Shown: piece after piece, positions 1 to 64,000 of the stretch
How the letters are laid out: each line of letters starts with the position of its first letter
How positions within the stretch are numbered: position 1 is the stretch's first letter
Assembly: GCA_008632985.1 (NCBI GenBank)
Contig: QPGO01000036.1
Location: 248,001 to 312,000, forward strand
Length of the DNA: 64,000 nucleotides
Direction: 5' to 3'
Origin: Psammoneis japonica
Taxonomy: Eukaryota
The notes under the pieces: model-generated
Told to the model about the DNA's origin: nothing
The model's input: the letters and a program-made list of their open reading frames with translations, nothing else
Database searches by the model: none
Made by a program: the position numbers and the translations under genes

Positions 1-323
1 AAAAAATCTATTTCTATCGTTTATATATGTTATTAGACACCTCTAATACACAATGAAGTTATTTTTCTGATTTATGATTGGAGCTAAGGAGTAAATGTGC
101 TGTTGGAACTTCCGTTCGAAACTTCAGAACAAGAATCCTTGACTACGGCTGCGTGTCACAGGATACTTTGAAATCATTTCTGAATATATAAATGCTCAAC
201 TTATGAAAAAATTAGTTTATTATAATGAATAATAACTTTATTGAACAATAAGATGCTGGATATAAGTATTATTTTCAACGCTCCCTCCGACATTCCGACA
301 TCGCGCACCTCACAATTTACAAT

Positions 324-1642
324 TTGTGGCAGAGCAAGAGCAGGAAGAGTTTTGGCTTCTATCATTGTCGAGAGGACATGATGTTTTCAAATCGTTATCA
401 TCAACTCTTTCGAAAACGGAAGATGCATCCTCTTTTAAGTTCAATAGTGCGGATCCTGGTGGTGGTGTACGGGATCCAAGTGTTAGTGTCAAGAGAATAC
501 ATGGAAGGAATAAAATCGCGAGTGATCCGTGCTTCCGAAAAGCCTCTTTTAGTTCTGTATCCAGGGCCACGATACATGCAAACAGCACATCTCTTAGACA
601 CTCTATCTTTGTATCGGAAAGAGCTAAAAGAAGATGGATATACATTGGATATCGACAACATGCATCGTCCCTTGCTTGGAACCTATTGTCGCAAGCACGT
701 TTCATGTTGTGGCGGCTGCGAAATGGACAGCTTCAACATGACGAAATTGAACGAAATAGATTGTATTCAAGATCTCATTAACAAATCCAAGGAAGAGATC
801 GAGCAGAATCATAATGTCATGATCGTTAGCGATCTGATGGGCGACATCCAAGCGAAATTTCCGGGGAAAGCACGATGCCCAACGCACTGGAAAATATGGG
901 AGCACGTCTTGAAAGACTGGCGAGTCAAAGTCGTAGTGGGGTATCGGCGGTACTTTGAATGGCTTATCGCGCGAAAGATAGGAGAGGACGTTCCCGCGAG
1001 GTATCGAAATTTCAAAGAGTGGCCTGACCATCGCGGCACAACGATCCTCCCGATTTGGGACCATTTAATGGGTGTGCTTCACGGGAATGCTACCTTTTAC
1101 CCGTTTCCTTTTACTACCGACATTGTGGATGCCTTCCAAAATCATTTTGATGTCAGTGTGTGGAATATGCACGATTCATTCATCTGTAACGAGCTACCAA
1201 GTGCTAACCATGCATGTCAAGCATATTCTTTGAATGGCACCGTAGCTCCATCCACGCTGTTTTCAGAGAAATCTACTCACAAATATTCTACGACTTGATC
1301 GCGGTTGCAGCGCATGATGGAGGTATTGTTAATAGCTCGCTTTCAAGACCATTCGTAGTCAGCGAAGTAAAGCGTCGACAGGAAATCGATTTGGGGTTGC
1401 GGCCGAAGGACTTTCCTCTGAGTTGTCCGTCAGGAGATGAGCTTGAACAGAACCTCCTCTCTGTGTCCCTTGAGTACGAAAAGCAACTACTACCAGATTT
1501 TTTTGCGTCTTCTTTAGGGGAGGCAGCGCATCGTAAAGCCTTTTCGGATGCAGTGGATCGACAAGTGTTTTGCACAGTTGATCTAGACGCCGTGTTACAA
1601 GATCCAGAATGGCAAGAGTTTCTGCATTCCCTTGTTGCTTAA
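324..1642 (+). CDS. Hypothetical protein (diatom-type family), split over two overlapping ORFs by an apparent 1-nt indel near 1260-1290
   Basis: ORF 324-1298 (N-terminal hydrophobic stretch, VVVGYRRYFEWL) overlaps ORF 1214-1642 (FYDLIAVAA...FCTVDLDAVLQDPEWQEF). I found no frame-restoring GT-AG intron. Confidence 0.6.
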
Positions 1643-1741
1643 TGGGAAACATGGAACTAAAGTGCTATGCTGTTCTACCATAGGTTTGGCTATTGTTTTG
1701 GCCTATGGATGCCTAAGTATCGTAATAGCTCTCCGGCTCCC

Positions 1742-1925
1742 TACGGTACTCTCTAATCTAGAGCTACTACTCTCTACGGTAGTAGCTAGTCTACTCTAGA
1801 GCTACTACTCTCTAGTAGCTAGAGTAGCTCTACTAGAGCTAGAGTAGCTCTCTACTACTTGTAGCTCTGTTAGCTCTCTCTAGCTAGCTAGCTAGTAGAG
1901 AGTACTTCTAGTAGAGAGTAGAGGT
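1742..1925. repeat. Low-complexity CTAG/TAG/CTA-rich intergenic tract
   Basis: Sequence is built almost entirely from ctag, tagag, ctact, gtag and ctct words, e.g. tctagctagctagctagtagagagtac. Confidence 0.8.
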
Positions 1926-2133
1926 CCTATCGTGAGAGGCCTCGTGCGCGCAACGCAACCGAAACCCGGCATCGGCATGGCCGGCCACTGGCCGCCGGAG
2001 AAAGGAGACAGGCGAACAGAGGCCCTACCTACGATAACCATTGCGGCTGAACATTATCGTCTTTGTGTTGCCGATCTTGTTCCGCGACATAAAGTGGTAT
2101 CTCGAATTGAGATTTCCGATCTGCTTGGTCACC

Positions 2134-3279
2134 ATGGCGAACCGCCCAAGCTATATCGATGCCGACCCGTACAAATGGCCATACAACGGAGAACTGAATG
2201 CATCAAACACTTGCATCATCGTTATCGACATGCAAGTCGATTTCTGTGCTCCTGGTGGCTATGTTGATAAAATGGGATACGACATCTCCTTGACGAGAGC
2301 TCCTATTGAGCCCATTTCAAATGTGCTGAGCTGCATGCGGAAGGCTGGATACCACGTTCTTCACACAAGAGAGGGGCATAGGCCAGATCTAGCTGATTGC
2401 CCCCCTAACAAGTTGTGGCGAAGCAAACAGATTGGAGCTGCGATTGGGTCCAGGTACGATGAAACATTGTCTGGACCGAAACAATCAATTCTGTTGCTTA
2501 TTGCTCACTCACACTATTGTTATCCTGTAAACTAAACTTTCCAGTGGTCCATGCGGACGAATTCTAGTGAGGGGCGAACCAGGATGGGAAATTATTCCAG
2601 AGCTTGCTCCTCTCGAGGACGAAATCGTTATTGACAAACCAGGGTAAGAGCCATTCGGTTGCTACGTCGCTGCGTCCCCCGGGCTCACACCTATGCCCCT
2701 TTCGTTTTCGATGATCTCATTGGTTCCTTGCTGTATGCATTTTGACGCTCATGGCGATGCAAAACTTGAAACTTTATACAGAAAAGGCTCTTTTGTAGGA
2801 ACAAATCTTGATCTCATTTTACGATCTCGAGGTAGGTGCTGGGTGCTGCAGGAAGATTCTGGCTCATTTGACAACTGTTATGAATGATTTTCTCACTTGG
2901 AAGTCATTCTTTGCTCGGATACCTAACACCCAAAAAAAGGTATATCCAATTTGATTCTCGCCGGAGTAACGACTGATGTTTGTGTCCACACGACCATGAG
3001 GAATGCGAACGACATGGGATATGAATGCCTTCTCTTGGAAGTAAGTATTGCGCGGGAGAAGGGGCGCTTCTTGCTTTGAACGTCAACACGACTGCTCAAG
3101 CCGTCTCATCTCAATGCGTTTATTCGTTTCGCTTCAATACCATATCTTAGGATTGTTGCGCTGCTACGGACCCAGACAATCACCGTGCGGCCATTAGCAT
3201 GATTAAGAAGCAGGGTGGTGTGTTTGGCTCCGTCACGGACTCCAAGTCCTTGATCAAAGCATTGGCAACATCATCGTAA
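2134..3279 (+). CDS. biuH: Biuret amidohydrolase-like cysteine hydrolase (isochorismatase family), 5 exons: 2134-2453, 2545-2643, 2782-2831, 2940-3042, 3151-3279
   Basis: Spliced product [11 protein letters not shown]...[20 protein letters not shown]...[12 protein letters not shown]...[20 protein letters not shown]...DKPGKGSF...[29 protein letters not shown]...KQGGVFG. The D-K-C triad is present and all four introns are GT-AG and keep frame. Confidence 0.85.
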
Positions 3280-3370
3280 GACACAGTACTGTATTCATTT
3301 GTGACTATCAAGCATGTTGTTCTCCTTTGGCTGTGATTACGGCTGCTTTGAAATCAATAGTCAATCCAAC

Positions 3371-4825
3371 TTATTGTAACTGATTCTCGATTTCGCTTGC
3401 ACTGAAGGAGTAGTTGATTCGGGCTGTGTTGTTTCCAACTCCAAAACGTGTTTTGCGCCTGCAAGAGAACGGTGGTCCATTCTCGATGACTTCTTTAGGT
3501 GTCAGTCGATCTATTTCCGCTGATCGAATGGCCTTTCGAATTCCATCCCAATATCGCGCTTGTGCGTCTTGTTCTCCATTGCAAACGCTGTCTTCTTCGA
3601 CACCACTACAGGTCCGAATACCCGTGCGATCCTCATCGTCAACCCCTGCCCACAACGCCAAGCTTTCGGGGAAGTTGGTAAGCTTCGTGCCGTCTTCCAG
3701 AACTTTAATCGGAGGGCTTGGGACAAAGCTCTCATGGTACCACACAGCAGTGACAATGGGCAACGCTACTCGATCCAAGTCGGTGTTTCCTACGGAGTTG
3801 GATTGTTTATCAAGCGGTGTGGGACAAGTAGTAGTCAAAAATCGGTAGAGGAATGAATTGCATGCTTACCTTGCAGCATAATTTGTTTACGTGCAAAGTC
3901 TCGCACAGCTTGACTCGTCTCAGTAGCGGCAAGGTCGATAAGACCGGTGTCAGGGGTAATACCGGTACTTAGGAACCGCGGTTCATTGTTCAGGACAGAA
4001 AGCACCTGAATGTAGGAAGTACGGTAATAGCAAACATTAGATTCTAAAAGGAGATAGGTACTTGCATAAGGTGCGCAGGGTAGACTTACCTGCCGGGCAT
4101 CCACAATGTACACCCAGTACTGGTTGGCGTGCTCATGACAACCACTCGCAAGAACGACACTTTTTATCAGCGGCTGAACAAAGATATTGTTAGTTGACTG
4201 TAAGTTGCACATAATCCGGTTAGACACGCAAAACCTTCAATTGTAAAGCAACGTACTTGCTCAGCAGAATACTGTCTCCATCCTTCTTGCATAACATCCA
4301 AGTAAGCTTTATAGCCACGAACCATCGCTGTTCCTAGAAACACTGCTTTGGAAATCGACTCTCCGTCTTGATCATCACTCCGGTAGCGTAGCTTAACGTG
4401 ATCTGGAAACCCGTCTTGTAGACCGCCGCTTACACCAATTAAAAGATACTGTCGTTCTTCCCGTGAAGCAGTGGCCGTCACAATGCTCGGAAGCAGATTC
4501 AAGATAAAACCAAAGTGGAGCCAGCAAGAAAACCATAGACAGCCGAGGAATGCTTCGGCAGCCTTGTAGCATCGTTTCTATTGCTTCTTGTTGCAGCACT
4601 CGACGGCAATCTGCAATCTCTAGCCTTGTGAATACTCCAAGGGACTTCAGTCTTCAGTATACTGTAATCCCTCTTGAATACACTCGTCCTTCGTCTTACA
4701 ATGCTATTGTGCCGAGATTTGCTGAGATCTGAGATGGCGAAAAAAGAGATGCCTGCTGCGGACAGACGATCCTTTTCTCTACATTCTTTTCAACTAACTT
4801 GCTCCGTCATGGCCATGACACCCAT
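3371..4825 (-). CDS. Hypothetical multi-exon protein; 5' end uncertain
   Basis: Consecutive minus-strand ORFs 4167-4502, 3835-4227 and 3371-3838 with plausible introns. The junction at about 3838 needs one extra T in a homopolymer. Confidence 0.5.
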
Positions 4826-5159
4826 GGCGTCAATTGATGCCCGTCATCCTAGCTCTATCTCTAGGGCCCTAGTCTCATTGATATTCAATCACCACTATGA
4901 TGAGGGACACTTTTTCAATTTACAACTCAAAACTATGATGCAACCAGCAGCGATTTCAACAGTGAACGTTGGAGAGGAAAACTGACAAACTACCGACTCT
5001 CGAAGGACTTTTCAGGAGAAACAAGTGGCTCACGTCTCGTATCCACAGTCTAACGCGCCGTAGGGTACAGCACTTCCGAGCAACAAAGGCGCAGTACGCT
5101 ATCTCCGGTTACTTTTGATTAGACGACCTCTTAAAACATATGTTTAAGAACCTGATAAT

Positions 5160-8100
5160 CTAATCATCCTTCTTGGCTTCATCTGTCTTGGCATCAGCAT
5201 CTGGCATTTCTGTAGCCTCTTCGGCTTGGGCTTCTTCCTCCGCTTCCTCAACGGGAGGAGTCCATTCAAAGGGTTCCGGAGGAGCAGCCTCATCTACTGG
5301 TTCTAATGCAGGCGCCTTCACAGCGCCAAGATCATCGTCTTCCTCGTCGGGAGTAGCATCCGTAAGAATCAAAACACCAAAGGGTTTCTCCTCTGACCGA
5401 ATGGGACGATAGCGCTGATCCAAGTCAAACTCGCACACAGCGGATTGGGCCTTCGTGATGCGGGATGGATTCGTAATACGAAAAGACTTGGGCTCTGGTT
5501 CGCGTTTCTTTTTTGGCTTCTTTTCAGCGGCCTCGTCTCCGTCTTCTTCGCCACTCTTGTCGGCGCCTTCACCGTCTTTTGCTTCCTCTGTCTTTGCCGT
5601 TTCCTCCTTTTCAAGCTCCATAGCTGCGGGTCCACCCTCTTCGCCGCCTCCTTCTTCCATGGCACGCTTCCGGGCAAGCCGAGCCTTGTTCTTTGCTGTG
5701 GTGGAGAGTGTTACGGTCTCGACGCGCTTCTTCTTTTCTTCCTTCTTTTCCTCCAATCGCTTTGGGTAGGCAAAGACGCTCGGTTTGGAATTGCACTGGA
5801 TCTCAAAGCTCTTGGGGTATTTGAAATCCTTGTTTAGACCAATCGTATAGGTAGGTGTCAGCGCGAGACTCATCATGTGCATCATGGGATACCAATGCCA
5901 ATGTTGAAGCCAGAGCGCCATTCCGACCGCAGACGTCATTTTAGTAAATCCGTCACGTGATCCCAGCGTCAAGGCACAGTTCCGACCACCCGCATCCAAG
6001 AGGCCCGTGGATAGGATCGCCCCCATTTTGGTAAGAGTCGTTTGGTGCTTGTCACTGACAATGGTTGACAGTTTCTCCCTAAAGGAGCGAATCTTGCGTC
6101 CATTGGCAACGTCACTCTGTTGCATGTAAATCATGGTGGTACCCAGAAGCGCGCCCTGTCGAACATAGTCAGTCATGTCGGTCAACATTGGCTCCAAGAG
6201 TGCCACGCTGTCAGAATCGCCCGTTCCAGCCATGGCAATGCCGACAGCCATACAACTGGCGTACCGGACATGGGGATTGAAACTCTCTAGCAAGAGTTTG
6301 ACCAATTCGGGTACACGCTCGGGCGTCCTGTACAAGACAAATGCAAGCCCAATGACGGCAGCCATTCGGACATCGTCACTGACATCACTGACGGCCGTGT
6401 GCAAAAGAATACGAATCGCCTTGTTGGAACCGGTTCCACAATAAGCCAGCGCAAGAGCATACTGGGCACCATAACGCAAAATGGGATCGCGGTCACTCCG
6501 CATCTCTTCCACAACAGCGTCAGCATTTTCTTCCTGCCCAAAGTTGATGAGAGCCAGACCCATGGAAATGCCACGAATAATCTTTTCGTGCTGTGTCTCT
6601 CGCGCGTAATTCTTGAGTTCCGTGACAATTTCATTGAATTCCTCCTTGGTGTCCGCGGGCAACAGGTTTTGTGAATTTCCTGCGCCACTTCCAACGAGAA
6701 CCATACCAATGGCCATTCCAGCAGCTTCTCCGGAAACGGCACTGTCCGTGTAGAGTAATTCCTTGAGTTCATTCACGACGGTTAGATCAGCAGAGCCAAA
6801 GGCTGTCAGACCCACTCCCAACGCGGCGCCATGTGAAATGACTTCATTGGCATGAGAGGTTCTCAAATGGTTACGGATGAATTCCGACGTCTCCTTTCGT
6901 TTCGCTTCCGATGAGCCAGCATGAGAACCATGAATGAGACCAAGAGCAAAGAGTGAGCCTCCTTCTGCGTATCCGCCCTCCGCAGAGACATGATTGGGTG
7001 CCACCTCTCCATTGTCGCCCGTCTCGGCCGAGGGTGGAAGGTATGGCTCCAACAAGGTCATGGCCTCGGTTGTGTGTCCCGCATGAATGACTCCCAAAGA
7101 TGCCGTAGCCGAGAACTTGGCCCTGCATGACGATAAGAAAGCGACAAGAATGTAAGAACCTCACACGTTTCCAGAGCGAATGACAACACAAAGGACGAGC
7201 CTTACCAGTTGGACGCCTTTTTCATCCACTCCAAGTGCTCGCGCAAAAAGGCATCGTTGGTAGTACCGGCGTGCAAATAGGCGTGCGTCATGACAGAAGC
7301 CGAGTGCAGCACAGAGTTACGTGACGACCCTCGTTGCTCAAGGGCCTTCTTCAAGTTATCCATAATGAGAGGGTCAGCTTGAGAGTTCTTGTGCAAGAAT
7401 GACAACGCTAATTCCGACGAGAATCCTCCCACCAAGACCCTTTCTGCTTGCTTCCAGGCTTCATTCTCCTTATCCTCAAAGGCCTTGGACAAGTCCGCTG
7501 CGACCTTTTGAACAAAGGCCTGATCCCCACTATCAATCAGATCAAAGCACAGCTGCAATCCCAATAAGACCTGTTGCTCTGTTCCTTTCAAAAGAGTCAA
7601 AAATACGTCAGCCACCGCTGCCGAGTTTCCCAGCAACTGCTGTACGTGCACGAGGTTCACAGCCGCCGACTGCACCGATCCCTTGGCAAAGAGCTCCGAT
7701 AGCGTCTCTGCTACCACTGCCAGAGCTTCCAGACGAAAGGACTTGAGCGTGACACGTGGGACAGCATCAAGCGCATAGTCTAGTGTTTCAGTAAGAGCAC
7801 CGTTTTGCTTTGATCTTGCGAGAATGTCTCTGACTCGATCCGTTTCCCGTGCTTCCAAAGCTACTCCCAGCGCTTGTCCGTAGTCCCCCGCCGCACACGT
7901 CGTTTCCATCATGCTGTGTACCATGACTCGCAACTGATCCATATTGAGATCTTGTGCGACAGCGTCTTCCTGCGGCTGCTCAGCTTCGTCTGCCTGTTTC
8001 GACGCAACGTATGCATCCAATGCCGCGTGAGTCAATCGCTCTACATACGGAGAAGGCCTTGCAACGTCAAAGTGATCGTGGCCCGCTTCCAAAGCCAACC

Positions 8101-8392
8101 GGAGAGCCTGAGCCGGTTCTTCCAAGTGAAAGAATACACGAGATGCTACAGCCGCAGCCGCCTGTCGTGTACCGACTTGGAGCGACTCGTCTTCGGACAG
8201 AGCTTCCAATTGAGGTAAACACTCGGCAACTTCATGCCAGAGCGTGTCGACGCATTTCAGCAACTGCGACAGCGCGTGAGACTTGAGAGTCACGTCATCT
8301 TCTTGCAAAAGAGCGATCCAACCAGAAGCAGTGGCGGTAGGGCTTGTCATGGGAGGACCAAACGGAGATGACGACATGGTTGCAGTCGCCAT
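5160..8392 (-). CDS. RPN2: 26S proteasome non-ATPase regulatory subunit 1 (Rpn2/PSMD1); exons 8392-7206 and 7122-5160
   Basis: Motifs HAGTTNDAFLREHLEWMKKASNW|AKFSATASLGVIHAGH, PC repeats (ALAYCGTG, SDVSDDVR, SFNPHVRY) and C-terminal EPFEW. Intron 7123-7205 is GT-AG. Confidence 0.95.
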
Positions 8393-9740
8393 GGTGACTT
8401 GTTGTGACGGATCGGACAGGTTGTGTGGGTTACGGTACGTTGTGTTGTGATGTGCGCGGTGTGTTTCTTCGACTGGCTTCCTTCCAATTCGATGCGATGC
8501 GCGATGCGGTGTAGGCGGTGTAGGCGAAGATAACCCGGATGTGAGGCATTGCCTCACATCCGGGTTGCTTGTTTGCAACGCCTTACCGGTACATCCGTCG
8601 ACCGTTGATGGCGCGCTTCGCACACCCCATAAAATCACTCAAAAGTTGGAGGCTTGCAGGTCGGAGTCGCAAAAATGCGCATCTTCGACAATGACCCGCT
8701 CACTGTCGTTGCTGTTTGTGTAGCAAGCTGTTAGATCGGAGCCGCAATAGATGACGATTTAGTACCTTTGGAAGTACCACAATAGTTATAAATAATATGT
8801 TTCAGTGTACGGTAGACTGATCCGTTTGCTATGCGGATACGATCACACATCATAATGCGATTTCCTCAAATATGTTCTAGCTTCACAAGTAGAGACTGTT
8901 TCGATACAGAGTACATGGAATGTGAGCACATCTACTCTAGCATCCAGTGGTTACACTGTCTATCGCACTGTGGCTACACAAGGCGGCACACTCAACACGC
9001 CCCCAAAGTACATTAGCAGAACCGCTTGTGCAGGAACAGTCGAAGTTTCGCTCACTTGGGGTTGTTGACTTGCCCGTTCTCCTCGGAGCCGGTGGAGCAA
9101 TGCCCGCGAGTTGCTTGCTTGCTGAGAGTAGTGCCAATCATGTCCGCATACAAAGATTTTGCGGAACTGCCAGAGGAGGCGCGACTGAGCGTTATTTCCT
9201 CAACATGATGAGTGATCTCATCATCTCGCTTGGAGGGAGAGCGCGACAAGGCGAAAGTGTCTTCCGAAAGCACGAAATTGCTAGAGGAGACACGATTGAG
9301 AGCAGTTTCCTCAACAGGAGAAGATTCTTGGCAGGAGCGTCCTCAGCAATGCTAGGCATCGTTGGAGCTCGCTGCGGCATGGAACGAACATCGCGAGCCT
9401 GTTTCTTGAAGGGACTATCAAACAAAACAGCTTGAAGTCCGGCATGAGTTCCAGTGCCCTTGTCCTGGGGAGCAGAAAGAGCTGACCAGCAAGAAAGGTA
9501 TTGAATGATAAATCTGTTGGATCTAAGCCATGTTCTCTACTCAATGGATGTGTTTCTCTAATATGAAAGTTCGTGAGTGCCGACAAATAACACAATGCCG
9601 AGCTTCCGACGTCTACCATCTTGAAATGAGTACAAAGGCAGAGCAGTCATGTCTCGTTGTTGCGTCAAAAATGCCGACTCACTGGATTATATGTTTTCAC
9701 CCACTGTTGTCCAGCATATTGTAGCTGCGATATATCATAT

Positions 9741-11803
9741 CTAATTAAAAAAGGAGGTCCCCCACAAGTCATCTCTTGTCATGTCATTGGTAGATAATAC
9801 AACTGAGCCAATCACCTTGGGCTTGTCCTTTTCCGCCGGGAGAGTACGACATTTTCTGCCACCACTATCGAGGCTGTCGGTGAAATCATCATTGTTGGTA
9901 TTGAATGTACAGCTACTTGTTCCGGACGACGAAGAGGATGTACTACTACTTGAGCTCTTGACTGGCTGGGTTGCTTCTGTCGCAGCCAGCGATAGATGCG
10001 GTCCAATCGGCGAAAAGAACTCTCGAAACACGTGATTGTCTCCAACAATAATTTTGGATGCTAACCTTGAAACAACAAGCTTGAGTCCATGAACAAGCCA
10101 ATCTCGTTCCGGAGTGTTGGATGTCTCAAAAACATAAACCTTCTTGTCTTGACAAGTCAGAGTAAAGGTGTGATCGAGTTTGCAAAAAGGATAAGCTTTG
10201 CGATCAATACTCGAAGGTCGGAGAACACGGACAATGCCTAGCAGTTCAACCGAATGCGGGGTTGTACTCGACAAACTCAGTAGGTTCCTATCCAGATTGG
10301 GTTGGTAGTTGGATCTCCACATGAATTTAGGCTGAATGAGCTTGGAAGTCAGTAGGGAACCCATTTCAAAGAACGCGTGTACAGAAACGGGCGAACCAAA
10401 ATCGTGATCCCCTCCTTCCTCTTCTGGTGACGGATGCCATACCAGTTGGGCACCGACGACGGCCATTTCCTAGTAAAATGCCATAAAGGTAAAGCAAATG
10501 TGAGCAAAAGCAACGACACTAGTAACAACTACAAAATCAAAAGACGTACCCGAATAAAATGCACAACAATTTCACCATCCGTTTGCTGATCAAAACTAGT
10601 CGTCCTGGTTCGTTTCCGATTCACCGCCACTCCCGAGTTGCGAGGAGTAGAAGGAGGCGGCGGTGGCGGAACACTGTTTATAGTATTGGTATCAATTGGA
10701 GGCGGCGCAAGACTCCGCAATTTGGATAGCGGCTCACTTTTGGAACGTGCCATGATGGGTTTCGGCAGTGTCGCCGAGGGACGAGTCGACAATGACGGAG
10801 CAACTATGTCATCATCCGTTCTGGCATTACTACTCGGAGGCTGGGACCTGTTGCTACGAAAGACTTCGGGGTCACTATCATAGTACAAGTCCGACGTTGA
10901 CTCCACATCGGCTAGACTTGGGTGTGCGTTGGATGTTGGCGTCTCGACTTGTGACGACAATCGGACAACGTTGGAAAAGACAAAATGATCATGCGACGAG
11001 GGTGACATCATGGGCGACACATTTGTGTCGCTGTTGGTGTTGACTTCGAGGACTCCATCCATGGATTTCGTAATGCCCCAGTTCCAGTCATCTGATGGCA
11101 TAGACTTTGGACTGAATCGAGCTAGGTGACTCTTGTTTCTTGCCGTGGATAGTCTCGGCGACTCTCCCGGAGTCGCATGCCACGTGTCCCATAGCTGTTG
11201 AACACGTTGGGACTTGTGTGGCGTGGTTGCTGCACAACGATTTTGCAAGGGCCGTTGGAATACTTGTGGTGGTGGCTCCATTGTGGCATCAGAACACGCA
11301 TTTGTCGGTAGATTCATGGTGAATCCTTCTCGCTCATTCCAACACGACGTTGCCGTGCCGCAAGGACCCGACGCCACAAACTGTTGTACCGTGTCGGAAT
11401 CCGAAAAGGTTCGAGCATGTCCGAACCGTCCTGAAGCTCCTTTGGACGGACACAAAAAAGAAGTAACGACTCCTTCCGTCATGAGTGCGAGAGACTCGAT
11501 TGCCATGATATCTTCCATGGATTTCTCCTTGACGAGTGCAGTAGTCCTGTCGATTGTGTTTTGTTTTTGCTGCGGTTCCTTGTTTTGATGATGACTAGTA
11601 GACGCATCACTCTCCTCCGTGAGACAAATCAATAAAGGCTCCTTGTCAGCATTCTCGTCTGTAGCTTCTTTTTCTTCCTCTTCTTCGTCGTGATGATCCA
11701 TGAGGCTCGATGATCTACACAACTTTCGTCTGTGACGAGGTAAAGATAGGTTGCTGTCAATCATTCCGTTTGACCCTTCTTCTTTCTCGGTATTGTCTGA
11801 CAT
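9741..11803 (-). CDS. Hypothetical protein with a low-complexity N-terminus and PH-like C-terminal domain; intron 10470-10549
   Basis: ORFs 10529-11848 and 9741-10466 join in frame across a GT-AG intron. FTLT...YVFETSNTPERDWLVHGLKLVV resembles a PH-domain C-terminal helix. Confidence 0.7.
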
Positions 11804-12466
11804 TGTGAGAGTAACTATTACGATTCGGATTGACGTGGTAAATGACAACGTACGTAAATGATTGCAAGTGCGTGGTAAAACGTCGTTCCAACTCCATCCA
11901 CACGCTCATGTTTGTGAGCGATGACACTGTTGCGGAGGAAAACACGTGAGTATCGCAAAAAATGTGAGTGACGATCCTGCTTTGACAAGAAAGCACATTG
12001 AAAGATTTAGGGGAAGGCGAGGGATTGGCGAGTATAATATATATGATGATGAAGTATGTCATACTTTGTCATCGAGAAATTTGCTTATCATAAATGTCGC
12101 TAAGGGCAGTACAAATGTAAAAGAATATCCGGTAACGCCATACTATACTATGTGGATTTGTACATACATTATTCTTCGTTGGTTTGTACCAGTGAGTAGT
12201 CGTATGATTCAACTATTTCAAAATCCGGTCTGGCCGTTGCTCTAGTACTACATCTACGACAGGCTACGGTGCGGGTCACGAGCGCGTCATTTTTCTGGAA
12301 CGTTACGTGAAAAGAGTACCAAGAGGTACAGGGTCACTCAAGATCTGCACCCATCACCGCGATACAACGTGTCAACACAGGCTTTGCTCAAGACCGATGC
12401 ATCATTGCAACCCACAGCAGCAACACAACACAACCTATTCGTTCTTGTTCTCTTTCCAAAAACACC

Positions 12467-13579
12467 ATGACTGCAACCAACGGAACTGCAAGCAACGGCA
12501 CTACCCCCTTTCGTCCCTTCACGGTTCCTCCTGGCGAGGGCAAAAAGGTATGCGTCGGAGGAGGTGCAGGCTTCATCGGGTCTCATATCGCCAAGCGTCT
12601 GAAAGAGAGCGGCTACAAGGTGACTGTCGTGGATTGGAAGAAGAACGAGTTCATGGAGAACGACGAGTTCTGTGACGAGTTTATTCTGGACGACTTGCGT
12701 GTGCTCGAAGTGGCTTGCAAGGCGTGCGAGGGCTGTACCCAGGTGTACAACCTCGCTGCTGACATGGGCGGTATGGGTTTCATCGTAAGCAACGAGAGTG
12801 TGCTGGCCTTCAACAACACGGCTATTTCCATGAACATGCTCGAAGCCGCTCGTCGCAACGGAGCCAAGGACTACTTCTACGCGAGCAGTGCCTGCGTTTA
12901 CAACGAAGACAAGCAGGAAGACCCGGAGAACCCTGGACTCATTGAATCCGACGCGTGGCCGGCACGTCCTCAAGACATGTACGGACTCGAGAAGCTCTAT
13001 GCCGAGGAAATGGCCTTGGCTTATGGACGCGACTTTGATCTCAATGTCCGTATCGCTCGTTTCCATAACATTTATGGACCTCGTGGAACCTGGAAGGGTG
13101 GACGAGAGAAGGCTCCGGCTGCCTTTTGCCGCAAGGCCATCACGTCGACCGATCACTTTGAAATGTGGGGAGACGGAAAGCAGACTCGCTCCTTTACCTT
13201 TATCGACGACTGTGTCGAGGGAGTCTTGCGTCTCACCTTTTCGGATTGCGATGTGCCCATCAACTTGGGATCGACCGAGATGGTGGACATGATTGAGTTT
13301 GCCAACATTGCTCTCTCCTTTGAAGACAAGAAGCTTCCCATCAAGCATATTGAAGGACCCATGGGAGTGCGCGGACGCAATTCCAATAATGTGCTCATTA
13401 TGGAAAAGCTCGGATGGGAGCCTTCCATCAAGATCAAGGACGGACTCCGCAAGACATACTTCTGGATCAAGAGTCAGGTCGAGGAAGAGACCAAGGCTGG
13501 AAAGAGTGCTTCTGATTTTGCAAAGTCAGAGATTGTTCAGCAAGTGGATGACTCTCTCATGAAGTTGGGAGCCAAGTAG
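12467..13579 (+). CDS. GME: GDP-mannose 3,5-epimerase (ascorbate / L-galactose pathway)
   Basis: Motifs GGAGFIGSH, NLAADMGGMGFI, YGLEKL, RFHNIYGPRGTWKGGREKAPAAFCRK, WGDGKQTRSF, GVRGRNS. Confidence 0.95.
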   Translation: MTATNGTASNGTTPFRPFTVPPGEGKKVCVGGGAGFIGSHIAKRLKESGYKVTVVDWKKNEFMENDEFCDEFILDDLRVLEVACKACEGCTQVYNLAADMGGMGFIVSNESVLAFNNTAISMNMLEAARRNGAKDYFYASSACVYNEDKQEDPENPGLIESDAWPARPQDMYGLEKLYAEEMALAYGRDFDLNVRIARFHNIYGPRGTWKGGREKAPAAFCRKAITSTDHFEMWGDGKQTRSFTFIDDCVEGVLRLTFSDCDVPINLGSTEMVDMIEFANIALSFEDKKLPIKHIEGPMGVRGRNSNNVLIMEKLGWEPSIKIKDGLRKTYFWIKSQVEEETKAGKSASDFAKSEIVQQVDDSLMKLGAK

Positions 13580-14126
13580 ATGATTCTCAGAGAATATGAT
13601 ATTGAAGATTTTAGGGGCGAGTCGTATTGAAATTGCATGGCGCTTGCACGATGACGTTGTTCTTAGCTTTTTGTAGTGTACTAGCATGGTAAATAATTCT
13701 ATTTAGAATGTTGCCTTGCTTTGAATTGGTATTGATCTACTGTAGGCGTATGGTTAAAATAATTCGATAACGCTTGTGCTCATGTTTACCGTTGTTCTGC
13801 ATATCGAGCGTGAATTGATTGCCTAAATACCGGCTCTCTTCTTTGATTCGCGAACCAACAGAGATTAGTGATACTTGATATCGATACCGATGAATCAGGC
13901 GAGCCGAATCTTTGTTCTCCACGGATATGCAGGTCGCGACAACTACATCTATTTGTGGACCTGACCTAGCTTGACCGCATTTGGTTTGCAACAACTAGCG
14001 GGACGAGAAGAACCGAGTGTCACTACTGCACCAGGTTTCCCAAGCGAAAGCCATGAACTACCTATATTACGACAACGCAACTCGTCTAAACGCTAGCTAC
14101 ACAGTTTCCCCTGAATCATGTACTTG

Positions 14127-15726
14127 TTAGTCTATTTGAGGTTGTTTTTCACCGCAGGAAAGACAAAACTTTGCGTCAACGGGTAGCTTGGTTCCGCAAA
14201 ATACACAAAATTTTTTAGCTTCTTCTGCTGGCTCGTTTCTCGCTGCTGGTTCGATTACTTCAAGTATGCCATTCATTGGCGTTTTCTTTTCGACATATGA
14301 CTCGTCGTCACTCTCTTGAACGAGGGCAGCTTCTACTATTGTTGATTCTTGCAGGGAATTTAAGCCTTCTTGATGCCAATCCAGCAGCAAATTACTCAGT
14401 TCTTCAAAGCTATCTATAATGGCATCAGCGAATTCACGATGTATCGCGTCCTCCAAATAGTCTCCCGCCCCAATTCCCATTTTTATTTCCTTCATTTCCG
14501 ATATCTCCTTGACAAACTCCTCTACACTCTTGGATGGCGCCTTGTCCTTGTCTTCGGTTTCTGTTGCCTTTGGAACGTTAATTAGTTCCCTCGACCACAC
14601 ACTTCTCATATTCAAACCTTTTGCTGCCACTACATCTTTTGCAAAATCATCACCAACATGCACCCACCACGGTCCAACCATTTCTTGCAATACTTCGGGT
14701 GTCAGTTTGTTTTCTTGCAAGAGTGATCCAAACAAATCTTGTACATGGGGATGTTGACCAACCGTCCGCATGGCCTTTACATAGACACGGTTGTCAGGCT
14801 TGGCTACACCCACGCTTTCGGCATTGATACAAAAATCAAAATACTCTCCCAATCCTTCGACTGTCTGAGGAGACGAGTTGCCATCGGTGATGGCTCCAAT
14901 CAAGACCGGATTGCCTGACGATCCGGTTATACTGCTCTTGAGTTTCTCCAAACACTCTTTGGCATTCGAGGCTAAAAAAGAGGGGATGACATCGTGTCGC
15001 GCTCTTGTCCAGACGTGAAAGGCCTCGTCCGCAAGCGACATGGATTCCTCCTCTGAAAAATCATTGTGTTCTTCTAAAATGTACTGAATTGCATCCTTTC
15101 GCAAAAGGGTCAAAAGAACCGGTGCCTTGGGTTCATCTGGCGGTGCATCCTTCTCTTTTGTATCTTGTTCCATTAGTGGACAGTATCGCGGTTTTGACAC
15201 TTGAAACAATTCACCCATGACTTTTTCGACTCGAATGGGTTGATGAATGTTGGATCGATCCAAAAACTCAGCGAGCGCATCGTTAGCTGCCGCAATGGTT
15301 GGTGTCGTTTTCCATACGGTATTGTCCAGATCAAACGTAATTACCCGAACTTCACTTTTGGGAAGAGCCTTGAGCTGCTGCGCTTGTTCTGCTTCTCGTT
15401 GTCTGTACATACTCGAGTACAAACCATTTTGTGAGTGGGGCTACGAGTTTCAAGTTGCGAGATGAAACAACATACACAATTATTTTTCGGTCGACTCACT
15501 CTCCCTCATAGTACATTTTTTCCCATTTCGATACTGGTGTATCTTTTTCTTCGTTTGTGGTCTTGGACATGAAACTTGATATCCTAGCAGCAATCGAGTG
15601 CCGAGCTTGTAGTGACTGACGAGGAGGAGGAGGCGCAACAAGAGCCTTTGTAAATAGCATCCATGGAATCACCAACAGCAATCCGAGACAATTGAAAAAT
15701 CTTTTCGATGGAACCAGGATGCTCAT
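14127..15726 (-). CDS. HAD-superfamily hydrolase with signal/plastid-like presequence and C-terminal zinc ribbon; one intron near 15441-15499
   Basis: HAD motifs FDLDNT, ITDGN, KPD, HVGDD and CxxC...CxxC tail (KFCVFCG...KFCLSCG). Upstream ORF 15496-15726 has a hydrophobic leader. The exact splice phase is not resolved. Confidence 0.8.
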
Positions 15727-15980
15727 TCCTTCACACGTCCTTTTCGATCCTCGGGATTTAACTTAGCAGGACAACAATAAAGTGCTATGTCGGCACTTAC
15801 TTCTACTTGTTTGCTCGCTCTTGTTGGTTATTGTGGCTCTGTCACTCTGTCTTCGTCCAGATGAGGTCTGTTTACCATGTTTACGCGCGAGCTCGTATTT
15901 TTGTGGGAAAATTCCGGATTTCTCGTACGGGATGCGCGCGCGCGCTCGCCAACAAAATATTTTCAGCGATGGGTCGAACC

Positions 15981-16514
15981 GAAAGACATCATAGAATGTT
16001 GTGTTAGCGCTAGTTCCGTGTATCTGCGTGTTAAGTAGACACACGGATTGGATAAAGAAGCTTCATCAATTAGAACTTTTATATGTATCCCTTCGTCCCA
16101 GATCAGCTCAAGACGTCCTCAATGGGAGGATGGAGCTGGCCCATCCCTCCACAAACACCAAGTGACCCCACTTGGGCCAGACCACTCATGCGGAACGATC
16201 ACCAACCCACCACGCACAGAGACCACCGACACCACACTGAGCAGACAACAAAAACCTGGCAACATGCTGATGACGGCACCAGAATCAATTCGATGTCACG
16301 CGCACAGCCCAAGAAAACTGCACACAACAACCACCCCTTGTTCGTGTCGCTGCATTGACTGTGCAATGTCCACTTTCTCACAGTGCTGCAGGTTGAACGG
16401 AAAGACATCATAGAATGTTGTGTTGGTGCCAGTTCATTCCGTGCATGCATCTGCATGTTGTGCAGACACAAGGATTGGATGAAGAAGCTTCATCCATTGG
16501 AACTTTTGCACGCA
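15981..16514 (+). repeat. Direct duplication of about 110 bp: copy A 15981-16087 (unmutated) and copy B 16400-16514 (TpA-hypermutated)
   Basis: Both copies begin gaaagacatcatagaatgttgtgtt. 10 of 11 TpA in copy A are TpG or CpA in copy B. Confidence 0.9.
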
Positions 16515-17060
16515 GGGTCATCTTTGCTCCCCACAACCGTTGAAGACACTCGTTCAAGACACTCGTTCATCACAAACTTTTTCATTCCGCACATTGTTCT
16601 TTCTGTTTATTTTCACACACATGTTGCACTTGCCATGTGTTTTTCACACAATTTCCTCAAGTGGCAACCCCGTGCATCATTCCACGTCCTTTTCACGCAG
16701 GATTTCTGATCAAAAATTTTTCTCCCCAATTCGTTCCTGCGGGACTTCATCAATCTTGTCAACCGCCCCCCACAAGACTCAACATGCGTTGATCAGGACA
16801 TGATGAAAATGTCGTTTCATGACCGCAAATCTGTGACCACACAAATCCACGACCACACAAACCATGACGCAAGAACAAACTCATCACCCTTTCATTCCCT
16901 GCAACGCCACAAAGACATTGTCCCTCTCGCGACATGCGCGGTGCCACATCCAGAACCTTCTGCCCAATGCCAGAATGACGCACATGTTGTTTTTTGTCTG
17001 CATCCCAATGGATGTTGGTGCAGCCAATCCAGTGCCTTTTTTGGGTGTGTGCTCTTCTTC

Positions 17061-18056
17061 TCACAATGCTCTTTGTCGAATGCAAGGCACGCACCAAATC
17101 AGACCATGATGACATGCCCAGAATGATGCGCTGCTTTTTTTGTCACTGAACAATCTCACCCCATCATTGTTGTCCCTCTTTTTGGTTCTTGGAGATGAAG
17201 GATGGGATTCTTTTGTGTCGTGCACAATCACAATCGTGGATTCAACCAACGCCGCCCCAATGGGGGGCATGTTGCACCCTTTGGAGGTGGTCGTGGCCAT
17301 GTGATGGTGGTGTGGCAGGCTGAGTTGGCCGCATTTTTGGCGACATGGTTGATGCTGGTGCTGCTGTGGGAGGCCGAGTGGGCCCCATTGGTGGCAGGGG
17401 AGGATGTGCCGGTGCTGTTGGTGATGGTGGCAGTGGCGTCGGCATTGCAGCCGGCAGCCGGCACGGAGGTGCTTCCAGTCATGTGCAGCAGGTCGCAACG
17501 CCGATGCTGCTGATGGTGGTGGTGGAGGCCGTGGCGGGGCCATGGCTTTGGCTGTGGTGGCGGCCCTTGTGTTGGATGTGTTGCTGGACATTTGGATGAC
17601 ACTGGCGGTGTGGGAGGCCGGACCGGTGGTGTGGGAGGCCGAGCAGGCCGCGTTGGCAGTGACACGCTTGGTGCTGGCGGTGTGGGAGGCCGAGTGGGCC
17701 ACATTGGCGGTGTTGTGCTTGATGCTGGTGGTGTGGGAGGCCAGAATGGTGGTGTGGAAGGTCAAGCAGGCTGTGTTGGAGGTGACATGCTTGATGCTGG
17801 TGGTGTGGGAGGCTGAGCAGGTGGAGCTGGTGGCGACAGCGTTGGTGATGGCGGTCGTGGCATCAGCATTGCAACTGGCAGCCGTCACAGCGGCAGTCAT
17901 GCAGCAGGTTGCAACGCCGATGCTGCTGATGGTGGCAGTGGACACCATCATCGGAGCCGCACTTTGGCCGTGGTGGTGGCCCTCGTGCAGGACATCCCTG
18001 GCCCATGCATTCACGTTGCGTGAAAGTGCAGCGTGGTTTTGTGCTGTCCTCGACAA
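17061..18056 (-). pseudogene. Degenerate repetitive ORF relic with internal tandem repeats (SHTTS/SHTAS units)
   Basis: Repeated ggtggtgtgggaggc units at about 17300-17830. No Tyr. Identity unknown. Confidence 0.35.
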
Positions 18057-18405
18057 TCAACCAAGCCAGTCATTTGACAACTGACCTGACCCAACTGGCC
18101 AAAGCAGGCTTTGATGATTGTGTCTGGCAGTTGAACAGGGTCAAACAACCTGAGGTGGCTTTCACAAGACAACCAGCAAGAGGATGCATTTTTGGTCGAG
18201 AAAATTGCCACGTTGCGGAAAAGTGCGGTGCGGTTTGCACTGGAATTAACACAGAATTCCACAGGGACAGTGTTTTGAGCGCCATTGTTTGAACATGGAC
18301 ATTCATGCCAAATGAGGCACTCGACATGCCAGCGCTAATTTTGCGCAGCTTTTTTTCATGCGATGACACAAATGTGTGTGCAATCCTGGCTGCCGCGCTT
18401 TCCTG

Positions 18406-18567
18406 CGCAAGGTCTGACGAAGACAAAGACTTGAGTGATGACAAAGTTGTGAGAGAGAGACCAAGGCAACGAGGTTGCTTTCAGCAAAGCCCATCACAAT
18501 GGCTCCTCTTGTGTCCAATGGGATCATCAATGCTGTGTGTCAGAAAAACAGGGTGTGCGACACTGCA
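18406..18567 (-). repeat. 3' LTR of the Gypsy element (contains the empty piggyBac target site at 18527-18530)
   Basis: Aligns to 23475-23597 plus 24772-24808 (aagacaaagacttgagtgatgacaaagttgtgagagagagacc...cagaaaaa..gggtg.gcgacactgca). Confidence 0.9.
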
Positions 18568-18699
18568 CTCTTCCCTTCCATGATTCAAAATGTGAGAATC
18601 ATTCGGGACTCCAAAACTTTTTAAAAATTTCAACTCAAATTCCATGAGAGGAAACAAGGGAAACCCAAGTGTTGGGGAAAAAACCCTCAACCTCAAATT

Positions 18700-21600
18700 C
18701 GATGCGCGGGACGACGCGCCAAATGTTGAGTTGTTCCACCACATGAGGCACCCGTTGAACTGCAACAGTGCCATTGACGTGCACCTGAACAATGGGACAA
18801 GGGCCATGTGCCTGAGGTGCAAGCTTGGCAGGATCAACTGTCTTGACAAGTGCTTGATCGATGTTCTTGAAAAGCGGCGAGATCCACTGGAACTGGCAGG
18901 TCTAAAATCATGTCACGGTGGAACACCACAGCACCGGGTGAAACCTTGAGAGCCCAGGATGCCACACATTGCATGGCATGCATTGCCGTTGCCAAAGCAT
19001 TGTCCACTGGTTGATTGGCTTGTCCAACATTCTGTGGAGGATAAAGATGAAGCAAAGCATGCAAGACGTCACCAACAGTTTGATGCGCACGTTTGCATGC
19101 CGCATTGGCTTGTGGATTTCTGGATGGCAGCACATCTTCCACTCCAGCCTGTTGCAACAACAGTTGAAAATGTTCTCCAATAAATTCTCTGCCATTGTCA
19201 TGAATGCAGCGGTTGGGATGAAGACAACGAGACAACCAACAATTCTGAAATTGCTGGGAAATGTGTTCGGAGGTTTTGTTGTCCACACAGATGAGTTCCG
19301 TGACATTCGAAACTGCGCCAATGCAAGTCAAAGCGTTGAACTCAATCTCCTGGCCCTGAACATCAATCTTCCAGGGACCAATGAGGTCAACTGCAACTTC
19401 ATTCCATGGCAACAAAGATGCTTCGTGCTCAGGCAGTTCCCCATGTCTGGGACCCAAAGTTTTCAAACGTTGACAATCAGTGCAACAAAATTCTTTGCAG
19501 GTTCGACAAAGGACAGGATGACAAAAATGCATGCCAATGGTTGAATGCATGCGATGCATTCCTGCATGTCCCAATGTCCTGTGATGCCATTGAATCATGT
19601 CAGGCAATGAAGCAGCAGGGATGCAGATCTTCCAGTCTGTTGAAGGAGCATTGGGATGAGCTCGGTGACAAATCACAGGACATTGGCTCACACATTCAAT
19701 CACGAATCGTTCCGGATGTTGTTGTCACATGTCACTCAATTCCACATCAATGAATTGGTGCTCTTGAATTCGTTGCACAGTTGTTGGATTTTGCATTTCA
19801 TCAAGCGAAGGATGGTTCAAAAACGATTCACACAGTTCAGGATCATCAACAAAAGAGGAGCAGAATTGAGAGGGTTCTTCTCGACAGCAAGTGAAACACA
19901 ACACATGCTCTGGGTTGTCAAGTTCTTCTTCATGAGGTGGCATTGCAGTGTTGATTGCTTTGAAATCTGTCAGCTTGCCTTCATTTGGAGTGCACTTCCC
20001 TTCCGTTTGAGGATCCATGCATGTGGCAATTGCAAAAAGCAGTCTGCCAATGGGCTGTCCTTGCCGTCAACATGCTCAAAGGTTGGAGCAAAGTCTTCCA
20101 AGAAGAGCCTCCACCTGAGTGCTTGTTGAGAATTGAGCGCATGAAAGGTGAGATTTTTATGATCAGCAAAAACAGCACAATCAGCTCCCAATGACATGGA
20201 ACGGAATTCTTTGAAACACATGGCCACCGCGAGAAGTTCTTTCTTGATGGTTGAACAATTCTGCTGTGCTGAACTGAGCTTCCGCGACCAACATGCTGCT
20301 GGCTTTTGATCTTGCATGATTGCTGCACCCATTTGACAGTCGGAGGAATCGGTGCAAACATGGAAGGGCTTGTTGTGATTCGGGTGGACCCAAAGGGCAT
20401 CATCCATCATCAAAGTCTTCACATCTTTAAAGGCTTTCTGACACTGTGGAGTCCGCTCCAATTTGCTCTTGCCGGTCAACTTAGCAAGTGGAGCAAGTGC
20501 ATGAGAGTGACGGGGCCACACATTCTGACAGCAGGTTGCCGCACTGACAAAAGATTGTAGTTGTGTCACATTCTGAGGAGGTTGCATCCGCAATGCAGCA
20601 TCAACCTTTTTCTTCCAAGGTCGAACTCCTGCAGGTGTGAGCCAATGGCCCAGAAAATCTGTCTCTTGGATGCACCACTCACATTTGAGTGGATTGACTT
20701 TGAGATTGTTTTCTTCCAGCCTGGACAATGACTTGTCAAGTCAACGCATGTGAGCATCAAACGAATCATCAAATTGAGCAACATCATCAATGTGGGCCTC
20801 GACATTGAGTCCGTTTGCCACTTTTTCAATGACAGCCTGAGCAACATCTGGTGAGGTCTTAAATCCCATGGCCAGCCTGCAAAGCTGGAATTTTCCAAAT
20901 GGAGTGACAATTGCACAAAGGTCCTTGAAGTCATCGTCCAGCTCAATGTGACAGCAAAACATGGTGAGGTCCAACTTGGTCAAAAATTTGCACCCTGATC
21001 GTCGGTGTAAAACATCCTGAACAACCTTGTCCAACTCTCAAAAGTCAGATGCCCATCTTGCTCGTTCATCTTTCTTGGGAGTTGCAAAAGTTCCTGCTGC
21101 CCATTCCGTTGGTCCCACTGGTTCTAGCACACCAGTGTCGCAAAGATGTTGCAGTTCCTTCTTGAAAACTGCCTCGTCTTGTTTGGACACTTTGTGGGCT
21201 TTGGAATGAAAGGGAGTGGCGTTGGCATCAACTTCCAAATGTGCAGTTTTGTGTGGATGTTTGCCGAGAGTCCCATCAGAAAGAGTTTCATGATTCTCAA
21301 GTGCGACTTGAAGTTCATCGCGTTGCTCCTGCATCAAATGAGTTTGTGATTGTGCCACTTTTTCGGTCGACACTTTTTCATGCTTTGCATCCAACATGAA
21401 GGATTGACTTGACAATTCTTCATTGGTTTTGTCCTCCTTGTTGTCGTCCAACACATCCAACCAATTCTGCACTTGGATCCAATGATTGGATTGCTTCATC
21501 GGGATCGTGGTGTCCAACCATTTCATGGCTGCAAACCTGAAATCCAATGCCACACCAGCTTCAGCTGGGAAGTCTTGACCCAACATCACATCACACTTGC

Positions 21601-23240
21601 ACTGTGAATCAAACACTTGAGCCACAATTCCACTTTGTGATGACATGTCGAGAGGATTCATGTCATCCGGCCACCATCTGAAAGCTCAGTTGTCCCTCAT
21701 CATTCACAGTTGGATTGGCTCCCTTGGGCAAAACTCGAGAATGCACAAGTGTGTCAGCACCTCCTGAATCTGATGATGTGCGCAACACTCGCTTGCTCTC
21801 TTGATTTTGCATTGTGCGCGCTGCCATCAATGTTGTGGGCACCACACTCAATGGCTTGGGAGTCACAGTTTTTGGGGTTGGCGCAGCATGCTCCAAGGCG
21901 CTGCCCATTTCTTCTTCATTCACAGCACAGGATTCCATCAGGTCCCCCACACTTTCATCAACATTGAAACACATGCGTTCATCACAACCACACAAAACAT
22001 GAAAAGATTGAGCGAAACGCTCTGACTCGGGCACTTCCGTCCCTTGTCAATTGTGCCAGCTGCGTTGGCCTTGAGGAAAACAACCACCTTGGTCGCATCC
22101 ATTTCCACCTCGCGTCTCACGAGGCCCTCCTTGATCGAAATGGTGCAACTCCATTTGCCAGTCACCAGGAGGAGCTGTTCCAGCTAGATTTCCATGGCCT
22201 TGGGCATCACCGTTGGCTTGGGTGCCATTTTGATGTTGACAATGAGATCCTCCTCCTTGGGAATTTTGTGATCCTTGGCAGCTGCCATGTCCTCAGCCAC
22301 CACAATTGCCTTGACTGCCACAGCCACCACGTCCTTGACCTTGGAAGTTGCCACGACCTCCTCGGCCTTGCGAACCTCTGCCTTGGAAGTTTCCATGGCC
22401 TCCACCTCGACCTCCACGGTCTGTCCTTGGTCAACAGTTTTGGTTGTCTGGACTCAAAATGCAATCCTTCCATTTGTGGTCATGATTGGCATGTGCTGGG
22501 CACCCAGACTCTGGATCAGCTCAAGTGTTGTTCCCTCGACTTCACCCAGAAGCTTGAGAGGATGAAGCATTGCTCTTTTGCTTCTTGCTCTGCTTTTTGT
22601 TGCTGCTCTTGTCAGCAAAGGATTTCTCATTGTTCACGCAGCTGACAATCTCGGCAAGACTGTCGTCAGCTGTTGATCGTCCTGCTCGAGTGTGCATCTC
22701 ATGCCACGGACGAGGAAAGCTGTTGAAGATCATCTTCTTCTTCTGAGCGTCATTGGCTTGAGGAGCATTTCCTGGTGACTTGTTAGAACAGCAAACCAAG
22801 GCCTCCATGTGATCAGCATGTGCCTGCACTTCAGATTTGAACAGTTTCTTCAGGGTCAGCAAACATTCAATCACAGTGTCGCGCGCCTCATTGTCACAAT
22901 GAGACAGGTGAAAACCACTCATCTCTTGATCAATTGTCAGCATCAGCAGTGGTGTCAGTCAAATTTGCCCATTTGACCTCAGCAGCATTGGTTGGTGCTT
23001 CTTTGAAATTGTCAAACAATTCTTTGCCAGCAGCAAACTCCAATTTCACGGCAATCTTACGAAAATGATCCTCAACAAACAACGAAGCTTCAGCGCCATG
23101 GGTGCCATCAAAATGCGGACACTTTCGAGCACGCGCACTGCCATCATCATGCCACTGACTCAATTTCACGTCCTCCAAATCAGAATGCTCAAATTTTGCC
23201 TCACAGTTGACACAGGGTTCTTTTAACGAATCACCCATCA
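18700..23240 (-). pseudogene. Gypsy gag-pol, fragmented by stops and frameshifts
   Basis: Protease VLRTSSDSGG (LLDSG), RT TPFGKF...MG...EAHIDD (YIDD), RNase H VCTDSSDCQMGA...SRKLSSAQQNC...KELL...DHKNL, integrase PWNEVAVDLIGPW...IHDNG.EF...NPQANA. Confidence 0.92.
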
Positions 23241-23474
23241 TGCAATGTGGAGCACAATTGCGAAACAGTCCTCTCCAGGGACTCCACCTTTGACTCCAAA
23301 TGATGCACTTGGCTTGCCAAATTCTGTTCGTGTTGTCTGTGTTGTTGAACTTGTTTCTGGTGGTCAATCACCCAAGCTGCTGCTCTTGCTTGTAATTCTC
23401 TTTTCTCATGTTTGGTCAATCTGTTTGCATTGCCCCCAGTCTCCATCCAGCTCTTGAGTCGACTGCAATTGCAG

Positions 23475-24808
23475 TGCAAGGTCCAACAAGACAAAGACTT
23501 GAGTGATGACAAAGTTGTGAGAGAGAGACCAGGCAACAAGGTTGCTTTCAGTGAAGCCCGTTGCAACGGCTCCCATTGCATCCAATGGGATCATTGACCC
23601 TTCAACCACCAGGGGGGAGCAAATCTCCGCAGGTGGAGATTTGCTCTGCTTGAGGATGTGTGCCGTGTCATGCACTTTTGCAACAACACAATGAACACAG
23701 TAAAACATGTGATGTCATGTGCAATCTGCGTAAAGTGTGCCACGTGCATTTGCTTGTGTGTTGGGAGCAAATCTCCACCGGCGGAGATTTGCTCCCAGGG
23801 TGTGGCATTGTTGCTCCATTTGTGACAGCAACTCATGACAAACTTCATTGTTGAAAGTTGAGATTTAGTTCCTCTTCATTCACAGATGAAGCTTGCAAAA
23901 AACCCGGCGTTGAAAGTTGACATTGAACTTTCTAAATTGCAAAAAGTGTGCCTCCAGATTTTCGGCGAATGCGCGCTCCAGAACAAAATCGCGCGAACAA
24001 AATGTTGTGTCAACAGGAATCATTCGGGTCCTGAGAGTCATCCCGTAGAAATTTTGTGGGAGAGCACTAAAAACAATTGTTGTCAGTCTGTCCATCCGTC
24101 CACACACGAATGTCAACTTCTTGGGAAATCGATTGAAATGCCATCTGATTGACGGCACAGTGTTTTGACTCACACAGTGATGAAGGCCAGCGCCGTCAAT
24201 CAGATGCAGCAGCATTTCAGCTCAGTTCCCGAAAAGTTGTTGGCTCTGATCACTCTCTAGCATGACATCATTTGCACTTCTGCACGCAATGGGAACATTT
24301 CGAAAATGACCCGTGACGTAAAAAGCACAAAACAATTGTGGACGCCTGTGGAATCTACACGTTTTTGTGCTGAAGCTGTTGTGTTCACACAATTTGTGCA
24401 AAAACGGACTTGACTGTCATCGGGTCAGGTGCATTTTTGCAAATGCATTGAAGAAAAATGCACCTGATCAGAAAACAGTCAAGTCCATTTTTTGCAAAGT
24501 TAAAATTCACTGAGGACAGACAGACAGACTTTTCAACAATTGTCTTGGTGCTGTTCTGCACATTTCTGCGCAAATGACTCTACAGCGCAAAAGATTGCCG
24601 CTGTTTTGTGTTTTCCTTGTGTAAAATGTCAATTGTGACCCACGTGACATTTTCGAATGATTCCTGTTGCACCGGCACCGTGTGTCTGAAATTGCTTCAT
24701 TTGCCACATTTGTGGCGTGAGCGGGCAAATCTCCACCCGTGGTGATGGAGATTTGCTCAATGGTTGAAGGGCCAATGCCATCAGAAAAATGGGGTGCGCG
24801 ACACTGCA
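23475..24808 (-). repeat. 5' LTR of the Gypsy element, split by an insertion (23475-23597 and 24772-24808)
   Basis: Colinear with the 3' LTR on both sides of the 1174-bp insert. Confidence 0.88.
23598..24771. mobile_element. Non-autonomous piggyBac-like DNA transposon (MITE-like) nested in the 5' LTR
   Basis: TIRs cccttcaacca...tggttgaaggg. Subterminal palindromes gcaaatctcc...ggagatttgctc at about 23617, 23765 and 24725. Flanks ttga / ccaa and empty site tcaa all fit a mutated TTAA target. No transposase is visible. Confidence 0.8.
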
Positions 24809-25853
24809 TCCTACGACGGTGTGGAGAATGACCAGAAAATGACTGTGACCCAAAAATCGCACACTGTTGCACCAAAGTGCAGCGTGATGCGTGACGTGGA
24901 CCAGGGACATGGTGGTGGACATTTGGATGACGGCGATGGTTGTGACCCTGCCATGCACAATCCACAGTGCTGCATGTTTAGCACAAAAACTGTGGAAATG
25001 TCCACAGCCGGTCAAATGCCAAATTTCGGCATTTCCTGGAAAGCCGTGCTTGTCTCCCTTGAGCAGCGCAATTTTGGAGAAAAATGGCGGTTTGTCGAAT
25101 GCAACAACTGAGCCGAACCCGATGATTGGCTTTTGAAGGTTGAAATGTGCAGTTCACACACAGGTCCAACAGCCCTGATGGGGGGCTGGACACACTCACA
25201 AGAGTGCTTGGGGGTGCTCAGAGGCAACGCAAAACAACACAGGCGAAGTGCGAGAAAATTGCAAAATCACGAGCTAATTGAAACCAGGCCTGCGGGGAGC
25301 ATTGACCACTTGTCTTTCTTTGTGGGTGTGGGTGCATGTGTGCCGTTGCATGCTGCATTGCCTGCATGCACGCAGGGCCCTGCCGCCGGGGCCGGTGTTG
25401 TGGCGGCTGAGTGGCGTGGCCACCGCACCGGTGATGTGGATGACCGTCACATTTGATGTCTCATGCCATTTTTGGGGCTGCAGCGAGGTGCACGGACACT
25501 CTTTTTTTTCCAATTTATCGCCACAACAGTGCATCACACAAACTCACTTGTTGTTTGACATGTTTTCCCCAACATGACTTTTTCGTGTAGAATTCACGAC
25601 AAATTGTCTTTGTGTGCAACTGAGTGCATTTTTGAACATGCCACGCCGGCAATCCCAATTTTTCAGAACTTTCGAGCTCTCCTGAAAAACCGTGCCACGC
25701 ACCCATCATGGGGAATTTGTCGATTTTTTAGGATGTCCCCACAACCTCTCATGTCCTCAATGACAATTCCAAGAATCCGAAGAATTCATCTGCACTGAAC
25801 AACCCATGCCCTTTCAAAATCCGAGGGACACACTTTCAAATTCAGATGGACAA

Positions 25854-25935
25854 CCCAACTGCCCGACTGCCCAACTGCCCGACTGCCCCACTGCCCGACT
25901 GCCCAACTGCCCGACCCCCCGACTGCCCGACTGCC
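25854..25935 (+). repeat. 8-bp microsatellite (gcccgact/gcccaact)n
   Basis: About ten units that vary mainly by CG versus CA. Confidence 0.9.
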
Positions 25936-26044
25936 GGACCGACACGAAAAAGTCTGCAATCATCAACCACTGAGTGGTCAATGAAAATGCCTCATGGGCA
26001 CTTTCAATCGTGTGGAAAAATGACCCCGGGACACATTGAAATTT

Positions 26045-26220
26045 GCGTGCGTGGAATCACACTGGAACACTCGGCAATGGCAATGACCACATGGATTTGG
26101 TGTCTTTTGTACGTGCGTGAAGTCACACTGGGACATTTGGCACTGTCACATGCACTTGTAGATTTGGTGTCTTTTGCACTTGCGTGAAGTCACACTGGGA
26201 CATTGGGTGCTGTCACATGC
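26045..26220 (+). repeat. Degenerate tandem repeat, about 70-bp unit, 2.5 copies
   Basis: gcgtgaagtcacactgggacat...gatttggtgtcttttg repeated. Copies differ by gtac/gcac and ca/tg swaps. Confidence 0.75.
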
Positions 26221-26506
26221 CCCAGCAGAATTGGCGCACAGTTCTACGATGCGCAGAAAGCAACCAGAACACTGGGCACTTCCAAAATCACCAGTGGAAT
26301 TGGCACAAGTTGCACATGTGGAAGAAGACACTAGCTGGCTGCTCTCTAGCTGGCTGGAGAGGACATTCTGTGAGCGTTGCCTTTGTGTGTGGATTTTGCA
26401 CTCACTTTTTTCAAACACAGGCCAAACAGAATGATCATCATCAGCCAACAACGGCAAGCAACTGCATTGCTCAATCCACTTGTAAACGTGCACAACAAGC
26501 AATCCG

Positions 26507-27928
26507 ATGAGTTCTCCGCATTACAGTCAGAAGAAGCATCGAGTTGATGACATTTTCAGCCCTGTTTGCAGCCCCCGCATCATGCAAACAACGACTCCAG
26601 CGCGTTTTGCTAACAACTGCATGCCGACTGGCACTGCTGCTGGTGCGATTGGATCTTTCCCAGCATCGCTTTCCTCCAATCACACTGCTTTCAATGCTTC
26701 ATCTATTTTTGGTCCTTCACCTGTTTGCGGCACTCCTGCCGCCACACCCCCCACCAACGTCTGTGTTTTAGCTCGCAGCAACGTGAACCAAGAACCTCCC
26801 GAAGACATGGAGCTGGACGACGATGACACGCTGCTCGATGCATTGGCAGAAAGCTTTGCACCTGCCAAAGGAACAATTTATGATGTCAGGAATCCCCATG
26901 ATGCAATCCCGCCATTGTTCCGAAGTCTGCCAAGTTCTCACAGTGTCATCGTGGAAGAATCACAGGAAAAGTTGGAAAAGATCGAAAAGCTGCTAGCGTC
27001 AAAGAAGGAAATGGAAGAATCCAGGAAGAAGCAGCGAGAAAACACATGTGAGGAAAAGTGCAGACTTGAAGATGAACCAGCCAAAGCTGAAGCCACATTC
27101 GAGAAAAAGAAGAAAGAGTTCAAAAAAGCAGAATCTCGGCTCAACAGGGAAACAAAGCAAACAAACGAATGTGAAAGGGAGACTGCGGAACTCAGCATGG
27201 CACGCACATGATGTGATCTTTTGTCTGTCTTAAAATGTCCAATCTAACATAAATTGTTTGTCCTCGTTTATGTGGAACAGCAACGTGAGGAAGAGAGGGA
27301 AGTGATCCGCCTGGCAAAAGCCTTCGCTCGCGAATCGAACCGACCTCGTCGTTGGATGGCTGAGGCTACGGTTGACATGAACCGTCTTCGCCAAATGTTG
27401 TGGTCCTCTTTTAATGTCAAAGGCACAAGGGAGCAGCTTGAAGAGGACGAGTTTTCTGGTAGAAGGCTTCAGATGATCTTGCGCATTTGTCGGATTTTCG
27501 GTTTGGATCACAACGGAGGGTGGAGAGATCAATGGAAGAATCCTCCTCATTCTCTCTTTCTACGACACATGCCATCGGCCCCCAGCATGCCTGACAATTC
27601 TGGTGCAACAAAGAAAAAACTGGCAGAGCAAGTTGGAGATGTGCCATTGATGCCGCTGCGAGAAAGAGACATTCTGAAGGAGCCGGTCTCGGCGTCGACC
27701 TCGACCTCAACGTCTGCAACTCAAGGAAACTCTGCATTGGCTACAACCTCAGCTTCAGGCCAAGACAACTCCTCCGACCAACACAAGGACATGTGTTCTG
27801 GCTTGTCGCTAGAAGAATTGGAAGCGGCGTTGAAGGTGTGCTGCAAGGGAGGCATCCCCACAGCGGATGTCGAGCGCACTGTCGAGCTTGCAAGAAAAAC
27901 TCGGCCGACCGACCTTAGAGTTATTTGA
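26507..27928 (+). pseudogene. Unidentified coiled-coil protein gene or TE ORF, only partly mutated
   Basis: ORFs 26507-27211 and 27254-27928 read like real protein (EEK-rich coil, GGWRDQWKNPP) with a probable decayed intron between them. Confidence 0.45.
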
Positions 27929-28399
27929 CTCGTCTGTTCTGTGTTGGTTTGTTCGTTCGTTCGTTTGTTCCATCTCCACCAAAAAGACCAAAAGACTGCC
28001 ATGTGCCGGCACAACCTTCGTTGGGTGTGTTGATTCTTAAATGGTTCAACATGGTCCAAAATCAAACACGATCGAGGCATTGGCTGCTTCTTCTGCAGTT
28101 TCTAAAACAGTGCGTGGATTTCTTTGATTCAACCTTTCCTCAATTCGACAATGTCACAACCCAAACCGAGTGCAACCCAAACTGGCACTGCATTCTCTCA
28201 CTGACCGTTGGCCCATGAAGAAAAAGACGGACACTTGGAAGCAATCACACGCCAGTTTGTCCTCCAATGACATCTTGGCGCTGCAATGCTCTGTACAGCA
28301 GAGAAGGAAAAGAACCCATTTGTTAGATCCCGACGAGACTTTGATTTTGCTGTGCCAATGAATGGCGTCATCTCATGGCGGACATTCTCTCATCATTCT

Positions 28400-30600
28400 T
28401 TTCATTCCTCCATCATGTCGATTTCGTCATCTTCATCTTGTTCATCGTTCCCCAACTTGAACGTTGACGATTGTTGGTTTTCACCTGTGGCATGTGTCAT
28501 GACTTGGTCCCAGAAATGTGCTGCACCTTTGCTCCAAAACTTTGTGTGCTGTGCCGGCAGTTTCACAGGATTGAAAGACGAAAGTCGAGAACATCCGTTT
28601 CAAAGCCATTCCCGTCCATGCGAGTTCACACTTGTTGTCCGGATTAAACTTGCGACTTGTCGTTTCACCATCTTCATTGTCTTTGTCTTGTTCCTCCAGC
28701 TGTTCGAGCCCTTCTCCAGTCCAATTCATTTGGACCATCATGAGTCGAGTGCATCGCTTGATGCTTTGGGCCCACCCTCGCAGATGGCACATGCCAGTGA
28801 TGGGCTTTTGCATTCCAAGACTTCACCTGTGATGTAGTTTTGCTGAGCATTCAAACCAACCTTGGTGTGATGGCATGTGTGACCCATGTCTTTGACGCAA
28901 AAAATCGCCACAGATGCCGACTGGGACGCATCTTCTGTGAGCTTGTTAAATTTCTTTTCCCTTCGTTGTTCCTTGGTGAGTTTATGTTCCCAATTGCTCT
29001 GCATGTGTGCCCGTTGTCTCGCTTGGATTTGCTCCACGACCTTTTGTTCCGTTTGACTTGGATCTAACACTGCTTGGTCTCCCAGAACTTGGGTGAAATT
29101 CTTGAGAGTCAAGCGAGGCTCTGGCGCTGGAATGAGTCCTGCCGCTTGCGCATCTTGAATCTTACGCTGCTTCTCCTCCCGTCGCTTTTTGCGATGTCAC
29201 TTCAGTTCCCGCTTGGTCAGGTGCAGGGTCAGCTGTTTTGCTGGGCCATCCACAGCACCTGGTGGCTTGATGGGTGCAATGTGTTGAACCAAGGTGCATG
29301 TCTTCGAGTGCGACAGTGACGCCTGATCCCAACACTGCTTGTCCAGTTGCTGTGGCTTGTTTTCTTCTACTTTTGACTTGTCTTCGTGTTCTGCATTGTT
29401 GCCAGCGTCTGGTTGTTGCAATTGTGCTTGCGTCTGCTTCGACAAGGCTGCTCCTTCTTGCGCAGCTACGGCCTTTTTCAATCTGCTGGGCAAGAGCTCC
29501 ATGTCCCACCACTCCATCACTGGTGGCATGTGGGTCTTGTCTGAAGCTTCTGCCCGGGGCGGCAAGGATGTGTCTTGCTGCGTCCCTGTCGTTCCACACA
29601 CACTGGCCATGCCCGTTGATTCCACATGCATTCCTGCTTTGCATCCGCTGACAAATCCAGATTGAGTTGCGTTCGCAGCACGCTGTCGCTTCCGCTCTGC
29701 CAATTCAACAAAGGCACCGGGCTCCACAAACACCATGGCCTTGTGCTGCTTCCGTGGTTTGCTTGCGTGCACCAGTCTTTCATTGACGTCTTCCTGCGGA
29801 GTGCCACTTGTCGTTGCCAATTTCTTTTGATTCTTTGCCGATTTAGTCGCTTGTTTCTCTTCCTCTTCTTCCTCTTGATGAGCCAAGCAAGGATTGGATG
29901 GTTTTTCCTTTTCTGTGGCTTCAATGTTGGCTTGGTGGTGGCAAAAGTTGGACCTGCAGTCGACATGTCTAGCTCACAGTGCTTGGCTCATTTCACTGGT
30001 GGCTGAGCAACATCATCATTGGTGTGCTTGGGCGGAGCCATTCCGGCTGACTGACCCTTTGAGCTGCCAATTTAGCCATGATGCTTTCTTGCAGTGCCAG
30101 AGCTTTGGTCTTTGGGTCTGCCGCAGCCGCAGCAGTTTTAGAAGCATGCACCTCATCATTTGCATTTTCACCGGGTGACGACACTTTCGTGATTGAGGGC
30201 AAAAAAGAAGAGAACGTGGAAGATCTCTTCTTGTCGACCCAATTCAGCCAGGGAAGGGGCTCGCATCCATCATTCACCTGTTTTTCCTTGTTCTTTCGCA
30301 GCCGCAGCAGTTTTAGAAGCATGCACCTCATTGTTTGCATTTTCACCAGGTGATGACACTTTCGTGATTGAGGGCAAAACAGAAGAGAACGTGGAAGATC
30401 TCTTCTTGTCGACCCAATTCGGCCAGGGAAGGGGCTCGCATCCATCACTCACCTGTTTTTCCTCGTTCTTTGGTGTTTTGAACTGTCTTGTACATTGAGT
30501 CTTGGGATCCTTCCTCTTGAGATGACGAGATGGTTGTGCCATCCTTGGCTTTCCTCTTTTTTACTTGAGTCTGGTCCCATGTCCCATCTCGAATGCAGGA
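28400..30600 (-). pseudogene. PRP3: Inactivated copy of U4/U6 snRNP splicing factor Prp3
   Basis: Motifs PPVMEWWD, QHIAPIKPP, LTLHLTKRELK*HRKKRREEKQ...AAGLIPAPEPRLTLKNF, AVLDPSQTEQKV, KLTKEQRREKK, LNAQQN, EGGPK, IKRCTRLM, NKCELAWTG. In-frame TGA at 29197-29199 plus frameshifts. Confidence 0.85.
30121..30465. repeat. Tandem duplication of about 176 bp in the 5' part of the PRP3 relic
   Basis: cgcagccgcagcagttttagaagcatgcacctcat...gggaaggggctcgcatccatca occurs twice. Confidence 0.9.
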
Positions 30601-30899
30601 AATCTCTGAAAAGCCATCAGAGCAGGTTCTTGAATTTTCCCGACCCCTCCTCCCCACCCCAAACTCCCCACGGCCAGATGCAGGGTCAGTGCATTGTGCA
30701 TTCTTCAGATTTGTCAGGTCCTGAAGATTTCAAACGACATTGTCATCACCTGACATTTTCAGAATTTTGTGAAAGCATCATTCGCATCACATGTAAGACT
30801 TGCTGTGCTTGAATGCCACACTGTTGCTTGATTGCATGCAGTCAACATGCGGTCTGTCAATCGCAGCCAAAATTTAAAAATTGCACTGGAAGTGTGGGT

Positions 30900-32860
30900 T
30901 AGCCGGCACTGGTGTTGCTGGGCAAAGGTGTGACAGCACTTAAAAACCAGGTTTGGTTTTTTTCTGTTCCCCAGCCATGTCTTTCACACTGCCAAGAGAA
31001 GCTGTTGTGTGGCAAATTGCAGCCATTTTGGCTGTTGGCAGCATTCACAAACTTTGTCTTTTGTGTCAAGAACATTTCCCCCTTTTTGAAGAAGAAGGCC
31101 AAAAGGCTTGTGGCACATTTTTTGGAAAGGAAAGATGAGCAAGAAGGGCACTCCAGACTTCCCAAAGCACCTGTGGAAAGGCTAGAAGGACACTTGCAAG
31201 TGTTTTGAAAAGAAGGAAAACATTGACAATGAGGCTTCAGCAACGTTGAGTTTGTCAACATTTTTCATGCTCCTTCTGGTGTGAAACTGTGCTGCCCTGA
31301 TTCTGCAGTCAAAGATGGCAAGGATGGTTTGCTTCAATGGTCTTGTGAAAGACCAGGTCTTGTTTGGGGTGCAAAGGCTGCTGAGAATGAAAGAGATCAC
31401 TCCATCCATTCGCGCAAGGAGACAAACAAGTCAGAGACAAAGAAGCAGGTGAAGGACAAGAAGGAGCTGGTGCCCGCAGACCACAAGCCATCAGCAGAGA
31501 AAAAAGCTTTGCCAGAAGGGAAAATTGGAGTGCTGTGTGCCATGGCTGAGGAAAGCGATGATGTGGTGCAGGTTGGGTGCATGAAAAAACAGCATTCTCG
31601 TTTTCTTGTTGAGCCAGGCAAAAGGGCGGTCTCAGAGCACAATGAACCATTGCACAAACACTTGGATCATGAAGTTTGACATGAAGTCACTGATCACTGC
31701 AAATGTGAGGAAGGAGCAGCCTCAGCACTCAAGCATGGAAATGAAAATTTGAGGGTGACAAAGGTTGGGAAAACTGAAGAAGCGAGTTCATTGAGCTCAA
31801 GCAGCTCCATTCCCACGCTTCTGTTTCCATCTCACACACTCATCTCAGTCTTTCAACTTGGATGTGGCTCATGTTCAGACAATGGGGGAGGTGATTGGCC
31901 TTGGTTGTGGGTTGCACAATGTGCGCAAGAATCAAGGGGCAGCCGCACTTGACAGGCAGATGGGCACCTGTTTGACAAAGGTTGATGGTTTCACTTGTCA
32001 GCCACAAAGTGACCTCCTTGTTGCAGGTCCTGGTGACAAGGCAAAGTTCCAACACGGTCGCAGCAAGCACTGTCAAGATGTGCCAGCCTGGGCTGCAGCA
32101 GCAACTCTCCAAGCTGATTTGACAAATTTGGCCACTGGCAAAGCTGCGACATTTGACCGACAGCTTGTCAAAGTTTTGGCCAAGGTCATGCACTGTGAAC
32201 CAACCAAAGTCTGTCTCAGGGGCGTGCTGACCATGGCAGCTGTTTGCAGCATCAGTTTCTTCAGCTCAGACTGTGCAAATGTGCAAACGACACATTTGAG
32301 AAGGTGACAAGGAGATGATGGCCCAAGATGAAAAAGAAGGAAAGCTGCCAAGCAAGCAAGAGAAATGCCATCTGTTGGCGCATGGTTTGACAAATTCAGA
32401 CAGATGGGTGTCCCTGCTGGCTGCTTCTGTGAGTTCATTGGCAACATCAATTTGCGCCAATTTGGAGAGCATGTGCAGTTGCACTTGCCACTCCCAGAAT
32501 TGGGCAAGGAGGCAGCCAGGATCATTGCTGACCACATGACCTTGCCACTGGCGGCAGCAGGCAATGTCTGACACCATGCCACCAGCGGCTCTTCAGTTCT
32601 TGAAGAAGATGGACTTGTGTGCTGCATCATCCCCAAAAAGGGTGCAGCACTTGTGCAGGGCAAGGCAGGCAGATCAAATGGGAGGAGCAGCTTTTGAAGT
32701 GCAACAGTGGCTTGAAGGCAATTGAGAACAACAACAAGAGAGCCAAGTGGGCTGAGCGAGATCAGCGCAGCAGCTGGCGAGGCATTGGACAAATCAAATC
32801 ATCACTTCTGGCATTCCTGTCATCAATTTTCTCTGACGCTGTTTTCATGCTTTTGCCCTG
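30900..32860 (+). pseudogene. Degraded unidentified coding relic
   Basis: Successive protein-like plus-strand ORF pieces (31281-31679, 31858-32307, 32365-32571) with no Tyr. I recognise no family. Confidence 0.35.
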
Positions 32861-33756
32861 ATGGTGCAAATGTCAATCAAGCTCCAAGAACCTGAGCAAC
32901 AAAAATCAACACAGTGTTTCTGCACATTGTGGGAATGTGCAGAGCCCCCACGAAGCTGTTTTCCCGCCAAGGTCAGGCCGATTTCAAGCTCATCTCAAAA
33001 CACAGCAGGTGACGTGCCGCACAACACAGCCACTGTCAAATCTCTTGGTGCATCTTGAGCCTCTCTCTGGGGGATCTCAGTTCTCCGTGTCCATGCCAGC
33101 ATTGTCTTTGTTTGTTTCGTGCTTCTGCTTCTGGATGTTTCTCAACTCTTGCCCACGTGCACACTCGATGCATGCAGCAGCTGTTGCGGCAGTCAACAGG
33201 AATCATTTGAAAATGCCGCATCAGTCATGATTGACATTTTGCACAAAGAAAAATGCAAAATCATGCAGAAATGCACACACAATGTGATTCAAGACAGTGG
33301 CTGAAATTCTGTGCAATGACTTGGAGAGCTGCGACCACTGTTCCTCCCACTCAGCTGTGAGAACGGCGAGCATGTTTGTCCGCGTGAAAATGTTCGGGTG
33401 TGCTAAATCAAACAGCAACCGGGAATTAGGAACTTTCTGTTCTCCTCCAATTTTTGAATGCATCACACCATCACTGCCACCCGAGAATAAAACCCCGGTT
33501 GTTGTTGTTTGTATTGTCATTGTTTCTGAATGTTTGCAAATCACGTGGTCAGTGCCCCCCCCCCCGAAGTGGGGTACCTGGTGTCGTACGCCGTTGATGC
33601 ACTGCGCACTGCGCCGGCACGGTGCTGGCGGCTGCTGGCTGCGCTGCGTTGCAATTTGCTACGGTACCGGTATTCCCAAGCCTATTTTCTAGCGTCCTCC
33701 TCTTTGTATCTTTATTCATACGCCATCAGGAAGCCTACGCTCTGCCTGAGACGGAA

Positions 33757-35531
33757 ATGCCATCATCTTCTTCTGATTTGAAGAACACTGCTGATTTGAA
33801 TAATCATTACGGTACAAGCAACTTGAAAGAAGACAAAAAAGTCACAGTCAACGGTGGCGACTCGGAGGAGAAGCGAGTTTATCCCCTCAACATGGATCTA
33901 GGTGACGTCGTATCTCAAGAACCCCTGCGCAATCACTCGTTGAGCGAATCGTTTGATGATCAAGATGACAGCATTGTCATACCTCATCATCACACTCGGC
34001 GACACGAATTGTTCAAGACGATTGCAGGCGTTGCGGGTAACGTATTGGAATGGTGAGGAGTGCAGGGGACTCCTTGTCTCTTTTTTCTTACTTTTCTCAC
34101 CTTACTCATTTTCGACGCTTGTGCATCAGGTACGACTTTGCTGTGTTTGGATTCTTTGGTGACATTATCGCAGACGTCTTCTTTCCGCCACAAAATGGCC
34201 ACGCAGCAATTGTGGAGAGTTTTGCAATTTTTGGTGGTGCTTTCTTGATGCGGCCTGTAGGAGGAATGATGATGGGCTACATTGGGGACGTTTATGGACG
34301 TAAGCGGGCCTTGGAGCTATCCATATTTCTCATGGCGGTACCTACCTTTTGCATGGGATGCCTTCCATCCTATGATCAAGTTGGATGGATTTCACCAGTT
34401 CTCTTGACCGTCGTTCGACTCCTGCAGGGCTTATCCGTGGGCGGACAGCTCATGTCGTCTCTTGTCTTTACTCTAGAGGGTCATCCACCCTCAAAATGGG
34501 GATTGTACGGATCCTACGTCATGGCATCTGCAAACTTGGGAACACTCTTGGGCGGTATCATTGGTTTCGTTCTGAGAGCGTTGTTGAACCAGTCGCAGTT
34601 AGAAACATGGGGTTGGCGCATTCCCTTTCTGTCCGGGATTCTGGTGAGCATCTCCGGAATATACCTCAAGTATTATTGCGACTCGGACGACGAAATCCAC
34701 GCAGAGGTACCGGGGGAACAGCCTGTAAATCCTATCCGACAAGCTTTTGCAAAAGAAAATCGACGTTCTCTGTTAGCGGCTTCATTGGTTCCAATGCTAT
34801 GGTCAGCAGGGTTCTACCTTACTTTTGTATGGATGGCAATCTTTATGAACACGCTGGTCCACCCTCAAGTGCCAAATGCGCTTGCGGTGAATTCGTCGGC
34901 ACTCTTTGTCAGCGTATGCTTGCTCTTTCCTGTTGCTGGCATCTTGTCAGACAGGTACGGCCGCAAGTTTATAATGGCCACTGGAGGATTAAGCATGGGG
35001 ATTTTCAGTCCGTTTCTGGTTTTCATCATTGGAACGGCGGGCAGTGGCGTTACTGCCTTTTTTGCTCAATCTCTGTTGGGTATCGCTCTGAGTTTCTGGG
35101 GTGCTCCCATGTGTGCGTGGCTCGTGGAGGCCTTTCCTCCCGCGGCGCGACTGACGTCGGTAGCGATTGGATATAACTTGGCCCAAGCCACAATTGGAGG
35201 TTTGACTCCATCGCTCGCCACCATTATGGTCGATAGAATTGGTGTAAACAGTCCCGGAATTCTGCTAACCGCATTGGCGACTTTGTCACTTATCGGTCTA
35301 CTCTGTGTTGCACCACCACCTCCACCACTAGTCGGCGAAGAACTTGTGGCTTCAGATGGAGGAAATTCAAGCAGACCGATAGTTACGAGTGATGGTTACG
35401 CATTGCCACCCGGAGAATTGGACGGAGAGACACAAGGAAGCAATGTCGAGGAACAGGATGAGGAACAATACGATAGCACGGTCGAATCAGAACCAGACAA
35501 CGGAACCTTCCACGAGCACGAGATCACATAA
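33757..35531 (+). CDS. MFS transporter, ProP/MHS (proline-betaine-like) family; intron 34053-34129
   Basis: GNVLEW|YDFAVFG, FLMRPVGG...GDVYGRK, RLLQGLSVGG, WGWRIPFL, SDRYGRK. Confidence 0.92.
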
Positions 35532-36332
35532 TATGGCGAGAAGAATAATGTGATAAGCTAGCAAAAGCAAGAACACAGTGGTAAGGGAGAGAATCTGCCT
35601 ACTCGGATGACAAAATGTCTCCAACACCGACGAGATGATCGATTGTAGAGCCTCTCCAAGAAACTGGGTGCGACAAGACACAGCAGCGTGCAAAGATTCA
35701 GGAGAAGTAGAGCGTATCCAAGACTGATGCGCCCGCCCACATACAACCTTGGCAGGTAGGCCGGTACTGACTTCCAATCCTTGATACGATAAGATTAATC
35801 CGCTGCTGACGCTGCTCTGTTTTCACCGTTCTTATCCGCAAGTGAATCAGAAGCCCTCGTTTAATCTTCCTAATACGTTCAGCTTTCCTCAGCTTATCAG
35901 AAGAAGGAAAGAGGCTGAGTATCCATTGGAAGATTGAATCATCAGGTGATTCGGAGTCATTGATTCGTGATTATCATCCTTCGGATATCTTCGGATGAGG
36001 TGCTGCTATGCCTTCAATTCGAACGAAAGCAGAATTGAGAATGCGCCTCTTTTTGAGGAAGGCGAAAGGCCAGTCAACTACAGAAGTGTTAACAGCAGAG
36101 TACGAACAATACTACACTGTACTCAACAAGGCTCACATATATCCATGTCTCTAAAAGTTATGCCACACCAACGAAATCCTACCGACTCCTCGTCCATCGC
36201 TGGCTGGTCCAATAAGACTCAATGAATACTTCTAAAAGGACGTCAATCTCCGGACAAGATCTCGAGGATCGATCGTGCTTGTATCCATATCCGTAGAAGG
36301 TCCTGAGCTCCCGCTAAGCGAAGAGGCGGCGC

Positions 36333-36824
36333 TTACTCGACAAGGATGAGGCTGACCTGGCAGTCAGATACGCCATGAAACTTGCTGTTGGAGCCCGTGG
36401 CGAGCTTGTTGCACAAGAGCGCTGCCACCACGGCATCGTCGAGCTGACGGCGCTGCTCTTCTCCTCCCTTGAGGCCACGGCGACCCCCACCACACAAGTA
36501 GCATTGTCCTCCGACCTGAACGACACCGGCCCAGCCTCCACTGTTAGGAAGCTTGCGCTCTCCATTCTCTTTGAGAGCACGGCGGTTAACGAGATCAAGG
36601 TCGCTCACCACAGCAACCTCGGCGGTAAAGTCACCGCCGGTATGAGCCTCGTTGTATGCGTCCTTGACGGTCATGTCGAGGTAGAGGGTGTCAGAGGCGG
36701 TGAGTTCCGCATCGGTCTCGCTGACCATGAAGATGCTTCCCTCGTACATGGCGAAGTTGGCCGAGACGGCGTTGGGAGTAGCCAAGGCAAGGGCGGCGAT
36801 GGAGAAGATGGTAGAGAGCTTCAT
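36333..36824 (-). CDS. Small secreted hypothetical protein
   Basis: 163-aa ORF with signal peptide MKLSTIFSIAALALA, strongly biased codons and RRAL/RRGL motifs. Confidence 0.75.
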   Translation of the reverse strand: MKLSTIFSIAALALATPNAVSANFAMYEGSIFMVSETDAELTASDTLYLDMTVKDAYNEAHTGGDFTAEVAVVSDLDLVNRRALKENGERKLPNSGGWAGVVQVGGQCYLCGGGRRGLKGGEEQRRQLDDAVVAALLCNKLATGSNSKFHGVSDCQVSLILVE

Positions 36825-37580
36825 GGTAAATGCTTGAGGAGTTTGAGTGAGTGAAAGTTTGCAAGTTTCTCGGATTGTGAGAGCGTCGAGGCGGGAAAAG
36901 TGAAGTGCTCTCGAAGTGATCGCATTTTGGTCCTCCTCAAAAAGACCGTGTAGAAAATGAACGGCGCCTGGTACATTTTAAGATTTGCCCCCGTAGACGA
37001 GCACGTCAAAAAACTCCGGTACTCATCCATTTTGGTCGATCATTCTACTCCCGTGCGACCACTTTGTTTAGGAAATTGTGAGCTAGTCAGGGTCCCGTGC
37101 GGGAGTTGCTTTAGGTAGCTGCATGTAAAGGTTGTACTGGACCCTCTTTTAACGCGCGTTGAATGACCATCTTTGTGCTAGTCATTGCCTCTGTGATTGT
37201 CTAATGTACATAAAATTGTGTAGAGAGTTCGACTCCGATGAATGGATCAAAGTGGATCAGAGACCATGGCAAAATACATGGAAAGAAGTGCTCCCGCGCG
37301 GGAGTTGGTCCTCTATTGATCATGGAATCATCTATCTCGTTGAGGTGGCGCGATTATTTTCTGAGCGTTAATCGAGCGAGTCGAAAATTTTTGGTTTTCT
37401 ACCAATCTGTCTGTACTGCGACCGATGAGATCCAATGTCACCACCGCGCGTGCTGTTTTGAATGAGTGACAATGGTGACAATAACCTGAAACCAGCACCC
37501 ACAATATACCCCAAAATGGCATCGCACCTTGCTCGTCTTCTGCTCTACTAGCTACAAATTCTGCCGTATCCGAGTCAAAC

Positions 37581-37934
37581 ATGCCTTGGCCATTTTGTCC
37601 CGGTTGTCGTGCGACGTTAAAGGTAGACAGTTCTGGTTCCATAGAATGCGTTGTTTGTCCATACCGATCAAATCTGGCCAATCTCTCGTCGTTGCCCACC
37701 TCAACAACCATTTCGTCGAATCGACCGGTACCTCTGTGGGCCAAGAGTGACGCGGAACAGGCAGTGCTACGTGCTAATCAAGAACCTACCCGTGCAACTG
37801 TTGAGGAGCCTTGCGTGAAGTGTGGTGCTCTAGAAGTGGGTTTTTACACGGTGCAATTGCGATCCGTCGATGAGGGACAAACTGTATTTCTGGAATGTCC
37901 GAAATGTAAACATACATGGTCCATCAACAATTGA
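37581..37934 (+). CDS. RPA12: RNA polymerase I subunit RPA12
   Basis: Two zinc ribbons (FCPGC...CVVC; CVKC...QLRSVDEGQTVFLECPKC). Confidence 0.92.
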   Translation: MPWPFCPGCRATLKVDSSGSIECVVCPYRSNLANLSSLPTSTTISSNRPVPLWAKSDAEQAVLRANQEPTRATVEEPCVKCGALEVGFYTVQLRSVDEGQTVFLECPKCKHTWSINN

Positions 37935-38095
37935 TCTGAGTCATTGGTAATAAGGGGCTTAGTGGCGAAAACCAAGAAAGCGCTGTATCCTGATCCGTTC
38001 GAAACCAACAGTGCGCTCGAGTCGCTTCACTCTTCGGCCGCAAAATCATCACGGTGGAGTTTTCTGTCTTCTATGGCCTGTTACAGTAATATCGT

Positions 38096-40717
38096 TTAAA
38101 GTATTTTATCCTTCGCCCACTTCAGAATGACGTCGTCTGCCGGAATGGTCTTACTCGTAGAGTGTGCTTCGATGCCATAATTCGATTGCACATCGTGGAG
38201 CGAATGCTCAGCATTGTCCTCCCCACATCTGAAGAGCGCAGTCCCGTTGACTGTGAAATAGTTGTCCCGAAACATCCTCATGTTCCCGTCTCCACATTGT
38301 TCAATAAAAGCGACCTCTACTGTTTCACTACCCGTAAGTCCAACAATACACTTGTTCCGTCGATAGACATGCCCGTGGCCCGGCTTGAAACTTCCAACTC
38401 CGACGCATTGATTTCCAATCACAAGATTGTCTTCAAAGACACTATCGTGGCCACCATAATCCATTTTGAGGCCGTCTGCATCGTGAAATAGGTTGTCATG
38501 AATGTAAAACCAGCTCGATCCATCATCATTATCGACGGCTTGACTCGCTCCATAATTCGCGATAATGTAGTTGTTTGAGATTTCGCGTATCAAGGGATCA
38601 AAGCTCTTGGTACTGCCGTCTCTCATTGTCGTAAGGTACGCCTGCCTATCCCAGGAGTTGATCGGTCCATGATCACCCGATTCTCGGCATGTGTTGAAAA
38701 TAAGGTTGTCTTGAACAACATCACCCCCGCCCATTCCGTCGTTGAAGTTAATGGCCGCCCTTGGCATGTTGAACATGAGATTGTTGTGAATCAGACTCCT
38801 GGCAGTCTTTGCTTGACCAACTGCGGATGACTGCTTCTGATATATACCAAGTTCTCTCATCACATTGTTTCGCACAATGGTATCGAGTGGGAACTTAAAG
38901 TCTGTCGCATCGAATCCATTCGTGTCGCCCCACGTTGCAACGGCGTTCTCTCCTAGCCATTCAAAAACGTTGCTATCAATAGTCACATTGCGGGTTCGAC
39001 GAGATAGAAAGATAGCGCTGCCATCAAGACGACGAAACAAACACCCCGAAATTGAAATGTCGCTCACATTTTCCATAAAGACCGCTCCGCCACGGTGCAA
39101 CGCCCAATCACCCCCGCTGGGGGCCGACCAATCACTCATGAATGTCGGGGCGGCGTCGCGAAACCCTACATCCGAAATCGACACGTTGGTCACGTTCATG
39201 AGTTCGATCAACCGCTCGTGAAGAGCAAATCGAAGGTCACCGGGTGTGGAAGTCATGTTGGGTATGACATAAAGAAGGTTGGAGGAGTGATCGAAATAGA
39301 ACTCGCCTGGTTGATCAAGCTCCTTTAGAACGTTTTCCACTAGCCACGTACCACTAATCAAGCGCTGATCCGTGTTGTTCGGTGGATCTTGGTGCTGACC
39401 ACACCATCCACCTGCGTAGGTGCACTGGTCACAACGACACCAGTTCCTTCCGCCTTGTTTTCCGCCACCAGGAAGGAAGCGAAATGTACCGTTCTTCTGA
39501 AATTTGTCAATCTCAAACATGTGCATGCTCCAGGACTGAGAATGCCAGGCGAACACAAAAGCTCCTTCTGCCGAGGTTCCCCAACCATCCATGCGCTTTC
39601 CAATGTCATCAGTTTGATTGTAGGTCATGCCTGCAGGAATCTGAAGCTGGCCAGTGACAGCGCACTGCTTGTCTACTTCTGCCCAACCGCCAGCGGATGC
39701 GTTTGAACACCAGTACGAATCCGCTTCTGGTCCCCACAAGTCGGCACAGACGCCACCAGAGCCACTGGCATATGTATTGTATCCATCCATGGTCGAATCG
39801 GTCTTAGTGGGAACACCTTCAGGGGGATTACTTGCAAAGTCGACAAGAGTGAAACTTGGTTGCTGTCCCTTTGGAGGTCGGTGCCAGTCGGTTACAACTT
39901 GGGCTGGTATGGAGTATTGCAAACGATCTGGAGATGCGAAACCCCATAGCGCAAGTTCTGGATCCGAGTTGGGAAATCGTGCTCGGATTAATCGGCGGTG
40001 GGGAATCGTCGTTGTAAAGACAGAAGCGACTTTCGGAAGTTGGCGATCAACAAGTAACTTGGATATGTCTGCCACAAACACGTTGCTGTCCTTTGACAAC
40101 TTCTTCCAACCAATCGATTCAGGTATCAAGAGTCCTCCACTTATCCAAACTTCTTCTCCTGGGTATCCCTGCACGCGAAGGCCAGAATCTCGAGCGTCTA
40201 GCCTAAGAGTTGAGCTGAGCTCATGAATTCCTCCTTGAAGAATAATGGTGGTATGAGAAGCATCACCGATGGAGCGGGATAAAGAGAGGGCTTCATGCAG
40301 ATTCGATGTTGAATGTTGTAAGAAAGAACCAGTAGCTTTCCCGAGAAAGCGAGTTCCCGAGTTGATGTGTGGTGAGACGAAAACGCAGTGCTGCTTCTCG
40401 CAAAACGAGGGCTTCTCAGCAGCGGTGGGTAATTTTCGAGACGTAGCTGCGTTGCCTTCCATAGGGAAGTGGCGTCTCGGTTTTCCGCACAGCTCGGTTA
40501 AGCGAAGGGCGTCATGCACATATGTAAAGATATCATCGTTAGGATCTCGCCACGAGTGAACTTTTTGAGCATATCGAAGTGCCAGAGATCTCATTCCACA
40601 ATCGAACCTGCTAATGGATACAGTGATGTTCTTCGCCGCTGCCGCTGCATTTGCTGGAAGCAACGCCAGCAAAAGCCACGTCGTAATGCATACGCCCGCC
40701 AACTTCATGGCTTCCAT
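38096..40717 (-). CDS. Secreted right-handed beta-helix (pectin-lyase-like fold) protein
   Basis: Signal peptide plus RARFPN, GGKQGGR, ENVLKELDQPGEFYFD, FNMPRAAINFNDG, RESGDHGPINSWDR, DNDDGS. Confidence 0.85.
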   Translation of the reverse strand: MEAMKLAGVCITTWLLLALLPANAAAAAKNITVSISRFDCGMRSLALRYAQKVHSWRDPNDDIFTYVHDALRLTELCGKPRRHFPMEGNAATSRKLPTAAEKPSFCEKQHCVFVSPHINSGTRFLGKATGSFLQHSTSNLHEALSLSRSIGDASHTTIILQGGIHELSSTLRLDARDSGLRVQGYPGEEVWISGGLLIPESIGWKKLSKDSNVFVADISKLLVDRQLPKVASVFTTTIPHRRLIRARFPNSDPELALWGFASPDRLQYSIPAQVVTDWHRPPKGQQPSFTLVDFASNPPEGVPTKTDSTMDGYNTYASGSGGVCADLWGPEADSYWCSNASAGGWAEVDKQCAVTGQLQIPAGMTYNQTDDIGKRMDGWGTSAEGAFVFAWHSQSWSMHMFEIDKFQKNGTFRFLPGGGKQGGRNWCRCDQCTYAGGWCGQHQDPPNNTDQRLISGTWLVENVLKELDQPGEFYFDHSSNLLYVIPNMTSTPGDLRFALHERLIELMNVTNVSISDVGFRDAAPTFMSDWSAPSGGDWALHRGGAVFMENVSDISISGCLFRRLDGSAIFLSRRTRNVTIDSNVFEWLGENAVATWGDTNGFDATDFKFPLDTIVRNNVMRELGIYQKQSSAVGQAKTARSLIHNNLMFNMPRAAINFNDGMGGGDVVQDNLIFNTCRESGDHGPINSWDRQAYLTTMRDGSTKSFDPLIREISNNYIIANYGASQAVDNDDGSSWFYIHDNLFHDADGLKMDYGGHDSVFEDNLVIGNQCVGVGSFKPGHGHVYRRNKCIVGLTGSETVEVAFIEQCGDGNMRMFRDNYFTVNGTALFRCGEDNAEHSLHDVQSNYGIEAHSTSKTIPADDVILKWAKDKIL

Positions 40718-41062
40718 AAATCGTGAGTTGGCATCGAATGTCGCATCATCGTAGATTGAAGATCGCGATGCCAAAGTGTCAAATCAAAAACTCAAAACAA
40801 GATCTTTATATAAACAATTATACAAGCACTTATATATTTTATATTCAGTTGATCTGTCTCGCCACTGCCTCCCGCCGCCAAAACTCCCGGAAGTCATGTT
40901 GAATGACGACCTTTGAGTTACAGTCGCAAATGTACTTTGAAAGAGGCGAATGAATCAAAAGAACATGCCAGTAAAGTAAGGGTATCTATCTACCTTATCA
41001 TATCAACATTTTATTTTGCTTTTCTTCGTCGCCGAGGAAGTGCGCATCAATGTCCACATTCT

Positions 41063-43462
41063 TCAAGTTCGAATTGGAAGCTGCGTAGAAGTTCTGCTGA
41101 CGAGCTTTAAAAACGATTGTTCGATGTCGTCTGCGTTCAAAAATGTGACGTGAGACCCCAAGGGATTGTACGTCCGAGCTGCGCCAACAAACTCCCATTC
41201 ACGCGGAAGGAGCTCTTCACCGTGAAGTTCAGTGATCATGGACGAGAAGACATTTCCTGGACCTGCCTTGCAAATGTCGGCAAACAATATTCCATCATAA
41301 GTACCAATGATTTCCCTCAATCCAAACGGAGCGCTGCTCAGATATGGACAGTCAACCACGTCCAACTCTGACTCATTCTTGAGGTTTCCCTTGATACAGA
41401 GTTGTCGGCGTGCTTGCAGCGACGCGACGACGCCATTTCCATAGCTCACAATGGCCCACTTGCCATCCACGCCATAACGGCAAATATCATTGAAGCCCAT
41501 CATAGCAGCATCGGCATCACTCTTTTCGGGGTACGGGCTTTCCCAGCCACGATCTCTGTCGTGTAGATGGCGCAAATTCAAAAGATGCGTACAATCTACC
41601 AGCATGACCACTCGTCCGTTTTTGGCTTGGGCAATGGCATTTCGAAAGCCTCTAACATAGTCCGCTCCATTACTGTAGCAGACAACATCCACACCCGGCG
41701 GCATGTGAGGGAGGGCGTTGTGCGTGTGAAAGTTCCCCCCAAACAGCCCACGGCCGAACCCTTGCAACCTGATCACCATGCCATTGTGTCTTTGTCCATT
41801 TGTCAGCCAGTTCATCATTGCAATTTCGTAGAACATATCCGCACCGCAGTCTAAATACTTTGCATAGGGGATTTCAACTATTGGGAGTAGGCCCACCTGT
41901 GAAAAACCCATGGCCGCTCCCAACAAGGTGGTTTCGTCCGGCGGAAAATCAAGAATCCTACCAGGAAATCTCTCTGGAAGGCCATCAGTAACAAGATAGT
42001 ATCCGCCATGCTCAACGTCTTCTCCCAGATACACTACATCATCAAAGTCCTCCAGCGTCTCGGCAATGACTCTCGTCATGTGCTTTCTCATAATCTCTGT
42101 TTTGCCTGCTGATTTCCCTACAACTATCTCCTTGCAACGTACATCCTTTGGCAACGGAGGAACTTGGATAAGCGGCTGCGAAACCCTTTCCATCATGTCT
42201 TGTTTTGTCACCTTGTCTTCCACTGCTGCCTTGTTAAAAGCTGTACGGGCAAGGTCTTGGATTTCAAGAAACCTGTCGAGTATTTCAGCATACGTAGCTA
42301 CCGAGGACAACGTTTCAACAGCCTGTACAGATGCACTCGCCAAGACGTCTGTGTCCGTCATGCCTTGGATAACGTCTGCCCCCAGGTATGCATGCTGTCG
42401 GTCAGTAGCAGCATGGCCAAATCGACGAACAATATCACGGTAAATGACAACTGCCGGCGACATCTTGGTGCGCGCGTATTCCAGTGCTTGTATCGTTTGA
42501 TCGTAAACATCGAGCATGTCATTACCGTTGGCGCTGAATCTCGGGAGCAAGGTGTCGTTGTCGGGAAACATGGTGTCGATATATCCTTCGGTCTTGTAAG
42601 AGATGGATAAGCCATTATCTGATATTCCAAACACCACTGGACATTTGATGTGCTTGTGTCGAGCATGTCTTGCAAGGTGGTAGGAGGACAAAAAGTGATG
42701 ATTGTGCACGGAACCGTCACCTACGGTAACAAAGGACACTGAGCGCTTCTTTTCTTTCTGCTTCCGCATCGAAAAACCGAGCGCTCGCCCAACTGCTGAT
42801 GGACACTGCGATGCCAAAGTACTGGTAACAACGTAATCACAATTGGTAGCAGCACCGCCCGAGCCAATGGCGCAGTGTACGCCACCTGTAACTGGATCGT
42901 GACGACTTACAGTGTAACCCCGGGCACGGTCCAGCAAGATTTGTTCCATCGACATGCCTCTCAAAAGTTGACACCCAATGTTGATCCCAAGGTGACGATA
43001 ATGCAATGCGATCGTATCGTTTGGACCCAGTGCGGGTGCGGCACCAGCAAGCACCTCTTCACCGCAAGGGCCTATCGTGTAATACCCCAGTCCCACAAGT
43101 GCTGCGATCCGAGCTTCTACATGAAGCGCAAACGTGGCCATTGCTGCATCCAGAGTTAGCCGCACTTGATCCGGAGTCATTAGGTTCTTGTACCCTTTGC
43201 GTGGAGGGTCGATCGGAGATACCGCAATGATTTCGCTGCCTTTTTCAACGTTGATAGCTTTGGCCTTCAAAAACTTGATGAGATTGGCTCGAGCTCGCAC
43301 TTCGGGTAGACCTTCAATTTCAGAACGATATTTATGGCGAAGTCCGTCCATAAAGTGCTCATCGTTACTCAGTGCAGGATGGGATGAGCTGAACCAACAT
43401 CGTGAAAACCAACGCCCACGCAATCGCGTCCTCTTCGCCGTCGTTAGGAAGCTTGGTAGCAT
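41063..43462 (-). CDS. ThDP-dependent 2-oxoacid dehydrogenase E1, fused alpha+beta (BCKDH-like)
   Basis: ALHYRH, GDG...DNG.SIS ThDP motif, RRFGHAATD, LGEDV..GGYY, PPDE, EIPYAKY, FHTHN. Start taken at MLPSFLTT (mitochondrial-like leader). Confidence 0.88.
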   Translation of the reverse strand: MLPSFLTTAKRTRLRGRWFSRCWFSSSHPALSNDEHFMDGLRHKYRSEIEGLPEVRARANLIKFLKAKAINVEKGSEIIAVSPIDPPRKGYKNLMTPDQVRLTLDAAMATFALHVEARIAALVGLGYYTIGPCGEEVLAGAAPALGPNDTIALHYRHLGINIGCQLLRGMSMEQILLDRARGYTVSRHDPVTGGVHCAIGSGGAATNCDYVVTSTLASQCPSAVGRALGFSMRKQKEKKRSVSFVTVGDGSVHNHHFLSSYHLARHARHKHIKCPVVFGISDNGLSISYKTEGYIDTMFPDNDTLLPRFSANGNDMLDVYDQTIQALEYARTKMSPAVVIYRDIVRRFGHAATDRQHAYLGADVIQGMTDTDVLASASVQAVETLSSVATYAEILDRFLEIQDLARTAFNKAAVEDKVTKQDMMERVSQPLIQVPPLPKDVRCKEIVVGKSAGKTEIMRKHMTRVIAETLEDFDDVVYLGEDVEHGGYYLVTDGLPERFPGRILDFPPDETTLLGAAMGFSQVGLLPIVEIPYAKYLDCGADMFYEIAMMNWLTNGQRHNGMVIRLQGFGRGLFGGNFHTHNALPHMPPGVDVVCYSNGADYVRGFRNAIAQAKNGRVVMLVDCTHLLNLRHLHDRDRGWESPYPEKSDADAAMMGFNDICRYGVDGKWAIVSYGNGVVASLQARRQLCIKGNLKNESELDVVDCPYLSSAPFGLREIIGTYDGILFADICKAGPGNVFSSMITELHGEELLPREWEFVGAARTYNPLGSHVTFLNADDIEQSFLKLVSRTSTQLPIRT

Positions 43463-46400
43463 TAACTGTTGATGCAGTTTCCTGGACCTCGGCAAAGTAG
43501 CTATCTGTACCGGTGTGGAACAGGGGTAGCAGAGCAAGAGAGGCCGAATTACTCTCCCTTTCGGTGCAGCATGGTGCAATGGTGCCGTAGCCAACGCAAG
43601 AACAACCCGTCTTGAGAGGAGGAGTCCACATACATTGCTGTGTTATTAGAATCGCATTTGATTAGTCTGACTGAAAAACATGAAGGTGCACGTTTTGTCT
43701 CAGCTGACAGGTTCTTCATGTGCAAGTGCTGCTTTGTTTTGTCTGCCAAGCAGGTGTGAGTGTGGTTTGATTTTCTGCCCAAGCAGGAACAGGGAAAGGG
43801 CACACCATGCATGCCTCTAAGATTTGCCTTGTGTTTGCTGGGCGTGCTGTGGACGGAGTCGTGATGATTTCCAGCGCTTCTTGGGCCACCATCTCAAGCA
43901 GCCTCTGGTGCTCTCTTGAAGTCATTTTTCTGAAGAACCAAGAGCCATGCAAACACGGAGTGAACAGAGTTTGATCATCATCATTTTGGCAAGAACACGC
44001 CATCTGCCATTGCTGTGTGCAAGTTGCAGGAGGAGACAGCTTCCGTTTGACACAAAAGCCAGAGCACTCGATCTGCTCCAAGTGCCGGTGGAGGAGCAGC
44101 TCCAGGAGCAGCAGTTGCACAACAGCCTCCTCTCCACCCTGCATGCACTGCTGGCTCAAGGGCCACCAGCAGGTGGAGGAAACCACCAACCTCTGATTGG
44201 AGTTGGAGGTGTGATGCTGCCATCCCCCCATCCCATGCAGCAGCCCCACAGCACAGGTGCTGCCAGCTCACCCAGCAGCCATCCATGCATGCCACAATTT
44301 CTGTGATGACAGGTTTTGCAGCCATTGTGTGAGAAGTCAGGCCCAGAAAAGTTTCCACCTCTTTTTGAAGTCTTGGGGGTGAAAGAGTTGGTGCCACTCC
44401 AACCCATCATGATTTTCAGACAGCGCTCATGTGGGGCTGTTGTGCTGCCAATGTGGTGTGCAGGATGCTGGAGCTGCGCAGCATGACCATTGGGTCACCC
44501 ACTGTTCTGTGGCAGTGGTGTGATCAGCCTGACCTTGGGACAGAATGGCTGTGGCTTGGTCAGCATTCTTGGCCCACCAGCACATGCCACTGCCCCCCAG
44601 TGGACAGGAGTGTTGCAGGGATGCATGGGGTTGCCCCTGAATGATGCAACAATGATGGTCACAAACCACAAACATTGCAAGCCAATCCAACAGTCTCATC
44701 CTGCTGGCAAGCAACACCTTGGTGGAAGTCAGGACACAAAACATTTTTGTTTGTGCCATTTGATGGTCAAGTCCGGCCAAGACAAGACCCAAGCACAGAC
44801 CTTTGGGGGGATTCAAGGGAGGAGCGTGAAAGCTGATGCTGTGACTCGGCCAAGTCCATGACAAGTGTCAGCTCTCCCACCCTTGGGCAAGTCAGAATTT
44901 AAAGCTGTTTTCTGTCTCAAGCTCCCACATGCAACAGCACATAGAATCTGTGTTGGTTCTGGCACACTGGACTTGCTTTCCAGCAAATGACCCAACAATC
45001 ACAGCAGCCATGCAGAGCCTGCATGACTTCTGGCAATGATCTTGCCATTGGGGACAGTCAGTGCATGCATGACACACATGATCACAGCTGCCGCTGTTGC
45101 CATCAACGGCGTCAACAACAACAATTGTTGTTTCGATTTGACAGTGTTCATTTTGCTGTCATTCTGAAAGTTTCCCCTGGTTTTCCCTGGAGATCTTCAG
45201 TGCCTTTGGCTTGCAGATGTTGGCTTGGTTGGTTGCATCAGGGTTTCCTTTAATTCTGGAGCAATTGGGAAAATTTCTGGCCCCATTTTGGCATGGATTG
45301 AGTGACTGGGGGCTGCAACTTCACCAGATGAGCCTTGCAATGCTCAACCAACATTCTCACAGTGTTCCCTGGGTTTCTCTCTGGAGACCTTCAATGCCCT
45401 CAGCCTGCAGTTGTTGGGTTGGTTGGTTGCATCAGGGTGTCCTTTCACTCTGGAGACAAGACTTTCATGAGCTGTTGCTCTGGCTTGGCAGAAGTGACTG
45501 GTGGCTGCAAATGCGCCAGACAAGCCTTGCAACACTCCCGTCACTCTTCTCAAAGTGTTCTCTGGAGAAGTTCAATGCCCTCAGCATGCAGTTGTTGGGT
45601 TGGTTGGTTGCATCGGGGTGTTCTTTCTCTGAGAAGTTTGGAGTTTTTCTGCTCTCATTCTGGCACAATGCATGACCAAAATCCATTTTGCTTGCCTGCC
45701 GTGATGTCTGTTTTTGAGTTTTTTGGTGACACTGCTTGCTGCATTGCTGGGTTTGCTCCAAAAGAAAAAAAAGGAGGCACCATTGTTTGTGGCAGTGACT
45801 CAATTCTTCCCAGCAGGACTGGGTGTCAACAAACTGTCACTGTGGAATTTGCACCAGGTGCCATGCAAGCTGTGATTTGTGCACAAGTGGGCTGCAGTCC
45901 AAGAAGGAATCTGGAACCTTGAAGAGGGGGGAGGAGGGGGGGGCTGGAGGCAGAGCACACAGTTAATTTGGACAAGCACCAGAGGTCATCATGAAGATTG
46001 AAGCAGCCCAGAGCGCCATTGTTGAGACTTGGGAGATGCCAGAACAAGCGCAGTTTCACAAGCCTCAGCTTTGTGGACCATGACGAGGGCAACATCATGG
46101 AGGGACAAACCCCCTCCTCTTCTGGACAGCTGTGCCCAAGTGGACCAAACAAGCAGTGTGCCAGCTTGCTGGGCATTTGTGTGTCCATGGAAGGGACAAC
46201 AGCCATGGCCACATTGACATGATGATGATGATGATGATGGAGGCTCCAGATGAGGCACACATGGCAGCTGCAAAAAAGACTCCCTGGGCATCAACCACAC
46301 ACAGTCTCCTGCCATGTTGGGAGCTCCTGGGAGGACCTTGAGACAGATGTGGAGGACCTCCTGATGGAGCCCAGCATGCACCAGCCAGCACTGCTTGCAG

Positions 46401-46627
46401 AGCCACAGCACCAACTGCAGGTGCTGCTCTGGCAAGAGAAGACAGAAGACAAAAGCAAAAACAGCTGCTGCTGGCTGCACAACACTGAGCAGTGCTCTCC
46501 AGACATGCAACACATGCTGGTGAGTGAAAATCACAAAGAGTGCTCAGCCCCTCTTGCCAGTGATGGCATGGTTGTGTCTCTTGCCCATCAATGTGCATGA
46601 GGGGTGGCACAGCTGCAACATGCTGTG

Positions 46628-47365
46628 CACCACATCTGCCTTTGTGGGCCATCTGCTTGCTCACTTTTGCCATGTTTGGCCTGCAAGCCACAAGCGCTCC
46701 CAGTTCTGTCTCTCCGCAGATGAAGCCACTGCAGCAGTGCAGAGCACCAGCCAAAAACCAGCCAGTCAAAAGTCAATCAAGCACAGAGAAGTCAAGTTTG
46801 CTTTGCAATGCTTGGATGAGACACAAGTCCACTGCAGATGCCATGATTTGTCATGTCCCTCAGATTTGTGCAGCTGGCATGGCAGCATGTGATGCACAGA
46901 CAATGTGATGTAGAAATTTCTTGAGCTCTCTGGCTTGATCACACCACATCCCAAAGAGATTAAAATCCTGTGCATGAGCAACAAAACATCTTGGTGGTGC
47001 ACCACATCTGCCTCTCTGTGGGCCATCTGCTTGCTCACTTTTGCCATGTTTGGCCCACAAGCCACAAGTGCTCCCAACTCTGACTCTCTGCAGCTGAAGC
47101 CACTGCAGCAGTGCAGAGCACCAGCCAAAACCCAGCCAGTCAAAAGTCAATTAAGCACAAAAAAGTCAAATTTGCTTTGAAATGCTTGGACAAGACACAA
47201 GTCCACTGCAGATGCCAAGATTCATCATGTGCCTCAGATTTGTGCAACTGGCATGGCAGCATGTGATGCACAGACAATGTGATGCAGAAATTTCTTGAGC
47301 TCTCTGGCTTGATCACACCACATCCCAAAGAGATTAAAGTCCTGCGCATGAGCAACAAAACATCT
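46628..47365 (+). repeat. Tandem duplication, about 372-bp unit x2
   Basis: caccacatctgcct...catgagcaacaaaacatcttg at about 46628 and 47000. Confidence 0.9.
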
Positions 47366-47599
47366 TGATGTTCTCAAGCAGCAGCACACCAAAACCCCAT
47401 TCACATGATCCTGAGTCAGTGCCTTGAAGACACACATTTCTTTCATGTGGCAATTTTGACAACAAAGGTGCAAAGCCAGTTTTTTCTAAATCCCCACACA
47501 GAAAGGTGTTTGAGTGATCAGCACAGCAGGTGTGCATGCTCACAAGGGTGCGGAGAGAGCAAGTGATGAGAAGCATCCTTTCTGGGTGTTCTTTTCCTG

Positions 47600-49150
47600 T
47601 TCAAACCAGTGGCCAGTGAAAACAAGAAAAAGCCACACTCCCAGAATCTTTTGTCAGATGCCCACCAAGGATGCTGCAAATTGACAATTCTTTCACATCT
47701 GAGTGTTGGTCCTCACACCACTTGTGCCAAAATTCAGCCACAGGAGGATTGCCAAATGACTGCCTTTGCAAAATCCAACATTTGCAGCAGTGAGAGATGA
47801 TGAGAAAGAACAAGCCATGGGTGCCAATTTTGTGGAGACTCACACTGGAGAGTGGGCCAGAGATCTGGAAGAGAGCTGCACGTGGGTGCACCAGCCAAGG
47901 AGGCAAAATTGTTTGTCTGGAGCCAACCAGAGATCATGTGCTGCAAGAGGTGGCACCTGCAGAGGAAATGATGAATGTTCCCCATGACAAAATTCCATCA
48001 ATCTAAGACTGCACAGACTGGCGTGTTCAAGCTTGTTGCCTTGGTTGTGTCAGGTGGGCTGGCGGGGCTTTCAGCTGACATTTCAGCCTCGTGCACTTAC
48101 AATGGCAGCCTCCCCAGAGAAAGAGCACAGCTTCTCTTCTGCAAACAAGCACTGGGTTGTGTGTGCACAAATGGCAGGACTCAGGTTGTTCAACCTGCAA
48201 TGACAGATCTTGAAGGTGTGCACAGAGGGCAGGTGAGCATGCATCTGACAGGCTGCTGCTCCTTTTTGAGGGAGGACAGCACCATGTCACATGCTTGGGA
48301 GGTTTGCAGCTGAACCACAGAATGCAGGGGGCATGTGCAGAGTGTGGGTGCTTGGGCTGCAACAAGCATGTCACCTCACATTCACTTTTCTGTTGTCGCA
48401 GTTTGCCTTGCACAAGCAGCTGCAACCACCAAGGAAGAGCTGCTGGGGGCAATGTTGAAAAAGCACATGCACAATCAAGTGACACCCCCATGCTGCTTTC
48501 TTCAGGACATTGGAAAAACCCAAGTTTGATTGCCAGCACACACTGCACAAGCTGGTTGCTGGCTCTGCTTCAGCTCTCTTGTGCACTCACCTGCATGTGA
48601 TCAGCACAGGTGCACATGCTCACAAGGGCAGTCGTGTGGTTGGTCAGATGGAGCTCCTGAAGGGAACAAGTGATGGGTGGCATCCTTCCAGGGTTTTTTC
48701 TTGTTCAAACCAGTGGCCAGCAAAAAAAAGAAAGAGACATGCTCCCAGAATCTGTTGTCAGATGTCCGCCAAGGAATGCTGCAAATTGAGAATTTTTTGT
48801 TCACATCTGAGTGTTGGTCCCCACACCACACATTCCAAAATGCAGTTGTGGATCAATTTCCAAATGGCCACCTTTGCAAAATCTGACAATTGTTGGTGCA
48901 CAGGGAGAAATGATGAGAAAGCCATGGACTCATTTTGTGGAGACTCTTGTTGGAGAGCAGGTCAGAGATCTGGAAGAAGAGAGCCATCTGTGGACTGTGG
49001 GTGCACCAGCCAAGGAGGCAAAATTGTTTGTCTGGAGCTGGTTAAAGATGATGTGCTGCAAGGTGCAGAGGAAATGATGAATGTGCCCCATGACAAAATT
49101 CCATGTTCTGAGACCATGCAGCCCAGTGTGCTTGCGGTTGTTGCCTTGGT
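47600..49150 (+). repeat. Dispersed direct repeat: about 47600-48050 versus 48700-49150
   Basis: tgttcaaaccagtggccag...cccagaatct.ttgtcagatg...caccagccaaggaggcaaaattgtttgtctggagc shared. Confidence 0.8.
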
Positions 49151-49800
49151 CACATCATGTGGGCTGATGGGACTTTCATCCAATGTTGTCTGGAAAACAC
49201 CATCGCTCTTGTTCAGAGCTCATCTGGGCTGGATCAGAATCCTGTGTTCTTAAGAAGTGCTGACCAATTGCATTAAAGGGCCTTTCACAATGTCAAAGAT
49301 GATGTGCTGCAAGGTGCAGAGGAAATGATGAATGTGCCCCATGACAAAATTCCATCAATCTAAGACCATGCAGCCCAGTGCACTTGCAGTTGTTGCCTTG
49401 GTTGCATCATGTGGGCTGTTGGGACTTTCATCCAATGTTGTCTGGAAAACACCATCACTCTTGTTCAGAACTCATCTGGGCTGGATCAGAATCCTGTGTC
49501 ATTTAGAAGTGCTGACCAATTGTGTTAAAGGGCCTTTCACAATGTCAAAGATGATGTGCTGCAAGGTGCAGAGGAAATGATGAATGTGCCCCATGACAAA
49601 ATTCTGTCAACCTAAGACCATGCAGCCCAGTGCACTTGCAGTTGTTGCCTTGGTTGTGTCATGTGGGCTGATGGGAGTTTCATCCAATGTTGTCTGGAAA
49701 ACACCATCACTCTTGTTCAGAACTCATCTGTGCTGGATCTGAACCCTGTGTTCTTTGCAAGTGCTGACCAATTGTGGTTAAAGGGCCTTTCACAATTGTC
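49044..49800 (+). repeat. Tandem repeat, about 252-bp unit x3
   Basis: aaagatgatgtgctgcaaggtgcagaggaaatgatgaatgtgccccatgacaaaattc at 49044, 49295 and 49547. Confidence 0.92.
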
Positions 49801-51199
49801 ATTGCATGCCAAGCAGGAAATGATGCTTGAGGCAAATTGGTCCCATGGTGCATGAAATCTTGACAAGTCCACATTGCAGCTGATTTTGAAATTGTCAGGT
49901 TTCTGTCCACAATTGATGTGATCTTCCAAGTGGGAAATGGCAATGAATGAAACTTGTGACTTGCAACTGTTCTTGCTGAACAACCGCGCATTTGCAACAA
50001 TTTTCTGACATTGCTCATTTCTGAGGACAATGGCGATGTTCATTTGTCTCATTGACATGCTCGCACATTGGCTGCGTGCTCTTCACAATCTAATTTTTGC
50101 ATGCCATGTTTTGTTTTTTCTGCACTTGATCTGCTTTTGCTTCCTGTTTCCTGCTCTTTTGTCCTTGTTTTTTTTGTGCCACATCCCACCAGTCATCCCA
50201 TTGTCATTTGCTGTCTCCACACAATGGTGCCCTGTTTTGGTCATGGCATCCTCTCCTTGCAATTGCTTCTGTTCTTCATGATGATTGTTTGTTCCATGTT
50301 GCAATCTCTCTTTCATTTGTCATGCTTCTTTGGCCAAAGCCTTGGCCTTGCCTGCAACAAGAGGAAGAGAAAACAGCATGTGACAGATCAGAGTTTTGTG
50401 TGTGTTTTGTTTCTAATTGGCTTGGTGCAAATGCTGTTTCTGCTCACATTTGTGCCATCCCCACAGGGTGTCTTCCCTCCCAGCTCAGCTTGCAAGTCAA
50501 GATGTCTGTGTGGAAAGATTTGCAAAAGTGCCAGTCATTTGCATTGCTTGCTGAAGCTCCATGCACCCACCACTCACTTTCTCTCTCACACATTGTGTCA
50601 AACATTGTCTTCCTTCCTCTCTGCTCTGCTGTCGCCTCCCCACACTGCTCTCATTGTCAGATGTTGGATGCACCCTGTGTTTTGCATTTTGTGTCTTTGC
50701 AAGGCAATGATCATTTGTGTTTTTGCAGCAATCATGTCAAGCCTGTCTGTCTTGTGATTCCCATCAGCATCTCTCTTCAAGTGACAAAATTTAAAATTCC
50801 ATGTTTGTGTTTGCTTTTGAAGGTTTGAATGATTTGAAACAACTTGAATGAATCATGGAGTCATCAACGTTTTGCTTCAATTTGACACTTTCAATTTGTG
50901 GTTCATTGTGTGTGTGTCTGCAGTTGGTCAACATCTCATGTTTTCATCACACTGATGTGTTCTTGCTAAGATGGAAATTTTCACAGTCATGCTTGCCCAC
51001 TCCATCTTCTTTCAATTGTTCTGGGACTTCAATCTTTCCAACCTGCTTGACACCCCCACAACCAACTGTTGCCATTTTCTTGTGTTGCAACCATGCTGCC
51101 AAAAATGAAGAGTGCTTGCAGATCTGCCCTCACCACAAGGCAAGAGGAGAAGCCCTTGGGGACATCAAAGCTCTGTTGCTTGAGCTGCTGCAGAAATGG

Positions 51200-53150
51200 G
51201 TGTCTGGAAGAGTGGTGGTTGGTTGGCGCAGGCAGGTGCATGGTGCATTTTGGCTGTTTCTCATGTCATGATGCCAGGATCTGGCTGGAAATCAAATCTG
51301 ACCAAGTGGTGAAACCCCAAAACAGCACCAACCAAGGGCACAGCTGCTCCCCAAGGGCACTTGGTGTGTTGGCTGGGTCCAGTGGGCGACTGGAAGAGTG
51401 GTGGTCAATTGGTGCAATGGGCGCGTGGTGCATCTTGGGCTCATGACACCAGGATCTGGCTGGAGTGAGAGATCAAATCTGACAAAGTGACAAAACCACA
51501 AAACAGCACCAACCAAGGGCACAGCTGCTCCCTGAGAAGGGCACTTGGTGTGTTGGCAGGGTCCAGTGGGTGACTGGAAGAGTGGTGGTTGACTGGCGCA
51601 AGGGGCACATGGTGCATCTTTGGCTCCCTCTCAGTGTCACCCACCAAGGCTCCCTTGTCTCTGCAGGTTGGGTGCTGCCCACACTGAAACAAGTCACGCC
51701 AGGATGACAAGGGGCTGTGTTGACACAAGACAAGGCTTCTTCCACTGTCCAACCATGGTTCTTGCAGTCTCCCCTGGGACCCAATGACGGAGTCTCCCTC
51801 AACCATCCCAAGACAACTGCGCACTTGCAGTGTTGCACCAGTGGCTCCCTTGTCTCTGCAGCTGTCTGCCCCAGGACCCAATGGAGTCTCCTGTGACTGG
51901 CTGTCCCAAGACAACTGTGCACTTGCAGTTTTGTGCCAGTGGCTCCCTTGTCTCTGCAGGTTGGGTGCCCACACCAAGGCATGCAGCACCAGGATGACAG
52001 GGGGCTGCATCAACACAAGACAAGGCTTTTGCTGCCAAACAATGGATGTTGTTGGTTCCCCTTGGACCCAACAGAGTCTCCAGGAAAATCCGAAGACAAT
52101 TGTGCACTTGCAGTGTTGCGCCAGTGACTCTGTTGTCTCTGCAAGTTGGGTGCCTCCCAGCACACTGAAACAAGTCATGCCAGGATGACAAGGGGTTGTG
52201 TTGACACAAGACAAGGCTTCCACTGTCCAACCATGGCTCTTGCACCAGTCTGCCCTGGGACCCAACAGAGTTTCCCATGACCATCCCAAGACAACTGTGC
52301 ACTTGCAGTGTTGCACCAGTGGCTCCCTTGTCTCTGTCACTGTCTGCCCCAGGACCCAACAAAGTCTCCTGTGACCATCCCAGGACAACTGTGCACTTGC
52401 AGTGTCACGCCAGTGGCCAGTGGCTCCCTTGTTGTCTCTGCAGGTTGGGTGCCCACACCAAGGCATGTCACACCAGGATGACAAGGGGCCACATCAACAC
52501 ACAAGACAAGGCTTTCACTGCCAAACAATGGCTGTTGTTGGTTCCCTGGGGACCCAACAGAGTCTTCAGGGCAGTCCCAAGACAGCTGTGCACCCGCAGT
52601 GTTGTGCCAGTGACTCCCTTGTCTCTGCAGGTTGGGTGCTGCCCACACTGAAACAAGTCATGCCAGGATGACAAGGGGCCATGTTGACACAAGACAAAGC
52701 TTCCACTGTCCAACCACGGCTCTTGCAATCCACCCTGGGACCCAATGGAGTCTCCCATGACCATTCCAAGACAACTGTGCACTTGCAGTGCTGCACCAGT
52801 GGTTCCCTTGTCTCTGCTGTTTGGGTGCCCACACTGACGCATGTCATGCCAGGATGACAAGGGGCTGAGTCGACACAAGACAAGGCTTCCACTGCCAAAC
52901 CATGGTTGTTGTTGGCTTTCCTGGGACCCAACAGACTTTCCCACATGAATCCCAAGACATCTGTGCACTTGCAGTGTTGTGCCAGTGGCTCCAATGTCTC
53001 CACAAGTGGAGTGGCTGGAAAAAACCAGTCACGTCAGGATGACAAGGGGCAGTGTCAGCACAAAACAAAACTTTCATTGACAAACCATGGTTGTTGCTGG
53101 CTCCCTTGGGACCCAACAGAGTCTCCCATGGTCATCCCAAGACAGCTGCA
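51200..53150 (+). repeat. Complex tandem array: about 180-bp unit x2, then about 190-bp unit x7 with about 100-bp sub-duplications
   Basis: caggatgacaagggg anchors at about 51700, 51990, 52181, 52474, 52664, 52850 and 53035. Confidence 0.88.
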
Positions 53151-55188
53151 GACTTGCCATGTTTCTTTTGTCATGCCCCAGACTGCACAGGTGGGAGCCT
53201 CATGGGCAGAATCTTGCAGGGGTTGGTCAGCTTGATGCAGCAAACAAGGTGCAAAGTTGTCTTGGGACAGCATTGGTGGGCTCCAGTGGGTTGCCAGGGA
53301 CATGCCAACAACAAAGGGCAATGCACAGTGGAGCAAAAAATGGGCTCTGGCCCCACACAACCAGCGTGCTTGTCTTTCATGCATTGCCAGTCACTGTCCT
53401 GGGCACTTGCAGCCCAAGACAGAAAAGCCTTGCACAAACCATGGGAGAGATGATGTTTTGTCATCAACACAACCAATTTTTCCTCCAGTGGATGAAGCTT
53501 TGTGGCAGTGTTGGTTTCACAAATGCACGGAGGTCACAAGAGTCAAGCTTCTTCCATCTTCTCCAAATCCAGCACATCAAAGCCATGCAAGCCATGTCAT
53601 CTTCTTCATGGATGCTGCGATTGTTGTTCTCATTTTGGGGAGGGAAGAGGATGAGCAAAAATGGTGTGTTGAGAGAACATCAAACCCAGCATGTTGTTGG
53701 GGCACAAACTGTCATCAGATGGGTCTTGAGCCAGAGAGCCAACACCAAGTTCCTCTGTCACCAGCACATGATGGGAATCAATGACATCATCATTCAGCAA
53801 CGAGTCCTCCCATTGCTCATTGGGAAGCATGTTTCCACAGATGGTTGATTGAAACTCTTCATTGCTGATGGGAGGAAATGACAAAAAGGTGTGATGAATT
53901 GCCATCAAGAAGGGGCAGGGACATTGATCCTTTGGTGCTTGAATCAAGGGAATGGTTGAGAGGCTCTGATGTGTCAAAAGAGCAGGATGCAGCGTTGTTG
54001 CTCAGGGAGTGGTCGGGGGAGAAAGGTGCATTGTTTGGACCAAAGCAGAAGAAAGAAGAACACTGGGGACACCTTTAAAAATGTTGGCGGAGAGCGCACT
54101 CCTCTTTGTTGTCAGACATCCGACCAGGACAGAGAGTGGATTGCGACAGGAGTGTGCCATTGTCATTGGCAGATGTTGGATTGGAGAACAGGTTGTGAAG
54201 GACAGATGTGACAGAAACAGAGCAAAACAAAGGGAGAGAGCTGACAAATGGAAGCAAAAGGGAGCAAATGGAGCTGTTCTCAATGAGGTGAACATGTGAA
54301 CAAAACAAGCCACACAGGTGACTTCAAACGAGCAAAAAATCTTTCAATTGTTCATGAGTTAAAAGCTGTGAAGGGACAAAATCATCATCCATGTAAATTG
54401 AACAGATGTGGAAACAATCAGCACAAACATGAAAATTTTGACAATTGATGAGTGCCACTCTGTCCAAGCATGGAAACATGTCACAGATGGTTGCAGCCCA
54501 GTGCACTTGCAATGTGGCATGTCTTTTGTTGGGCACTGAGTCATGTGTGCAGTTGACAGGACTCAAGCCCTTCAACCTGCAACAAGGGCAGAGCTTGAAA
54601 GTGTGCACAGAGGACAGGTGAAACACTTGACAGGCTGAGGCAGGACAGCCATGTCACATGCTTGGGAGGTTTGCAGATGAACCACAGAGTCCAGAGGGCA
54701 TGTGTGCAGAGTGTGGGTGCTTGGGAGTCATTCTTGTTGGGAGCATGTGCAAAAGTGACACCCCTGTGTTCTCTTCAGGACATCAGAGAAAACCCAAGTT
54801 TGATTGCCTGCATGCACTGCAACTGGTTGCTGGCTCTGCTTCAACTGTTGTGCACTCACCAAGCGCCATGGATCATGAAACACCACAGGGCCCCAAAGAG
54901 AAAAATGGAAAGCACGCTGTTCACTCATCACGTGTGTGGAGAAGGAACTGCATCACAAATTCACAAATGGCAAACGGGAAGCAAATTAAGACTGTAGCGA
55001 CTGTGCTCCGCTCAAGAATCAAGAGTGGAGTGACTTTCTGCGAATGCTTGGGTTAGCAACTGCCAGTGGATTCAACAATCGCTGCAGTCGGTGCGACGAA
55101 GAACTAGCGCTTGGATTCATTGCGGGCTAGATGACAGGCTGTTCTAATCCTTAGATAGATTTTACTAACTTCTCTACAATCAGCTTGA

Positions 55189-56402
55189 TTATTTGTTCAT
55201 GACTGCTTTGACAAAGGCATCGATTTCTTTCTCTAATTGCGCCTTTTCGTGCAGTCCGTTGATCAGTTGCGGCGGCAGTTTGTCTTGCCCGGCCCTGCCC
55301 CCAAGATAGCGCCAAGAATAGAGCCTCGGTGAACATTCTCACCACCAACATTAGCATTGGCAACTATGCCCGTCCAAACATCTCCAAACGGTAAGTACTT
55401 GCATATCATGTCTAGGGTGGGGGCCAAGCTACTTGACAAGTAGCACGCTGTCATTTGGTCTTGCCTCCTTGACGACGGCATGGTCCGAAGGCCAAACTTT
55501 ATCGCTGTTTCTCGTAGAGACGTTGACATGTCATCCCCTTTCTCACTGGGCTCATGCACGGAATCATAAACGAAGGCACCCCAAGAATGCCCAATACGTT
55601 CCAGTTGCTTCGATCGTCTAGTGACAGATGCTGTCTCAGCAGCGACCGCTGCTGCCTTGTCCTTGTTACCGCCACTCGCACTTGCGGCTAGCGCAGCAAT
55701 CGTAGGGAGAACGAGGCCGTCAATGGTATCTACATTATGCTGGTCGTTGTCGGGGCACTGCTCTGGTGGCAACTTTTTGAAGACTAGGTTGGCGAAAAAC
55801 ATTCGATGGCAGGTCGATGCGTATGTGTCGTTGTGGCTGCCTGGTGTCATCATGAAATCCAGGTATGCCTTACGAAAATGGTTCGAATCAAAGACACCAT
55901 TATTGGCAACGATACTTTTCATCAGCACCCTTCCCAACTGGGCCTCCAAAGTGTTCTCTCCTCTGGCGAGTGTGGCGTGGTAATGAATTGATTTTTTCGG
56001 GTCCCACAATTCGCGCTTTCCGTGATTAATGACATCGCCGATAATGGAAATGCCGCCATTTTTCTTCGAAAACGAGCCACGTCCGCCGCCGTTGACGTTG
56101 CTTTTATTAAGAATGGAGCCCGCAAGATTCAGTTTGGGCCTTGTGTAGTCTACGATGCCTTCCGCACCATAATCTGCCCGTATTTGACGTGGTCCCCCGT
56201 AGTACCAGTGAGTCGGCGCCGCCAATGCATCACCCGCAAAGAAACCCCACAGCGCTCCCCTTATCCTCGATTCCACAAGTGCCGCAGTATTACCACCTGC
56301 ACAGGTGGCGCTCGAAGACATTATTGAATGGGAAGACGATGGACAGAGAAGTAGGAACAACGCAATTGAAAGCGCCTGAGATGATTTACCCAGCGGCTTC
56401 AT
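55189..56402 (-). CDS. ADP-ribosylglycohydrolase (DraG/ARH family)-like protein; apparent 1-nt deletion near 55295
   Basis: RGALWGFFAGDALAAPTHWYY, GENTL, HNDTY, NANVGGENVHRGSILGAILGA. One added base restores RAGQDKLPPQLINGL...VMNK*. Confidence 0.85.
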
Positions 56403-56951
56403 GCAACTTCAATCATCCAGAATTTGAATGGCAATTTGTAGTAATTTTTCCCACTCTGATCGCCACGATCAGCGTCACTCCGACGCCATTGCCCTGGCGC
56501 CAGATCGAGGGATTGACTGACTCATCGGAGTGGCTCAATCGCAGTGCGGACAGCAGTGATACCGGTAACCATCCACGACCACGACATGCTCCGTCAGCCG
56601 TCAGGCCTCGCACGACTCGCGGAAACTTCCCGCGCAACCCCAGTCGTATACGTGACTAACAATTCTTCGCGCGACTTCGTAGAAATGTACACAGAGCTCA
56701 GTAACAAGCTTTTTCAGTGATGGAGGGTTGTGGTCGCGTTTCTGCAGCGAGAACGCGAAGCGATGAAACTGCGGTGAATCAACGAATTCAACGCTTTGTA
56801 CTGCTCCATCAGTTCCCAAAAACAATCAAGAAGTGACTGGTGACTGGAGAGCAACAAGACGTACTACTACAATATCAAGTCGTCCCACTCTTTGCATAGA
56901 AGCACCAAGTGTGACACGGGCAGCTTGTCAATCGACACCTCACAATACACT

Positions 56952-57866
56952 ATGACGACTACGGTTGTTGCCCAACCCCTCTATGGTGAACACAGCTTTC
57001 TTTCTCGACTCCTTTTCAGTGCGACCGACGCAAGTCCTGTCATGATTTCTAGCGATTCTTCATTTGATGCAATGTTGGTACACGATGCACCTTGTATTCC
57101 ATCCATGGATGACCTTCGACCTTCACGCACAAGGGTCAAAGACGAAAAGATGCCGTCCCCGGATGAGAAAGCTGAAGCAAATACCGAACACCGTAAATCC
57201 GCTTGCAGTGGCGTACTCCACAAAGACGCTGGGTTTGCACTAGTTGAAGCAGCTAATATACAGTTCAACTGCAACAACAGGGAAAGAGCATTTGCATTGT
57301 GGGACGAAGCGCTGCAACTGCAAAGAAAGCTACTAGGTCTGCGCCATTTAGCTGTTAGCCGCACCCTCGTAAAGAGAGGCATTGCTTATTGTAAAATTGG
57401 CTCATACTACGAAGCAATATTGGATTTGGAAAGTGCATTCCACATTCAACAACGAGAATCGCAAAAAATGGTAAACGAAAACAATCGAGTCGACGGCGAA
57501 GACCCGCTACTTTTATTGGAAATGGCAGACACCCTTTTAAACCTCGGTAAAGCTCAACAGAGATACGGTTCCCTGGAAGAGGCCATACATAGTCTTTCGC
57601 AGTGTTCTGCTCTGACGAAGCAATACTACGGAGAAGTACACCCGAGAGTAGCAAAAGTGGAGTGCCTTATTGGAAAGTTTCACCAGCAGCAAAGGCATTT
57701 TACAAAGGCTCTGTCATCGTACCGAAGAGGATTAGAGTTGTACAAGCAATGCGGGGTCCAAAAGCGCCATCCAGACGTAAGATGGGTGCACAAATGTCTG
57801 TCAGATCGAAGCATGGGAGCCGACCGATTGTTTTGGTCTCGGAATTGCTTAGATAATACCATATGA
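56952..57866 (+). CDS. Tetratricopeptide-repeat protein
   Basis: Kinesin-light-chain-like TPRs (HLAVSRTLVKRGIAY, ADTLLNLGKAQ, HPRVAKVECLIG). Confidence 0.8.
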   Translation: MTTTVVAQPLYGEHSFLSRLLFSATDASPVMISSDSSFDAMLVHDAPCIPSMDDLRPSRTRVKDEKMPSPDEKAEANTEHRKSACSGVLHKDAGFALVEAANIQFNCNNRERAFALWDEALQLQRKLLGLRHLAVSRTLVKRGIAYCKIGSYYEAILDLESAFHIQQRESQKMVNENNRVDGEDPLLLLEMADTLLNLGKAQQRYGSLEEAIHSLSQCSALTKQYYGEVHPRVAKVECLIGKFHQQQRHFTKALSSYRRGLELYKQCGVQKRHPDVRWVHKCLSDRSMGADRLFWSRNCLDNTI

Positions 57867-58003
57867 CTCTGTGTGCTACGCGCTACAGTGACACGACGAT
57901 AGAGAGCGACAGTTACATGCTAACTTTACAACAATAGAGCACTGCTTTACGAGAATAGCGAACTCCCCACATGTCTACTCGGTCGCGGAGAAATGCAACG
58001 AAA

Positions 58004-58160
58004 TAATAGGTGTGACTTGTTGCTTGAGCTTAGAATTGAGATTAATGGATTTTAATTTGTGCTCGAACGCTCTCAACAACGACTAATAGGTGTGACTTGT
58101 TGCTTGAGTTAGAATTGAGCTTAATGGGTTAAGGTGTGTTCAAACGCTCTCAACAACGAC
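58004..58160 (+). repeat. Tandem duplication, about 80-bp unit x2, TpA retained
   Basis: taataggtgtgacttgttgcttgag...aacgctctcaacaacgac at 58004 and 58084. Confidence 0.9.
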
Positions 58161-58668
58161 TTTAGATCTCGCGTCGGAGATGCGAGGAAGCAAGAATCCC
58201 CTCCTGCGTGAAAGCATCATTCGTCGCCACGATTACGTTGCACCGATTGATGAGTGGTGCACGCGTACACTATTCCCCGGTAAAATTGAGGATGCATACG
58301 CACTCTTTGGTAGTTTTCTCCCCACCTAGTGTACGAACAATTCTTGTTGATACACGATGCTTGTGAAGACTTGGCAGAATCGTTTGAAGCCTCGGATCGA
58401 GCAATCATCAGTAGTAGTGAGGACCTGGATGAGTACGTGGACGAGCCGAACTGACGTGACAGCACTGCAACATACCGGTAGGCAAAGATGAATGCTGATG
58501 TGGAGGAGCGTAGCATTCTTAGCATATCTTTTGACGAAAAGTGAGTGGGTTTATGCATCAGAAGATGAAGATGATTCCGATTCCACGGAACTGATCGGGC
58601 TCGGGGCTGCAGCATGTGCGGGCTTTCCTATTTGATGAACGAACGCAGACCCGACAATGTCGTCGCGT

Positions 58669-59835
58669 TCATTGCATTTCTTTCAGAAATTCAAGAGCCG
58701 TTTCGAAGGACATCTTGTCTCTGGGTATGTCGGAACGGGTTTCCAAAAAAGCATTCCAGTCCTCCATAAAGTGCTCAAAAGTCAAATGTTCGCGTTCAGC
58801 ATCTGTAAACAACACGTTGTAGCACCTCATCATATCCAACAGCCCCTGCTTGCTAGAGCAAGCATAACCCTCGTCTTCTTGCATCCAGTCGATCTTCAAA
58901 CGTGCTTCTCGTATCGGAGTCAACATGGGATTTGATGACTGAAACCAGTGATTGTTGCAGCTTTGGATGTGCTGATGCACTAGATCCCGGTCCAAAGCAC
59001 TTGCGGCAGTTTGCTTTTCACAAATCAAAACACTCACATGTTTTCTATAGTTTGAACTCGGGTCGAAAGTACCAGAGGACCATACGGAAGGCATGGTAGC
59101 TGGAGCGTCTATATGATCCTGACTATCATTTGAAGGTGACGAAGCTTCCAGTGCTGGGGCGAGATTTTGATGAACACCTGTTGCTTTTTCGTTTTCACTT
59201 TCGGGGTCCAAGTCACCGCCAGACGAAACTGAAGCTTCCACTATTCTTGGCATGGCGTAATACCCGACTGTCCATGTAGCCCCTGGGCAGTCTTTGAGTA
59301 TTCGAGAAATGAAGTTGTAATCATGAAACGATACTACAACATAGATACCACCCACCTTCAGACTGTCATGGGCCAAGCACAACAGCCCGGCCGCGGCATC
59401 ATCGTTGGAACACATGACAAAATCTAAGGTCGATTTGTCCACCGCCAAATCAAAGTACTCGCTTGGTATCTGCTCTACTACTATGCTTTCGCTGAAATCC
59501 ATCCTCACAAACTCCATCTTGCGGCTCGCTTCTTTATCTCCGTTGAGTCTTCTTCCCCATCGATTCTCTATTCTGTCAAGGGCGTCAGCATCTCGATCCA
59601 CATTGACAACATGACTGAAACCCAATTCCTGAATTAAAACTTCTCCCAAGACTGAGTCGCCGCATCCAAGGTGCAGTGCCGATCTCTCCATATCACACGC
59701 ATTCTCCGGCCGAGACAACCCACAGATTCTCGGCTTCAGCAGGGCTCCTAAACTTTCTGCGCTTGTAAGCCATTCAAAAGGGCATTCGGTATCTTTTGAC
59801 GTCCGGCTTGTATTTGTGGCTGATTTCCTAGCCAT
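58669..59835 (-). CDS. Class I SAM-dependent methyltransferase (METTL13/EEF1AKMT4-like)
   Basis: FEWL, LHLGCGDS, VVNVD, FDLAVDKSTLD, LKVGGIYVVVSF. Confidence 0.8.
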   Translation of the reverse strand: MARKSATNTSRTSKDTECPFEWLTSAESLGALLKPRICGLSRPENACDMERSALHLGCGDSVLGEVLIQELGFSHVVNVDRDADALDRIENRWGRRLNGDKEASRKMEFVRMDFSESIVVEQIPSEYFDLAVDKSTLDFVMCSNDDAAAGLLCLAHDSLKVGGIYVVVSFHDYNFISRILKDCPGATWTVGYYAMPRIVEASVSSGGDLDPESENEKATGVHQNLAPALEASSPSNDSQDHIDAPATMPSVWSSGTFDPSSNYRKHVSVLICEKQTAASALDRDLVHQHIQSCNNHWFQSSNPMLTPIREARLKIDWMQEDEGYACSSKQGLLDMMRCYNVLFTDAEREHLTFEHFMEDWNAFLETRSDIPRDKMSFETALEFLKEMQ

Positions 59836-60154
59836 GATACTTATCCATGGGGGACTGAGGAAACATCATCAAAAGTACGGAGAAGTTCGTGAAAGCATCA
59901 TGGCGAACGAACCCAGAACGCTGAACGCTCGCCGTTATCATATTTGGTTTGAGTTGCCGCCGACACGTGGCGCGTGCGCATGGCTTTCGCTCGTACGTCG
60001 CTCGTCGCCCATTTTTCATGGTATTTTGTCTGTCCACCCACCCGGCAGAACAGCATATTACAGTACAAGTATGCCCGATGCACGATGACGAAGGCACTAA
60101 CTGCCGACGCTCAATAAGCGCTATCTTCGACTTTCTTTCCAAAGCGACACGACA

Positions 60155-60913
60155 ATGGCCACAGTCTCATCTACGAGTCCAGACTTACCAGTCATTATAA
60201 TTGGCGTTGCAGGCGGCTCGGGTTCAGGAAAAACGACCTTGACGAAGCGAATCCAACAAGAGCTAGGCGATGAAAATGTGGCGTACTTGCTCCATGACAG
60301 TTATTACAAAGGTGGGCGCAAAGAAGCGACGAAACAAGCTATAGAATTTCACAAATAGCTCTTATGCACTGCCTTACCCTTGTTCTGTGTCGTATCTTTA
60401 CTTGTAGACATCACACACCTGCCGATTGAGGAAAGAGCAAAAACAAACTTCGATCATCCTGATTCACTAGATACGGAATTGTTGGTTACGCATATTTGCG
60501 CCTTGAAGCGAGGACTATCTGTAGACGTCCCACAATACGACTTTACAACGCACAGTCGAACCCCAGTTACCACACCGATTGCCCCCAAGAAGATAATTTT
60601 GGTCGAGGGCATACTTATATTTTCAAACCCAGATCTGGTCAAAAATATAGATTTGAAAGTCTTTGTTAATACCCAGGCCGACGTTCGATTCATGCGTCGG
60701 CTAAAGAGAGACATGGAGTCACGTGGTCGAACATTTGATGAAGTCGTAAGACAGTATAATGAAACTGTTCGACCCATGCACGACCAATATGTTGAACCGT
60801 CGAAACACAACGCGGATGTGACTGTGAACAACTCCGATGGGAACTACGCAAGCATGAAGATGACTGTGAGAATGATTACGAATCACTTGCGTGTCGAAGC
60901 AGGCTTACTCTAG
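60155..60913 (+). CDS. udk: Uridine kinase; intron 60312-60407
   Basis: [61 protein letters not shown]. Confidence 0.93.
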
Positions 60914-61040
60914 AGGCTGTTGAAAAGCCTAAGGTATTCCACTGGGACTACCTGAACCTGTACAGCAATGTTGGATTTACTTTTTGTTCGTCCATGCGAT
61001 GACAGTCACTTAGTTTTGCACAGATTACTAATTCAGCCCT

Positions 61041-62093
61041 TTAAAAGCATTCAAAGATGTCATCTGGAGGTTGAATATCAGAACTTGAAGGGTCGGGGAA
61101 CCAGCAGAAATCAATTTTTCGCAAGGCCTGTAGTCTTTCGTCGTTAATTCCGGAAACGGTAATGTTGTGGGTGGTGCCGTGATGATGAACTGAATGTACA
61201 TATTCACGACACGTATGCCTCTGATGCCGCACCCAGGATCCTAGCTCGGGGTTCGCATCGTATTGCTGGGGGACGTTACAATGCCCATACTTCTTGTTGA
61301 ATACAACCAATTCTCCAAACATCCTCCACCATTTGTCACGTTTAGGTGCCCAAGAAAATCCCACAACATTCAACAGCTCTATTTGCTCACTCGTTAAAGG
61401 CTTGTGAGGTGCTTTTGATGTCGGACTGTTCGATTCCCTATATCTGCGCCGTTGTTCAGACACCCATCTCCCTAACGCAGGGTTCTTACTGTACGTCGAC
61501 GGAACTAGCGCATGGCCGTGTTGTTCTCGGAACTCTACAAGTTGGTGAAAGCGGATTTGCCAGTTGGCACGATGCATGTTCCATTCAAAACCCAACGATC
61601 TCAATTTCTCAATCCGTTCTTGGGTCAAGTAGGGCAATCCACGTGAGTACTGTGCACGCTGATTTCTAACCCAATCGGCGAGCTCCTTGTACTCTGTACA
61701 ACCAAAGGTCGGCTGAGGCACATGGCAGTGTCCATGCTTTTCCTTGTACGCGCGTAACTCTTCAAACCTCTCATTCCACCGTTGTGTAGCATAATTGGTC
61801 ACGTCTTGCCGTTTTTTTTCTTCTTTTGGAATGACGCTCGTCCACGGCGTTGTGTCTGCTCTCGAACGACTAGAAGCAAACCCAACACTAGTGTCGTTTG
61901 AAACAGAAAAGGGTGGTATTGAATAGGATACCATTTGCAAACGAGAGTCTGTGTCTCTTCTATGGCGCTTGAAATTCCGACGACCCATGGCAATGGACGC
62001 ATCCAAAGGCCTGCCTCCTCTAGACAACATCCAAGCGGTGCATGTTGTCAAAACGAGCGAGGTCACAGTGACTACAACCGGAAAGTTTACCAT
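61041..62093 (-). CDS. Helicase-associated (HA) domain repeat protein with signal/plastid-like presequence
   Basis: Three W..RF.EL..Y/F...HGH..VP...L..WV..QR repeats and a hydrophobic leader ending CTAW. Confidence 0.88.
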   Translation of the reverse strand: MVNFPVVVTVTSLVLTTCTAWMLSRGGRPLDASIAMGRRNFKRHRRDTDSRLQMVSYSIPPFSVSNDTSVGFASSRSRADTTPWTSVIPKEEKKRQDVTNYATQRWNERFEELRAYKEKHGHCHVPQPTFGCTEYKELADWVRNQRAQYSRGLPYLTQERIEKLRSLGFEWNMHRANWQIRFHQLVEFREQHGHALVPSTYSKNPALGRWVSEQRRRYRESNSPTSKAPHKPLTSEQIELLNVVGFSWAPKRDKWWRMFGELVVFNKKYGHCNVPQQYDANPELGSWVRHQRHTCREYVHSVHHHGTTHNITVSGINDERLQALRKIDFCWFPDPSSSDIQPPDDIFECF

Positions 62094-62640
62094 GGCTTGA
62101 GTCGATTTTCACACCTCTCGAACGTGTAATCTTTTCGCCGTATCAAATACCATTTTCACTAGCTAGGACAAGAACATCAAGAAATGCAGTGGCATTCGTT
62201 TGCTCTGACTCACTGTCCCTCCATCATCGCATCCGCACAGTGATCCCCGATGTAGAACAAGAATTGGGTCATGCGTGACGTCGATCCGCCACCACAAAAA
62301 GACGTCACTGTTTTTTACCGGTATTTGGCGGGAAGAATAAAAACGGGGTGACGTGTTGATGTTGAGGTCGCGGATGCCGATACCGTAGATGTCAAAGACG
62401 ATGGATACAGTGCCGTGTCTATTGTGTATGATACGAACGACGAGCTGGAGGAGCTGGGCAGCTTTAACTCAAGGAGTTTGCTCCGACGTCGCCGCTGCAT
62501 GACACCAATAAACGAGGTGCTTTTGGAATTGCGGGGCGCGACTTGGTTGGCATTGGCAACTTTGTTTGCGCTGTTTTAGGTGTGCTTGTGATTACGAGGA
62601 GATTGTCTGAATCTTGGATTGTAGTGTTTCTCTGCCGAAG

Positions 62641-63901
62641 ATGGGTTTTCTCCCACATCGACAGACGCTGTTCTTTTGGTTGATCTTGGTGCATGCTGCT
62701 ACCGCTTTTGGAGATATCCCATCAATAGCTCGTTTGCCACGAAAAGTTTTGGTTACTGGAGCAGGTAGGGGGGAAGGCATAGGCGCGAATGGCGGCGAAA
62801 TGTCAGTGTTTCTTACACTCGAGAAACTTTTTTCATTCTTTTTTTAGCCGGGCGCACGGGTATGCTGGTTTTTAATTCGCTCACGGAAGACCCTCGCTAT
62901 ACACCAGTGGCCATGGTCAGAACAGAATCAAGCGCAAAAAAGTTTATGAGAGTTTCCAAATGCGGATTAGATCAAGTAATGGTGGGCGACGTTACAAAAA
63001 TGGAGATAGACCAGGAAGAGACATTGCCGAGTGGATTGGATGGCACTTTCGCCATGATTATTTGTACTTCCAGTATGCCTTTCTTGAGCAAAAGATCTCT
63101 ACTCAAAGCATTCTGCAAGGTACCCTTCAATGTGTTGAGAAGAAAAAAAGCGCTGGACTTTCGAACATTACGTTTTAAATTCAGGAAGGGACAGTATCCC
63201 GAGAAGGTTGACTACGAAGGCCAAAAAGTACAAATCGATCTCGCGAAGAAGCTTGATATGAAGCATGTCGTACTCGTCAGGTAGAGAAGATATGCATTGT
63301 TGTGAATCACTCGCACAGCTCAATTGAAATGTAACTTGCTTGTTTCCTTTCCTTTTCGCTTGTGTCAATCAAACATTCCCTGTGCCACAGCTCAATGGGT
63401 GGTACAGATCCCAACAATTTTCTTAACTCGGTTGGAAAGAAAGCAGATGGCACTGGCAATGGGGACATCTTGCTGTGGAAACGAAAGGCGGAAAGGTATC
63501 TTGTAGAGGTACGTAAGATCCGTTTTCTGCAGTTGTGCCTTGTCATTCTCTCCTAATGTTCTGCCACTTGCGCTTTGTCTTTCTATCATGTTGCCCATCT
63601 TTAATATAAAAAGAGTGGACTTCATTATACAATAATTCACCCAGCTGGATTGGTCGATACACCACCCGGGAAGGAAGAGTATGTTTTAGACGTGAATGAC
63701 AAGCTATTTGAAAGCTCCAAACGAAGTATTGGGCGTGCCGACGTTGCCAACTTGTGTGTGGCATCTTTGGCCTTCGATCAAGATCTATCCTTTGACTGCA
63801 TAACAAGAGTTCCGCTAGATTCCAAGCCATTACCAGATTCAGCAGAGAAGGCGATTGCTAGCTTCCTCAGAAGTGGCAAGACAACAGACTATTCCCGATG
63901 A
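62641..63901 (+). CDS. NAD(P)-binding Rossmann-fold (atypical SDR) protein, probably plastid-targeted; about 4 exons
   Basis: Leader ending ATAF, then VLVTGA|AGRTG, PEKVDYEGQKVQIDLAK, SSMGGTDP, ILLWKRKAERYL, YTIIHPAGL, IGRADVA. Confidence 0.85.
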
Positions 63902-64000
63902 ATCCTCACTTACTCCAGTAGTCATTGAAGCCGTATCGGAATTCATCCATAATGTCACTATGCAATAGAGTTGACCTTAAGCCTAACCTGCCCAAGCCCA

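Follow-up and report, generated by a model that had tools for sequence, protein, structure and literature searches.

Two TpA-erased blocks in a diatom genome carry the footprint of a context-specific A:T>G:C mutator

What removes almost every TpA dinucleotide from two stretches of a genome and stops within tens of base pairs of DNA that keeps them? We analyze a 64,000-nucleotide stretch of the Psammoneis japonica assembly (GCA_008632985.1, contig QPGO01000036.1, positions 248,001 to 312,000 of the forward strand; hereafter "the window", with coordinates counted from its first letter). Judged by the flank genes, the window appears to belong to a diatom genome, and the organism names among the best matches to RPN2 and to a gypsy open reading frame (ORF) are all diatoms. 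The original prediction had described two TpA-depleted domains, and the counts bear this out. In the flanks within the window, 1,469 TpA fall in 35,102 bp (41.8/kb, observed/expected [o/e] 0.62). Block 1 (16087..33403) holds 86 in 17,317 bp (5.0/kb, o/e 0.08), where about 725 would be expected from the flanks, and block 2 (43664..54987, with dinucleotides counted over 43819-54986) holds 26 in 11,168 bp (2.3/kb, o/e 0.04), where about 467 would be expected. The stretches described as TpA-free (about 16610-18246 and 50969-54075) proved exact, corresponding to TA-free gaps at 16608-18247 (1,639 bp) and 50967-54076 (3,109 bp); another spans 31183-33404 (2,221 bp). Given the flank TA density, the 3,109-bp gap has a chance of about e^-130. 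TA o/e is at most 0.23 in all 56 of the 500-bp windows within the blocks, and 1-kb windows entirely in the flanks range from 0.39 to 1.08.

The edges are abrupt. At the left edge of block 1, TA occurs at 16080, 16082 and 16086 and next at 16411; at the left edge of block 2, the TA at 43663 is followed by just those at 43818 and 44900; and at its right edge, the TA at 54394 is followed by those at 54987, 54995 and 55054. The genes adjoining the blocks were left unmutated. Block 1 lies between a HAD hydrolase (14127..15440, minus strand) and an MFS transporter (34041..35531, plus strand), and block 2 between a 2-oxoacid dehydrogenase E1-like gene whose 5' end adjoins it (41063..43642, minus strand) and an ADP-ribosylglycohydrolase gene 276 bp from its right edge (55263..56408, minus strand), the latter two with normal TpA. 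The blocks themselves consist of a gypsy relic, a pseudogene of the host gene PRP3, satellites and unannotatable DNA. Tandem arrays crowd block 2, in which no recognisable protein family was found (0 of 93 ORFs above the Pfam cut-off), and a total of 231 ORFs gave no viral family. The sharp confinement to dead transposable element (TE) and duplicate DNA that had been proposed is supported. ORFs of at least 70 aa are denser in the blocks than in the flanks (7.8-8.3 versus 4.9-5.2 per kb) because TAA and TAG stops are absent.

The direction of change can be read from a natural control pair. An unmutated 115-bp segment with 11 TA (15972..16086, plus strand) stops precisely where block 1 begins, and its copy inside the block (16391..16510, plus strand) has kept one of the 11. 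The 112 aligned positions contain 17 mismatches, comprising 9 (by script) or 10 (by eye) TA>TG/CA changes, 4 CG>TG/CA changes, 4 transversions and no other transitions. Ten of the 11 TA were converted, five to TG and five to CA, and the mutations are found only in the copy within the block. Setting TA survival (1/11) against the four non-YpR differences in 112 bp gives a rough relative rate on the order of 100-fold. This edge is also a structural junction, and the block at that edge may have arrived already mutated.

Two coding remnants in block 1 agree with the pair. The Ty3/gypsy relic comprises an integrase remnant (18837..19724, minus strand; Integrase_H2C2 at E 3e-4, rve at E 1.8e-3, neither reaching its curated cut-off) and a reverse transcriptase (RT) plus RNase H remnant (19973..21037, minus strand; RT_RNaseH_2 E 1.2e-23, RVT_1 E 5.9e-6), the latter divided into an RNase H ORF (19973-20740) and an RT piece (20744-21037). 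Tyrosine is retained at none of 8 conserved Tyr columns (Cys 5, His 2, Trp 1), compared with 7-8 of 8 in ten unmutated relatives. The conserved columns contain 51 mismatches, 16 of the TpA type and 9 of the CpG type, the latter including Arg>Cys/His/Gln; the ten relatives together show 222 mismatches, of which 10 and 7 are of these types. The excess over controls thus consists of TpA-type plus CpG-type transitions, with no excess of transversions (9 versus 6-17 in controls). The PRP3 (U4/U6 snRNP) pseudogene (28484..29973, minus strand; PRP3 E 1.5e-21 and 6.1e-15, Prp3_C E 1.3e-16) carries an in-frame TGA (29197-29199) and a frame change near 28741-28822. Its best-matching homologue is 58% identical. 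Of 53 mismatches, 8 are TpA-type and 8 CpG-type, and its four Tyr columns read Cys in three cases and Val in one. In the 115-bp pair and in the gypsy excess, the changes are almost exclusively A>G or T>C at TpA, plus the CpG type.

The dinucleotide balance points the same way. TG and CA rise from about 72-74/kb in the flanks to 101-104/kb in block 1 (o/e 1.63/1.66) and 115-117/kb in block 2, while TA, CG, TG and CA together hold at 243.9 per kb in the flanks, 243.1 in block 1 and 241.3 in block 2. Strong shifts are confined to these four dinucleotides, the remaining 12 moving by at most about 14 per kb; AA (72.2, 76.8 and 73.6 per kb), TT and AT are nearly constant while TA drops. The polarity originally proposed, TA>TG/CA or A:T>G:C at TpA on either strand, is therefore supported by the pair, both coding remnants and this balance: a context-specific A:T>G:C mutator turned nearly every TpA of the blocks into TpG or CpA. 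Both strands were mutated about equally, as TG and CA counts are close (1,808/1,750 in block 1, 1,308/1,285 in block 2), Cys and His outcomes are mixed within a single gypsy ORF, and a runs test for strand-asymmetric tracts gives z of -2.53 and -0.21.

CpG is depleted in the same blocks, a point little stressed before. Its density falls from 56.9/kb in the flanks to 32.6 in block 1 (o/e 0.54) and 6.8 in block 2 (o/e 0.11), the latter being nearly without CpG (76 CG in 11,168 bp). Block 1 is a mosaic in this respect: CG o/e is 0.38-0.75 in 16087-23586 (TA 0-0.12), 0.30-0.90 in 23587-31086 (TA 0.06-0.23) and 0.19-0.29 in 31087-33086 (TA 0-0.03). CpG>TpG/CpA decay thus ran alongside TpA loss, only more slowly. 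Block 1 lost 37 TA/kb versus 24 CG/kb, and TpA loss outpaces CpG loss in 56 of 56 500-bp windows. Since diatom TEs carry methylation, the CpG decay probably reflects deamination of 5-methylcytosine (5mC), as in methylated TEs elsewhere. As an account of the whole signature, CpG decay is rejected, because it cannot remove TpA and leaves the loss of 37-39 TA per kb and the Tyr>Cys/His changes unexplained.

Fungal RIP is rejected as well. The blocks resemble RIP-mutated DNA of ascomycetes in their dense transitions limited to junk or duplicated DNA, irreversible TE killing and sharp gene-side edges. However, RIP is a C:G>T:A process acting mostly at CpA, which makes TpA and lowers GC, whereas here TpA is destroyed, beyond any loss of CpG, and GC is 0.49-0.50 in the blocks versus 0.48 in the flanks; the contrast with RIP and CpG decay originally drawn stands. 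RIP also hits both duplicate copies, whereas in the 115-bp pair the copy outside the block escaped. As evidence against a duplication trigger this is a weak test, the pair being shorter than the known RIP thresholds. The further suggestion that the process is repeat-targeted or homology-directed finds no support, as one copy of that pair escaped and many block 2 bins have a word depth of about 55-60, like the flanks and as expected of single-copy DNA.

The mutator has an extended context. Relative to the flanks, TA survival is 0.64 in TTAA and 0.31 in CTAA/TTAG, compared with 0 of 100 in ATAT and 0 of 221 in ATAC/GTAT; it favours R-TA-Y and largely spares Y-TA-R, TTAA most of all.

Repeats within the blocks date the mutations. 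Units of a roughly 186-bp array (51197..53185) differ TG versus CA at shared sites, and a 252-bp tandem repeat in three copies (49041..49862) shows 5 TG<>CA doubles among 31 mismatch positions. A further unit of about 190 bp, present three times (45160..45665), is of high copy number, with a word depth of about 950-1,590 versus about 57 in the flanks. Two candidate LTR remnants (18407..18535 and 23476..23600) form a pair, lie 5,069 bp apart and flank the gag-pol remnants; their 119 aligned positions contain 13 mismatch positions, 8 of them in four TG<>CA doubles and 3 at CpG. Across in-block paralogs, such doubles account for 120 of 473 mismatch positions, versus 568 of 22,406 in 55 control pairs; the majority of the 473 fall outside the YpR type, being other transitions (156) or transversions (138). 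Because tandem units and candidate LTRs differ TG versus CA at shared sites, mutation followed copying: it postdates formation of the tandem copies and probably that of the candidate LTRs.

The best overall explanation, to which we assign a probability of about 0.6, is that the blocks are silenced junk diatom DNA (the remnant of a Ty3/gypsy element, a disrupted copy of PRP3, satellites and sequence beyond recognition) on which a TpA-specific A:T>G:C mutator acted, much as reported in Bigelowiella natans. One candidate chemistry, which we hold tentatively and at slightly under even odds, is that a deaminase of the TadA/ADAT type converts adenine in DNA to hypoxanthine. TadA and ADAT2-ADAT3 tRNA adenosine deaminases, like TadA-derived adenine base editors, convert A to I, which is read as G. 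The family's ancestral substrate is A34 of tRNA, whose 5' neighbour is the invariant U33, so that the two form a "TA" step. Action of such an enzyme on diatom chromatin DNA would be an extrapolation from these likenesses; it might be recruited to heterochromatin or small-RNA-marked DNA. The outcome is irreversible inactivation, with Tyr codons becoming Cys or His, ATA, GTA, TTA and CTA codons altered, T|ATG becoming T|GTG, TAG and TAA stops gone and, presumably, TATA boxes and AATAAA signals wiped out.

The original prediction held that no described pathway erases TpA, a statement now outdated. Mettrop et al. (bioRxiv 10.64898/2026.01.13.699255) report that viral DNA integrated in B. natans undergoes localised TpA>TpG/CpA hypermutation. 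According to the text of the preprint available to us, two regions acquired 231 de novo mutations, of which 230 were A>G or T>C, each at TpA; these arose in culture, within integrated DNA, at roughly 1e-7 to 1e-6 per site per generation and were called from Illumina NovaSeq data, and the genome contains 124 clusters poor in TpA and rich in CpA+TpG. The same text prefers adenine deamination, identifying no enzyme, and cites ADAT2 action on DNA and the 5' U preference of ADAR. With the cut-offs of that study (Rho TpA at most 0.43, Rho CpA+TpG at least 1.52), all 1-kb windows wholly in our blocks fall within the first and most within the second. Consecutive windows clear both across 17001-27000 (block 1) and 44001-55000 (block 2); a few block 1 windows (27001-28000, 30001-31000) clear the TpA limit, yet their TG/CA value is under 1.52.

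By analogy, the signature in the window would reflect the same kind of process in another lineage. Shared features are A:T>G:C change at TpA alone, on both strands and regionally, with a footprint in which TpA is scarce and CpA+TpG abundant; TpA-poor coding sequences of B. natans are described as enriched in RT and DDE domains (Mettrop et al.), and our gypsy relic bears RT. The hosts differ, a diatom (Stramenopila) here versus a chlorarachniophyte (Rhizaria), as do the targets: here the remnant of a gypsy element, a pseudogene derived from a host gene, and satellites, there viral DNA. New relative to the available B. natans text are near saturation (o/e 0.04-0.08 versus 0.45 in its NCLDV region), accompanying CpG decay, a subject absent from that text, and the R-TA-Y preference with TTAA spared. 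The window offers a footprint only, whereas the B. natans mutations were seen de novo.

Because TpA is its own complement, deamination of A and a route directed at thymine are inseparable by sequence, and all counts fit T>C equally well. In such a route the T of TpA would be oxidised or modified in some other way, a TET/JBP-type enzyme making 5hmU or 5fU being one example, and mispairing with G or mis-repair would yield T>C. Thymine-modifying enzymes and 5hmU are present in other SAR protists. Still, we consider this unlikely, as 5hmU:A pairs are weakly mutagenic and conversion close to 100% would call for a pathway of its own; the preference stated by Mettrop et al. also runs against it.

A quite improbable alternative is Pol-eta-like error-prone patch repair at WA motifs of methylated DNA, triggered by T:G mispairs from 5mC deamination. 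Pol eta does prefer TA, and CpG and TpA loss share the blocks and are correlated across 500-bp windows (Spearman 0.48, p 2e-4). Against it, AA remains constant, transitions at TpA or CpG make up the excess in the coding remnants, gypsy transversions being at control level, and TpA loss exceeds CpG loss throughout, windows with CG o/e as high as 0.84-0.90 still having TA o/e of 0.16-0.23. The almost pure A>G or T>C spectrum in B. natans (230/231; Mettrop et al.) is equally at odds with it.

Editing before integration, in which retroelement RNA or cDNA is deaminated by an ADAR- or APOBEC-like enzyme and the blocks are stacked pre-edited insertions, would account for the sharp edges, one of them a structural junction, and for the retroelement in block 1. 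The animal ADAR/APOBEC3 systems are likewise deaminase-type hypermutation against selfish elements, but their substrates are RNA or, ahead of integration, single-stranded cDNA, and the tracts they leave are strand-asymmetric, whereas here both strands of resident DNA are affected. We regard this reading as having very little chance: Cys and His outcomes (5 and 2) in one ORF and TG roughly equal to CA indicate mutation of both strands, the changes postdate copying of the tandem units and candidate LTR pair, a copy of neighbouring unique DNA (16391-16510) and unannotated DNA are affected equally, and the B. natans mutations arose in integrated DNA (Mettrop et al.).

Read support was checked against X1, a public run of unrecorded platform from one sample and one study that may be the assembly's own data, using contigs built from 31-letter words at a depth of about 57. 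These carry the same bases and span 42001-45189 and 54215-57000, bridging both edges of block 2. Inside block 2, 2 of 33 listed differences from the assembly restore TA; 22 of the 33 are not YpR-type, and therefore give no sign of ongoing activity. Among public homologues of the RT-RNase H ORF, 7 of 120 are Tyr-free, and their choices between Cys and His are independent. The least credible reading is an artefact of base calling or assembly where bases are modified: although the sole read set found comes from the same sample, the contigs reproduce blocks and edges with TA hardly ever restored, Tyr-free homologues occur in records of four source collections, and the B. natans events were called from NovaSeq data (Mettrop et al.).

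Gypsy elements of the diatom type do not generally undergo this process, since none of 77 metagenomic relatives (0 of 1,084 1-kb windows) is TpA-poor. TpA-specific A:T>G:C hypermutation had been reported once before, by a preprint of 2026 on a single rhizarian alga (Mettrop et al.); the diatom footprint suggests a wider spread across SAR lineages and indicates that retrotransposons and host-gene copies are struck, beyond viral inserts. A bolder and rather doubtful proposal is that a conserved DNA adenine deaminase with R-TA-Y specificity, guided by chromatin or small RNAs, is common to diatoms and chlorarachniophytes and permanently disarms transposons, viral insertions and stray gene copies. 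If true, it would be a SAR-wide counterpart of RIP with opposite polarity, a natural "adenine base editor" whose erasure of TpA takes away Tyr codons along with TATA boxes and poly(A) signals. The extended motif, R-TA-Y erased and TTAA spared, is a requirement for any candidate enzyme, and diatoms are a group with genetic tools for the search. For annotation, blocks of this kind may be misread as Cys/His-rich, Tyr-free "genes".

A TpA-specific A:T > G:C process has acted on both strands of two silent blocks in the window, is confined to them, and operated after local duplication. Dinucleotide counts bear out the TpA-erased blocks described in the original prediction: the observed/expected (o/e) ratio of TpA, computed in 1-kb steps, is 0.39-1.08 in windows wholly within the flanks and falls to 0.00-0.19 at 16-33 kb and 44-55 kb. 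The flanks contain 1,469 TA in 35,102 bp (41.8/kb); at this rate ~725 would be expected in block 1 (16087-33403; 17,317 bp) and ~467 in block 2 (43664-54987, counted over 43819-54986; 11,168 bp), versus the 86 and 26 observed. TA o/e is at most 0.23 in 56 of 56 in-block 500-bp windows. The two TA-free runs reported earlier proved exact (16608-18247 and 50967-54076), and a third lies at 31183-33404; the run at 50967-54076 (3,109 bp) has a chance probability of ~e^-130 at flank density. Block edges are sharp within tens of bases. At the right edge of block 1, a 250-bp transition zone includes a run of 11 Cs (33556-33566) followed by a GC-rich stretch.

CpG is depleted as well, from 56.9/kb in the flanks to 32.6 in block 1 and 6.8 in block 2, and TG and CA rise to 101-117/kb. 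The sum of TA, CG, TG and CA is nearly constant (243.9, 243.1 and 241.3 per kb in the flanks, block 1 and block 2), the gain in TG/CA matching the loss of TA/CG; GC content is steady at 0.48-0.50, and the remaining twelve dinucleotides move far less. Over the 56 windows, CpG loss is smaller than TpA loss throughout, CG o/e spans 0.00-0.90, and the two losses are correlated (Spearman 0.48, p = 2e-4). Relative to flank densities, block 1 retains 12% of TA and 57% of CG, from which we estimate that TpA decays ~4 times faster than the presumably methylated CpG. The first ~440 bp of block 2 (43664-44100), which adjoin the 5' end of an E1 dehydrogenase gene, have 10 CpG left (o/e 0.30) and just 1 TA, so strong CpG decay stops farther from the gene than TpA loss.

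The proposed polarity of the change, from TA to TG or CA, is confirmed by three comparisons. A 115-bp copy at 15972-16086 runs exactly up to the left edge of block 1, and its repeat lies inside the block at 16391-16510, which provides a natural control. Ten of the 11 TA in the outside copy are changed inside, five to TG and five to CA; scored by script, the 17 mismatches over 112 aligned positions comprise 9 at TA, 4 at CG, 4 transversions and no other transitions. The second comparison is the Ty3/gypsy RT-RNase H ORF remnant in block 1 (19973-21037, minus strand; hereafter, the gypsy frame), scored at columns that are conserved across 113 homologues of normal Tyr content. Its 51 mismatches in 160 columns include 16 that a single TpA > TpG/CpA step could explain, 9 that CpG decay could explain, 7 other transitions, 9 transversions and 10 multiple changes, versus 10 TpA-type and 7 CpG-type among a total of 222 mismatches when the same test is applied to ten unmutated metagenomic relatives. 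None of its eight conserved Tyr columns still encodes Tyr (5 Cys, 2 His, 1 Trp), compared to 7-8 of 8 in each control, and it also shows Val > Ala (GCA), Leu > Ser (TCA) and T|ATG > T|GTG. In the third, a PRP3 pseudogene, 53 of 260 conserved columns are mismatched (8 TpA-type, 8 CpG-type) and Tyr is retained in 0 of 4 conserved Tyr columns (3 Cys, 1 Val).

The contexts of the 112 TA that survive in the blocks are non-random. Assuming flank-like ancestral frequencies, survival is 0.64 for TTAA (27 in blocks, 52 in flanks), 0.31 for CTAA/TTAG (30 and 121), 0.14 for CTAG (9 and 77), 0.03 for GTAC (3 and 125), and 0 for both ATAT (0 and 100) and ATAC/GTAT (0 and 221); under that assumption, R-TA-Y is erased and Y-TA-R is spared. 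A tetranucleotide mass balance meant to identify which A is mutated in mixed contexts was too noisy to use, returning 1.03 for the palindromic GTAC where 0.5 is required.

The most likely chemistry, which we hold tentatively at a probability of roughly 45%, would be adenine deamination in DNA by a TadA/ADAT-type enzyme. The ancestral target of TadA/ADAT enzymes, A34, comes after the invariant U33. The same argument is made by the authors of a preprint on Bigelowiella natans (bioRxiv 10.64898/2026.01.13.699255). A thymine-side route would leave the same sequence outcome, and the two cannot be separated by sequence.

As for targeting, the CpG decay suggests that the blocks are heterochromatic and methylated, and the mutator may be recruited by this state or by small RNAs. 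Repeat-targeting, as originally proposed, is not established, because many block 2 bins are at single-copy depth in a public sequencing run (X1) whose contigs we compared with the assembly. Nor does the 115-bp homology attract the mutator: the inside copy alone is mutated. In this pair, TA survival is 1/11 versus four non-YpR differences in 112 bp that two lineages share between them; the counts are very small, and they would put the relative TpA rate very roughly at the order of 100-fold. Past the end of the repeat, the DNA next to one copy is unrelated to that next to the other, which makes the left edge of block 1 a rearrangement junction; for this edge, block 1 may instead have arrived already mutated. 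Pol-eta-type repair is a disfavored source of the changes, given that AA density is unchanged and CpG loss is outrun by TpA loss.

Editing prior to integration is likewise disfavored, by the TG-versus-CA differences between in-block copies, by the equal frequency of TG and CA in the blocks, and by the mixture of Cys and His outcomes within the single gypsy frame. We compared 12 in-block paralog pairs (3,509 aligned columns; a thirteenth, self-overlapping pair with 0 mismatches, 52352-52978 / 52550-53163, was excluded), among them tandem units and a candidate LTR pair separated by 5,069 bp (18407-18535 and 23476-23600, of which just ~130 bp align). Among their 473 mismatch positions, 60 adjacent TG-versus-CA doubles account for 120 (25%), compared to 568 of 22,406 positions (2.5%) across 55 pairs of related but unmutated loci. 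Such doubles are what would be expected if a single ancestral YpR step were resolved independently in each of two copies, and their presence between copies indicates that the changes came after copying, at the DNA level. A runs test on TG/CA order, whose power is lowered by pre-existing TG/CA, detected no clear strand tracts (z = -2.53 in block 1 and -0.21 in block 2 versus -1.12, 0.13 and -0.85 in the flanks).

A process of the same kind was described in 2026 in another lineage. According to the preprint on mutation-accumulation lines of B. natans, two regions, one an integrated giant virus and the other a virophage, took 231 of 302 nuclear mutations. Of these, 230 were A > G or T > C changes, without exception at TpA, and the rate was ~6e-7 per site per generation; 124 TpA-poor, CpA+TpG-rich clusters are present in the genome, TpA-poor CDS are enriched in RT and DDE domains, and the proposed editor is an ADAT2-like protein (bioRxiv 10.64898/2026.01.13.699255). 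The text mentions neither diatoms nor CpG. Here, the process is saturated and in a diatom, and the co-occurring CpG decay, the R-TA-Y motif, and the TE and pseudogene targets add detail to what was described there. We found no report of the signature in diatoms among CC-licensed PMC papers and bioRxiv. A paper on diatom DNA methyltransferases states that the diatoms studied have methylated TEs and that DNMT4 of diatoms is a relative of fungal RID, its function being unknown.

Confirmation of these bases by reads was among the checks set out in the original prediction, and X1 provides it in part: its contigs carry the block 2 bases, but X1 is one sample from one study, with no platform recorded, and may be the assembly's own data, so this support is non-independent. 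X1 has 78% of sampled words from 46001-56000; its contigs (word depth ~57) are present in each of the 30 bins of 42001-57000 and run across the two edges of block 2 (42001-45189, 54215-57000). The 33 listed differences between the assembly and X1 in block 2 (8 CpG-type, 3 TpA-type, 22 other) restore TA in just 2 cases and give no sign of current activity. Just outside block 2, at 43516-43646, a cluster of small indels separates the X1 contig from the assembly and could be allelic variation or assembly error. A second run (X2) matches flank genes only, with no match within block 2.

The same footprint appears in other records. Seven of the 120 homologues listed for the gypsy frame (P0024, P0028, P0031, P0048, P0081, P0089 and P0105, RT-RNase H proteins from four source collections) have at most 0.7% Tyr and 7.5-10.9% Cys+His, versus medians of 4.0% and 5.1%. 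At the conserved Tyr columns they have Cys or His, in combinations that vary from protein to protein. When they are compared with close relatives of normal Tyr content, the commonest changes include Tyr > Cys, Tyr > His and Ile > Val in 4 of 4 comparisons, with Ile > Thr, Ile > Met, Val > Ala and Asn > Asp in some. These proteins hint at independent support for a real signature. TpA-poor DNA was found in none of 77 metagenomic loci related to the gypsy ORF (0 of 1,084 1-kb windows), which we used only as unmutated controls; the footprint is thus not universal among diatom-type gypsy elements.

Ordinary genes with long open frames occupy the flanks: RPN2, an epimerase, a HAD hydrolase, an MFS transporter, a dehydrogenase E1 component, an ADP-ribosylglycohydrolase, and TPR, methyltransferase and HA-domain proteins. 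The organism names seen for the RPN2 frame (best 120 of 5,107 matches) are all diatoms, at 71-79% identity, as are those of the named relatives of the gypsy frame; on these matches, the window can be assigned to a diatom without a close named relative in that database, not to Bigelowiella. Block 1 contains the Ty3/gypsy remnant (integrase, RNase H and RT pieces; 18837-21037, minus strand), the PRP3 pseudogene (28484-29973, interrupted by a TGA in frame and by a frame change) and short tandem arrays. Its least mutated part (CG o/e 0.72-0.90, TA 0.16-0.23) includes two neighboring coding-looking frames of 241 and 226 aa (26486-27925, plus strand) with a K/E-rich, coiled-coil-like stretch; neither has a Pfam match, and the ORF at 27248-27925 has two weak, uninformative matches among 1.84 billion representatives (E = 2e-7 and 1.3e-4). 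Block 2 is largely tandem arrays, and its 93 ORFs yield no family above the curated cut-off and three matches below it (CFEM, vMSA, RINGv). At 45001-46000, X1 word depth is ~950-1,590 versus ~57 in the flanks, which marks the ~190-bp unit there as a high-copy family; a few fragments of other copies in X1 are also nearly TA-free. On both strands together, TAA+TAG number 127 in block 1 and 48 in block 2, compared to 845 and 502 TGA, and open frames of at least 70 aa reach 7.8-8.3/kb in the blocks versus 4.9-5.2/kb in the flanks. With TAA and TAG almost entirely lost, gene callers may output spurious Tyr-free, Cys/His-rich proteins.

Follow-up and report, generated by a model that had tools for sequence, protein, structure and literature searches.

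Related hypermutation systems

The first report of DNA hypermutation specific for the dinucleotide TpA dates from 2026 and concerns a single chlorarachniophyte, Bigelowiella natans, with a mechanism that is so far only proposed (bioRxiv 10.64898/2026.01.13.699255). According to the main text of that preprint, 231 of the 302 nuclear point mutations found in mutation-accumulation lines of B. natans fell in an integrated giant-virus region and a virophage region. The mutations of these viral regions were nearly all A-to-G or T-to-C changes, and all of them occurred at TpA, which became either TpG or CpA. The genome is also described as holding 124 clusters that are poor in TpA, rich in CpA and TpG, and enriched in reverse-transcriptase and DDE domains. 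As the agent, Mettrop et al. (2026) propose an ADAT2-like DNA adenine deaminase, on the basis of prediction only (bioRxiv 10.64898/2026.01.13.699255). In a full-text literature search, this was the only description found of a TpA hypermutation signature, and none was found for diatoms. Here, two blocks of DNA with such a signature are described within a single stretch of 64,000 nucleotides, called the window below, from a diatom-like stramenopile.

The signature matches that of B. natans, now in another eukaryotic lineage and at saturation. In both cases, A-to-G or T-to-C changes at TpA yield both products and are confined to discrete regions with normal flanks. As the preprint presents them, the targets in B. 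natans are limited to certain non-host regions and may include a region present in a single copy, and the long-term trace is of the kind seen here, namely the TpA-poor, CpA- and TpG-rich clusters with reverse-transcriptase and DDE domains. Nevertheless, the two cases differ in several respects. The host here is a diatom-like stramenopile rather than a chlorarachniophyte, and a duplicated host gene (PRP3) is among the targets. Depletion is near total, with observed/expected ratios (obs/exp) for TpA of 0.04-0.08, against 0.45 in the giant-virus region described in the preprint. CpG is co-depleted here, whereas a word search of the main text of the preprint, supplements excluded, gave no instance of 'CpG'. 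De novo mutations were observed in the lines of B. natans, while the process described here is seen through its long-term trace in the sequence. Finally, the edges can here be placed within tens of bases, beside genes that are covered in spliced form.

In repeat-induced point mutation (RIP), C changes to T mostly at CpA, which creates TpA and removes CpA and TpG, and both duplicates are mutated. The transposons of diatoms carry CpG methylation, and the RNA of retroelements is edited by ADAR. RIP, the fungal process for which RIPCAL was described (PMC2621366), resembles the present locus in that its mutations are all transitions, inactivate repeats and transposons, and leave behind a sharply limited dinucleotide scar. 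Its direction is nevertheless the reverse of what was found, as TpA is lost here and CpA and TpG are gained. In addition, of the repeat pair described below only the copy inside the domain (B) is altered while the other (A) is ordinary, stretches without extra depth are converted, and the host is not a fungus. Methylation-driven decay of CpG through deamination of 5-methylcytosine (PMC7140373) similarly turns CpG into TpG and CpA in silenced repeats and explains the part of the signature that concerns CpG, but it leaves TpA untouched. Editing of retroelement cDNA by APOBEC (PMC4866542), like that of RNA by ADAR, concentrates deamination-type transitions in mobile elements. These edits are made before integration, on one strand and, for APOBEC, in other contexts; by contrast, the changes described here fall on both strands without bias to either, follow integration and reach past the element.

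Two sharply bounded domains

Domain 1 (approximately 16089-33403) has an obs/exp of 0.08 for TpA and of 0.54 for CpG, the latter with patchy loss, against 1.66 for CA and 1.63 for TG. In domain 2 (approximately 43690-54986), the corresponding values are 0.04, 0.11, 1.89 and 1.83, and in the rest of the window, outside both domains, they are 0.62, 0.98, 1.16 and 1.17. Overall, TpA is reduced by 92-96% in the two domains and CpG by 46-89%. In 500-base bins, both blocks contain 0-7 TpA where base composition predicts 15-40, and TG+CA is nearly doubled, while other dinucleotides and G+C are little altered. Compared with the flanks, a deficit of 1055 TA+CG in domain 1 stands against an excess of 1039 TG+CA, and a deficit of 1009 in domain 2 against an excess of 980. 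The original prediction, which had been made from the letters of the window, held that both strands were affected. In effect, CA and TG are equally enriched in both domains (1808 TG and 1750 CA in domain 1; 1325 and 1298 in domain 2), and no skew of TG versus CA above flank level was found in them.

The edges of the domains are defined with a precision of tens of bases. On the left of domain 1, successive TpA lie at 16080, 16082 and 16086 and then at 16411, 16608 and 18247; on its right, the TpA at 31183 is followed by those at 33404, 33427 and 33488. For domain 2, 43663 is followed by 43818 and 44900 at one edge, and 54394 by 54987 at the other. Sharpness is the same at all four edges in the window, each of which adjoins genes. 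The neighbors of domain 1 are a gene for a HAD-type hydrolase (14127-15787, minus strand), with a 97-bp GT-AG intron at 15403-15499, and a gene for an MFS transporter (33700-35531, plus strand), with a 77-bp intron at approximately 34052-34128. Both have normal composition, and contigs of sequencing run X2 cover both without these introns. From the missing introns, X2 appears to be transcript-derived, although it is labelled 'DNA?'. The edges of domain 1 lie about 300 bp past the ends of the intron-less contigs of these two divergent genes. No tRNA genes that might act as boundary elements were found within the window. The window also carries a gene for the 26S proteasome subunit RPN2, in two exons, and one for a protein with helicase-associated (HA) domains. 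For a flanking dehydrogenase E1 gene, the best named relatives are all from diatoms, at 56-59% identity, and the database searched contained no identical protein; on these grounds the host is taken to be a diatom-like stramenopile and not B. natans.

Depletion of TpA is uniform over domain 1, whereas that of CpG is patchy, with CpG near normal at 26.5-28 kb and almost absent at 31-33 kb. Consequently, the loss of CpG is treated here as a second, slower process, and a faster one is needed beyond CpG decay. The loss of CpG would be explained most simply by deamination of 5-methylcytosine in methylated, silent DNA. The losses of TpA and CpG may also be unrelated processes that merely share one target.

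Contents of the domains

A decayed Ty3/gypsy retrotransposon occupies 18407-23594 of domain 1 on the minus strand, where matches to an integrase (18837-19724, minus strand) and to RT-RNaseH (19973-20740, minus strand) were found, and self-alignment gives it LTR-like ends at 18407-18527 and 23476-23594. Domain 1 also contains a PRP3 (U4/U6 snRNP) pseudogene (28484-29973, minus strand) that is spread over three reading frames, implying two frameshifts. Domain 2 is rich in tandem arrays (46625-47367, 49044-49801 and 51291-53148), which repeat every 374, 252 and 186/371 bp and whose units are 73-93% identical. Since the copies within these arrays differ by TG/CA doublets, the arrays must be older than at least part of the conversion. 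A Pfam scan of 49 open reading frames (ORFs) of domain 2 gave no credible family, and no viral gene was found. Read from composition and protein matches together, the affected DNA comprises a transposon, a pseudogene of host origin and unclassified DNA.

Some other features of domain 1 deserve mention. The segment at 17000-18100 has 59% G+C, tandem units of 51 and 72 bp, and overlapping ORFs of 331, 219 and 177 amino acids on both strands that match no family; the length of these ORFs is probably a by-product of TGA being the only stop left. At 26486-27925, on the plus strand, there are two long Glu/Lys-rich ORFs with CpG near normal and TpA depleted by about 85%. A run contig that is 86% alike suggests a paralogue of this segment elsewhere, and the segment may represent another host gene that was duplicated, as well as the most recent part of the domain. 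In addition, one contig of the DNA run connects 18504 with 24781 through 39 other letters, leaving out the 6.3-kb gypsy stretch; it is a form of the locus, or a paralogue, without the gypsy element.

A repeat pair across the edge of domain 1

A self-BLAST of the window revealed a single repeat that links DNA outside the domains to DNA inside them. Its two copies, 15972-16080 and 16391-16507 in the match, are 80% identical over 117 columns (E = 1e-24) and form a direct repeat with a spacing of 419 bp, as against the distance of about 420 bp originally given. A 25-base core that is identical in both occurs exactly twice in the window, compared with no occurrence in 100 shuffles. Copy A of this 117-bp repeat (15972-16088) is unconverted and has 11 TpA and 6 CpG, while copy B (16391-16515) is converted and has one TpA left. 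Between them lie the first 302 bp of domain 1 (16089-16390), where TpA is absent and CpG still present. The placement of A just outside the domain, which had also been predicted, agrees with the position of its last TpA at 16086, the last one before the long gap noted above. Copy A is situated 185-300 bp past 15787, where the intron-less contig of the HAD-type gene ends, on the 5′ side of that gene. Just to its left, on the same 5′ side, a short (CG)n run and CpG-dense stretch at 15935-15948 contrasts strongly with the CpG-poor domain 150 bp away.

The central claim of the original prediction was that 10 of the 11 TpA of A had been converted in B, together with CG>TG/CA changes and few other substitutions. 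Global alignment bears this out. At the TpA sites of A, copy B reads TG five times and CA five times, and one TpA is retained (15992 in A, 16411 in B); the retained site has an ATAG context, which elsewhere in the domains is efficiently converted. None of the six CpG of A is preserved in B, where four have changed to TG or CA and two by transversion. Outside TpA and CpG, the differences between the copies amount to a single transition and three transversions, apart from an indel of 8 bases. The comparison of TpA with other sites that had been suggested for this pair gives transitions at 10 of 22 TpA bases and at 1 of 83 bases that belong to neither TpA nor CpG (Fisher p = 2e-7).

The composition of the copies indicates which of them has changed. 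Copy A is at expectation, with 11 TA against 11.1 expected and 14 TG+CA against 13.8, although its TpA obs/exp of about 1.0 is higher than the average of 0.62 outside the domains. Copy B is anomalous, with 1 TA against 9.2 expected and 30 TG+CA against 15.6. Each TA/TG or TA/CA difference is a transition and thus formally reversible, so that A could instead have gained its TpA by RIP-type C-to-T changes at CpA and TpG, with B nearer to the ancestor. The site at 16084, which is TG in A and CG in B, opposite to the trend at CpG, would fit a C-to-T change in A. Nevertheless, this reversed history is very improbable, and the unlikeness to fungal RIP noted in the original prediction is supported. 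Copy A shows no depletion of TG+CA and has TpA at expectation, while B has twice the TG+CA and one tenth of the TpA expected. Moreover, 10 of the 11 TpA of A are altered in B, whereas only 10 of the 28 aligned TG or CA steps of B correspond to TA in A, which places the saturation in B, and the tyrosine columns discussed below agree. Thus, that B is the converted form of an ancestor bearing TpA is supported indirectly but strongly, through the composition of the pair and the polarity seen in the rest of the domain. When metagenome contigs were searched for exact matches to the 25-base core, no further copy of the unit was found.

Most probably, then, A and B are both old copies of a single 117-bp sequence, and their differences are explained by a process that converts TpA to TG or CA in place in the domain. 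The duplication is not recent, given that the copies differ at 4 of the 83 sites outside TpA and CpG and by the 8-base indel. As a rough figure, the loss of 10 of 11 TpA would correspond to about 2.4 events per site, against about 0.05 per site between the copies elsewhere, and the TpA process would have been some 50 times faster than the background.

Ancestral presence of TpA and CpG

The polarity of the change was examined in the protein-coding remains of domain 1. Fragments of the gypsy pol were aligned with eight intact homologues at 57-67% identity, and a tyrosine was taken as conserved when present in at least six of them. None of the 20 conserved tyrosine columns is kept: eight now read Cys (TGY), nine His (CAY) and three another residue, the last all in one poorly aligned fragment. 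In contrast to this complete loss, conserved Trp and Phe are retained in 18 of 20 and 24 of 32 columns, respectively. A comparison of PRP3 with six homologues gives the same picture, since none of six conserved tyrosines remains and four have become Cys, one His and one Val. Taken together, all 26 tyrosine columns are lost, and 22 of them now encode Cys or His, as TAY to TGY or CAY changes would produce.

Conserved arginines behave in a related way. Of 37 such columns in the gypsy fragments, 19 are kept and 12 have turned into Gln, His, Cys or Trp through CGN to CAN or TGN changes, and 7 of 24 in PRP3 read His, Gln or Cys. In this respect the CpG deficit of the domains (obs/exp 0.54 and 0.11) is matched by TpG and CpA, as in methylation-driven decay. 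The changes in Tyr and Arg columns imply that the ancestors had TpA and CpG and that these were lost in the domain copies. Hence, on the alignments used here, the direction from TpA to TG or CA can be regarded as settled for the domain, and with the composition of the repeat pair it supports the predicted direction from an A-like state to B.

A donor genome or element family that was free of TA from the start was also considered as the source of the domains. Two environmental relatives of the gypsy pol, confirmed as two loci among 58 pattern matches, have a TpA obs/exp of 0.65, and this candidate was rejected because these relatives have ordinary composition.

Action on DNA after insertion

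Repeats that lie wholly within the domains provide evidence about the stage at which the changes were made. Over 4100 aligned bases, pairs of such repeats differ by 45 doublets of TG versus CA, compared with 36 other adjacent double mismatches. A doublet of this kind implies that an ancestral TA or CG was converted in opposite ways in the two copies. The LTR-like pair of the gypsy element shows four doublets, three sites with CG in one copy and TG or CA in the other, and just two further differences in 119 bases. If these 120-bp ends are LTRs, and their position suggests so, the two had the same sequence when the element inserted, and the changes occurred afterwards, on DNA and in place.

These pairs bear directly on the possibility that the RNA or cDNA of a retroelement was edited before integration, by an ADAR-like A-to-I activity or something similar, and then inserted. 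Domain 1 does contain a retrotransposon, and ADAR enzymes are said in the preprint on B. natans to prefer a U before the edited A (bioRxiv 10.64898/2026.01.13.699255). However, TG and CA products are equally frequent, TG/CA doublets between LTR-like ends could not have arisen before integration, and the domain also spans a host pseudogene and stretches at single-contig depth. Such editing is therefore hardly credible as the source of the domains, and for the gypsy element itself it would be excluded if the 120-bp pair are the LTRs. As far as composition and alignments reach, they establish the signature, with its direction, saturation, both-strand and post-insertion action and sharp edges.

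Sequence context of surviving sites

Some information about specificity comes from the 113 TpA that survive in the domains. Of these, 27 are in TTAA (6.7-fold relative to its share outside) and 31 in CTAA/TTAG (3.3-fold). By contrast, ATAT and ATAC/GTAT, which make up 22% of the TpA outside, include none of the 113 survivors. Excesses of 4-mer products lean to editing of an A that is followed by T or C, a tendency that is confounded by CpG-derived products and is not firm. In the survivors alone, a preference at the -2 base would look the same as one at the +1 base.

The opposite bias is seen in one place outside the domains, where a low-complexity block at 1700-1930 is composed of CTAG, CTAC and GTAG words. 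The bin at 1501-2000 contains 51 TpA against 32 expected and 44 TG+CA against 63 expected. The TpA of this block are in C-TA contexts; in the domains, CTAG and CTAA belong to the best-surviving contexts, and CTAC/GTAG is about average.

Contigs from sequencing runs

Contigs from three sequencing runs of one sample were aligned to the window at 80% likeness. Those of the DNA run X1 differ from the TA-free sequence at only 1 of 610, 2 of 670, 7 of 1290 and 8 of 2243 bases. This match rules out a polishing quirk and mixed strand-dependent calls, though not every platform effect, and X1 may be the source of the assembly and hence not independent of it. For an artefact of sequencing, base-calling or assembly, brought about by a DNA modification confined to the domains, it can be said that X1 is possibly the assembly's own data and that no library type is recorded for the runs. 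Nevertheless, separately built contigs repeat the assembly's choice of TG or CA over up to 2243 bases, where strand-dependent misreading would give mixed calls. In addition, genes in the domain carry frameshifts and transversions as well, and TpA is read normally a few bases beyond the edges. An artefact is thus highly improbable.

The PRP3 sequence in run X2 is 92-94% like the domain copy, with differences at 52 of 619, 18 of 314 and 61 of 791 bases. This divergence indicates that PRP3 has a second copy and that the one in the domain, which carries two frameshifts, is a pseudogene. Among the X2 pieces listed, likeness to the domains does not exceed 92-94%, which carries no indication on whether the domains are silent. 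At 31.2-33.2 kb of domain 1, the summed contig depth is 67-96, against 55-71 for single contigs, and this part is fully converted. Full conversion at about single-contig depth argues against a trigger based on repetition, contig depth being a weak measure.

Differences between the assembly and the contigs are suggestive only. Among 40 of the 2371 rows that differ, the window has TG or CA where other contigs have TA in eight cases and CG in 11; the reverse direction was seen four times and other changes 17 times. At 26538, 26622, 27036 and 27044, every contig of the DNA run departs from the assembly, in each case by CpG against TpG or CpA, and the window has the decayed form at three of these sites and the opposite at one. 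The decay of CpG in domain 1 may therefore still be segregating or differ between haplotypes.

Proposed mechanism

The history that would account for these domains is one in which a sharply bounded, non-functional block underwent hypermutation at the DNA level, with TpA becoming TpG or CpA through a change of A to G on either strand, and with slower decay of CpG to TpG and CpA alongside. By analogy with what is proposed for B. natans, the chemistry would be deamination of adenine in a T-A context. The target may be a silent, CpG-methylated chromatin state that ends a few hundred bases from the neighboring genes, and such an end short of the genes would explain the escape of copy A, which lies 5′ of a gene covered in spliced form.

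An adenine deaminase is the agent that we would put first, with somewhat less than even confidence. It is less likely, yet still a serious alternative, that the thymine of TpA is attacked, either by oxidation to a mispairing base of the 5-hydroxymethyluracil type or through a bias of repair directed at T:G. Such repair has a precedent in the very-short-patch system of E. coli, which is T:G-directed and erodes CTAG. A change of TpA to CpA on one strand is a change of TpA to TpG on the other, so that A-to-G and T-to-C look alike in the sequence. The window itself offers nothing against an attack on thymine; the authors of the work on B. natans favor an ADAT2-like adenine deaminase, from prediction only (bioRxiv 10.64898/2026.01.13.699255). 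No deaminase gene was seen among the large ORFs of the window.

As to what selects the target, the original prediction suggested position or chromatin domain, and this is the best fit to the data: it agrees with the sharp edges and with the conversion of stretches at single-contig depth. The part of that suggestion that is less secure concerns the pair itself, as a difference in age between the copies would have a similar outcome. In such a case, A or the block that carries it would have arrived or been copied after an episode of hypermutation, and the edge would be an insertion junction. The last TpA of A is the last before the domain, and clear homology between A and B ends at the domain edge. 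Besides, contigs of the DNA run break around A, and the summed depth reaches 632 in the bin 15835-16501, compared with about 55-71 for single contigs, which means that the unit or its neighbor may be a dispersed repeat. However, the duplication is not recent by the differences outside TpA and CpG, all four domain edges are equally sharp and all abut genes, and residual polymorphism at TpA and CpG between assembly and run suggests that change is ongoing. A late arrival of A is accordingly unlikely, though not negligible, and targeting by position or chromatin is preferred.

Implications

The locus has consequences for how such sequences are found, read and used. Scans of composition for loss of TpA with a matching gain of TG and CA can locate targets in any genome. 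The domains also constitute an annotation hazard, with long false ORFs, as only TGA stops remain, and genes without tyrosine codons. At the same time, they offer natural before-and-after material for the study of specificity and targeting, in the form of the repeat pair, the LTR-like ends and the pseudogene with a differing partner copy in X2.

More broadly, the comparison with B. natans raises the idea of a defence by deamination of adenine at TpA that would be shared by stramenopiles and rhizarians and be ancient in SAR or wider. Silent chromatin, and neither repetition nor viral origin, would direct this defence, which would go to completion and halt within some hundreds of bases of active promoters. 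In combination with methylation of CpG, it would turn every palindromic pyrimidine-purine step (TA and CG) into TG or CA, possibly through one deaminase complex for adenine and (methyl)cytosine. This scheme is tentative, and we consider it rather doubtful in its full form. The saturated end state found in a diatom-like alga suggests that the process is widespread among marine protists.

Follow-up and report, generated by a model that had tools for sequence, protein, structure and literature searches.

TpA and CpG depletion in a degraded Ty3/gypsy retrotransposon and its chromosomal block in the diatom Psammoneis japonica

The two long terminal repeats (LTRs) of a retrotransposon are identical at synthesis. 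In a 64,000-nucleotide stretch of the genome of the diatom Psammoneis japonica (assembly GCA_008632985.1, contig QPGO01000036.1, positions 248,001 to 312,000 of the forward strand; hereafter the window), one such pair differs almost only at places where one copy reads TG and the other CA, or where one of them keeps a CG. Such a pattern raises the question of what rewrote this DNA, whether it acted before or after insertion, on which strand, and how far along the chromosome. A first-pass annotation, made from the sequence by itself, had proposed that the mutations arose in the chromosome after integration and on both strands, a proposal that is borne out by the data described below.

A gypsy element and its diverged LTRs

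The sequence between positions 18401 and 24813 is a degraded and dead Ty3/gypsy LTR retrotransposon lying on the minus strand (Table 1). It is bounded by direct repeats of 162 and 156 bp with sense ends TGCAGT...CCTTGCA and by a target-site duplication (TSD) of 5 bp, its pol domains follow the order reverse transcriptase (RT), RNase H and integrase on the minus strand, and a polypurine tract beside the 3′ LTR fixes both the LTR boundary and the orientation of the element. By simple arithmetic, the probability that two fixed 5-mers agree at four of five positions, as the TSD copies do, is about 0.016. The RNase H region has 223 homologues, the best named ones coming from diatoms. Decay has brought the RT and integrase scores under the Pfam cut-offs, both families of the latter being affected; the RT fragment is cut off from the neighbouring frames by in-frame stops, and the integrase frame holds a single tyrosine in 296 aa. 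In the upstream region, tblastn matches of homologues extend to 21301 and two more lie at 22728-23241, and Pfam recognised neither a protease nor a gag family in the element. A self-search of the 64-kb window did not return the element or its LTR a second time, and no other gypsy RT came up.

Table 1. Coordinates of the features in the window (o/e, observed/expected ratio)
Feature	Position	Strand	Remarks
117-bp duplicate, unmutated copy, just outside block A	15972-16080	+	Sequence comparison
Block A, contains the gypsy element	16090-33400		TA o/e 0.08, CG 0.54, CA 1.67, TG 1.62
117-bp duplicate, mutated copy, just inside block A	16391-16507	+	7 TA>TG/CA, 4 CG>TG/CA
Ty3/gypsy retrotransposon	18401-24813	-	Degraded
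TSD, left copy	18401-18405		TCCTG; 4 of 5 bases as in the right copy, mismatch TG vs TA
Left LTR (3′ LTR in element orientation)	18406-18567	-	162 bp; sense start TGCAGTGTC, sense end CCTTGCG
Polypurine tract	18568-18579	-	GGAAGGGAAGAG (sense strand), adjoins 3′ LTR; read from sequence
Integrase ORF, weak and degraded	18834-19724	-	Integrase_H2C2, E 3e-4; rve, E 1.8e-3
RNase H part of pol	19970-20740	-	RT_RNaseH_2, E 1e-23; RT_RNaseH, E 3e-21
RT fragment	20741-21037	-	RVT_1, E 6e-6, 26.6 bits, under the cut-off of 29.6
Upstream pol and gag-like region	21038-23474	-	Without Pfam family
5′ LTR, first part	23475-23594	-	120 bp
Nested non-coding element	23595-24772		1,178 bp; terminal inverted repeat CCCTTCAACCA; splits right LTR
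5′ LTR, second part	24773-24808	-	36 bp
TSD, right copy	24809-24813		TCCTA
PRP3-like pseudogene, inside block A	28405-29973	-	4 in-frame TGA stops
Block B, tandem-repeat-rich	43670-54980		TA o/e 0.04 (27 TA), CG o/e 0.11 (73 CG)

Comparison of the two LTRs revealed six TG/CA double swaps, where the first-pass annotation had given about seven; the swaps are real and only their number has to be lowered. At five other sites one copy has CG and the other TG or CA, among them the first base of the LTR (C versus T), and the left LTR holds one more CG at a 1-bp indel. As stated before, little else differs: two adjacent substitutions (TC versus CA) and three indels of 1, 1 and 4 bp. The TSD was also correctly described as differing by TA versus TG in its last two bases. 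A change in the opposite direction is found at the terminal CA of the 3′ LTR, which is now CG. The swaps are not what random transitions produce, since 18 of them placed on the left LTR gave a mean of 0.41 swaps and a maximum of four, never six, in 20,000 simulations. Raw divergence amounts to about 19 of 156 columns (~12%) and falls to two (~1%) outside pyrimidine-purine (Y-R) steps; dating by LTR divergence is therefore invalid here, as the earlier annotation held, and goes wrong in any genome of this kind. Both LTRs are free of TA (by eye in the right one), the left one having a CG o/e of 0.43. No site inside the LTRs opposes TA to TG or CA, and the direct LTR evidence concerns CpG. A TA ancestry of the swaps is suggested by the surrounding sequence and by a simple model in which the probability that all six derive from CpG is about 1-1.3%, a model-dependent figure.

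The right LTR is split by a second mobile sequence, which was missing from the first-pass annotation together with the strand of the element. This nested element had no Pfam match. Its o/e values (TA 0.14, CG 0.70) are higher than those of the gypsy interior (0.05 and 0.46), and such a lighter mutation load in a guest than in its host indicates that the process went on over time. Lengthening its terminal repeats by a single base on either side leaves TG and CA as the flanking dinucleotides, where the intact LTR has CA; judged from these letters, the flanks may once have been a TA target duplication.

Blocks, borders and the direction of change

The element is embedded in block A, and a second block of the same type, without recognisable coding domain, lies further along the window. 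Around block A, normal TA spacing ends at 16086 and is regained at 33404, the borders of both blocks being sharper than 300 bp. CpA and TpG are in excess in both (o/e 1.6-1.9), whereas the rest of the window shows TA and CG o/e of 0.62 and 0.98 and the genes flanking the blocks are normal (0.41-0.62 and 0.88-1.02). Nothing else shifts inside the blocks, neither the remaining dinucleotides nor the base composition nor the overall share of Y-R steps (0.242-0.244); the GC content (0.49-0.50) equals that of the rest of the window, and AA, AT and TT are not depleted (AA o/e 1.16-1.29). The loss of TA is in this way confined to two regions of mobile DNA with normal surroundings. Moreover, the signature is seen not only in the retrotransposon but in the nested DNA element, the tandem repeats, a host-gene pseudogene and the flanks, up to the sharp borders, which places the mutations in the chromosome. 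Both dinucleotides do not always go together, as between 26.5 and 30 kb CG is near normal and TA strongly lowered. Within the repeat families of the blocks, 53 Y-R columns vary, 28 with TG and CA only, 20 with a CG copy as well and five with a TA copy. Sequence context matters for both steps: CG flanked by G or C is less affected, survival in block B being best for GCGC (0.40) and reduced to 0.05 for TCGA, and among TpA sites R-TA-Y is changed fastest and Y-TA-A is spared. A Pfam search of 70 block ORFs of at least 110 aa gave only two sub-threshold, chance-level matches, and one of 12 longer ORFs gave nothing but the PRP3 domain. A tRNA scan found no tRNA genes that might serve as boundary elements.

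The polarity of change was read by comparison with homologous proteins at conserved positions. In pol, 74 of 221 such positions are changed, and the 57 single-step changes comprise, in the sense direction, TA>TG (17), TA>CA (7), CG>CA (9), CG>TG (1), other transitions (8) and transversions (15). Not one of the 13 conserved tyrosines is kept (eight are now Cys and three His), and without them a copy in its mutated state could not have encoded working enzymes; the changes thus post-date integration, as the divergence of the LTRs and the altered TSD base also require. Five of 11 conserved arginines have become Gln or His and none Cys or Trp, and the replacements Ile>Val, Met>Val and Val>Ala occur in TA context in every case. 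Similar results were obtained for the PRP3-like pseudogene, with 32 of 166 conserved positions changed (TA>TG 3, TA>CA 3, CG>CA 4, CG>TG 2), none of three tyrosines kept and five of 14 arginines turned into His, Cys, Gln or stop. Altogether, 0 of 16 conserved tyrosines survive in the two proteins, Cys or His having taken the place of 13. The reverse direction is rare, as Cys, His, Gln or Trp became Arg or Tyr at only one of 44 conserved positions, so that TA and CG are the ancestral states that decay to TG and CA, as had been supposed. The border duplicate tells the same, its outside copy holding TA or CG at all 11 Y-R differences. In total, changes of TA to TG or CA number 24 in pol, six in PRP3 and seven in the duplicate, and both strands are hit.

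A collection of related gypsy proteins was informative in this regard. Among 120 of them, seven were free or nearly free of tyrosine (from NCBI, ENA, JGI and Logan, the JGI and Logan contigs being presumably short-read assemblies). At conserved positions these seven kept six tyrosines and changed 31 to Cys and 20 to His, whereas the remaining 113 homologues have 859 Tyr, nine Cys and 12 His in the same columns. Three of the seven retain nearly all their arginines, which means that TpA can be lost without loss of CpG. A consistent sense-strand bias was considered and rejected. It is hinted locally in this element (Arg>Gln/His 5 versus Arg>Cys/Trp 0; Tyr>Cys 8 versus Tyr>His 3), but the direction at Arg is reversed in the relatives (Arg>Cys/Trp 15, Arg>His/Gln 5). 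At the DNA level the evidence for the process comes solely from this window, the tyrosine-free relatives being known as proteins. None of 78 related metagenome loci, located by means of an RNase H alignment, was depleted in TA (lowest TA o/e 0.47), and the process accordingly does not extend to this clade of elements as a whole. Four of these elements (L049, L072, L052 and L078) have lost CpG alone (CG o/e 0.07-0.30, TA o/e 0.62-0.88).

Other origins of the signature

Decay of methylated CpG alone, from which all swaps and half-changed sites would derive with no TpA-directed process, predicts CG>TG/CA changes and a low CpG o/e, and such changes are present (ten in pol, six in PRP3, four in the duplicate). 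It agrees with the half-changed LTR sites, all five of which oppose CG to TG or CA, with the single CG common to both LTRs, with a six-copy repeat family in which four of eight TG+CA columns retain a CG copy and none a TA copy, and with the four metagenome elements just mentioned. However, it does not explain TA o/e values of 0.04-0.08, the vanished tyrosines, the TA-context replacements, the seven TA differences of the duplicate or the stretch where CG is nearly intact; with six swaps of CpG origin having a modelled probability of ~1.3%, and with the block as a whole already contradicting it, we regard this account as extremely improbable. Hardly any more credit is given to editing of the ADAR or APOBEC type on RNA or cDNA, the edited copy being inserted afterwards. 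Its attraction lies in TA>TG, which suits the preference of ADAR for a 5′ U (as given by Mettrop et al. 2026, bioRxiv 10.64898/2026.01.13.699255), and in the dominance of sense purine changes in the element (17 versus 7 at TA, 9 versus 1 at CG), an excess that by our reasoning is partly one of ascertainment, as NNT-ANN and NNC-GNN junctions are visible one way only. Such editing would hit one strand, keep the LTRs identical and leave the host flank untouched, yet the LTRs show 11 Y-R differences, which earlier changes cannot create in copies of one template, and the opposite strand is changed too. The signature is, moreover, carried by a DNA-type element, tandem repeats, a host pseudogene, a TSD base and the flanks. 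The argument of the first-pass annotation against strand-biased, host-sparing editing is upheld on these grounds.

An artefact of assembly or base calling, in which heavy modification (e.g. 5mC in CpG steps and a modified T or A in TpA steps) causes strand-specific miscalls that are randomly called TG or CA, would account for the near-total absence of TA and CG and for the sharp, chromatin-like borders. We consider it improbable, since the 34 polarised sites form 18 runs against 17.9 expected, neighbours 3-6 bp apart being changed on opposite strands, since tyrosine-free relatives come from four independent sources that include JGI and Logan contigs, and since the younger nested element is more lightly mutated than the gypsy copy around it. 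Neighbouring genes have intact frames as long as 895 aa, which shows the assembly to be accurate, and in Bigelowiella Illumina reads caught the same mutation arising de novo. A comparably small chance is left to a homology-triggered process of the type of repeat-induced point mutation (RIP) that would mutate duplicated DNA, perhaps by way of the RID-like DNMT4 found in diatoms. The targets do include repeats and, necessarily, a second copy of the essential gene PRP3, and many diatoms are described in PMC9998398 as encoding DNMT4 enzymes, related to fungal RID and of unknown function. But RIP changes C to T mainly at CpA, making TpA and lowering GC, and in the blocks TpA is nearly absent and CpA and TpG enriched. 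Only the in-block copy of the 117-bp duplicate is mutated although the two lie ~420 bp apart, a weak test because so short a duplicate may undershoot the length threshold; much of block A occurs only once in the window, and the target in Bigelowiella was single-copy. Three further candidates were discarded. Errors of the polymerase-eta type (WA>WG) after CpG repair conflict with the AA o/e above 1 and with the loss of TpA where CpG is nearly intact, GC-biased gene conversion cannot account for CG>TG/CA or for the dinucleotide specificity, and strand-coordinated clusters, as from processive single-strand deaminases, are contradicted by a run number equal to the random expectation.

A probable mutational process at TpA and CpG and its known counterparts

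We find it very probable that the 17 kb of mobile and repeated DNA around the gypsy element are subject to a cell-driven, region-limited transition mutagenesis at TpA and CpG. Two processes would be at work. The first would convert TpA to TpG or CpA (A:T>G:C at TpA) on either strand, fast and close to saturation, with a preference for R-TA-Y that leaves Y-TA-A; the second, slower, would convert CpG to TpG or CpA, also on either strand, with deamination of methylated cytosine as its simplest account. As both dinucleotides are self-complementary, a hit on one strand should give TG and a hit on the opposite strand CA, so that half of the sites where independent hits struck one ancestral TA or CG in both LTRs would now be TG/CA swaps. 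A site hit in a single copy would appear as CG versus TG or CA, or as TA versus TG in the manner of the TSD. The TpA step might be carried out by an adenine deaminase acting on DNA, of the ADAT2/TadA type that has been proposed for Bigelowiella, or by a route that modifies thymine, and the CpG step may proceed by deamination of 5mC, by analogy with the methylation of diatom transposons reported in PMC9998398. The target would probably be a chromatin domain rather than sequence homology, and the process is plausibly a defence against mobile DNA. A bolder version, which we advance tentatively and judge possible but somewhat doubtful, is that of a dedicated genome-defence mutator of diatoms. It would mark out islands of repeats and mobile sequences, in which it would drive TpA and CpG to TpG and CpA through one chromatin-guided DNA deaminase system, or through two coupled ones (adenine; cytosine or 5mC), favouring R-TA-Y, sparing Y-TA-A and killing host genes caught in the domain, such as the PRP3 copy; it would be a counterpart of RIP, common to Bigelowiella and ancient in SAR.

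The closest known case is the chlorarachniophyte Bigelowiella natans, in which a mutation-accumulation study by Illumina sequencing describes a ~1000-fold hypermutation consisting only of TpA>TpG/CpA in integrated DNA of giant viruses and virophages (Mettrop et al. 2026, bioRxiv 10.64898/2026.01.13.699255). Both cases share transitions confined to TpA that give TpG or CpA according to the strand, in the chromosome and in foreign or mobile regions, and a long-term trace of clustered TpA depletion with gain of CpA and TpG. RT and DDE-transposase domains are enriched in the TpA-poor genes of Bigelowiella. The hosts differ, a rhizarian there and a stramenopile here, as does the kind of evidence, for the process was seen directly in Bigelowiella with a modest depletion (Rho TpA 0.45 in the viral region) and is read here from the sequence near saturation (o/e 0.04-0.08). 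CpG is lost alongside TpA in the diatom and is absent from the preprint text, and the extended context (R-TA-Y, Y-TA-A) is visible in the diatom blocks.

In diatoms, DNMT5a methylates transposons at CpG (Hoguin et al. 2023, PMC9998398). As in the decay of methylated CpG in transposons, CG>TG/CA occurs here on both strands, is stronger in older sequence and is weaker at G/C-flanked CG, but the loss of TpA is not explained by such decay, and the CpG change is very fast compared with other substitutions (between the LTRs, at least 5-6 changes at CG sites versus two such substitutions). With fungal RIP (Neurospora and others) the blocks share transitions as the only change, dinucleotide specificity, action on both strands, inactivation of mobile or duplicated DNA and spoiled divergence dating. 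RIP, however, turns CpA into TpA, raising TpA and lowering GC, and mutates both copies of a duplicate, whereas here TpA is destroyed, GC is unchanged and the outside copy is spared. Editing of retroelements of the APOBEC3/ADAR type, reportedly described by Knisbacher and Levanon in 2015, likewise leaves deaminase-type transitions in integrated LTR elements, but it acts before integration on one strand, with alike LTRs and a spared flank, while here the LTRs differ, both strands are changed and flanks and non-retroelement DNA are affected.

No report of a TpA/CpG signature in diatoms was found in the literature searched, which lay largely outside the subscription journals. Within that literature, a chromosomal process removing TpA has been demonstrated only in one chlorarachniophyte, in one 2026 preprint, and the diatom trace would represent a second lineage. 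A diatom trace so near saturation suggests that the process is widespread among SAR protists and works as a defence against transposons and not just against integrated viruses, the sequences affected here being a retrotransposon with LTRs, the DNA element nested in it, satellites and the copy of a gene. Sharply bounded natural targets with a measurable sequence context offer a handle for finding the enzyme. Moreover, transposon proteins turn tyrosine-free and evade domain searches, as in block B, and the loss of TAA and TAG stops gives rise to long spurious ORFs on both strands.

The degraded retrotransposon and its LTR pair

The segment 18401-24813 is occupied by a single LTR retrotransposon (see the table), in which the order of the coding domains is the Ty3/gypsy arrangement. 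The polypurine tract abuts the left LTR, which is therefore the 3′ LTR of an element lying on the minus strand. The nested insertion that splits the right LTR carries 11-bp terminal inverted repeats CCCTTCAACCA and internal palindromes, and no coding domain was found in it with Pfam. In-frame TGA stops break up the reading frames of the element, as does at least one frameshift. Its RNase H region has its best named relatives in the diatoms Cylindrotheca, Ditylum and Nitzschia (47-62% identity), and the adjacent host gene, a GDP-mannose 3,5-epimerase with no identical protein on record, is 83-91% identical to diatom proteins, which places the host among the diatoms. A microsatellite of about 13 copies of the 8-bp unit (G/A)ACTGCCC (25841-25951) lies immediately to the right of the element.

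Features of the retrotransposon and of the two hypermutated blocks around and beyond it (window coordinates)
Feature	Position	Strand	Description
Block A	~16,090-33,400		TA o/e 0.08, CG o/e 0.54
Block B	~43,670-54,980		TA o/e 0.04 (27 TA in 11.1 kb), CG o/e 0.11 (73 CG)
117-bp direct duplicate	15972-16080 and 16391-16507		just outside and just inside block A, respectively
Left LTR	18406-18567		direct repeat, ~160 bp
Polypurine tract	adjoins left LTR		GGAAGGGAAGAG (sense strand)
RVT_1, then RT_RNaseH + RT_RNaseH_2, then Integrase_H2C2 + rve	between the LTRs	minus	domain search
Right LTR	23475-23594 and 24773-24808		direct repeat, ~160 bp, split by insertion
Nested insertion	23595-24772		1,178 bp, interrupts right LTR
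Flanking 5-mers (TSD)			TCCTG and TCCTA
PRP3 (splicing factor) copy	28405-29973	minus	within block A

Alignment of the two LTRs revealed six double swaps, with TG in one copy and CA in the other, together with five sites at which one copy has CG and the other TG or CA. The remaining differences are two adjacent substitutions of other kinds and indels of 1, 1 and 4 bp; one CG falls at a 1-bp indel and another is common to both copies, and TA is absent from both. One of the five CG sites is the first column (C versus T). There, at 18406, the 3′ LTR reads CG at its outer end and the 5′ LTR the canonical TG (sense CA), which makes this one of the rare changes that run the opposite way. When 18 transitions were placed at random in 20,000 simulations, swaps averaged 0.41 with a maximum of four, and six were never reached. 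The first-pass annotation had thus described the pair correctly, but had counted about seven swaps instead of six and had left the nested insertion unmentioned.

Two blocks with TA and CG turned into TG and CA

The phenomenon is far larger than the LTR pair. Over the whole window the o/e ratio is 0.38 for TA, 0.70 for CG and 1.42 for both CA and TG, the deviation being confined to blocks A and B, where CA and TG reach 1.6-1.9; the other 34.9 kb, occupied by ordinary genes, have values of 0.62 for TA and 0.98 for CG. Between the blocks and the remainder, neither base composition nor the twelve remaining dinucleotides differ, and the four Y-R steps TA, CG, TG and CA together take up the same proportion (0.242-0.244), which indicates that TA and CG were turned into TG and CA. 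Block A has sharp edges, with the last normally spaced TA at 16086 on the left and normal spacing again from 33404, and block B starts ~30-150 bp from the upstream end of a long frame (41063-43642). Block B is rich in tandem repeats with periods of ~186, 252 and 374 bp, plus a 1.1-kb pair, and none of its 45 ORFs of at least 110 aa has a credible Pfam domain. Long overlapping ORFs run on both strands of the two blocks (for instance 17061-18084, 50056-50828 and 51441-52493); they are no evidence of genes, since they arise from the loss of TAA and TAG, which leaves TGA as the only stop.

Survival of TA varies with the flanking bases. The contexts ATAT and ATAC/GTAT have no copies in either block (99 and 220, respectively, in the unaffected 34.9 kb) and GTAC is almost extinct, while TTAA remains at ~0.5-0.85 of the density normal for it. 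Most of the TAs left in the blocks are Y-TA-A, including 22 of the 27 in block B. This pattern suggests that the sequence preference of the TpA process extends beyond the dinucleotide itself. Survival of CpG is highest as GCGC and lowest beside A or T.

Direction, timing and strands of the changes

To polarise the changes, proteins were used as outgroup. A total of 120 homologues was mapped onto the element by tblastn, and a codon was taken as conserved when at least 15 homologues agreed at 60% or more, which gave 221 pol codons. Among these, 147 were unchanged and 74 changed, 57 of the latter by a single step: TA>TG in 17 cases, TA>CA in 7, CG>CA in 9 and CG>TG in 1, the rest being 8 other transitions and 15 transversions. 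None of the 13 conserved tyrosines has been kept (8 are now Cys, 3 His, 1 Leu and 1 Trp), and 5 of the 11 conserved arginines have become Gln or His. In every single-step Ile>Val and Met>Val change a T precedes, and Val>Ala is mostly GTA>GCA. The element's pol has a single tyrosine in 869 residues and 9.7% Cys+His, versus homologue medians of 4.0% and 5.1%, respectively.

The PRP3 copy, which carries four in-frame TGA stops, was compared with 150 homologues. None of its 3 conserved tyrosines is kept (2 Cys, 1 Phe), and 5 of 14 arginines have turned into His, Cys, Gln or stop; its 32 changes include TA>TG 3, TA>CA 3, CG>CA 4 and CG>TG 2. An intact PRP3 should exist elsewhere in the genome. In pol and PRP3 together the opposite direction is rare, with only 1 of 44 conserved Cys, His, Gln or Trp changed to Arg. 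Beside the PRP3 copy, ORFs at 26486-27928 (plus strand) look like real, charged proteins, yet they are TA-poor. The 117-bp duplicate at the left border of block A gives the same direction in DNA: its copies differ at 7 TA and 4 CG sites, all 11 of which have TA or CG in the outside copy and TG or CA in the inside one, and one further TA is kept by both. Mutation of the inner copy only places the left edge of block A to within ~300 bp.

The changes arose in chromosomal DNA once the element had been inserted, and on both strands, as had been proposed from the LTR pair. One template serves for both LTRs, and hence their differences are later than synthesis; the two TSD copies disagree at a TA/TG step; a pol that has lost every conserved tyrosine could not have supported the last transposition; and the same signature covers the DNA-type nested element, the tandem repeats, the host-gene copy and the flanks. 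Moreover, the nested element, necessarily younger, is less affected (TA 0.14, CG 0.70) than the element that hosts it (TA 0.05, CG 0.46), which indicates that the process went on over time.

Changes in pol and PRP3 reveal that both strands were mutated, with a majority at sense-strand purines within the element. Part of this excess is an ascertainment effect at codon junctions; Tyr and Arg codons are not subject to it and give a sense-purine ratio of 13:3. In 18834-21037 (minus strand) Tyr>Cys is found 8 times and Tyr>His 3, and Arg>Gln/His 5 times and Arg>Cys/Trp never, suggesting a local strand asymmetry in pol. Polarised pol sites 3-6 bp apart are often on opposite strands, and the run count is that of a random order.

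Regarding the ancestry of the six swaps, all the half-changed sites within the LTRs are CG, as expected if TA decays faster; by arithmetic from the o/e values, the element interior has lost ~92% of its expected TA and ~54% of its expected CG. A simple simulation started from an ancestral LTR as dense in TA and CG as the unaffected sequence of the window, left the per-copy hit probabilities free and was conditioned on the observed counts; in it three to four TA-derived swaps were likeliest and none from TA had a probability of 1.3%, values that depend on the assumed ancestral composition. Among 53 variable Y-R columns in repeat families of the blocks, 28 show TG and CA only, 20 retain a CG copy and 5 a TA copy. 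When one more base is counted into each inverted repeat of the nested element, TG and CA flank it at its two junctions (23593-23596 and 24771-24774), and the matching position of the intact LTR is CA. This TG/CA/CA set may go back to a TA target duplication of the Tc1/mariner kind whose three copies all changed later, so that this LTR site may be assignable to TA ancestry.

Known systems and occurrence elsewhere

A closely related process has been described very recently in Bigelowiella natans (bioRxiv 10.64898/2026.01.13.699255), where a mutation-accumulation experiment with Illumina data showed two integrated viral regions mutating ~1000 times faster than the remaining genome, with changes almost all of the type TpA>TpG/CpA. 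Its long-term trace consists of TpA-poor, CpA- and TpG-rich clusters enriched in RT and transposase domains, and the authors proposed an ADAT2-type DNA adenine deaminase; neither CpG nor diatoms are mentioned in this 2026 preprint. As for its TpA half, the signature found here is the same kind of process, in another major lineage and far nearer saturation. The diatom window is a further, new instance of that targeted hypermutation, and full-text searches, mainly of literature outside subscription journals, gave no report of the signature in diatoms. The CpG half fits deamination of methylated CpG: diatom transposons carry CpG methylation made by DNMT5a, and many diatoms also have RID-like DNMT4 enzymes of unknown function (PMC9998398).

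Fungal RIP was rejected, since it acts in the opposite direction at TpA. Editing by APOBEC or ADAR before integration, against which the first-pass annotation had already argued, is excluded by the differences between the LTRs and by targets that include non-retroelement DNA. A consensus artefact at modified bases might also be imagined, but it is very improbable, given that the genes beside the blocks contain no errors, sites close together are resolved independently of one another, other assemblies show the signature too and the process was seen de novo in the Bigelowiella short reads.

Elsewhere, 7 of the 120 homologous proteins (from NCBI, ENA, JGI and Logan) are practically tyrosine-free, with 0-0.7% Tyr and 7.5-10.9% Cys+His. 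In these seven the conserved Tyr columns contain 6 Tyr, 31 Cys and 20 His, versus 859 Tyr, 9 Cys and 12 His in the other 113. The seven do not repeat the sense-purine excess of the element, and with Arg>Cys/Trp 15 times and Arg>His/Gln 5 they reverse its Arg bias. A metagenome scan gave no TpA-poor copies among the 78 best DNA loci.

The TpA and CpG processes can occur apart. In the window, CG is near normal and TA strongly reduced between 26.5 and 30 kb, and three of the seven tyrosine-free relatives have kept almost all their arginines. Four related metagenome gypsy loci (L049, L072, L052 and L078) have a CG o/e of 0.07-0.30 with normal TA (0.62-0.88), which indicates that CpG decay is possible without the TpA process in other hosts.

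Follow-up and report, generated by a model that had tools for sequence, protein, structure and literature searches.

The DNA analysed here (the window) is a 64,000-nucleotide stretch of the Psammoneis japonica assembly, and it contains two blocks that are nearly devoid of the dinucleotide TpA (Table 1). The observed/expected (o/e) ratios in the CpG-poor block 1 (17.3 kb) are 0.08 for TA, 0.54 for CG, 1.66 for CA and 1.63 for TG, and in block 2 (11.3 kb) they are 0.04, 0.11, 1.89 and 1.83, respectively. The 12 remaining dinucleotides lie between 0.84 and 1.28 in both blocks, and the background of the window outside the blocks has a TpA o/e of 0.62 and a CpG o/e of 0.98. The 28.6 kb of both blocks hold 113 TpA compared with 1,479 in the remaining 35.4 kb, and the TpA o/e per kb is mostly 0.00–0.19 within the blocks as opposed to mostly 0.4–1.1 outside, a scarcity that is far beyond chance. 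The CA and TG ratios are nearly equal across the whole blocks, meaning that the two strands are affected symmetrically, and the CpG depletion seen in both blocks is of the CpG to TpG/CpA decay type, with TpA loss more advanced than CpG loss in block 1. The blocks end abruptly, within tens of bases. Dense TpA reaches up to 16086 and is back from 33404, and non-coding DNA with normal TpA lies directly beside block 1 (e.g. 15441–16086 and 33404–34040). A transcribed HAD-hydrolase gene, with its promoter side towards the block, and an MFS transporter gene flank block 1, and block 2 starts about 20 bases past the end of a 2-oxoacid dehydrogenase E1 frame (41066–43642, minus strand). Between them the blocks contain transposon remains, tandem repeats and a pseudogene; block 2 consists for the most part of tandem repeats, and no Pfam match was found in it among the frames of the window that were scanned.

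Table 1. Features of the window, with the basis of each assignment
Feature	Position	Strand	Basis or remark
115-bp repeat, unmutated copy	15972–16086	+	just outside block 1; 11 TpA
Block 1	16087–33403	.	TpA-erased, CpG-poor domain; dinucleotide o/e, TpA density
115-bp repeat, mutated copy	16391–16507	+	within block 1
3' LTR remnant	18407–18527	-	direct repeat of 23476–23594
Degenerate Ty3/Gypsy gag-pol	18707–23367	-	tblastn, Pfam, frames
Seven gag-pol fragments	18834–19724, 19970–20740, 20741–21037, 21038–21685, 21663–22046, 22542–22958, 22930–23367	-	
Integrase, zinc-binding and core	18707–19724	-	Integrase_H2C2 3.1e-4, rve 1.8e-3, both under curated cut-offs; tblastn
RNase H-like domain	20090–20452	-	Pfam RT_RNaseH_2 1.2e-23, RT_RNaseH 2.8e-21; CTDSSDC, PAAC
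Reverse transcriptase	20741–21628	-	RVT_1 E 5.9e-06, under curated cut-off; tblastn; HIDD 20783–20794
Protease region	21642–21983	-	tblastn, column counts; TSSDSG 21762–21779
Presumed gag part	22047–23367	-	position only: open frames upstream of protease
5' LTR remnant	23476–23594	-	direct repeat of 18407–18527
Prp3 splicing factor pseudogene	28417–30232	-	Pfam PRP3 and Prp3_C in three frames; tblastn with 12 relatives
Block 2	43664–54986	.	TpA- and CpG-erased domain; dinucleotide o/e

Block 1 contains a degenerate Ty3/Gypsy element, whose coding sequence is interrupted by 4 in-frame TGA stops and changes frame at least 3 times. In tblastn comparisons the stretch between 21983 and 18707 is colinear with full-length relatives; among the precomputed Pfam domains of these relatives are RVP, RVT_1, RT_RNaseH, Integrase_H2C2 and rve. 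Its own Pfam matches follow the order RVT_1, RT_RNaseH_2/RT_RNaseH, Integrase_H2C2 and rve, and the protease–reverse transcriptase–RNase H–integrase order of Ty3/Gypsy Pol is present. The reverse transcriptase and integrase scores fall under the curated cut-offs, as would be expected for a mutated copy, and the presumed gag part has no Pfam match. A 121-bp direct repeat around the coding part, 88% identical (106 of 121 columns), probably represents LTR remnants; no full LTR ends, primer-binding site or target-site duplication were recognized around it. Neither the DSG protease motif nor the YxDD reverse transcriptase motif is intact, and judged by these motifs, the stops and the frame changes the element is a dead copy of its family.

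An initial annotation had counted one tyrosine in about 1,250 aa over the seven fragments and had taken this as the mark of TA loss. The count was borne out, with 1 tyrosine in 1,282 aa, located in the integrase. Tyrosine makes up 1.7–5.1% (mean 3.56%, sd 0.54) of 120 intact relatives among the matches listed, and at that frequency the 1,055 aligned codons should hold about 37 tyrosines, where 1 is seen. The loss of all conserved tyrosines is accounted for by the position of the element in a TpA-erased block. At 25 columns where tyrosine is conserved in 60 relatives none is kept, and the replacements are Cys (12), His (11), Phe (1) and Leu (1). With 25 of 25 columns lost and 23 of the changes confined to Cys and His rather than spread over other residues, the proposed direction, TA to TG/CA, is upheld. 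The same is seen in single motifs. The reverse transcriptase YIDD reads HIDD (CAC), and this column is Y in 53, F in 5, T in 1 and H in 0 of 59 relatives, that is, no relative was found that naturally carries HIDD. In the RNase H-like domain CTDSSDC stands in place of YTDASDY, and relatives have Y at its two Cys columns in 55/59 and 58/60 cases; PAAC stands in place of PVAY, with V in 52/60 relatives (GCA in the window) and Y in 59/60 (TGT). However, FLGH, which had also been read as a sign of TA loss, is not diagnostic, since 24 of the 60 relatives naturally have H at this column, beside 34 with Y and 2 with F. For the protease, the mutated TSSDSG is as described, but the suggested ILLD ancestor is not; the family consensus is V-L-F-D-S-G, and among 35 relatives the first Ser column is L in 30 and the second F in 25 and L in 9.

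Tabulating the Pol mismatches against relatives, as had been suggested, gave 96 single-step mismatches when columns with at least 70% conservation among the relatives were counted. Transitions in TpA context are the commonest class (40–43/96), made up of A>G after T (21, plus 3 ambiguous) and T>C before A (19). They are accompanied by G>A after C (17), C>T before G (3, plus 2 ambiguous), other transitions (13, plus 2 ambiguous) and transversions (16), with a further 22 multi-step changes at conserved columns; A:T transitions outside TpA context account for 9 of the 96. Expressed by context, 40–43 of the 49–52 inferred A:T transitions fall in TpA and 20–22 of the 24–28 inferred G:C transitions in CpG. 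Two metagenomic relatives of the element, which give a family baseline, have ratios of 0.65 for TA and 1.05–1.06 for CG. As claimed earlier, CpG decay cannot account for the TpA loss, although substitutions of the CpG-decay type are also present in the same frames, and at Arg columns conserved in at least 50% of relatives they are seen as R to Q (8), H (6), C (2), W (2) and stop (1).

The consequences for coding sequence are peculiar to this dinucleotide. Removal of TpA eliminates every Tyr codon and every TAA and TAG, and in addition affects ATA, TTA, CTA, GTA and TpA over codon borders. Loss of TpA alone cannot turn a sense codon into a stop, and proteins are therefore ruined by missense change while long frames are kept, with TGA as the one possible stop. 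All four in-frame stops of the Gypsy copy are TGA, and at least one of them, at 21040, where 53 of 54 relatives have Arg, is a product of CpG decay. As read from its sequence, the Gypsy protein has been ruined by missense change rather than by truncation, and 98 open frames of at least 50 aa are found in 8 kb of erased DNA.

The signature is not Gypsy-specific. It affects two entire blocks with several different repeats, a host-gene pseudogene and single-copy-looking segments (26007–28007 and 31343–32676, with a word depth of 62–85 in sequencing run X1, a summed depth that is not a copy number). The pseudogene, derived from the splicing factor gene Prp3, is interrupted by in-frame TGA stops, is frameshifted close to its C-terminus and has lost 7 of 7 Tyr columns. 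Run X1 also contains a second Prp3 copy, about 92% identical, and the spliced run X2 contains this form alone, identifying it as the transcribed paralogue. Between the two, the window has C/G against T/A at 82 positions and T/A against C/G at 56, with 38 transversions. The signal is weaker here than in Pol, with 13–14 of 34 single-step mismatches in TpA or CpG context against the 12 relatives, which are distant. A closer comparison is offered by the 115-bp repeat at the boundary, whose copy in block 1, about 300 bases from the intact copy outside, has 10 of 11 TpA changed, 5 to TG and 5 to CA; about 90% of TpA was lost compared with a few per cent of other sites. Similarly, among 20 internal repeat pairs a CA/TG double difference occurs 71 times and the next commonest double difference 8 times. 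The LTR remnants differ by 4 CA/TG swaps, 3 cases of CG versus CA/TG, 1 other double difference and 2 gaps; 11 of their 13 mismatched positions lie at TA/CG-derived sites and 2 beyond the TA/CG/TG/CA set.

From these sequence comparisons we consider it likely that the locus is a dead Gypsy copy within a transposon island of a diatom-like genome that has undergone region-restricted, post-integration erasure of TpA. Integration would have come first and would have been followed by a mutational process acting on the DNA of the region, by which nearly every TpA became TpG or CpA through an A:T to G:C transition on either strand, while slower CpG to TpG/CpA decay would have proceeded in parallel. 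That the change took place on integrated DNA is indicated by the equal effect on both strands, seen also in the near-equal numbers of Tyr changes to Cys and to His, and by the LTR remnants, which differ mainly by TG/CA swaps. We are highly confident of the direction, the dinucleotide specificity, the strand symmetry, the post-integration timing, the sharp edges and the inclusion of non-transposon DNA. Targeting may follow silent or methylated chromatin and not repeat homology. The term 'hypermutation' refers here to relative saturation, as one window gives no mutation rate.

With regard to the chemistry, we tentatively propose deamination of adenine, specifically of A preceded by T with a 3' preference of T > C > purine, though we would put this at somewhat less than an even chance. 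The apparent flank preference comes from the 113 surviving TpA sites and was unconfirmed by the 23 Tyr events, in which the preceding base is a pyrimidine in 9 and a purine in 3 of the changes to Cys and 5 and 6, respectively, in those to His. It is also conceivable, if rather unlikely, that the chemistry takes place on thymine, with an oxidized or otherwise modified T (of the 5-hydroxymethyl- or 5-formyluracil type) in silent chromatin pairing with G and giving T>C before A. Formyluracil has been linked to T>C mispairing, the flank rule reads equally well as purine-T-A, and A>G after T is inseparable by sequence from T>C before A because TpA is its own reverse complement. The one published hypothesis for a TpA signature, however, invokes an ADAT2-like adenine deaminase (Mettrop et al., 2026; bioRxiv 10.64898/2026.01.13.699255).

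It might alternatively be thought that nothing is targeted and that the blocks are very old neutral DNA at the equilibrium of an ordinary spectrum in which TpA and CpG are the most mutable dinucleotides. When the blocks are divided into 28 segments of 1 kb, the TpA and CpG ratios do fall together (Spearman 0.45, p 0.016), as they would with ageing. However, the normal TpA content of the adjacent non-coding DNA, the sharp edges, the boundary repeat and the scarcity of other mismatches between the LTR remnants imply that TpA sites changed far faster than others in equal time, which makes this explanation improbable. A change before integration, by ADAR-like A-to-I editing of double-stranded transposon RNA or by an error-prone reverse transcriptase, is less probable still. 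The best-studied victim is a retrotransposon and ADAR prefers U before the edited A (Mettrop et al., 2026), but the LTRs, identical at integration, show independent TG and CA outcomes. In addition, tandem repeats, a host pseudogene and the boundary repeat bear the same signature within a contiguous domain with common edges, and the near-complete loss is unlike partial RNA editing; together these observations largely refute the proposal.

Methylated motifs can mislead some long-read base-callers, and no sequencing platform is on record for either the assembly or run X1, so that TG and CA might have been written for true TA and CG through base-calling or assembly errors at modified bases. We regard such an artefact as very improbable. 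Contigs of run X1 match the block sequence nearly exactly (1–8 differences per 0.56–2.2 kb) at a word depth of 52–71, equal to that of the flanking genes (64.6 and 64.8), and the run contains the mutated Prp3 copy beside the unmutated paralogue (depths of 59.2 of 129.1 at 28317), although run X1 is no independent proof since it is possibly the data behind the window's own assembly. The frameshifts, transversions and multi-step changes of the Gypsy copy also argue against it. Least credible is that the blocks are viral or horizontally acquired DNA natively avoiding TA and CG, as might be thought from the hypermutated B. natans regions, which are integrated viruses (Mettrop et al., 2026), given that codons for conserved Tyr, Ile, Val and Leu have moved away from the family consensus, that copies of a host gene and of adjacent host sequence are equally changed and that no viral Pfam domain was found among 93 scanned frames.

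Hypermutation of TpA to TpG/CpA is known from experiments with the chlorarachniophyte Bigelowiella natans (Mettrop et al., 2026); we found no literature report of it in diatoms. According to that preprint, 230 of 231 new mutations in two viral regions of mutation-accumulation lines were A>G/T>C, all of these at TpA, at a rate of about 6e-7 per site per generation, and the genome contains 124 TpA-poor, CpA- and TpG-rich clusters enriched in reverse-transcriptase and DDE domains (Mettrop et al., 2026). The likeness extends to the occurrence of both TpG and CpA products from both strands, to the A:T to G:C transitions at TpA, to the confinement of the changes to separate stretches of selfish or foreign DNA, here two sharp-edged blocks between ordinary genes, and to long-term clusters of low TpA and high CpA and TpG with reverse-transcriptase frames among the victims. 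We therefore infer, by analogy, the same kind of process, that is, a targeted and probably enzymatic genome defence. The two cases may nevertheless differ: the host here is a diatom-like stramenopile and B. natans is a rhizarian; near-saturation here compares with a Rho of 0.45 in its actively mutating virus region; the strong CpG loss receives 0 mentions in the accessible text of the preprint; and a local rate about 1000 times that of the genome was measured there, whereas here saturation alone is read from sequence (Mettrop et al., 2026).

Other known systems resemble the process in part. Like repeat-induced point mutation (RIP) of ascomycete fungi, it places dense transitions in repeats and their surroundings, inactivates transposons and duplicated genes and has a dinucleotide specificity that leaves a compositional scar. 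RIP changes C>T mainly at CpA and makes TpA and stop codons, whereas here TpA is lost, CpA is gained, GC rises at changed sites and no stops are made. With respect to duplication, the 115-bp repeat is mutated in one copy only, and block 1 segments near single-copy depth (again a summed depth, not a copy number) are mutated as well. Diatom transposons are CG-methylated, and decay of methylated CpG would yield the CpG to TpG/CpA changes seen in both blocks, but it has no power to remove TpA. ADAR hyper-editing and APOBEC hypermutation likewise give deaminase-type, context-dependent clusters of transitions in selfish elements; however, they act on RNA or single-stranded replication intermediates and mark one strand, whereas here both strands of a whole domain of integrated, double-stranded DNA are affected equally.

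Before this study, TpA hypermutation of foreign DNA was known from one rhizarian alga, and its appearance as a saturated scar in a diatom-like genome suggests that the defence is more widespread among ecologically dominant algae and possibly ancient. The enzyme can now be sought in a second system, and base-editing research would have an interest in any natural deaminase that acts on adenine within double-stranded DNA. For annotation, gene finders will call long false frames in erased DNA because TGA is the one stop left, and where algal gene sets list 'proteins' that lack tyrosine and are rich in Cys and His, these may represent hypermutated transposons. Dating of transposons by LTR divergence will be strongly inflated, as the TA/CG-derived majority of mismatches in the LTR pair illustrates. 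It is possible, but on balance doubtful, that diatoms possess a chromatin-guided adenine-editing defence, deaminating A after T (3' preference T > C > purine) over entire silenced transposon islands, working beside CG methylation, homologous to that of chlorarachniophytes and old within the stramenopile–alveolate–rhizarian assemblage. If so, it would be the first natural defence by DNA adenine editing in a major phytoplankton group, a 'RIP in reverse' that kills genes without stop codons.

We show here that the two TpA-erased blocks of the window record a change of TpA to TpG or CpA that took place after integration, is strand-symmetric and domain-restricted, and occurred alongside CpG decay. 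Together the blocks contain 113 TpA versus 1,479 in the rest of the window, and beyond the four dinucleotides listed in the table the remaining twelve have observed/expected (o/e) ratios of 0.84–1.28. The edges of the blocks are sharp in dinucleotide profiles, and TpA density is normal in the non-coding DNA directly beyond them. Based on Pfam searches of translated frames, the blocks occupy gaps between ordinary genes, which include those for Rpn2, an epimerase, a HAD hydrolase, an MFS transporter, a 2-oxoacid dehydrogenase E1 and an ADP-ribosylglycohydrolase. The closest named relatives of the E1 dehydrogenase beside block 2 are from diatoms (Seminavis, Thalassiosira, Mayamaea and Nitzschia; 56–59% identity), and its best unnamed matches reach up to 67% identity; this identifies the host as a diatom or a near relative of diatoms, distinct from Bigelowiella.

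Features of the TpA-erased blocks and their surroundings
Feature	Position	Strand	Remarks
HAD-hydrolase intron	15403-15499	minus	97 bases, GT..AG, in 5' part of gene
115-bp direct repeat, outer copy	15972-16086		directly outside block 1
115-bp direct repeat, inner copy	16391-16507		300 bases inside block 1
Block 1	16087-33403		17.3 kb; o/e TA 0.08, CG 0.54, CA 1.66, TG 1.63
331-aa open frame	17061-18056		no family match
121-bp direct repeat	18407-18527 / 23476-23594		flanks Gypsy coding part
Ty3/Gypsy gag-pol remains	18707-23367	minus	Pfam and tblastn
HIDD motif	20783-20794		
High-copy repeats	23339-26006, 30676-31342		X1 summed word depth ~1,800-11,000 vs ~60 for flanking genes
32-nt inverted repeat	23615-23646 / 23765-23796		near-perfect; within high-copy segment 23339-26006
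59-nt inverted repeats	24611-24669 / 33194-33252		83% complementary, 8.5 kb apart, Prp3 pseudogene between
Prp3 (splicing factor) pseudogene	28417-30232	minus	block 1; TGA stops and frameshift
Block 2	43664-54986		11.3 kb; o/e TA 0.04, CG 0.11, CA 1.89, TG 1.83
Tandem array	46625-47367		period 374
Tandem array	49044-49801		period 252
Tandem array	51291-53148		period 184-186/371
Remainder of window			35.4 kb; o/e TA 0.62, CG 0.98, CA 1.16, TG 1.17

The dead Gypsy element in block 1 shows its Pfam domains in the expected order (RVT_1, RT_RNaseH_2/RT_RNaseH, Integrase_H2C2, rve). Of 1,728 candidates compared with its 256-aa RT–RNase H fragment, 298 longer proteins matched at E <= 0.001; the best 120 of these 298 are up to 67% identical, and the named ones among them come from the diatom Nitzschia inconspicua. 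When the first 60 of the best 120 were used as tblastn queries, every one of the 199 alignments on the window fell between 18 and 22 kb, and the alignments run colinearly from protease to integrase; on the way the frame meets four TGA stops and shifts at least three times. The 121-bp direct repeat is probably the residue of the Gypsy LTRs.

The initial annotation described this polyprotein as nearly free of tyrosine and ascribed this to TA loss; the observation is real, and the interpretation is right in substance. The seven fragments that it named contain one Tyr in 1,282 residues, as compared with a mean of 3.56% (range 1.7–5.1%) in 120 relatives. Among the 1,055 codons that align to at least 20 of 60 relatives (278 codon positions with fewer were excluded), 25 columns have Tyr in at least 50% of the relatives. 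Tyr is kept at none of them, and in agreement with the proposal that it was replaced by Cys or His rather than by other residues generally, 23 of the 25 now read Cys (12) or His (11), with one Phe and one Leu. The proposed loss of YIDD is likewise borne out, as His occurs in 0 of 59 relatives at the first column of HIDD (Y 53, F 5, T 1), and so are the RNase H replacements, both Cys of CTDSSDC standing at Tyr columns (55/59 and 58/60), and the reading of PAAC as a former PVAY (V 52/60, Y 59/60). The FLGH motif, which had been taken as a former FLGY, is uninformative because its last column is naturally H in 24 of 60 relatives (Y 34, F 2). For the protease, TSSDSG does differ from the relatives as claimed; however, the ancestor guessed for it, ILLD, was wrong, the relatives' consensus being V-L-F-D-S-G.

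The direction and context of the substitutions were determined at 502 Pol columns where at least 70% of the relatives share one residue. The window differs at 118 of them, 22 requiring more than one base change and 96 a single step. The single-step changes comprise A>G following T (21, plus 3 ambiguous), T>C preceding A (19), G>A following C (17), C>T preceding G (3, plus 2 ambiguous), transitions in any other context (13, plus 2 ambiguous) and transversions (16), and from these context classes it follows that two processes are recorded in the same frames. Within codons, the change of TpA to TpG/CpA accounts for Tyr to Cys/His, Val (GTA) to Ala, Leu (TTA/CTA) to Ser/Pro and Ile (ATA) to Met/Thr, and across codon borders for Thr to Ala, Met to Val and Ile to Val. 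The change of CpG to TpG/CpA is seen at Arg columns conserved in at least 50% of relatives, which now read Gln (8), His (6), Cys (2), Trp (2) or stop (1). On the coding (minus) strand between 18707 and 21983, these Arg columns changed to Gln/His 14 times versus 5 times to Cys/Trp/stop, an excess that may reflect a strand asymmetry of CpG decay, or chance. No sense codon can become a stop through TpA loss; each of the element's four stops is TGA, and at 21040 the stop stands where 53 of 54 relatives have Arg. Since TGA is the sole stop codon possible in TpA-free DNA, all six frames are open over long distances, and between 17000 and 25000 the two strands carry 98 frames of at least 50 aa in 8 kb. 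Gene finders would predict false genes in such DNA.

The outer copy of the 115-bp repeat has 11 TpA, of which the inner copy keeps one, five having become TG and five CA; several CpG of the inner copy have also become TG/CA, and other differences amount to only a handful. The homology stops exactly at the start of block 1. At the LTR remnants, eight of the 13 differing positions belong to four CA/TG swaps and three are CG versus CA/TG, and across 20 internal repeat pairs, among which the tandem pairs are partly non-independent, 71 adjacent double differences are CA/TG, against 8 of the next most frequent kind. The outcomes at one ancestral site are thus independent between copies, and therefore the change postdates duplication. 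Taken with the symmetry between strands (Cys 12 versus His 11), this places the process on integrated double-stranded DNA and is at odds with changes made at the RNA stage of the transposon or by reverse transcription. As the boundary repeat lost about 90% of its TpA versus a few percent of other positions, TpA sites would have outpaced others in mutation rate by some two orders of magnitude. Targeting may be set by the chromatin state of the island and not by repeat homology, since one 115-bp copy was spared and apparently single-copy segments of block 1 were affected.

The Gypsy element is only one of several victims in the blocks. The Prp3 pseudogene has lost Tyr at all seven of the Tyr columns defined by 12 relatives, which now read Cys (3), His (2), Val (1) and Phe (1). 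Its 34 single-step mismatches fall in TpA context (7), CpG context (6–7), other transitions (10–11) and transversions (9), a weaker context signal than in Gypsy. A second Prp3 form, about 8–10% different from the window copy, is the sole form in the sequencing run X2; the DNA run X1 contains both (for example, at 28317 with a depth of 59.2 of 129.1). X2 has T/A where the window has C/G at 82 positions and C/G where the window has T/A at 56, with 38 transversions, and these counts are as expected if the window copy lost both TpA and CpG. At the two sites whose context was checked, the window reads CA versus TA (28317) and TG versus CG (28321). The window copy is colinear with transcript contigs and may therefore be a retrocopy or captured fragment. 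The 59-nt inverted repeats may mark the termini of a large DNA transposon that picked up the gene fragment; one X1 contig links 24268 to 33273 on opposite strands. Block 2 consists largely of tandem repeats with periods of 184–374 bases and no Pfam match, and copies within its arrays differ chiefly by CA/TG swaps. The Pfam scan covered 93 hand-chosen of 171 frames of at least 110 aa, plus nine Gypsy-region frames, and among those wholly within the blocks gave no match except to Gypsy, Prp3 and one weak CFEM hit under its cut-off.

A consensus or base-calling artefact is unlikely, given that X1 contigs match the block sequence with 1–8 differences per 0.56–2.2 kb, although X1 may be the assembly source of the window and hence non-independent. 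The word depth of these contigs is 52–71, versus 64.6 and 64.8 for flanking genes. A total of 3,608 X1 contigs match block 1, in line with many copies of the Gypsy family in the genome. The window and other X1 contigs of at least 85% likeness differ by 1,092 transitions and 198 transversions; the 40 variants examined out of 1,301 comprise 25 within the TA/CG/TG/CA set, seven other transitions and eight transversions (35 checked against the sequence, the remaining five transversions by variant table). X2 is probably a transcriptome, because a spliced contig skips the HAD-hydrolase intron; it gives no cover over 16002–24672, which is not evidence of silence. A third run, X3, placed no contig on the window.

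Relative to TpA outside the blocks, the 113 survivors are enriched 6.7-fold for TTAA and 3.3-fold for CTAA/TTAG, which make up most of them, and ATAT plus ATAC/GTAT account for none of them versus 323 of 1,479 outside. Per 1,000 CA/TG steps in matching flanks, the survivors number 28–66 for pyrimidine-TA-purine, 4.6–19 for mixed and 0–6.7 for purine-TA-pyrimidine flanks. This suggests that the mutating activity prefers T-A-T over T-A-C over T-A-purine on either strand, but the pattern fits a purine-T-A target equally well. The flanks of the 23 Tyr events show a trend in the predicted direction that is not significant. We tentatively propose deamination of adenine after T as the underlying chemistry; a modification of T in place of A is a less probable alternative. 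The simplest account of the CpG loss is the usual decay of methylated cytosine, diatom transposons presumably being CG-methylated. A single mechanism that would flip the pyrimidine of CpG and TpA alike was set aside, because we know of no T>C amination chemistry.

Among known systems, fungal RIP runs opposite to the change in the blocks, and the substrates of ADAR and APOBEC are RNA or single strands, in contrast to the integrated double-stranded DNA affected here. The closest precedent is a recent preprint on Bigelowiella natans (Mettrop et al., 2026; bioRxiv 10.64898/2026.01.13.699255). Its main text reports that, of 231 mutations newly arisen within two integrated viral regions of mutation-accumulation lines, 230 were A>G/T>C, all on TpA; the rate per site and generation is about 6e-7. 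The text also describes 124 TpA-poor, CpA+TpG-rich genomic clusters and 324 TpA-poor coding sequences enriched in reverse transcriptase and DDE domains, proposes an ADAT2-like deaminase, and mentions neither diatoms nor CpG. Full-text searches of the literature outside subscription journals turned up no account of diatom TpA loss or of RIP-like mutation in this group. A metagenome scan for hypermutated siblings of the Gypsy element gave 58 pattern matches, of which two were confirmed relatives, neither hypermutated; both are 55–56% identical and normal in composition, and serve as a baseline only. To the precedent, our data add saturation, sharp domain edges, concurrent CpG decay and a candidate flank rule, and the finding would carry a newly described kind of genome defence into a second major algal lineage.
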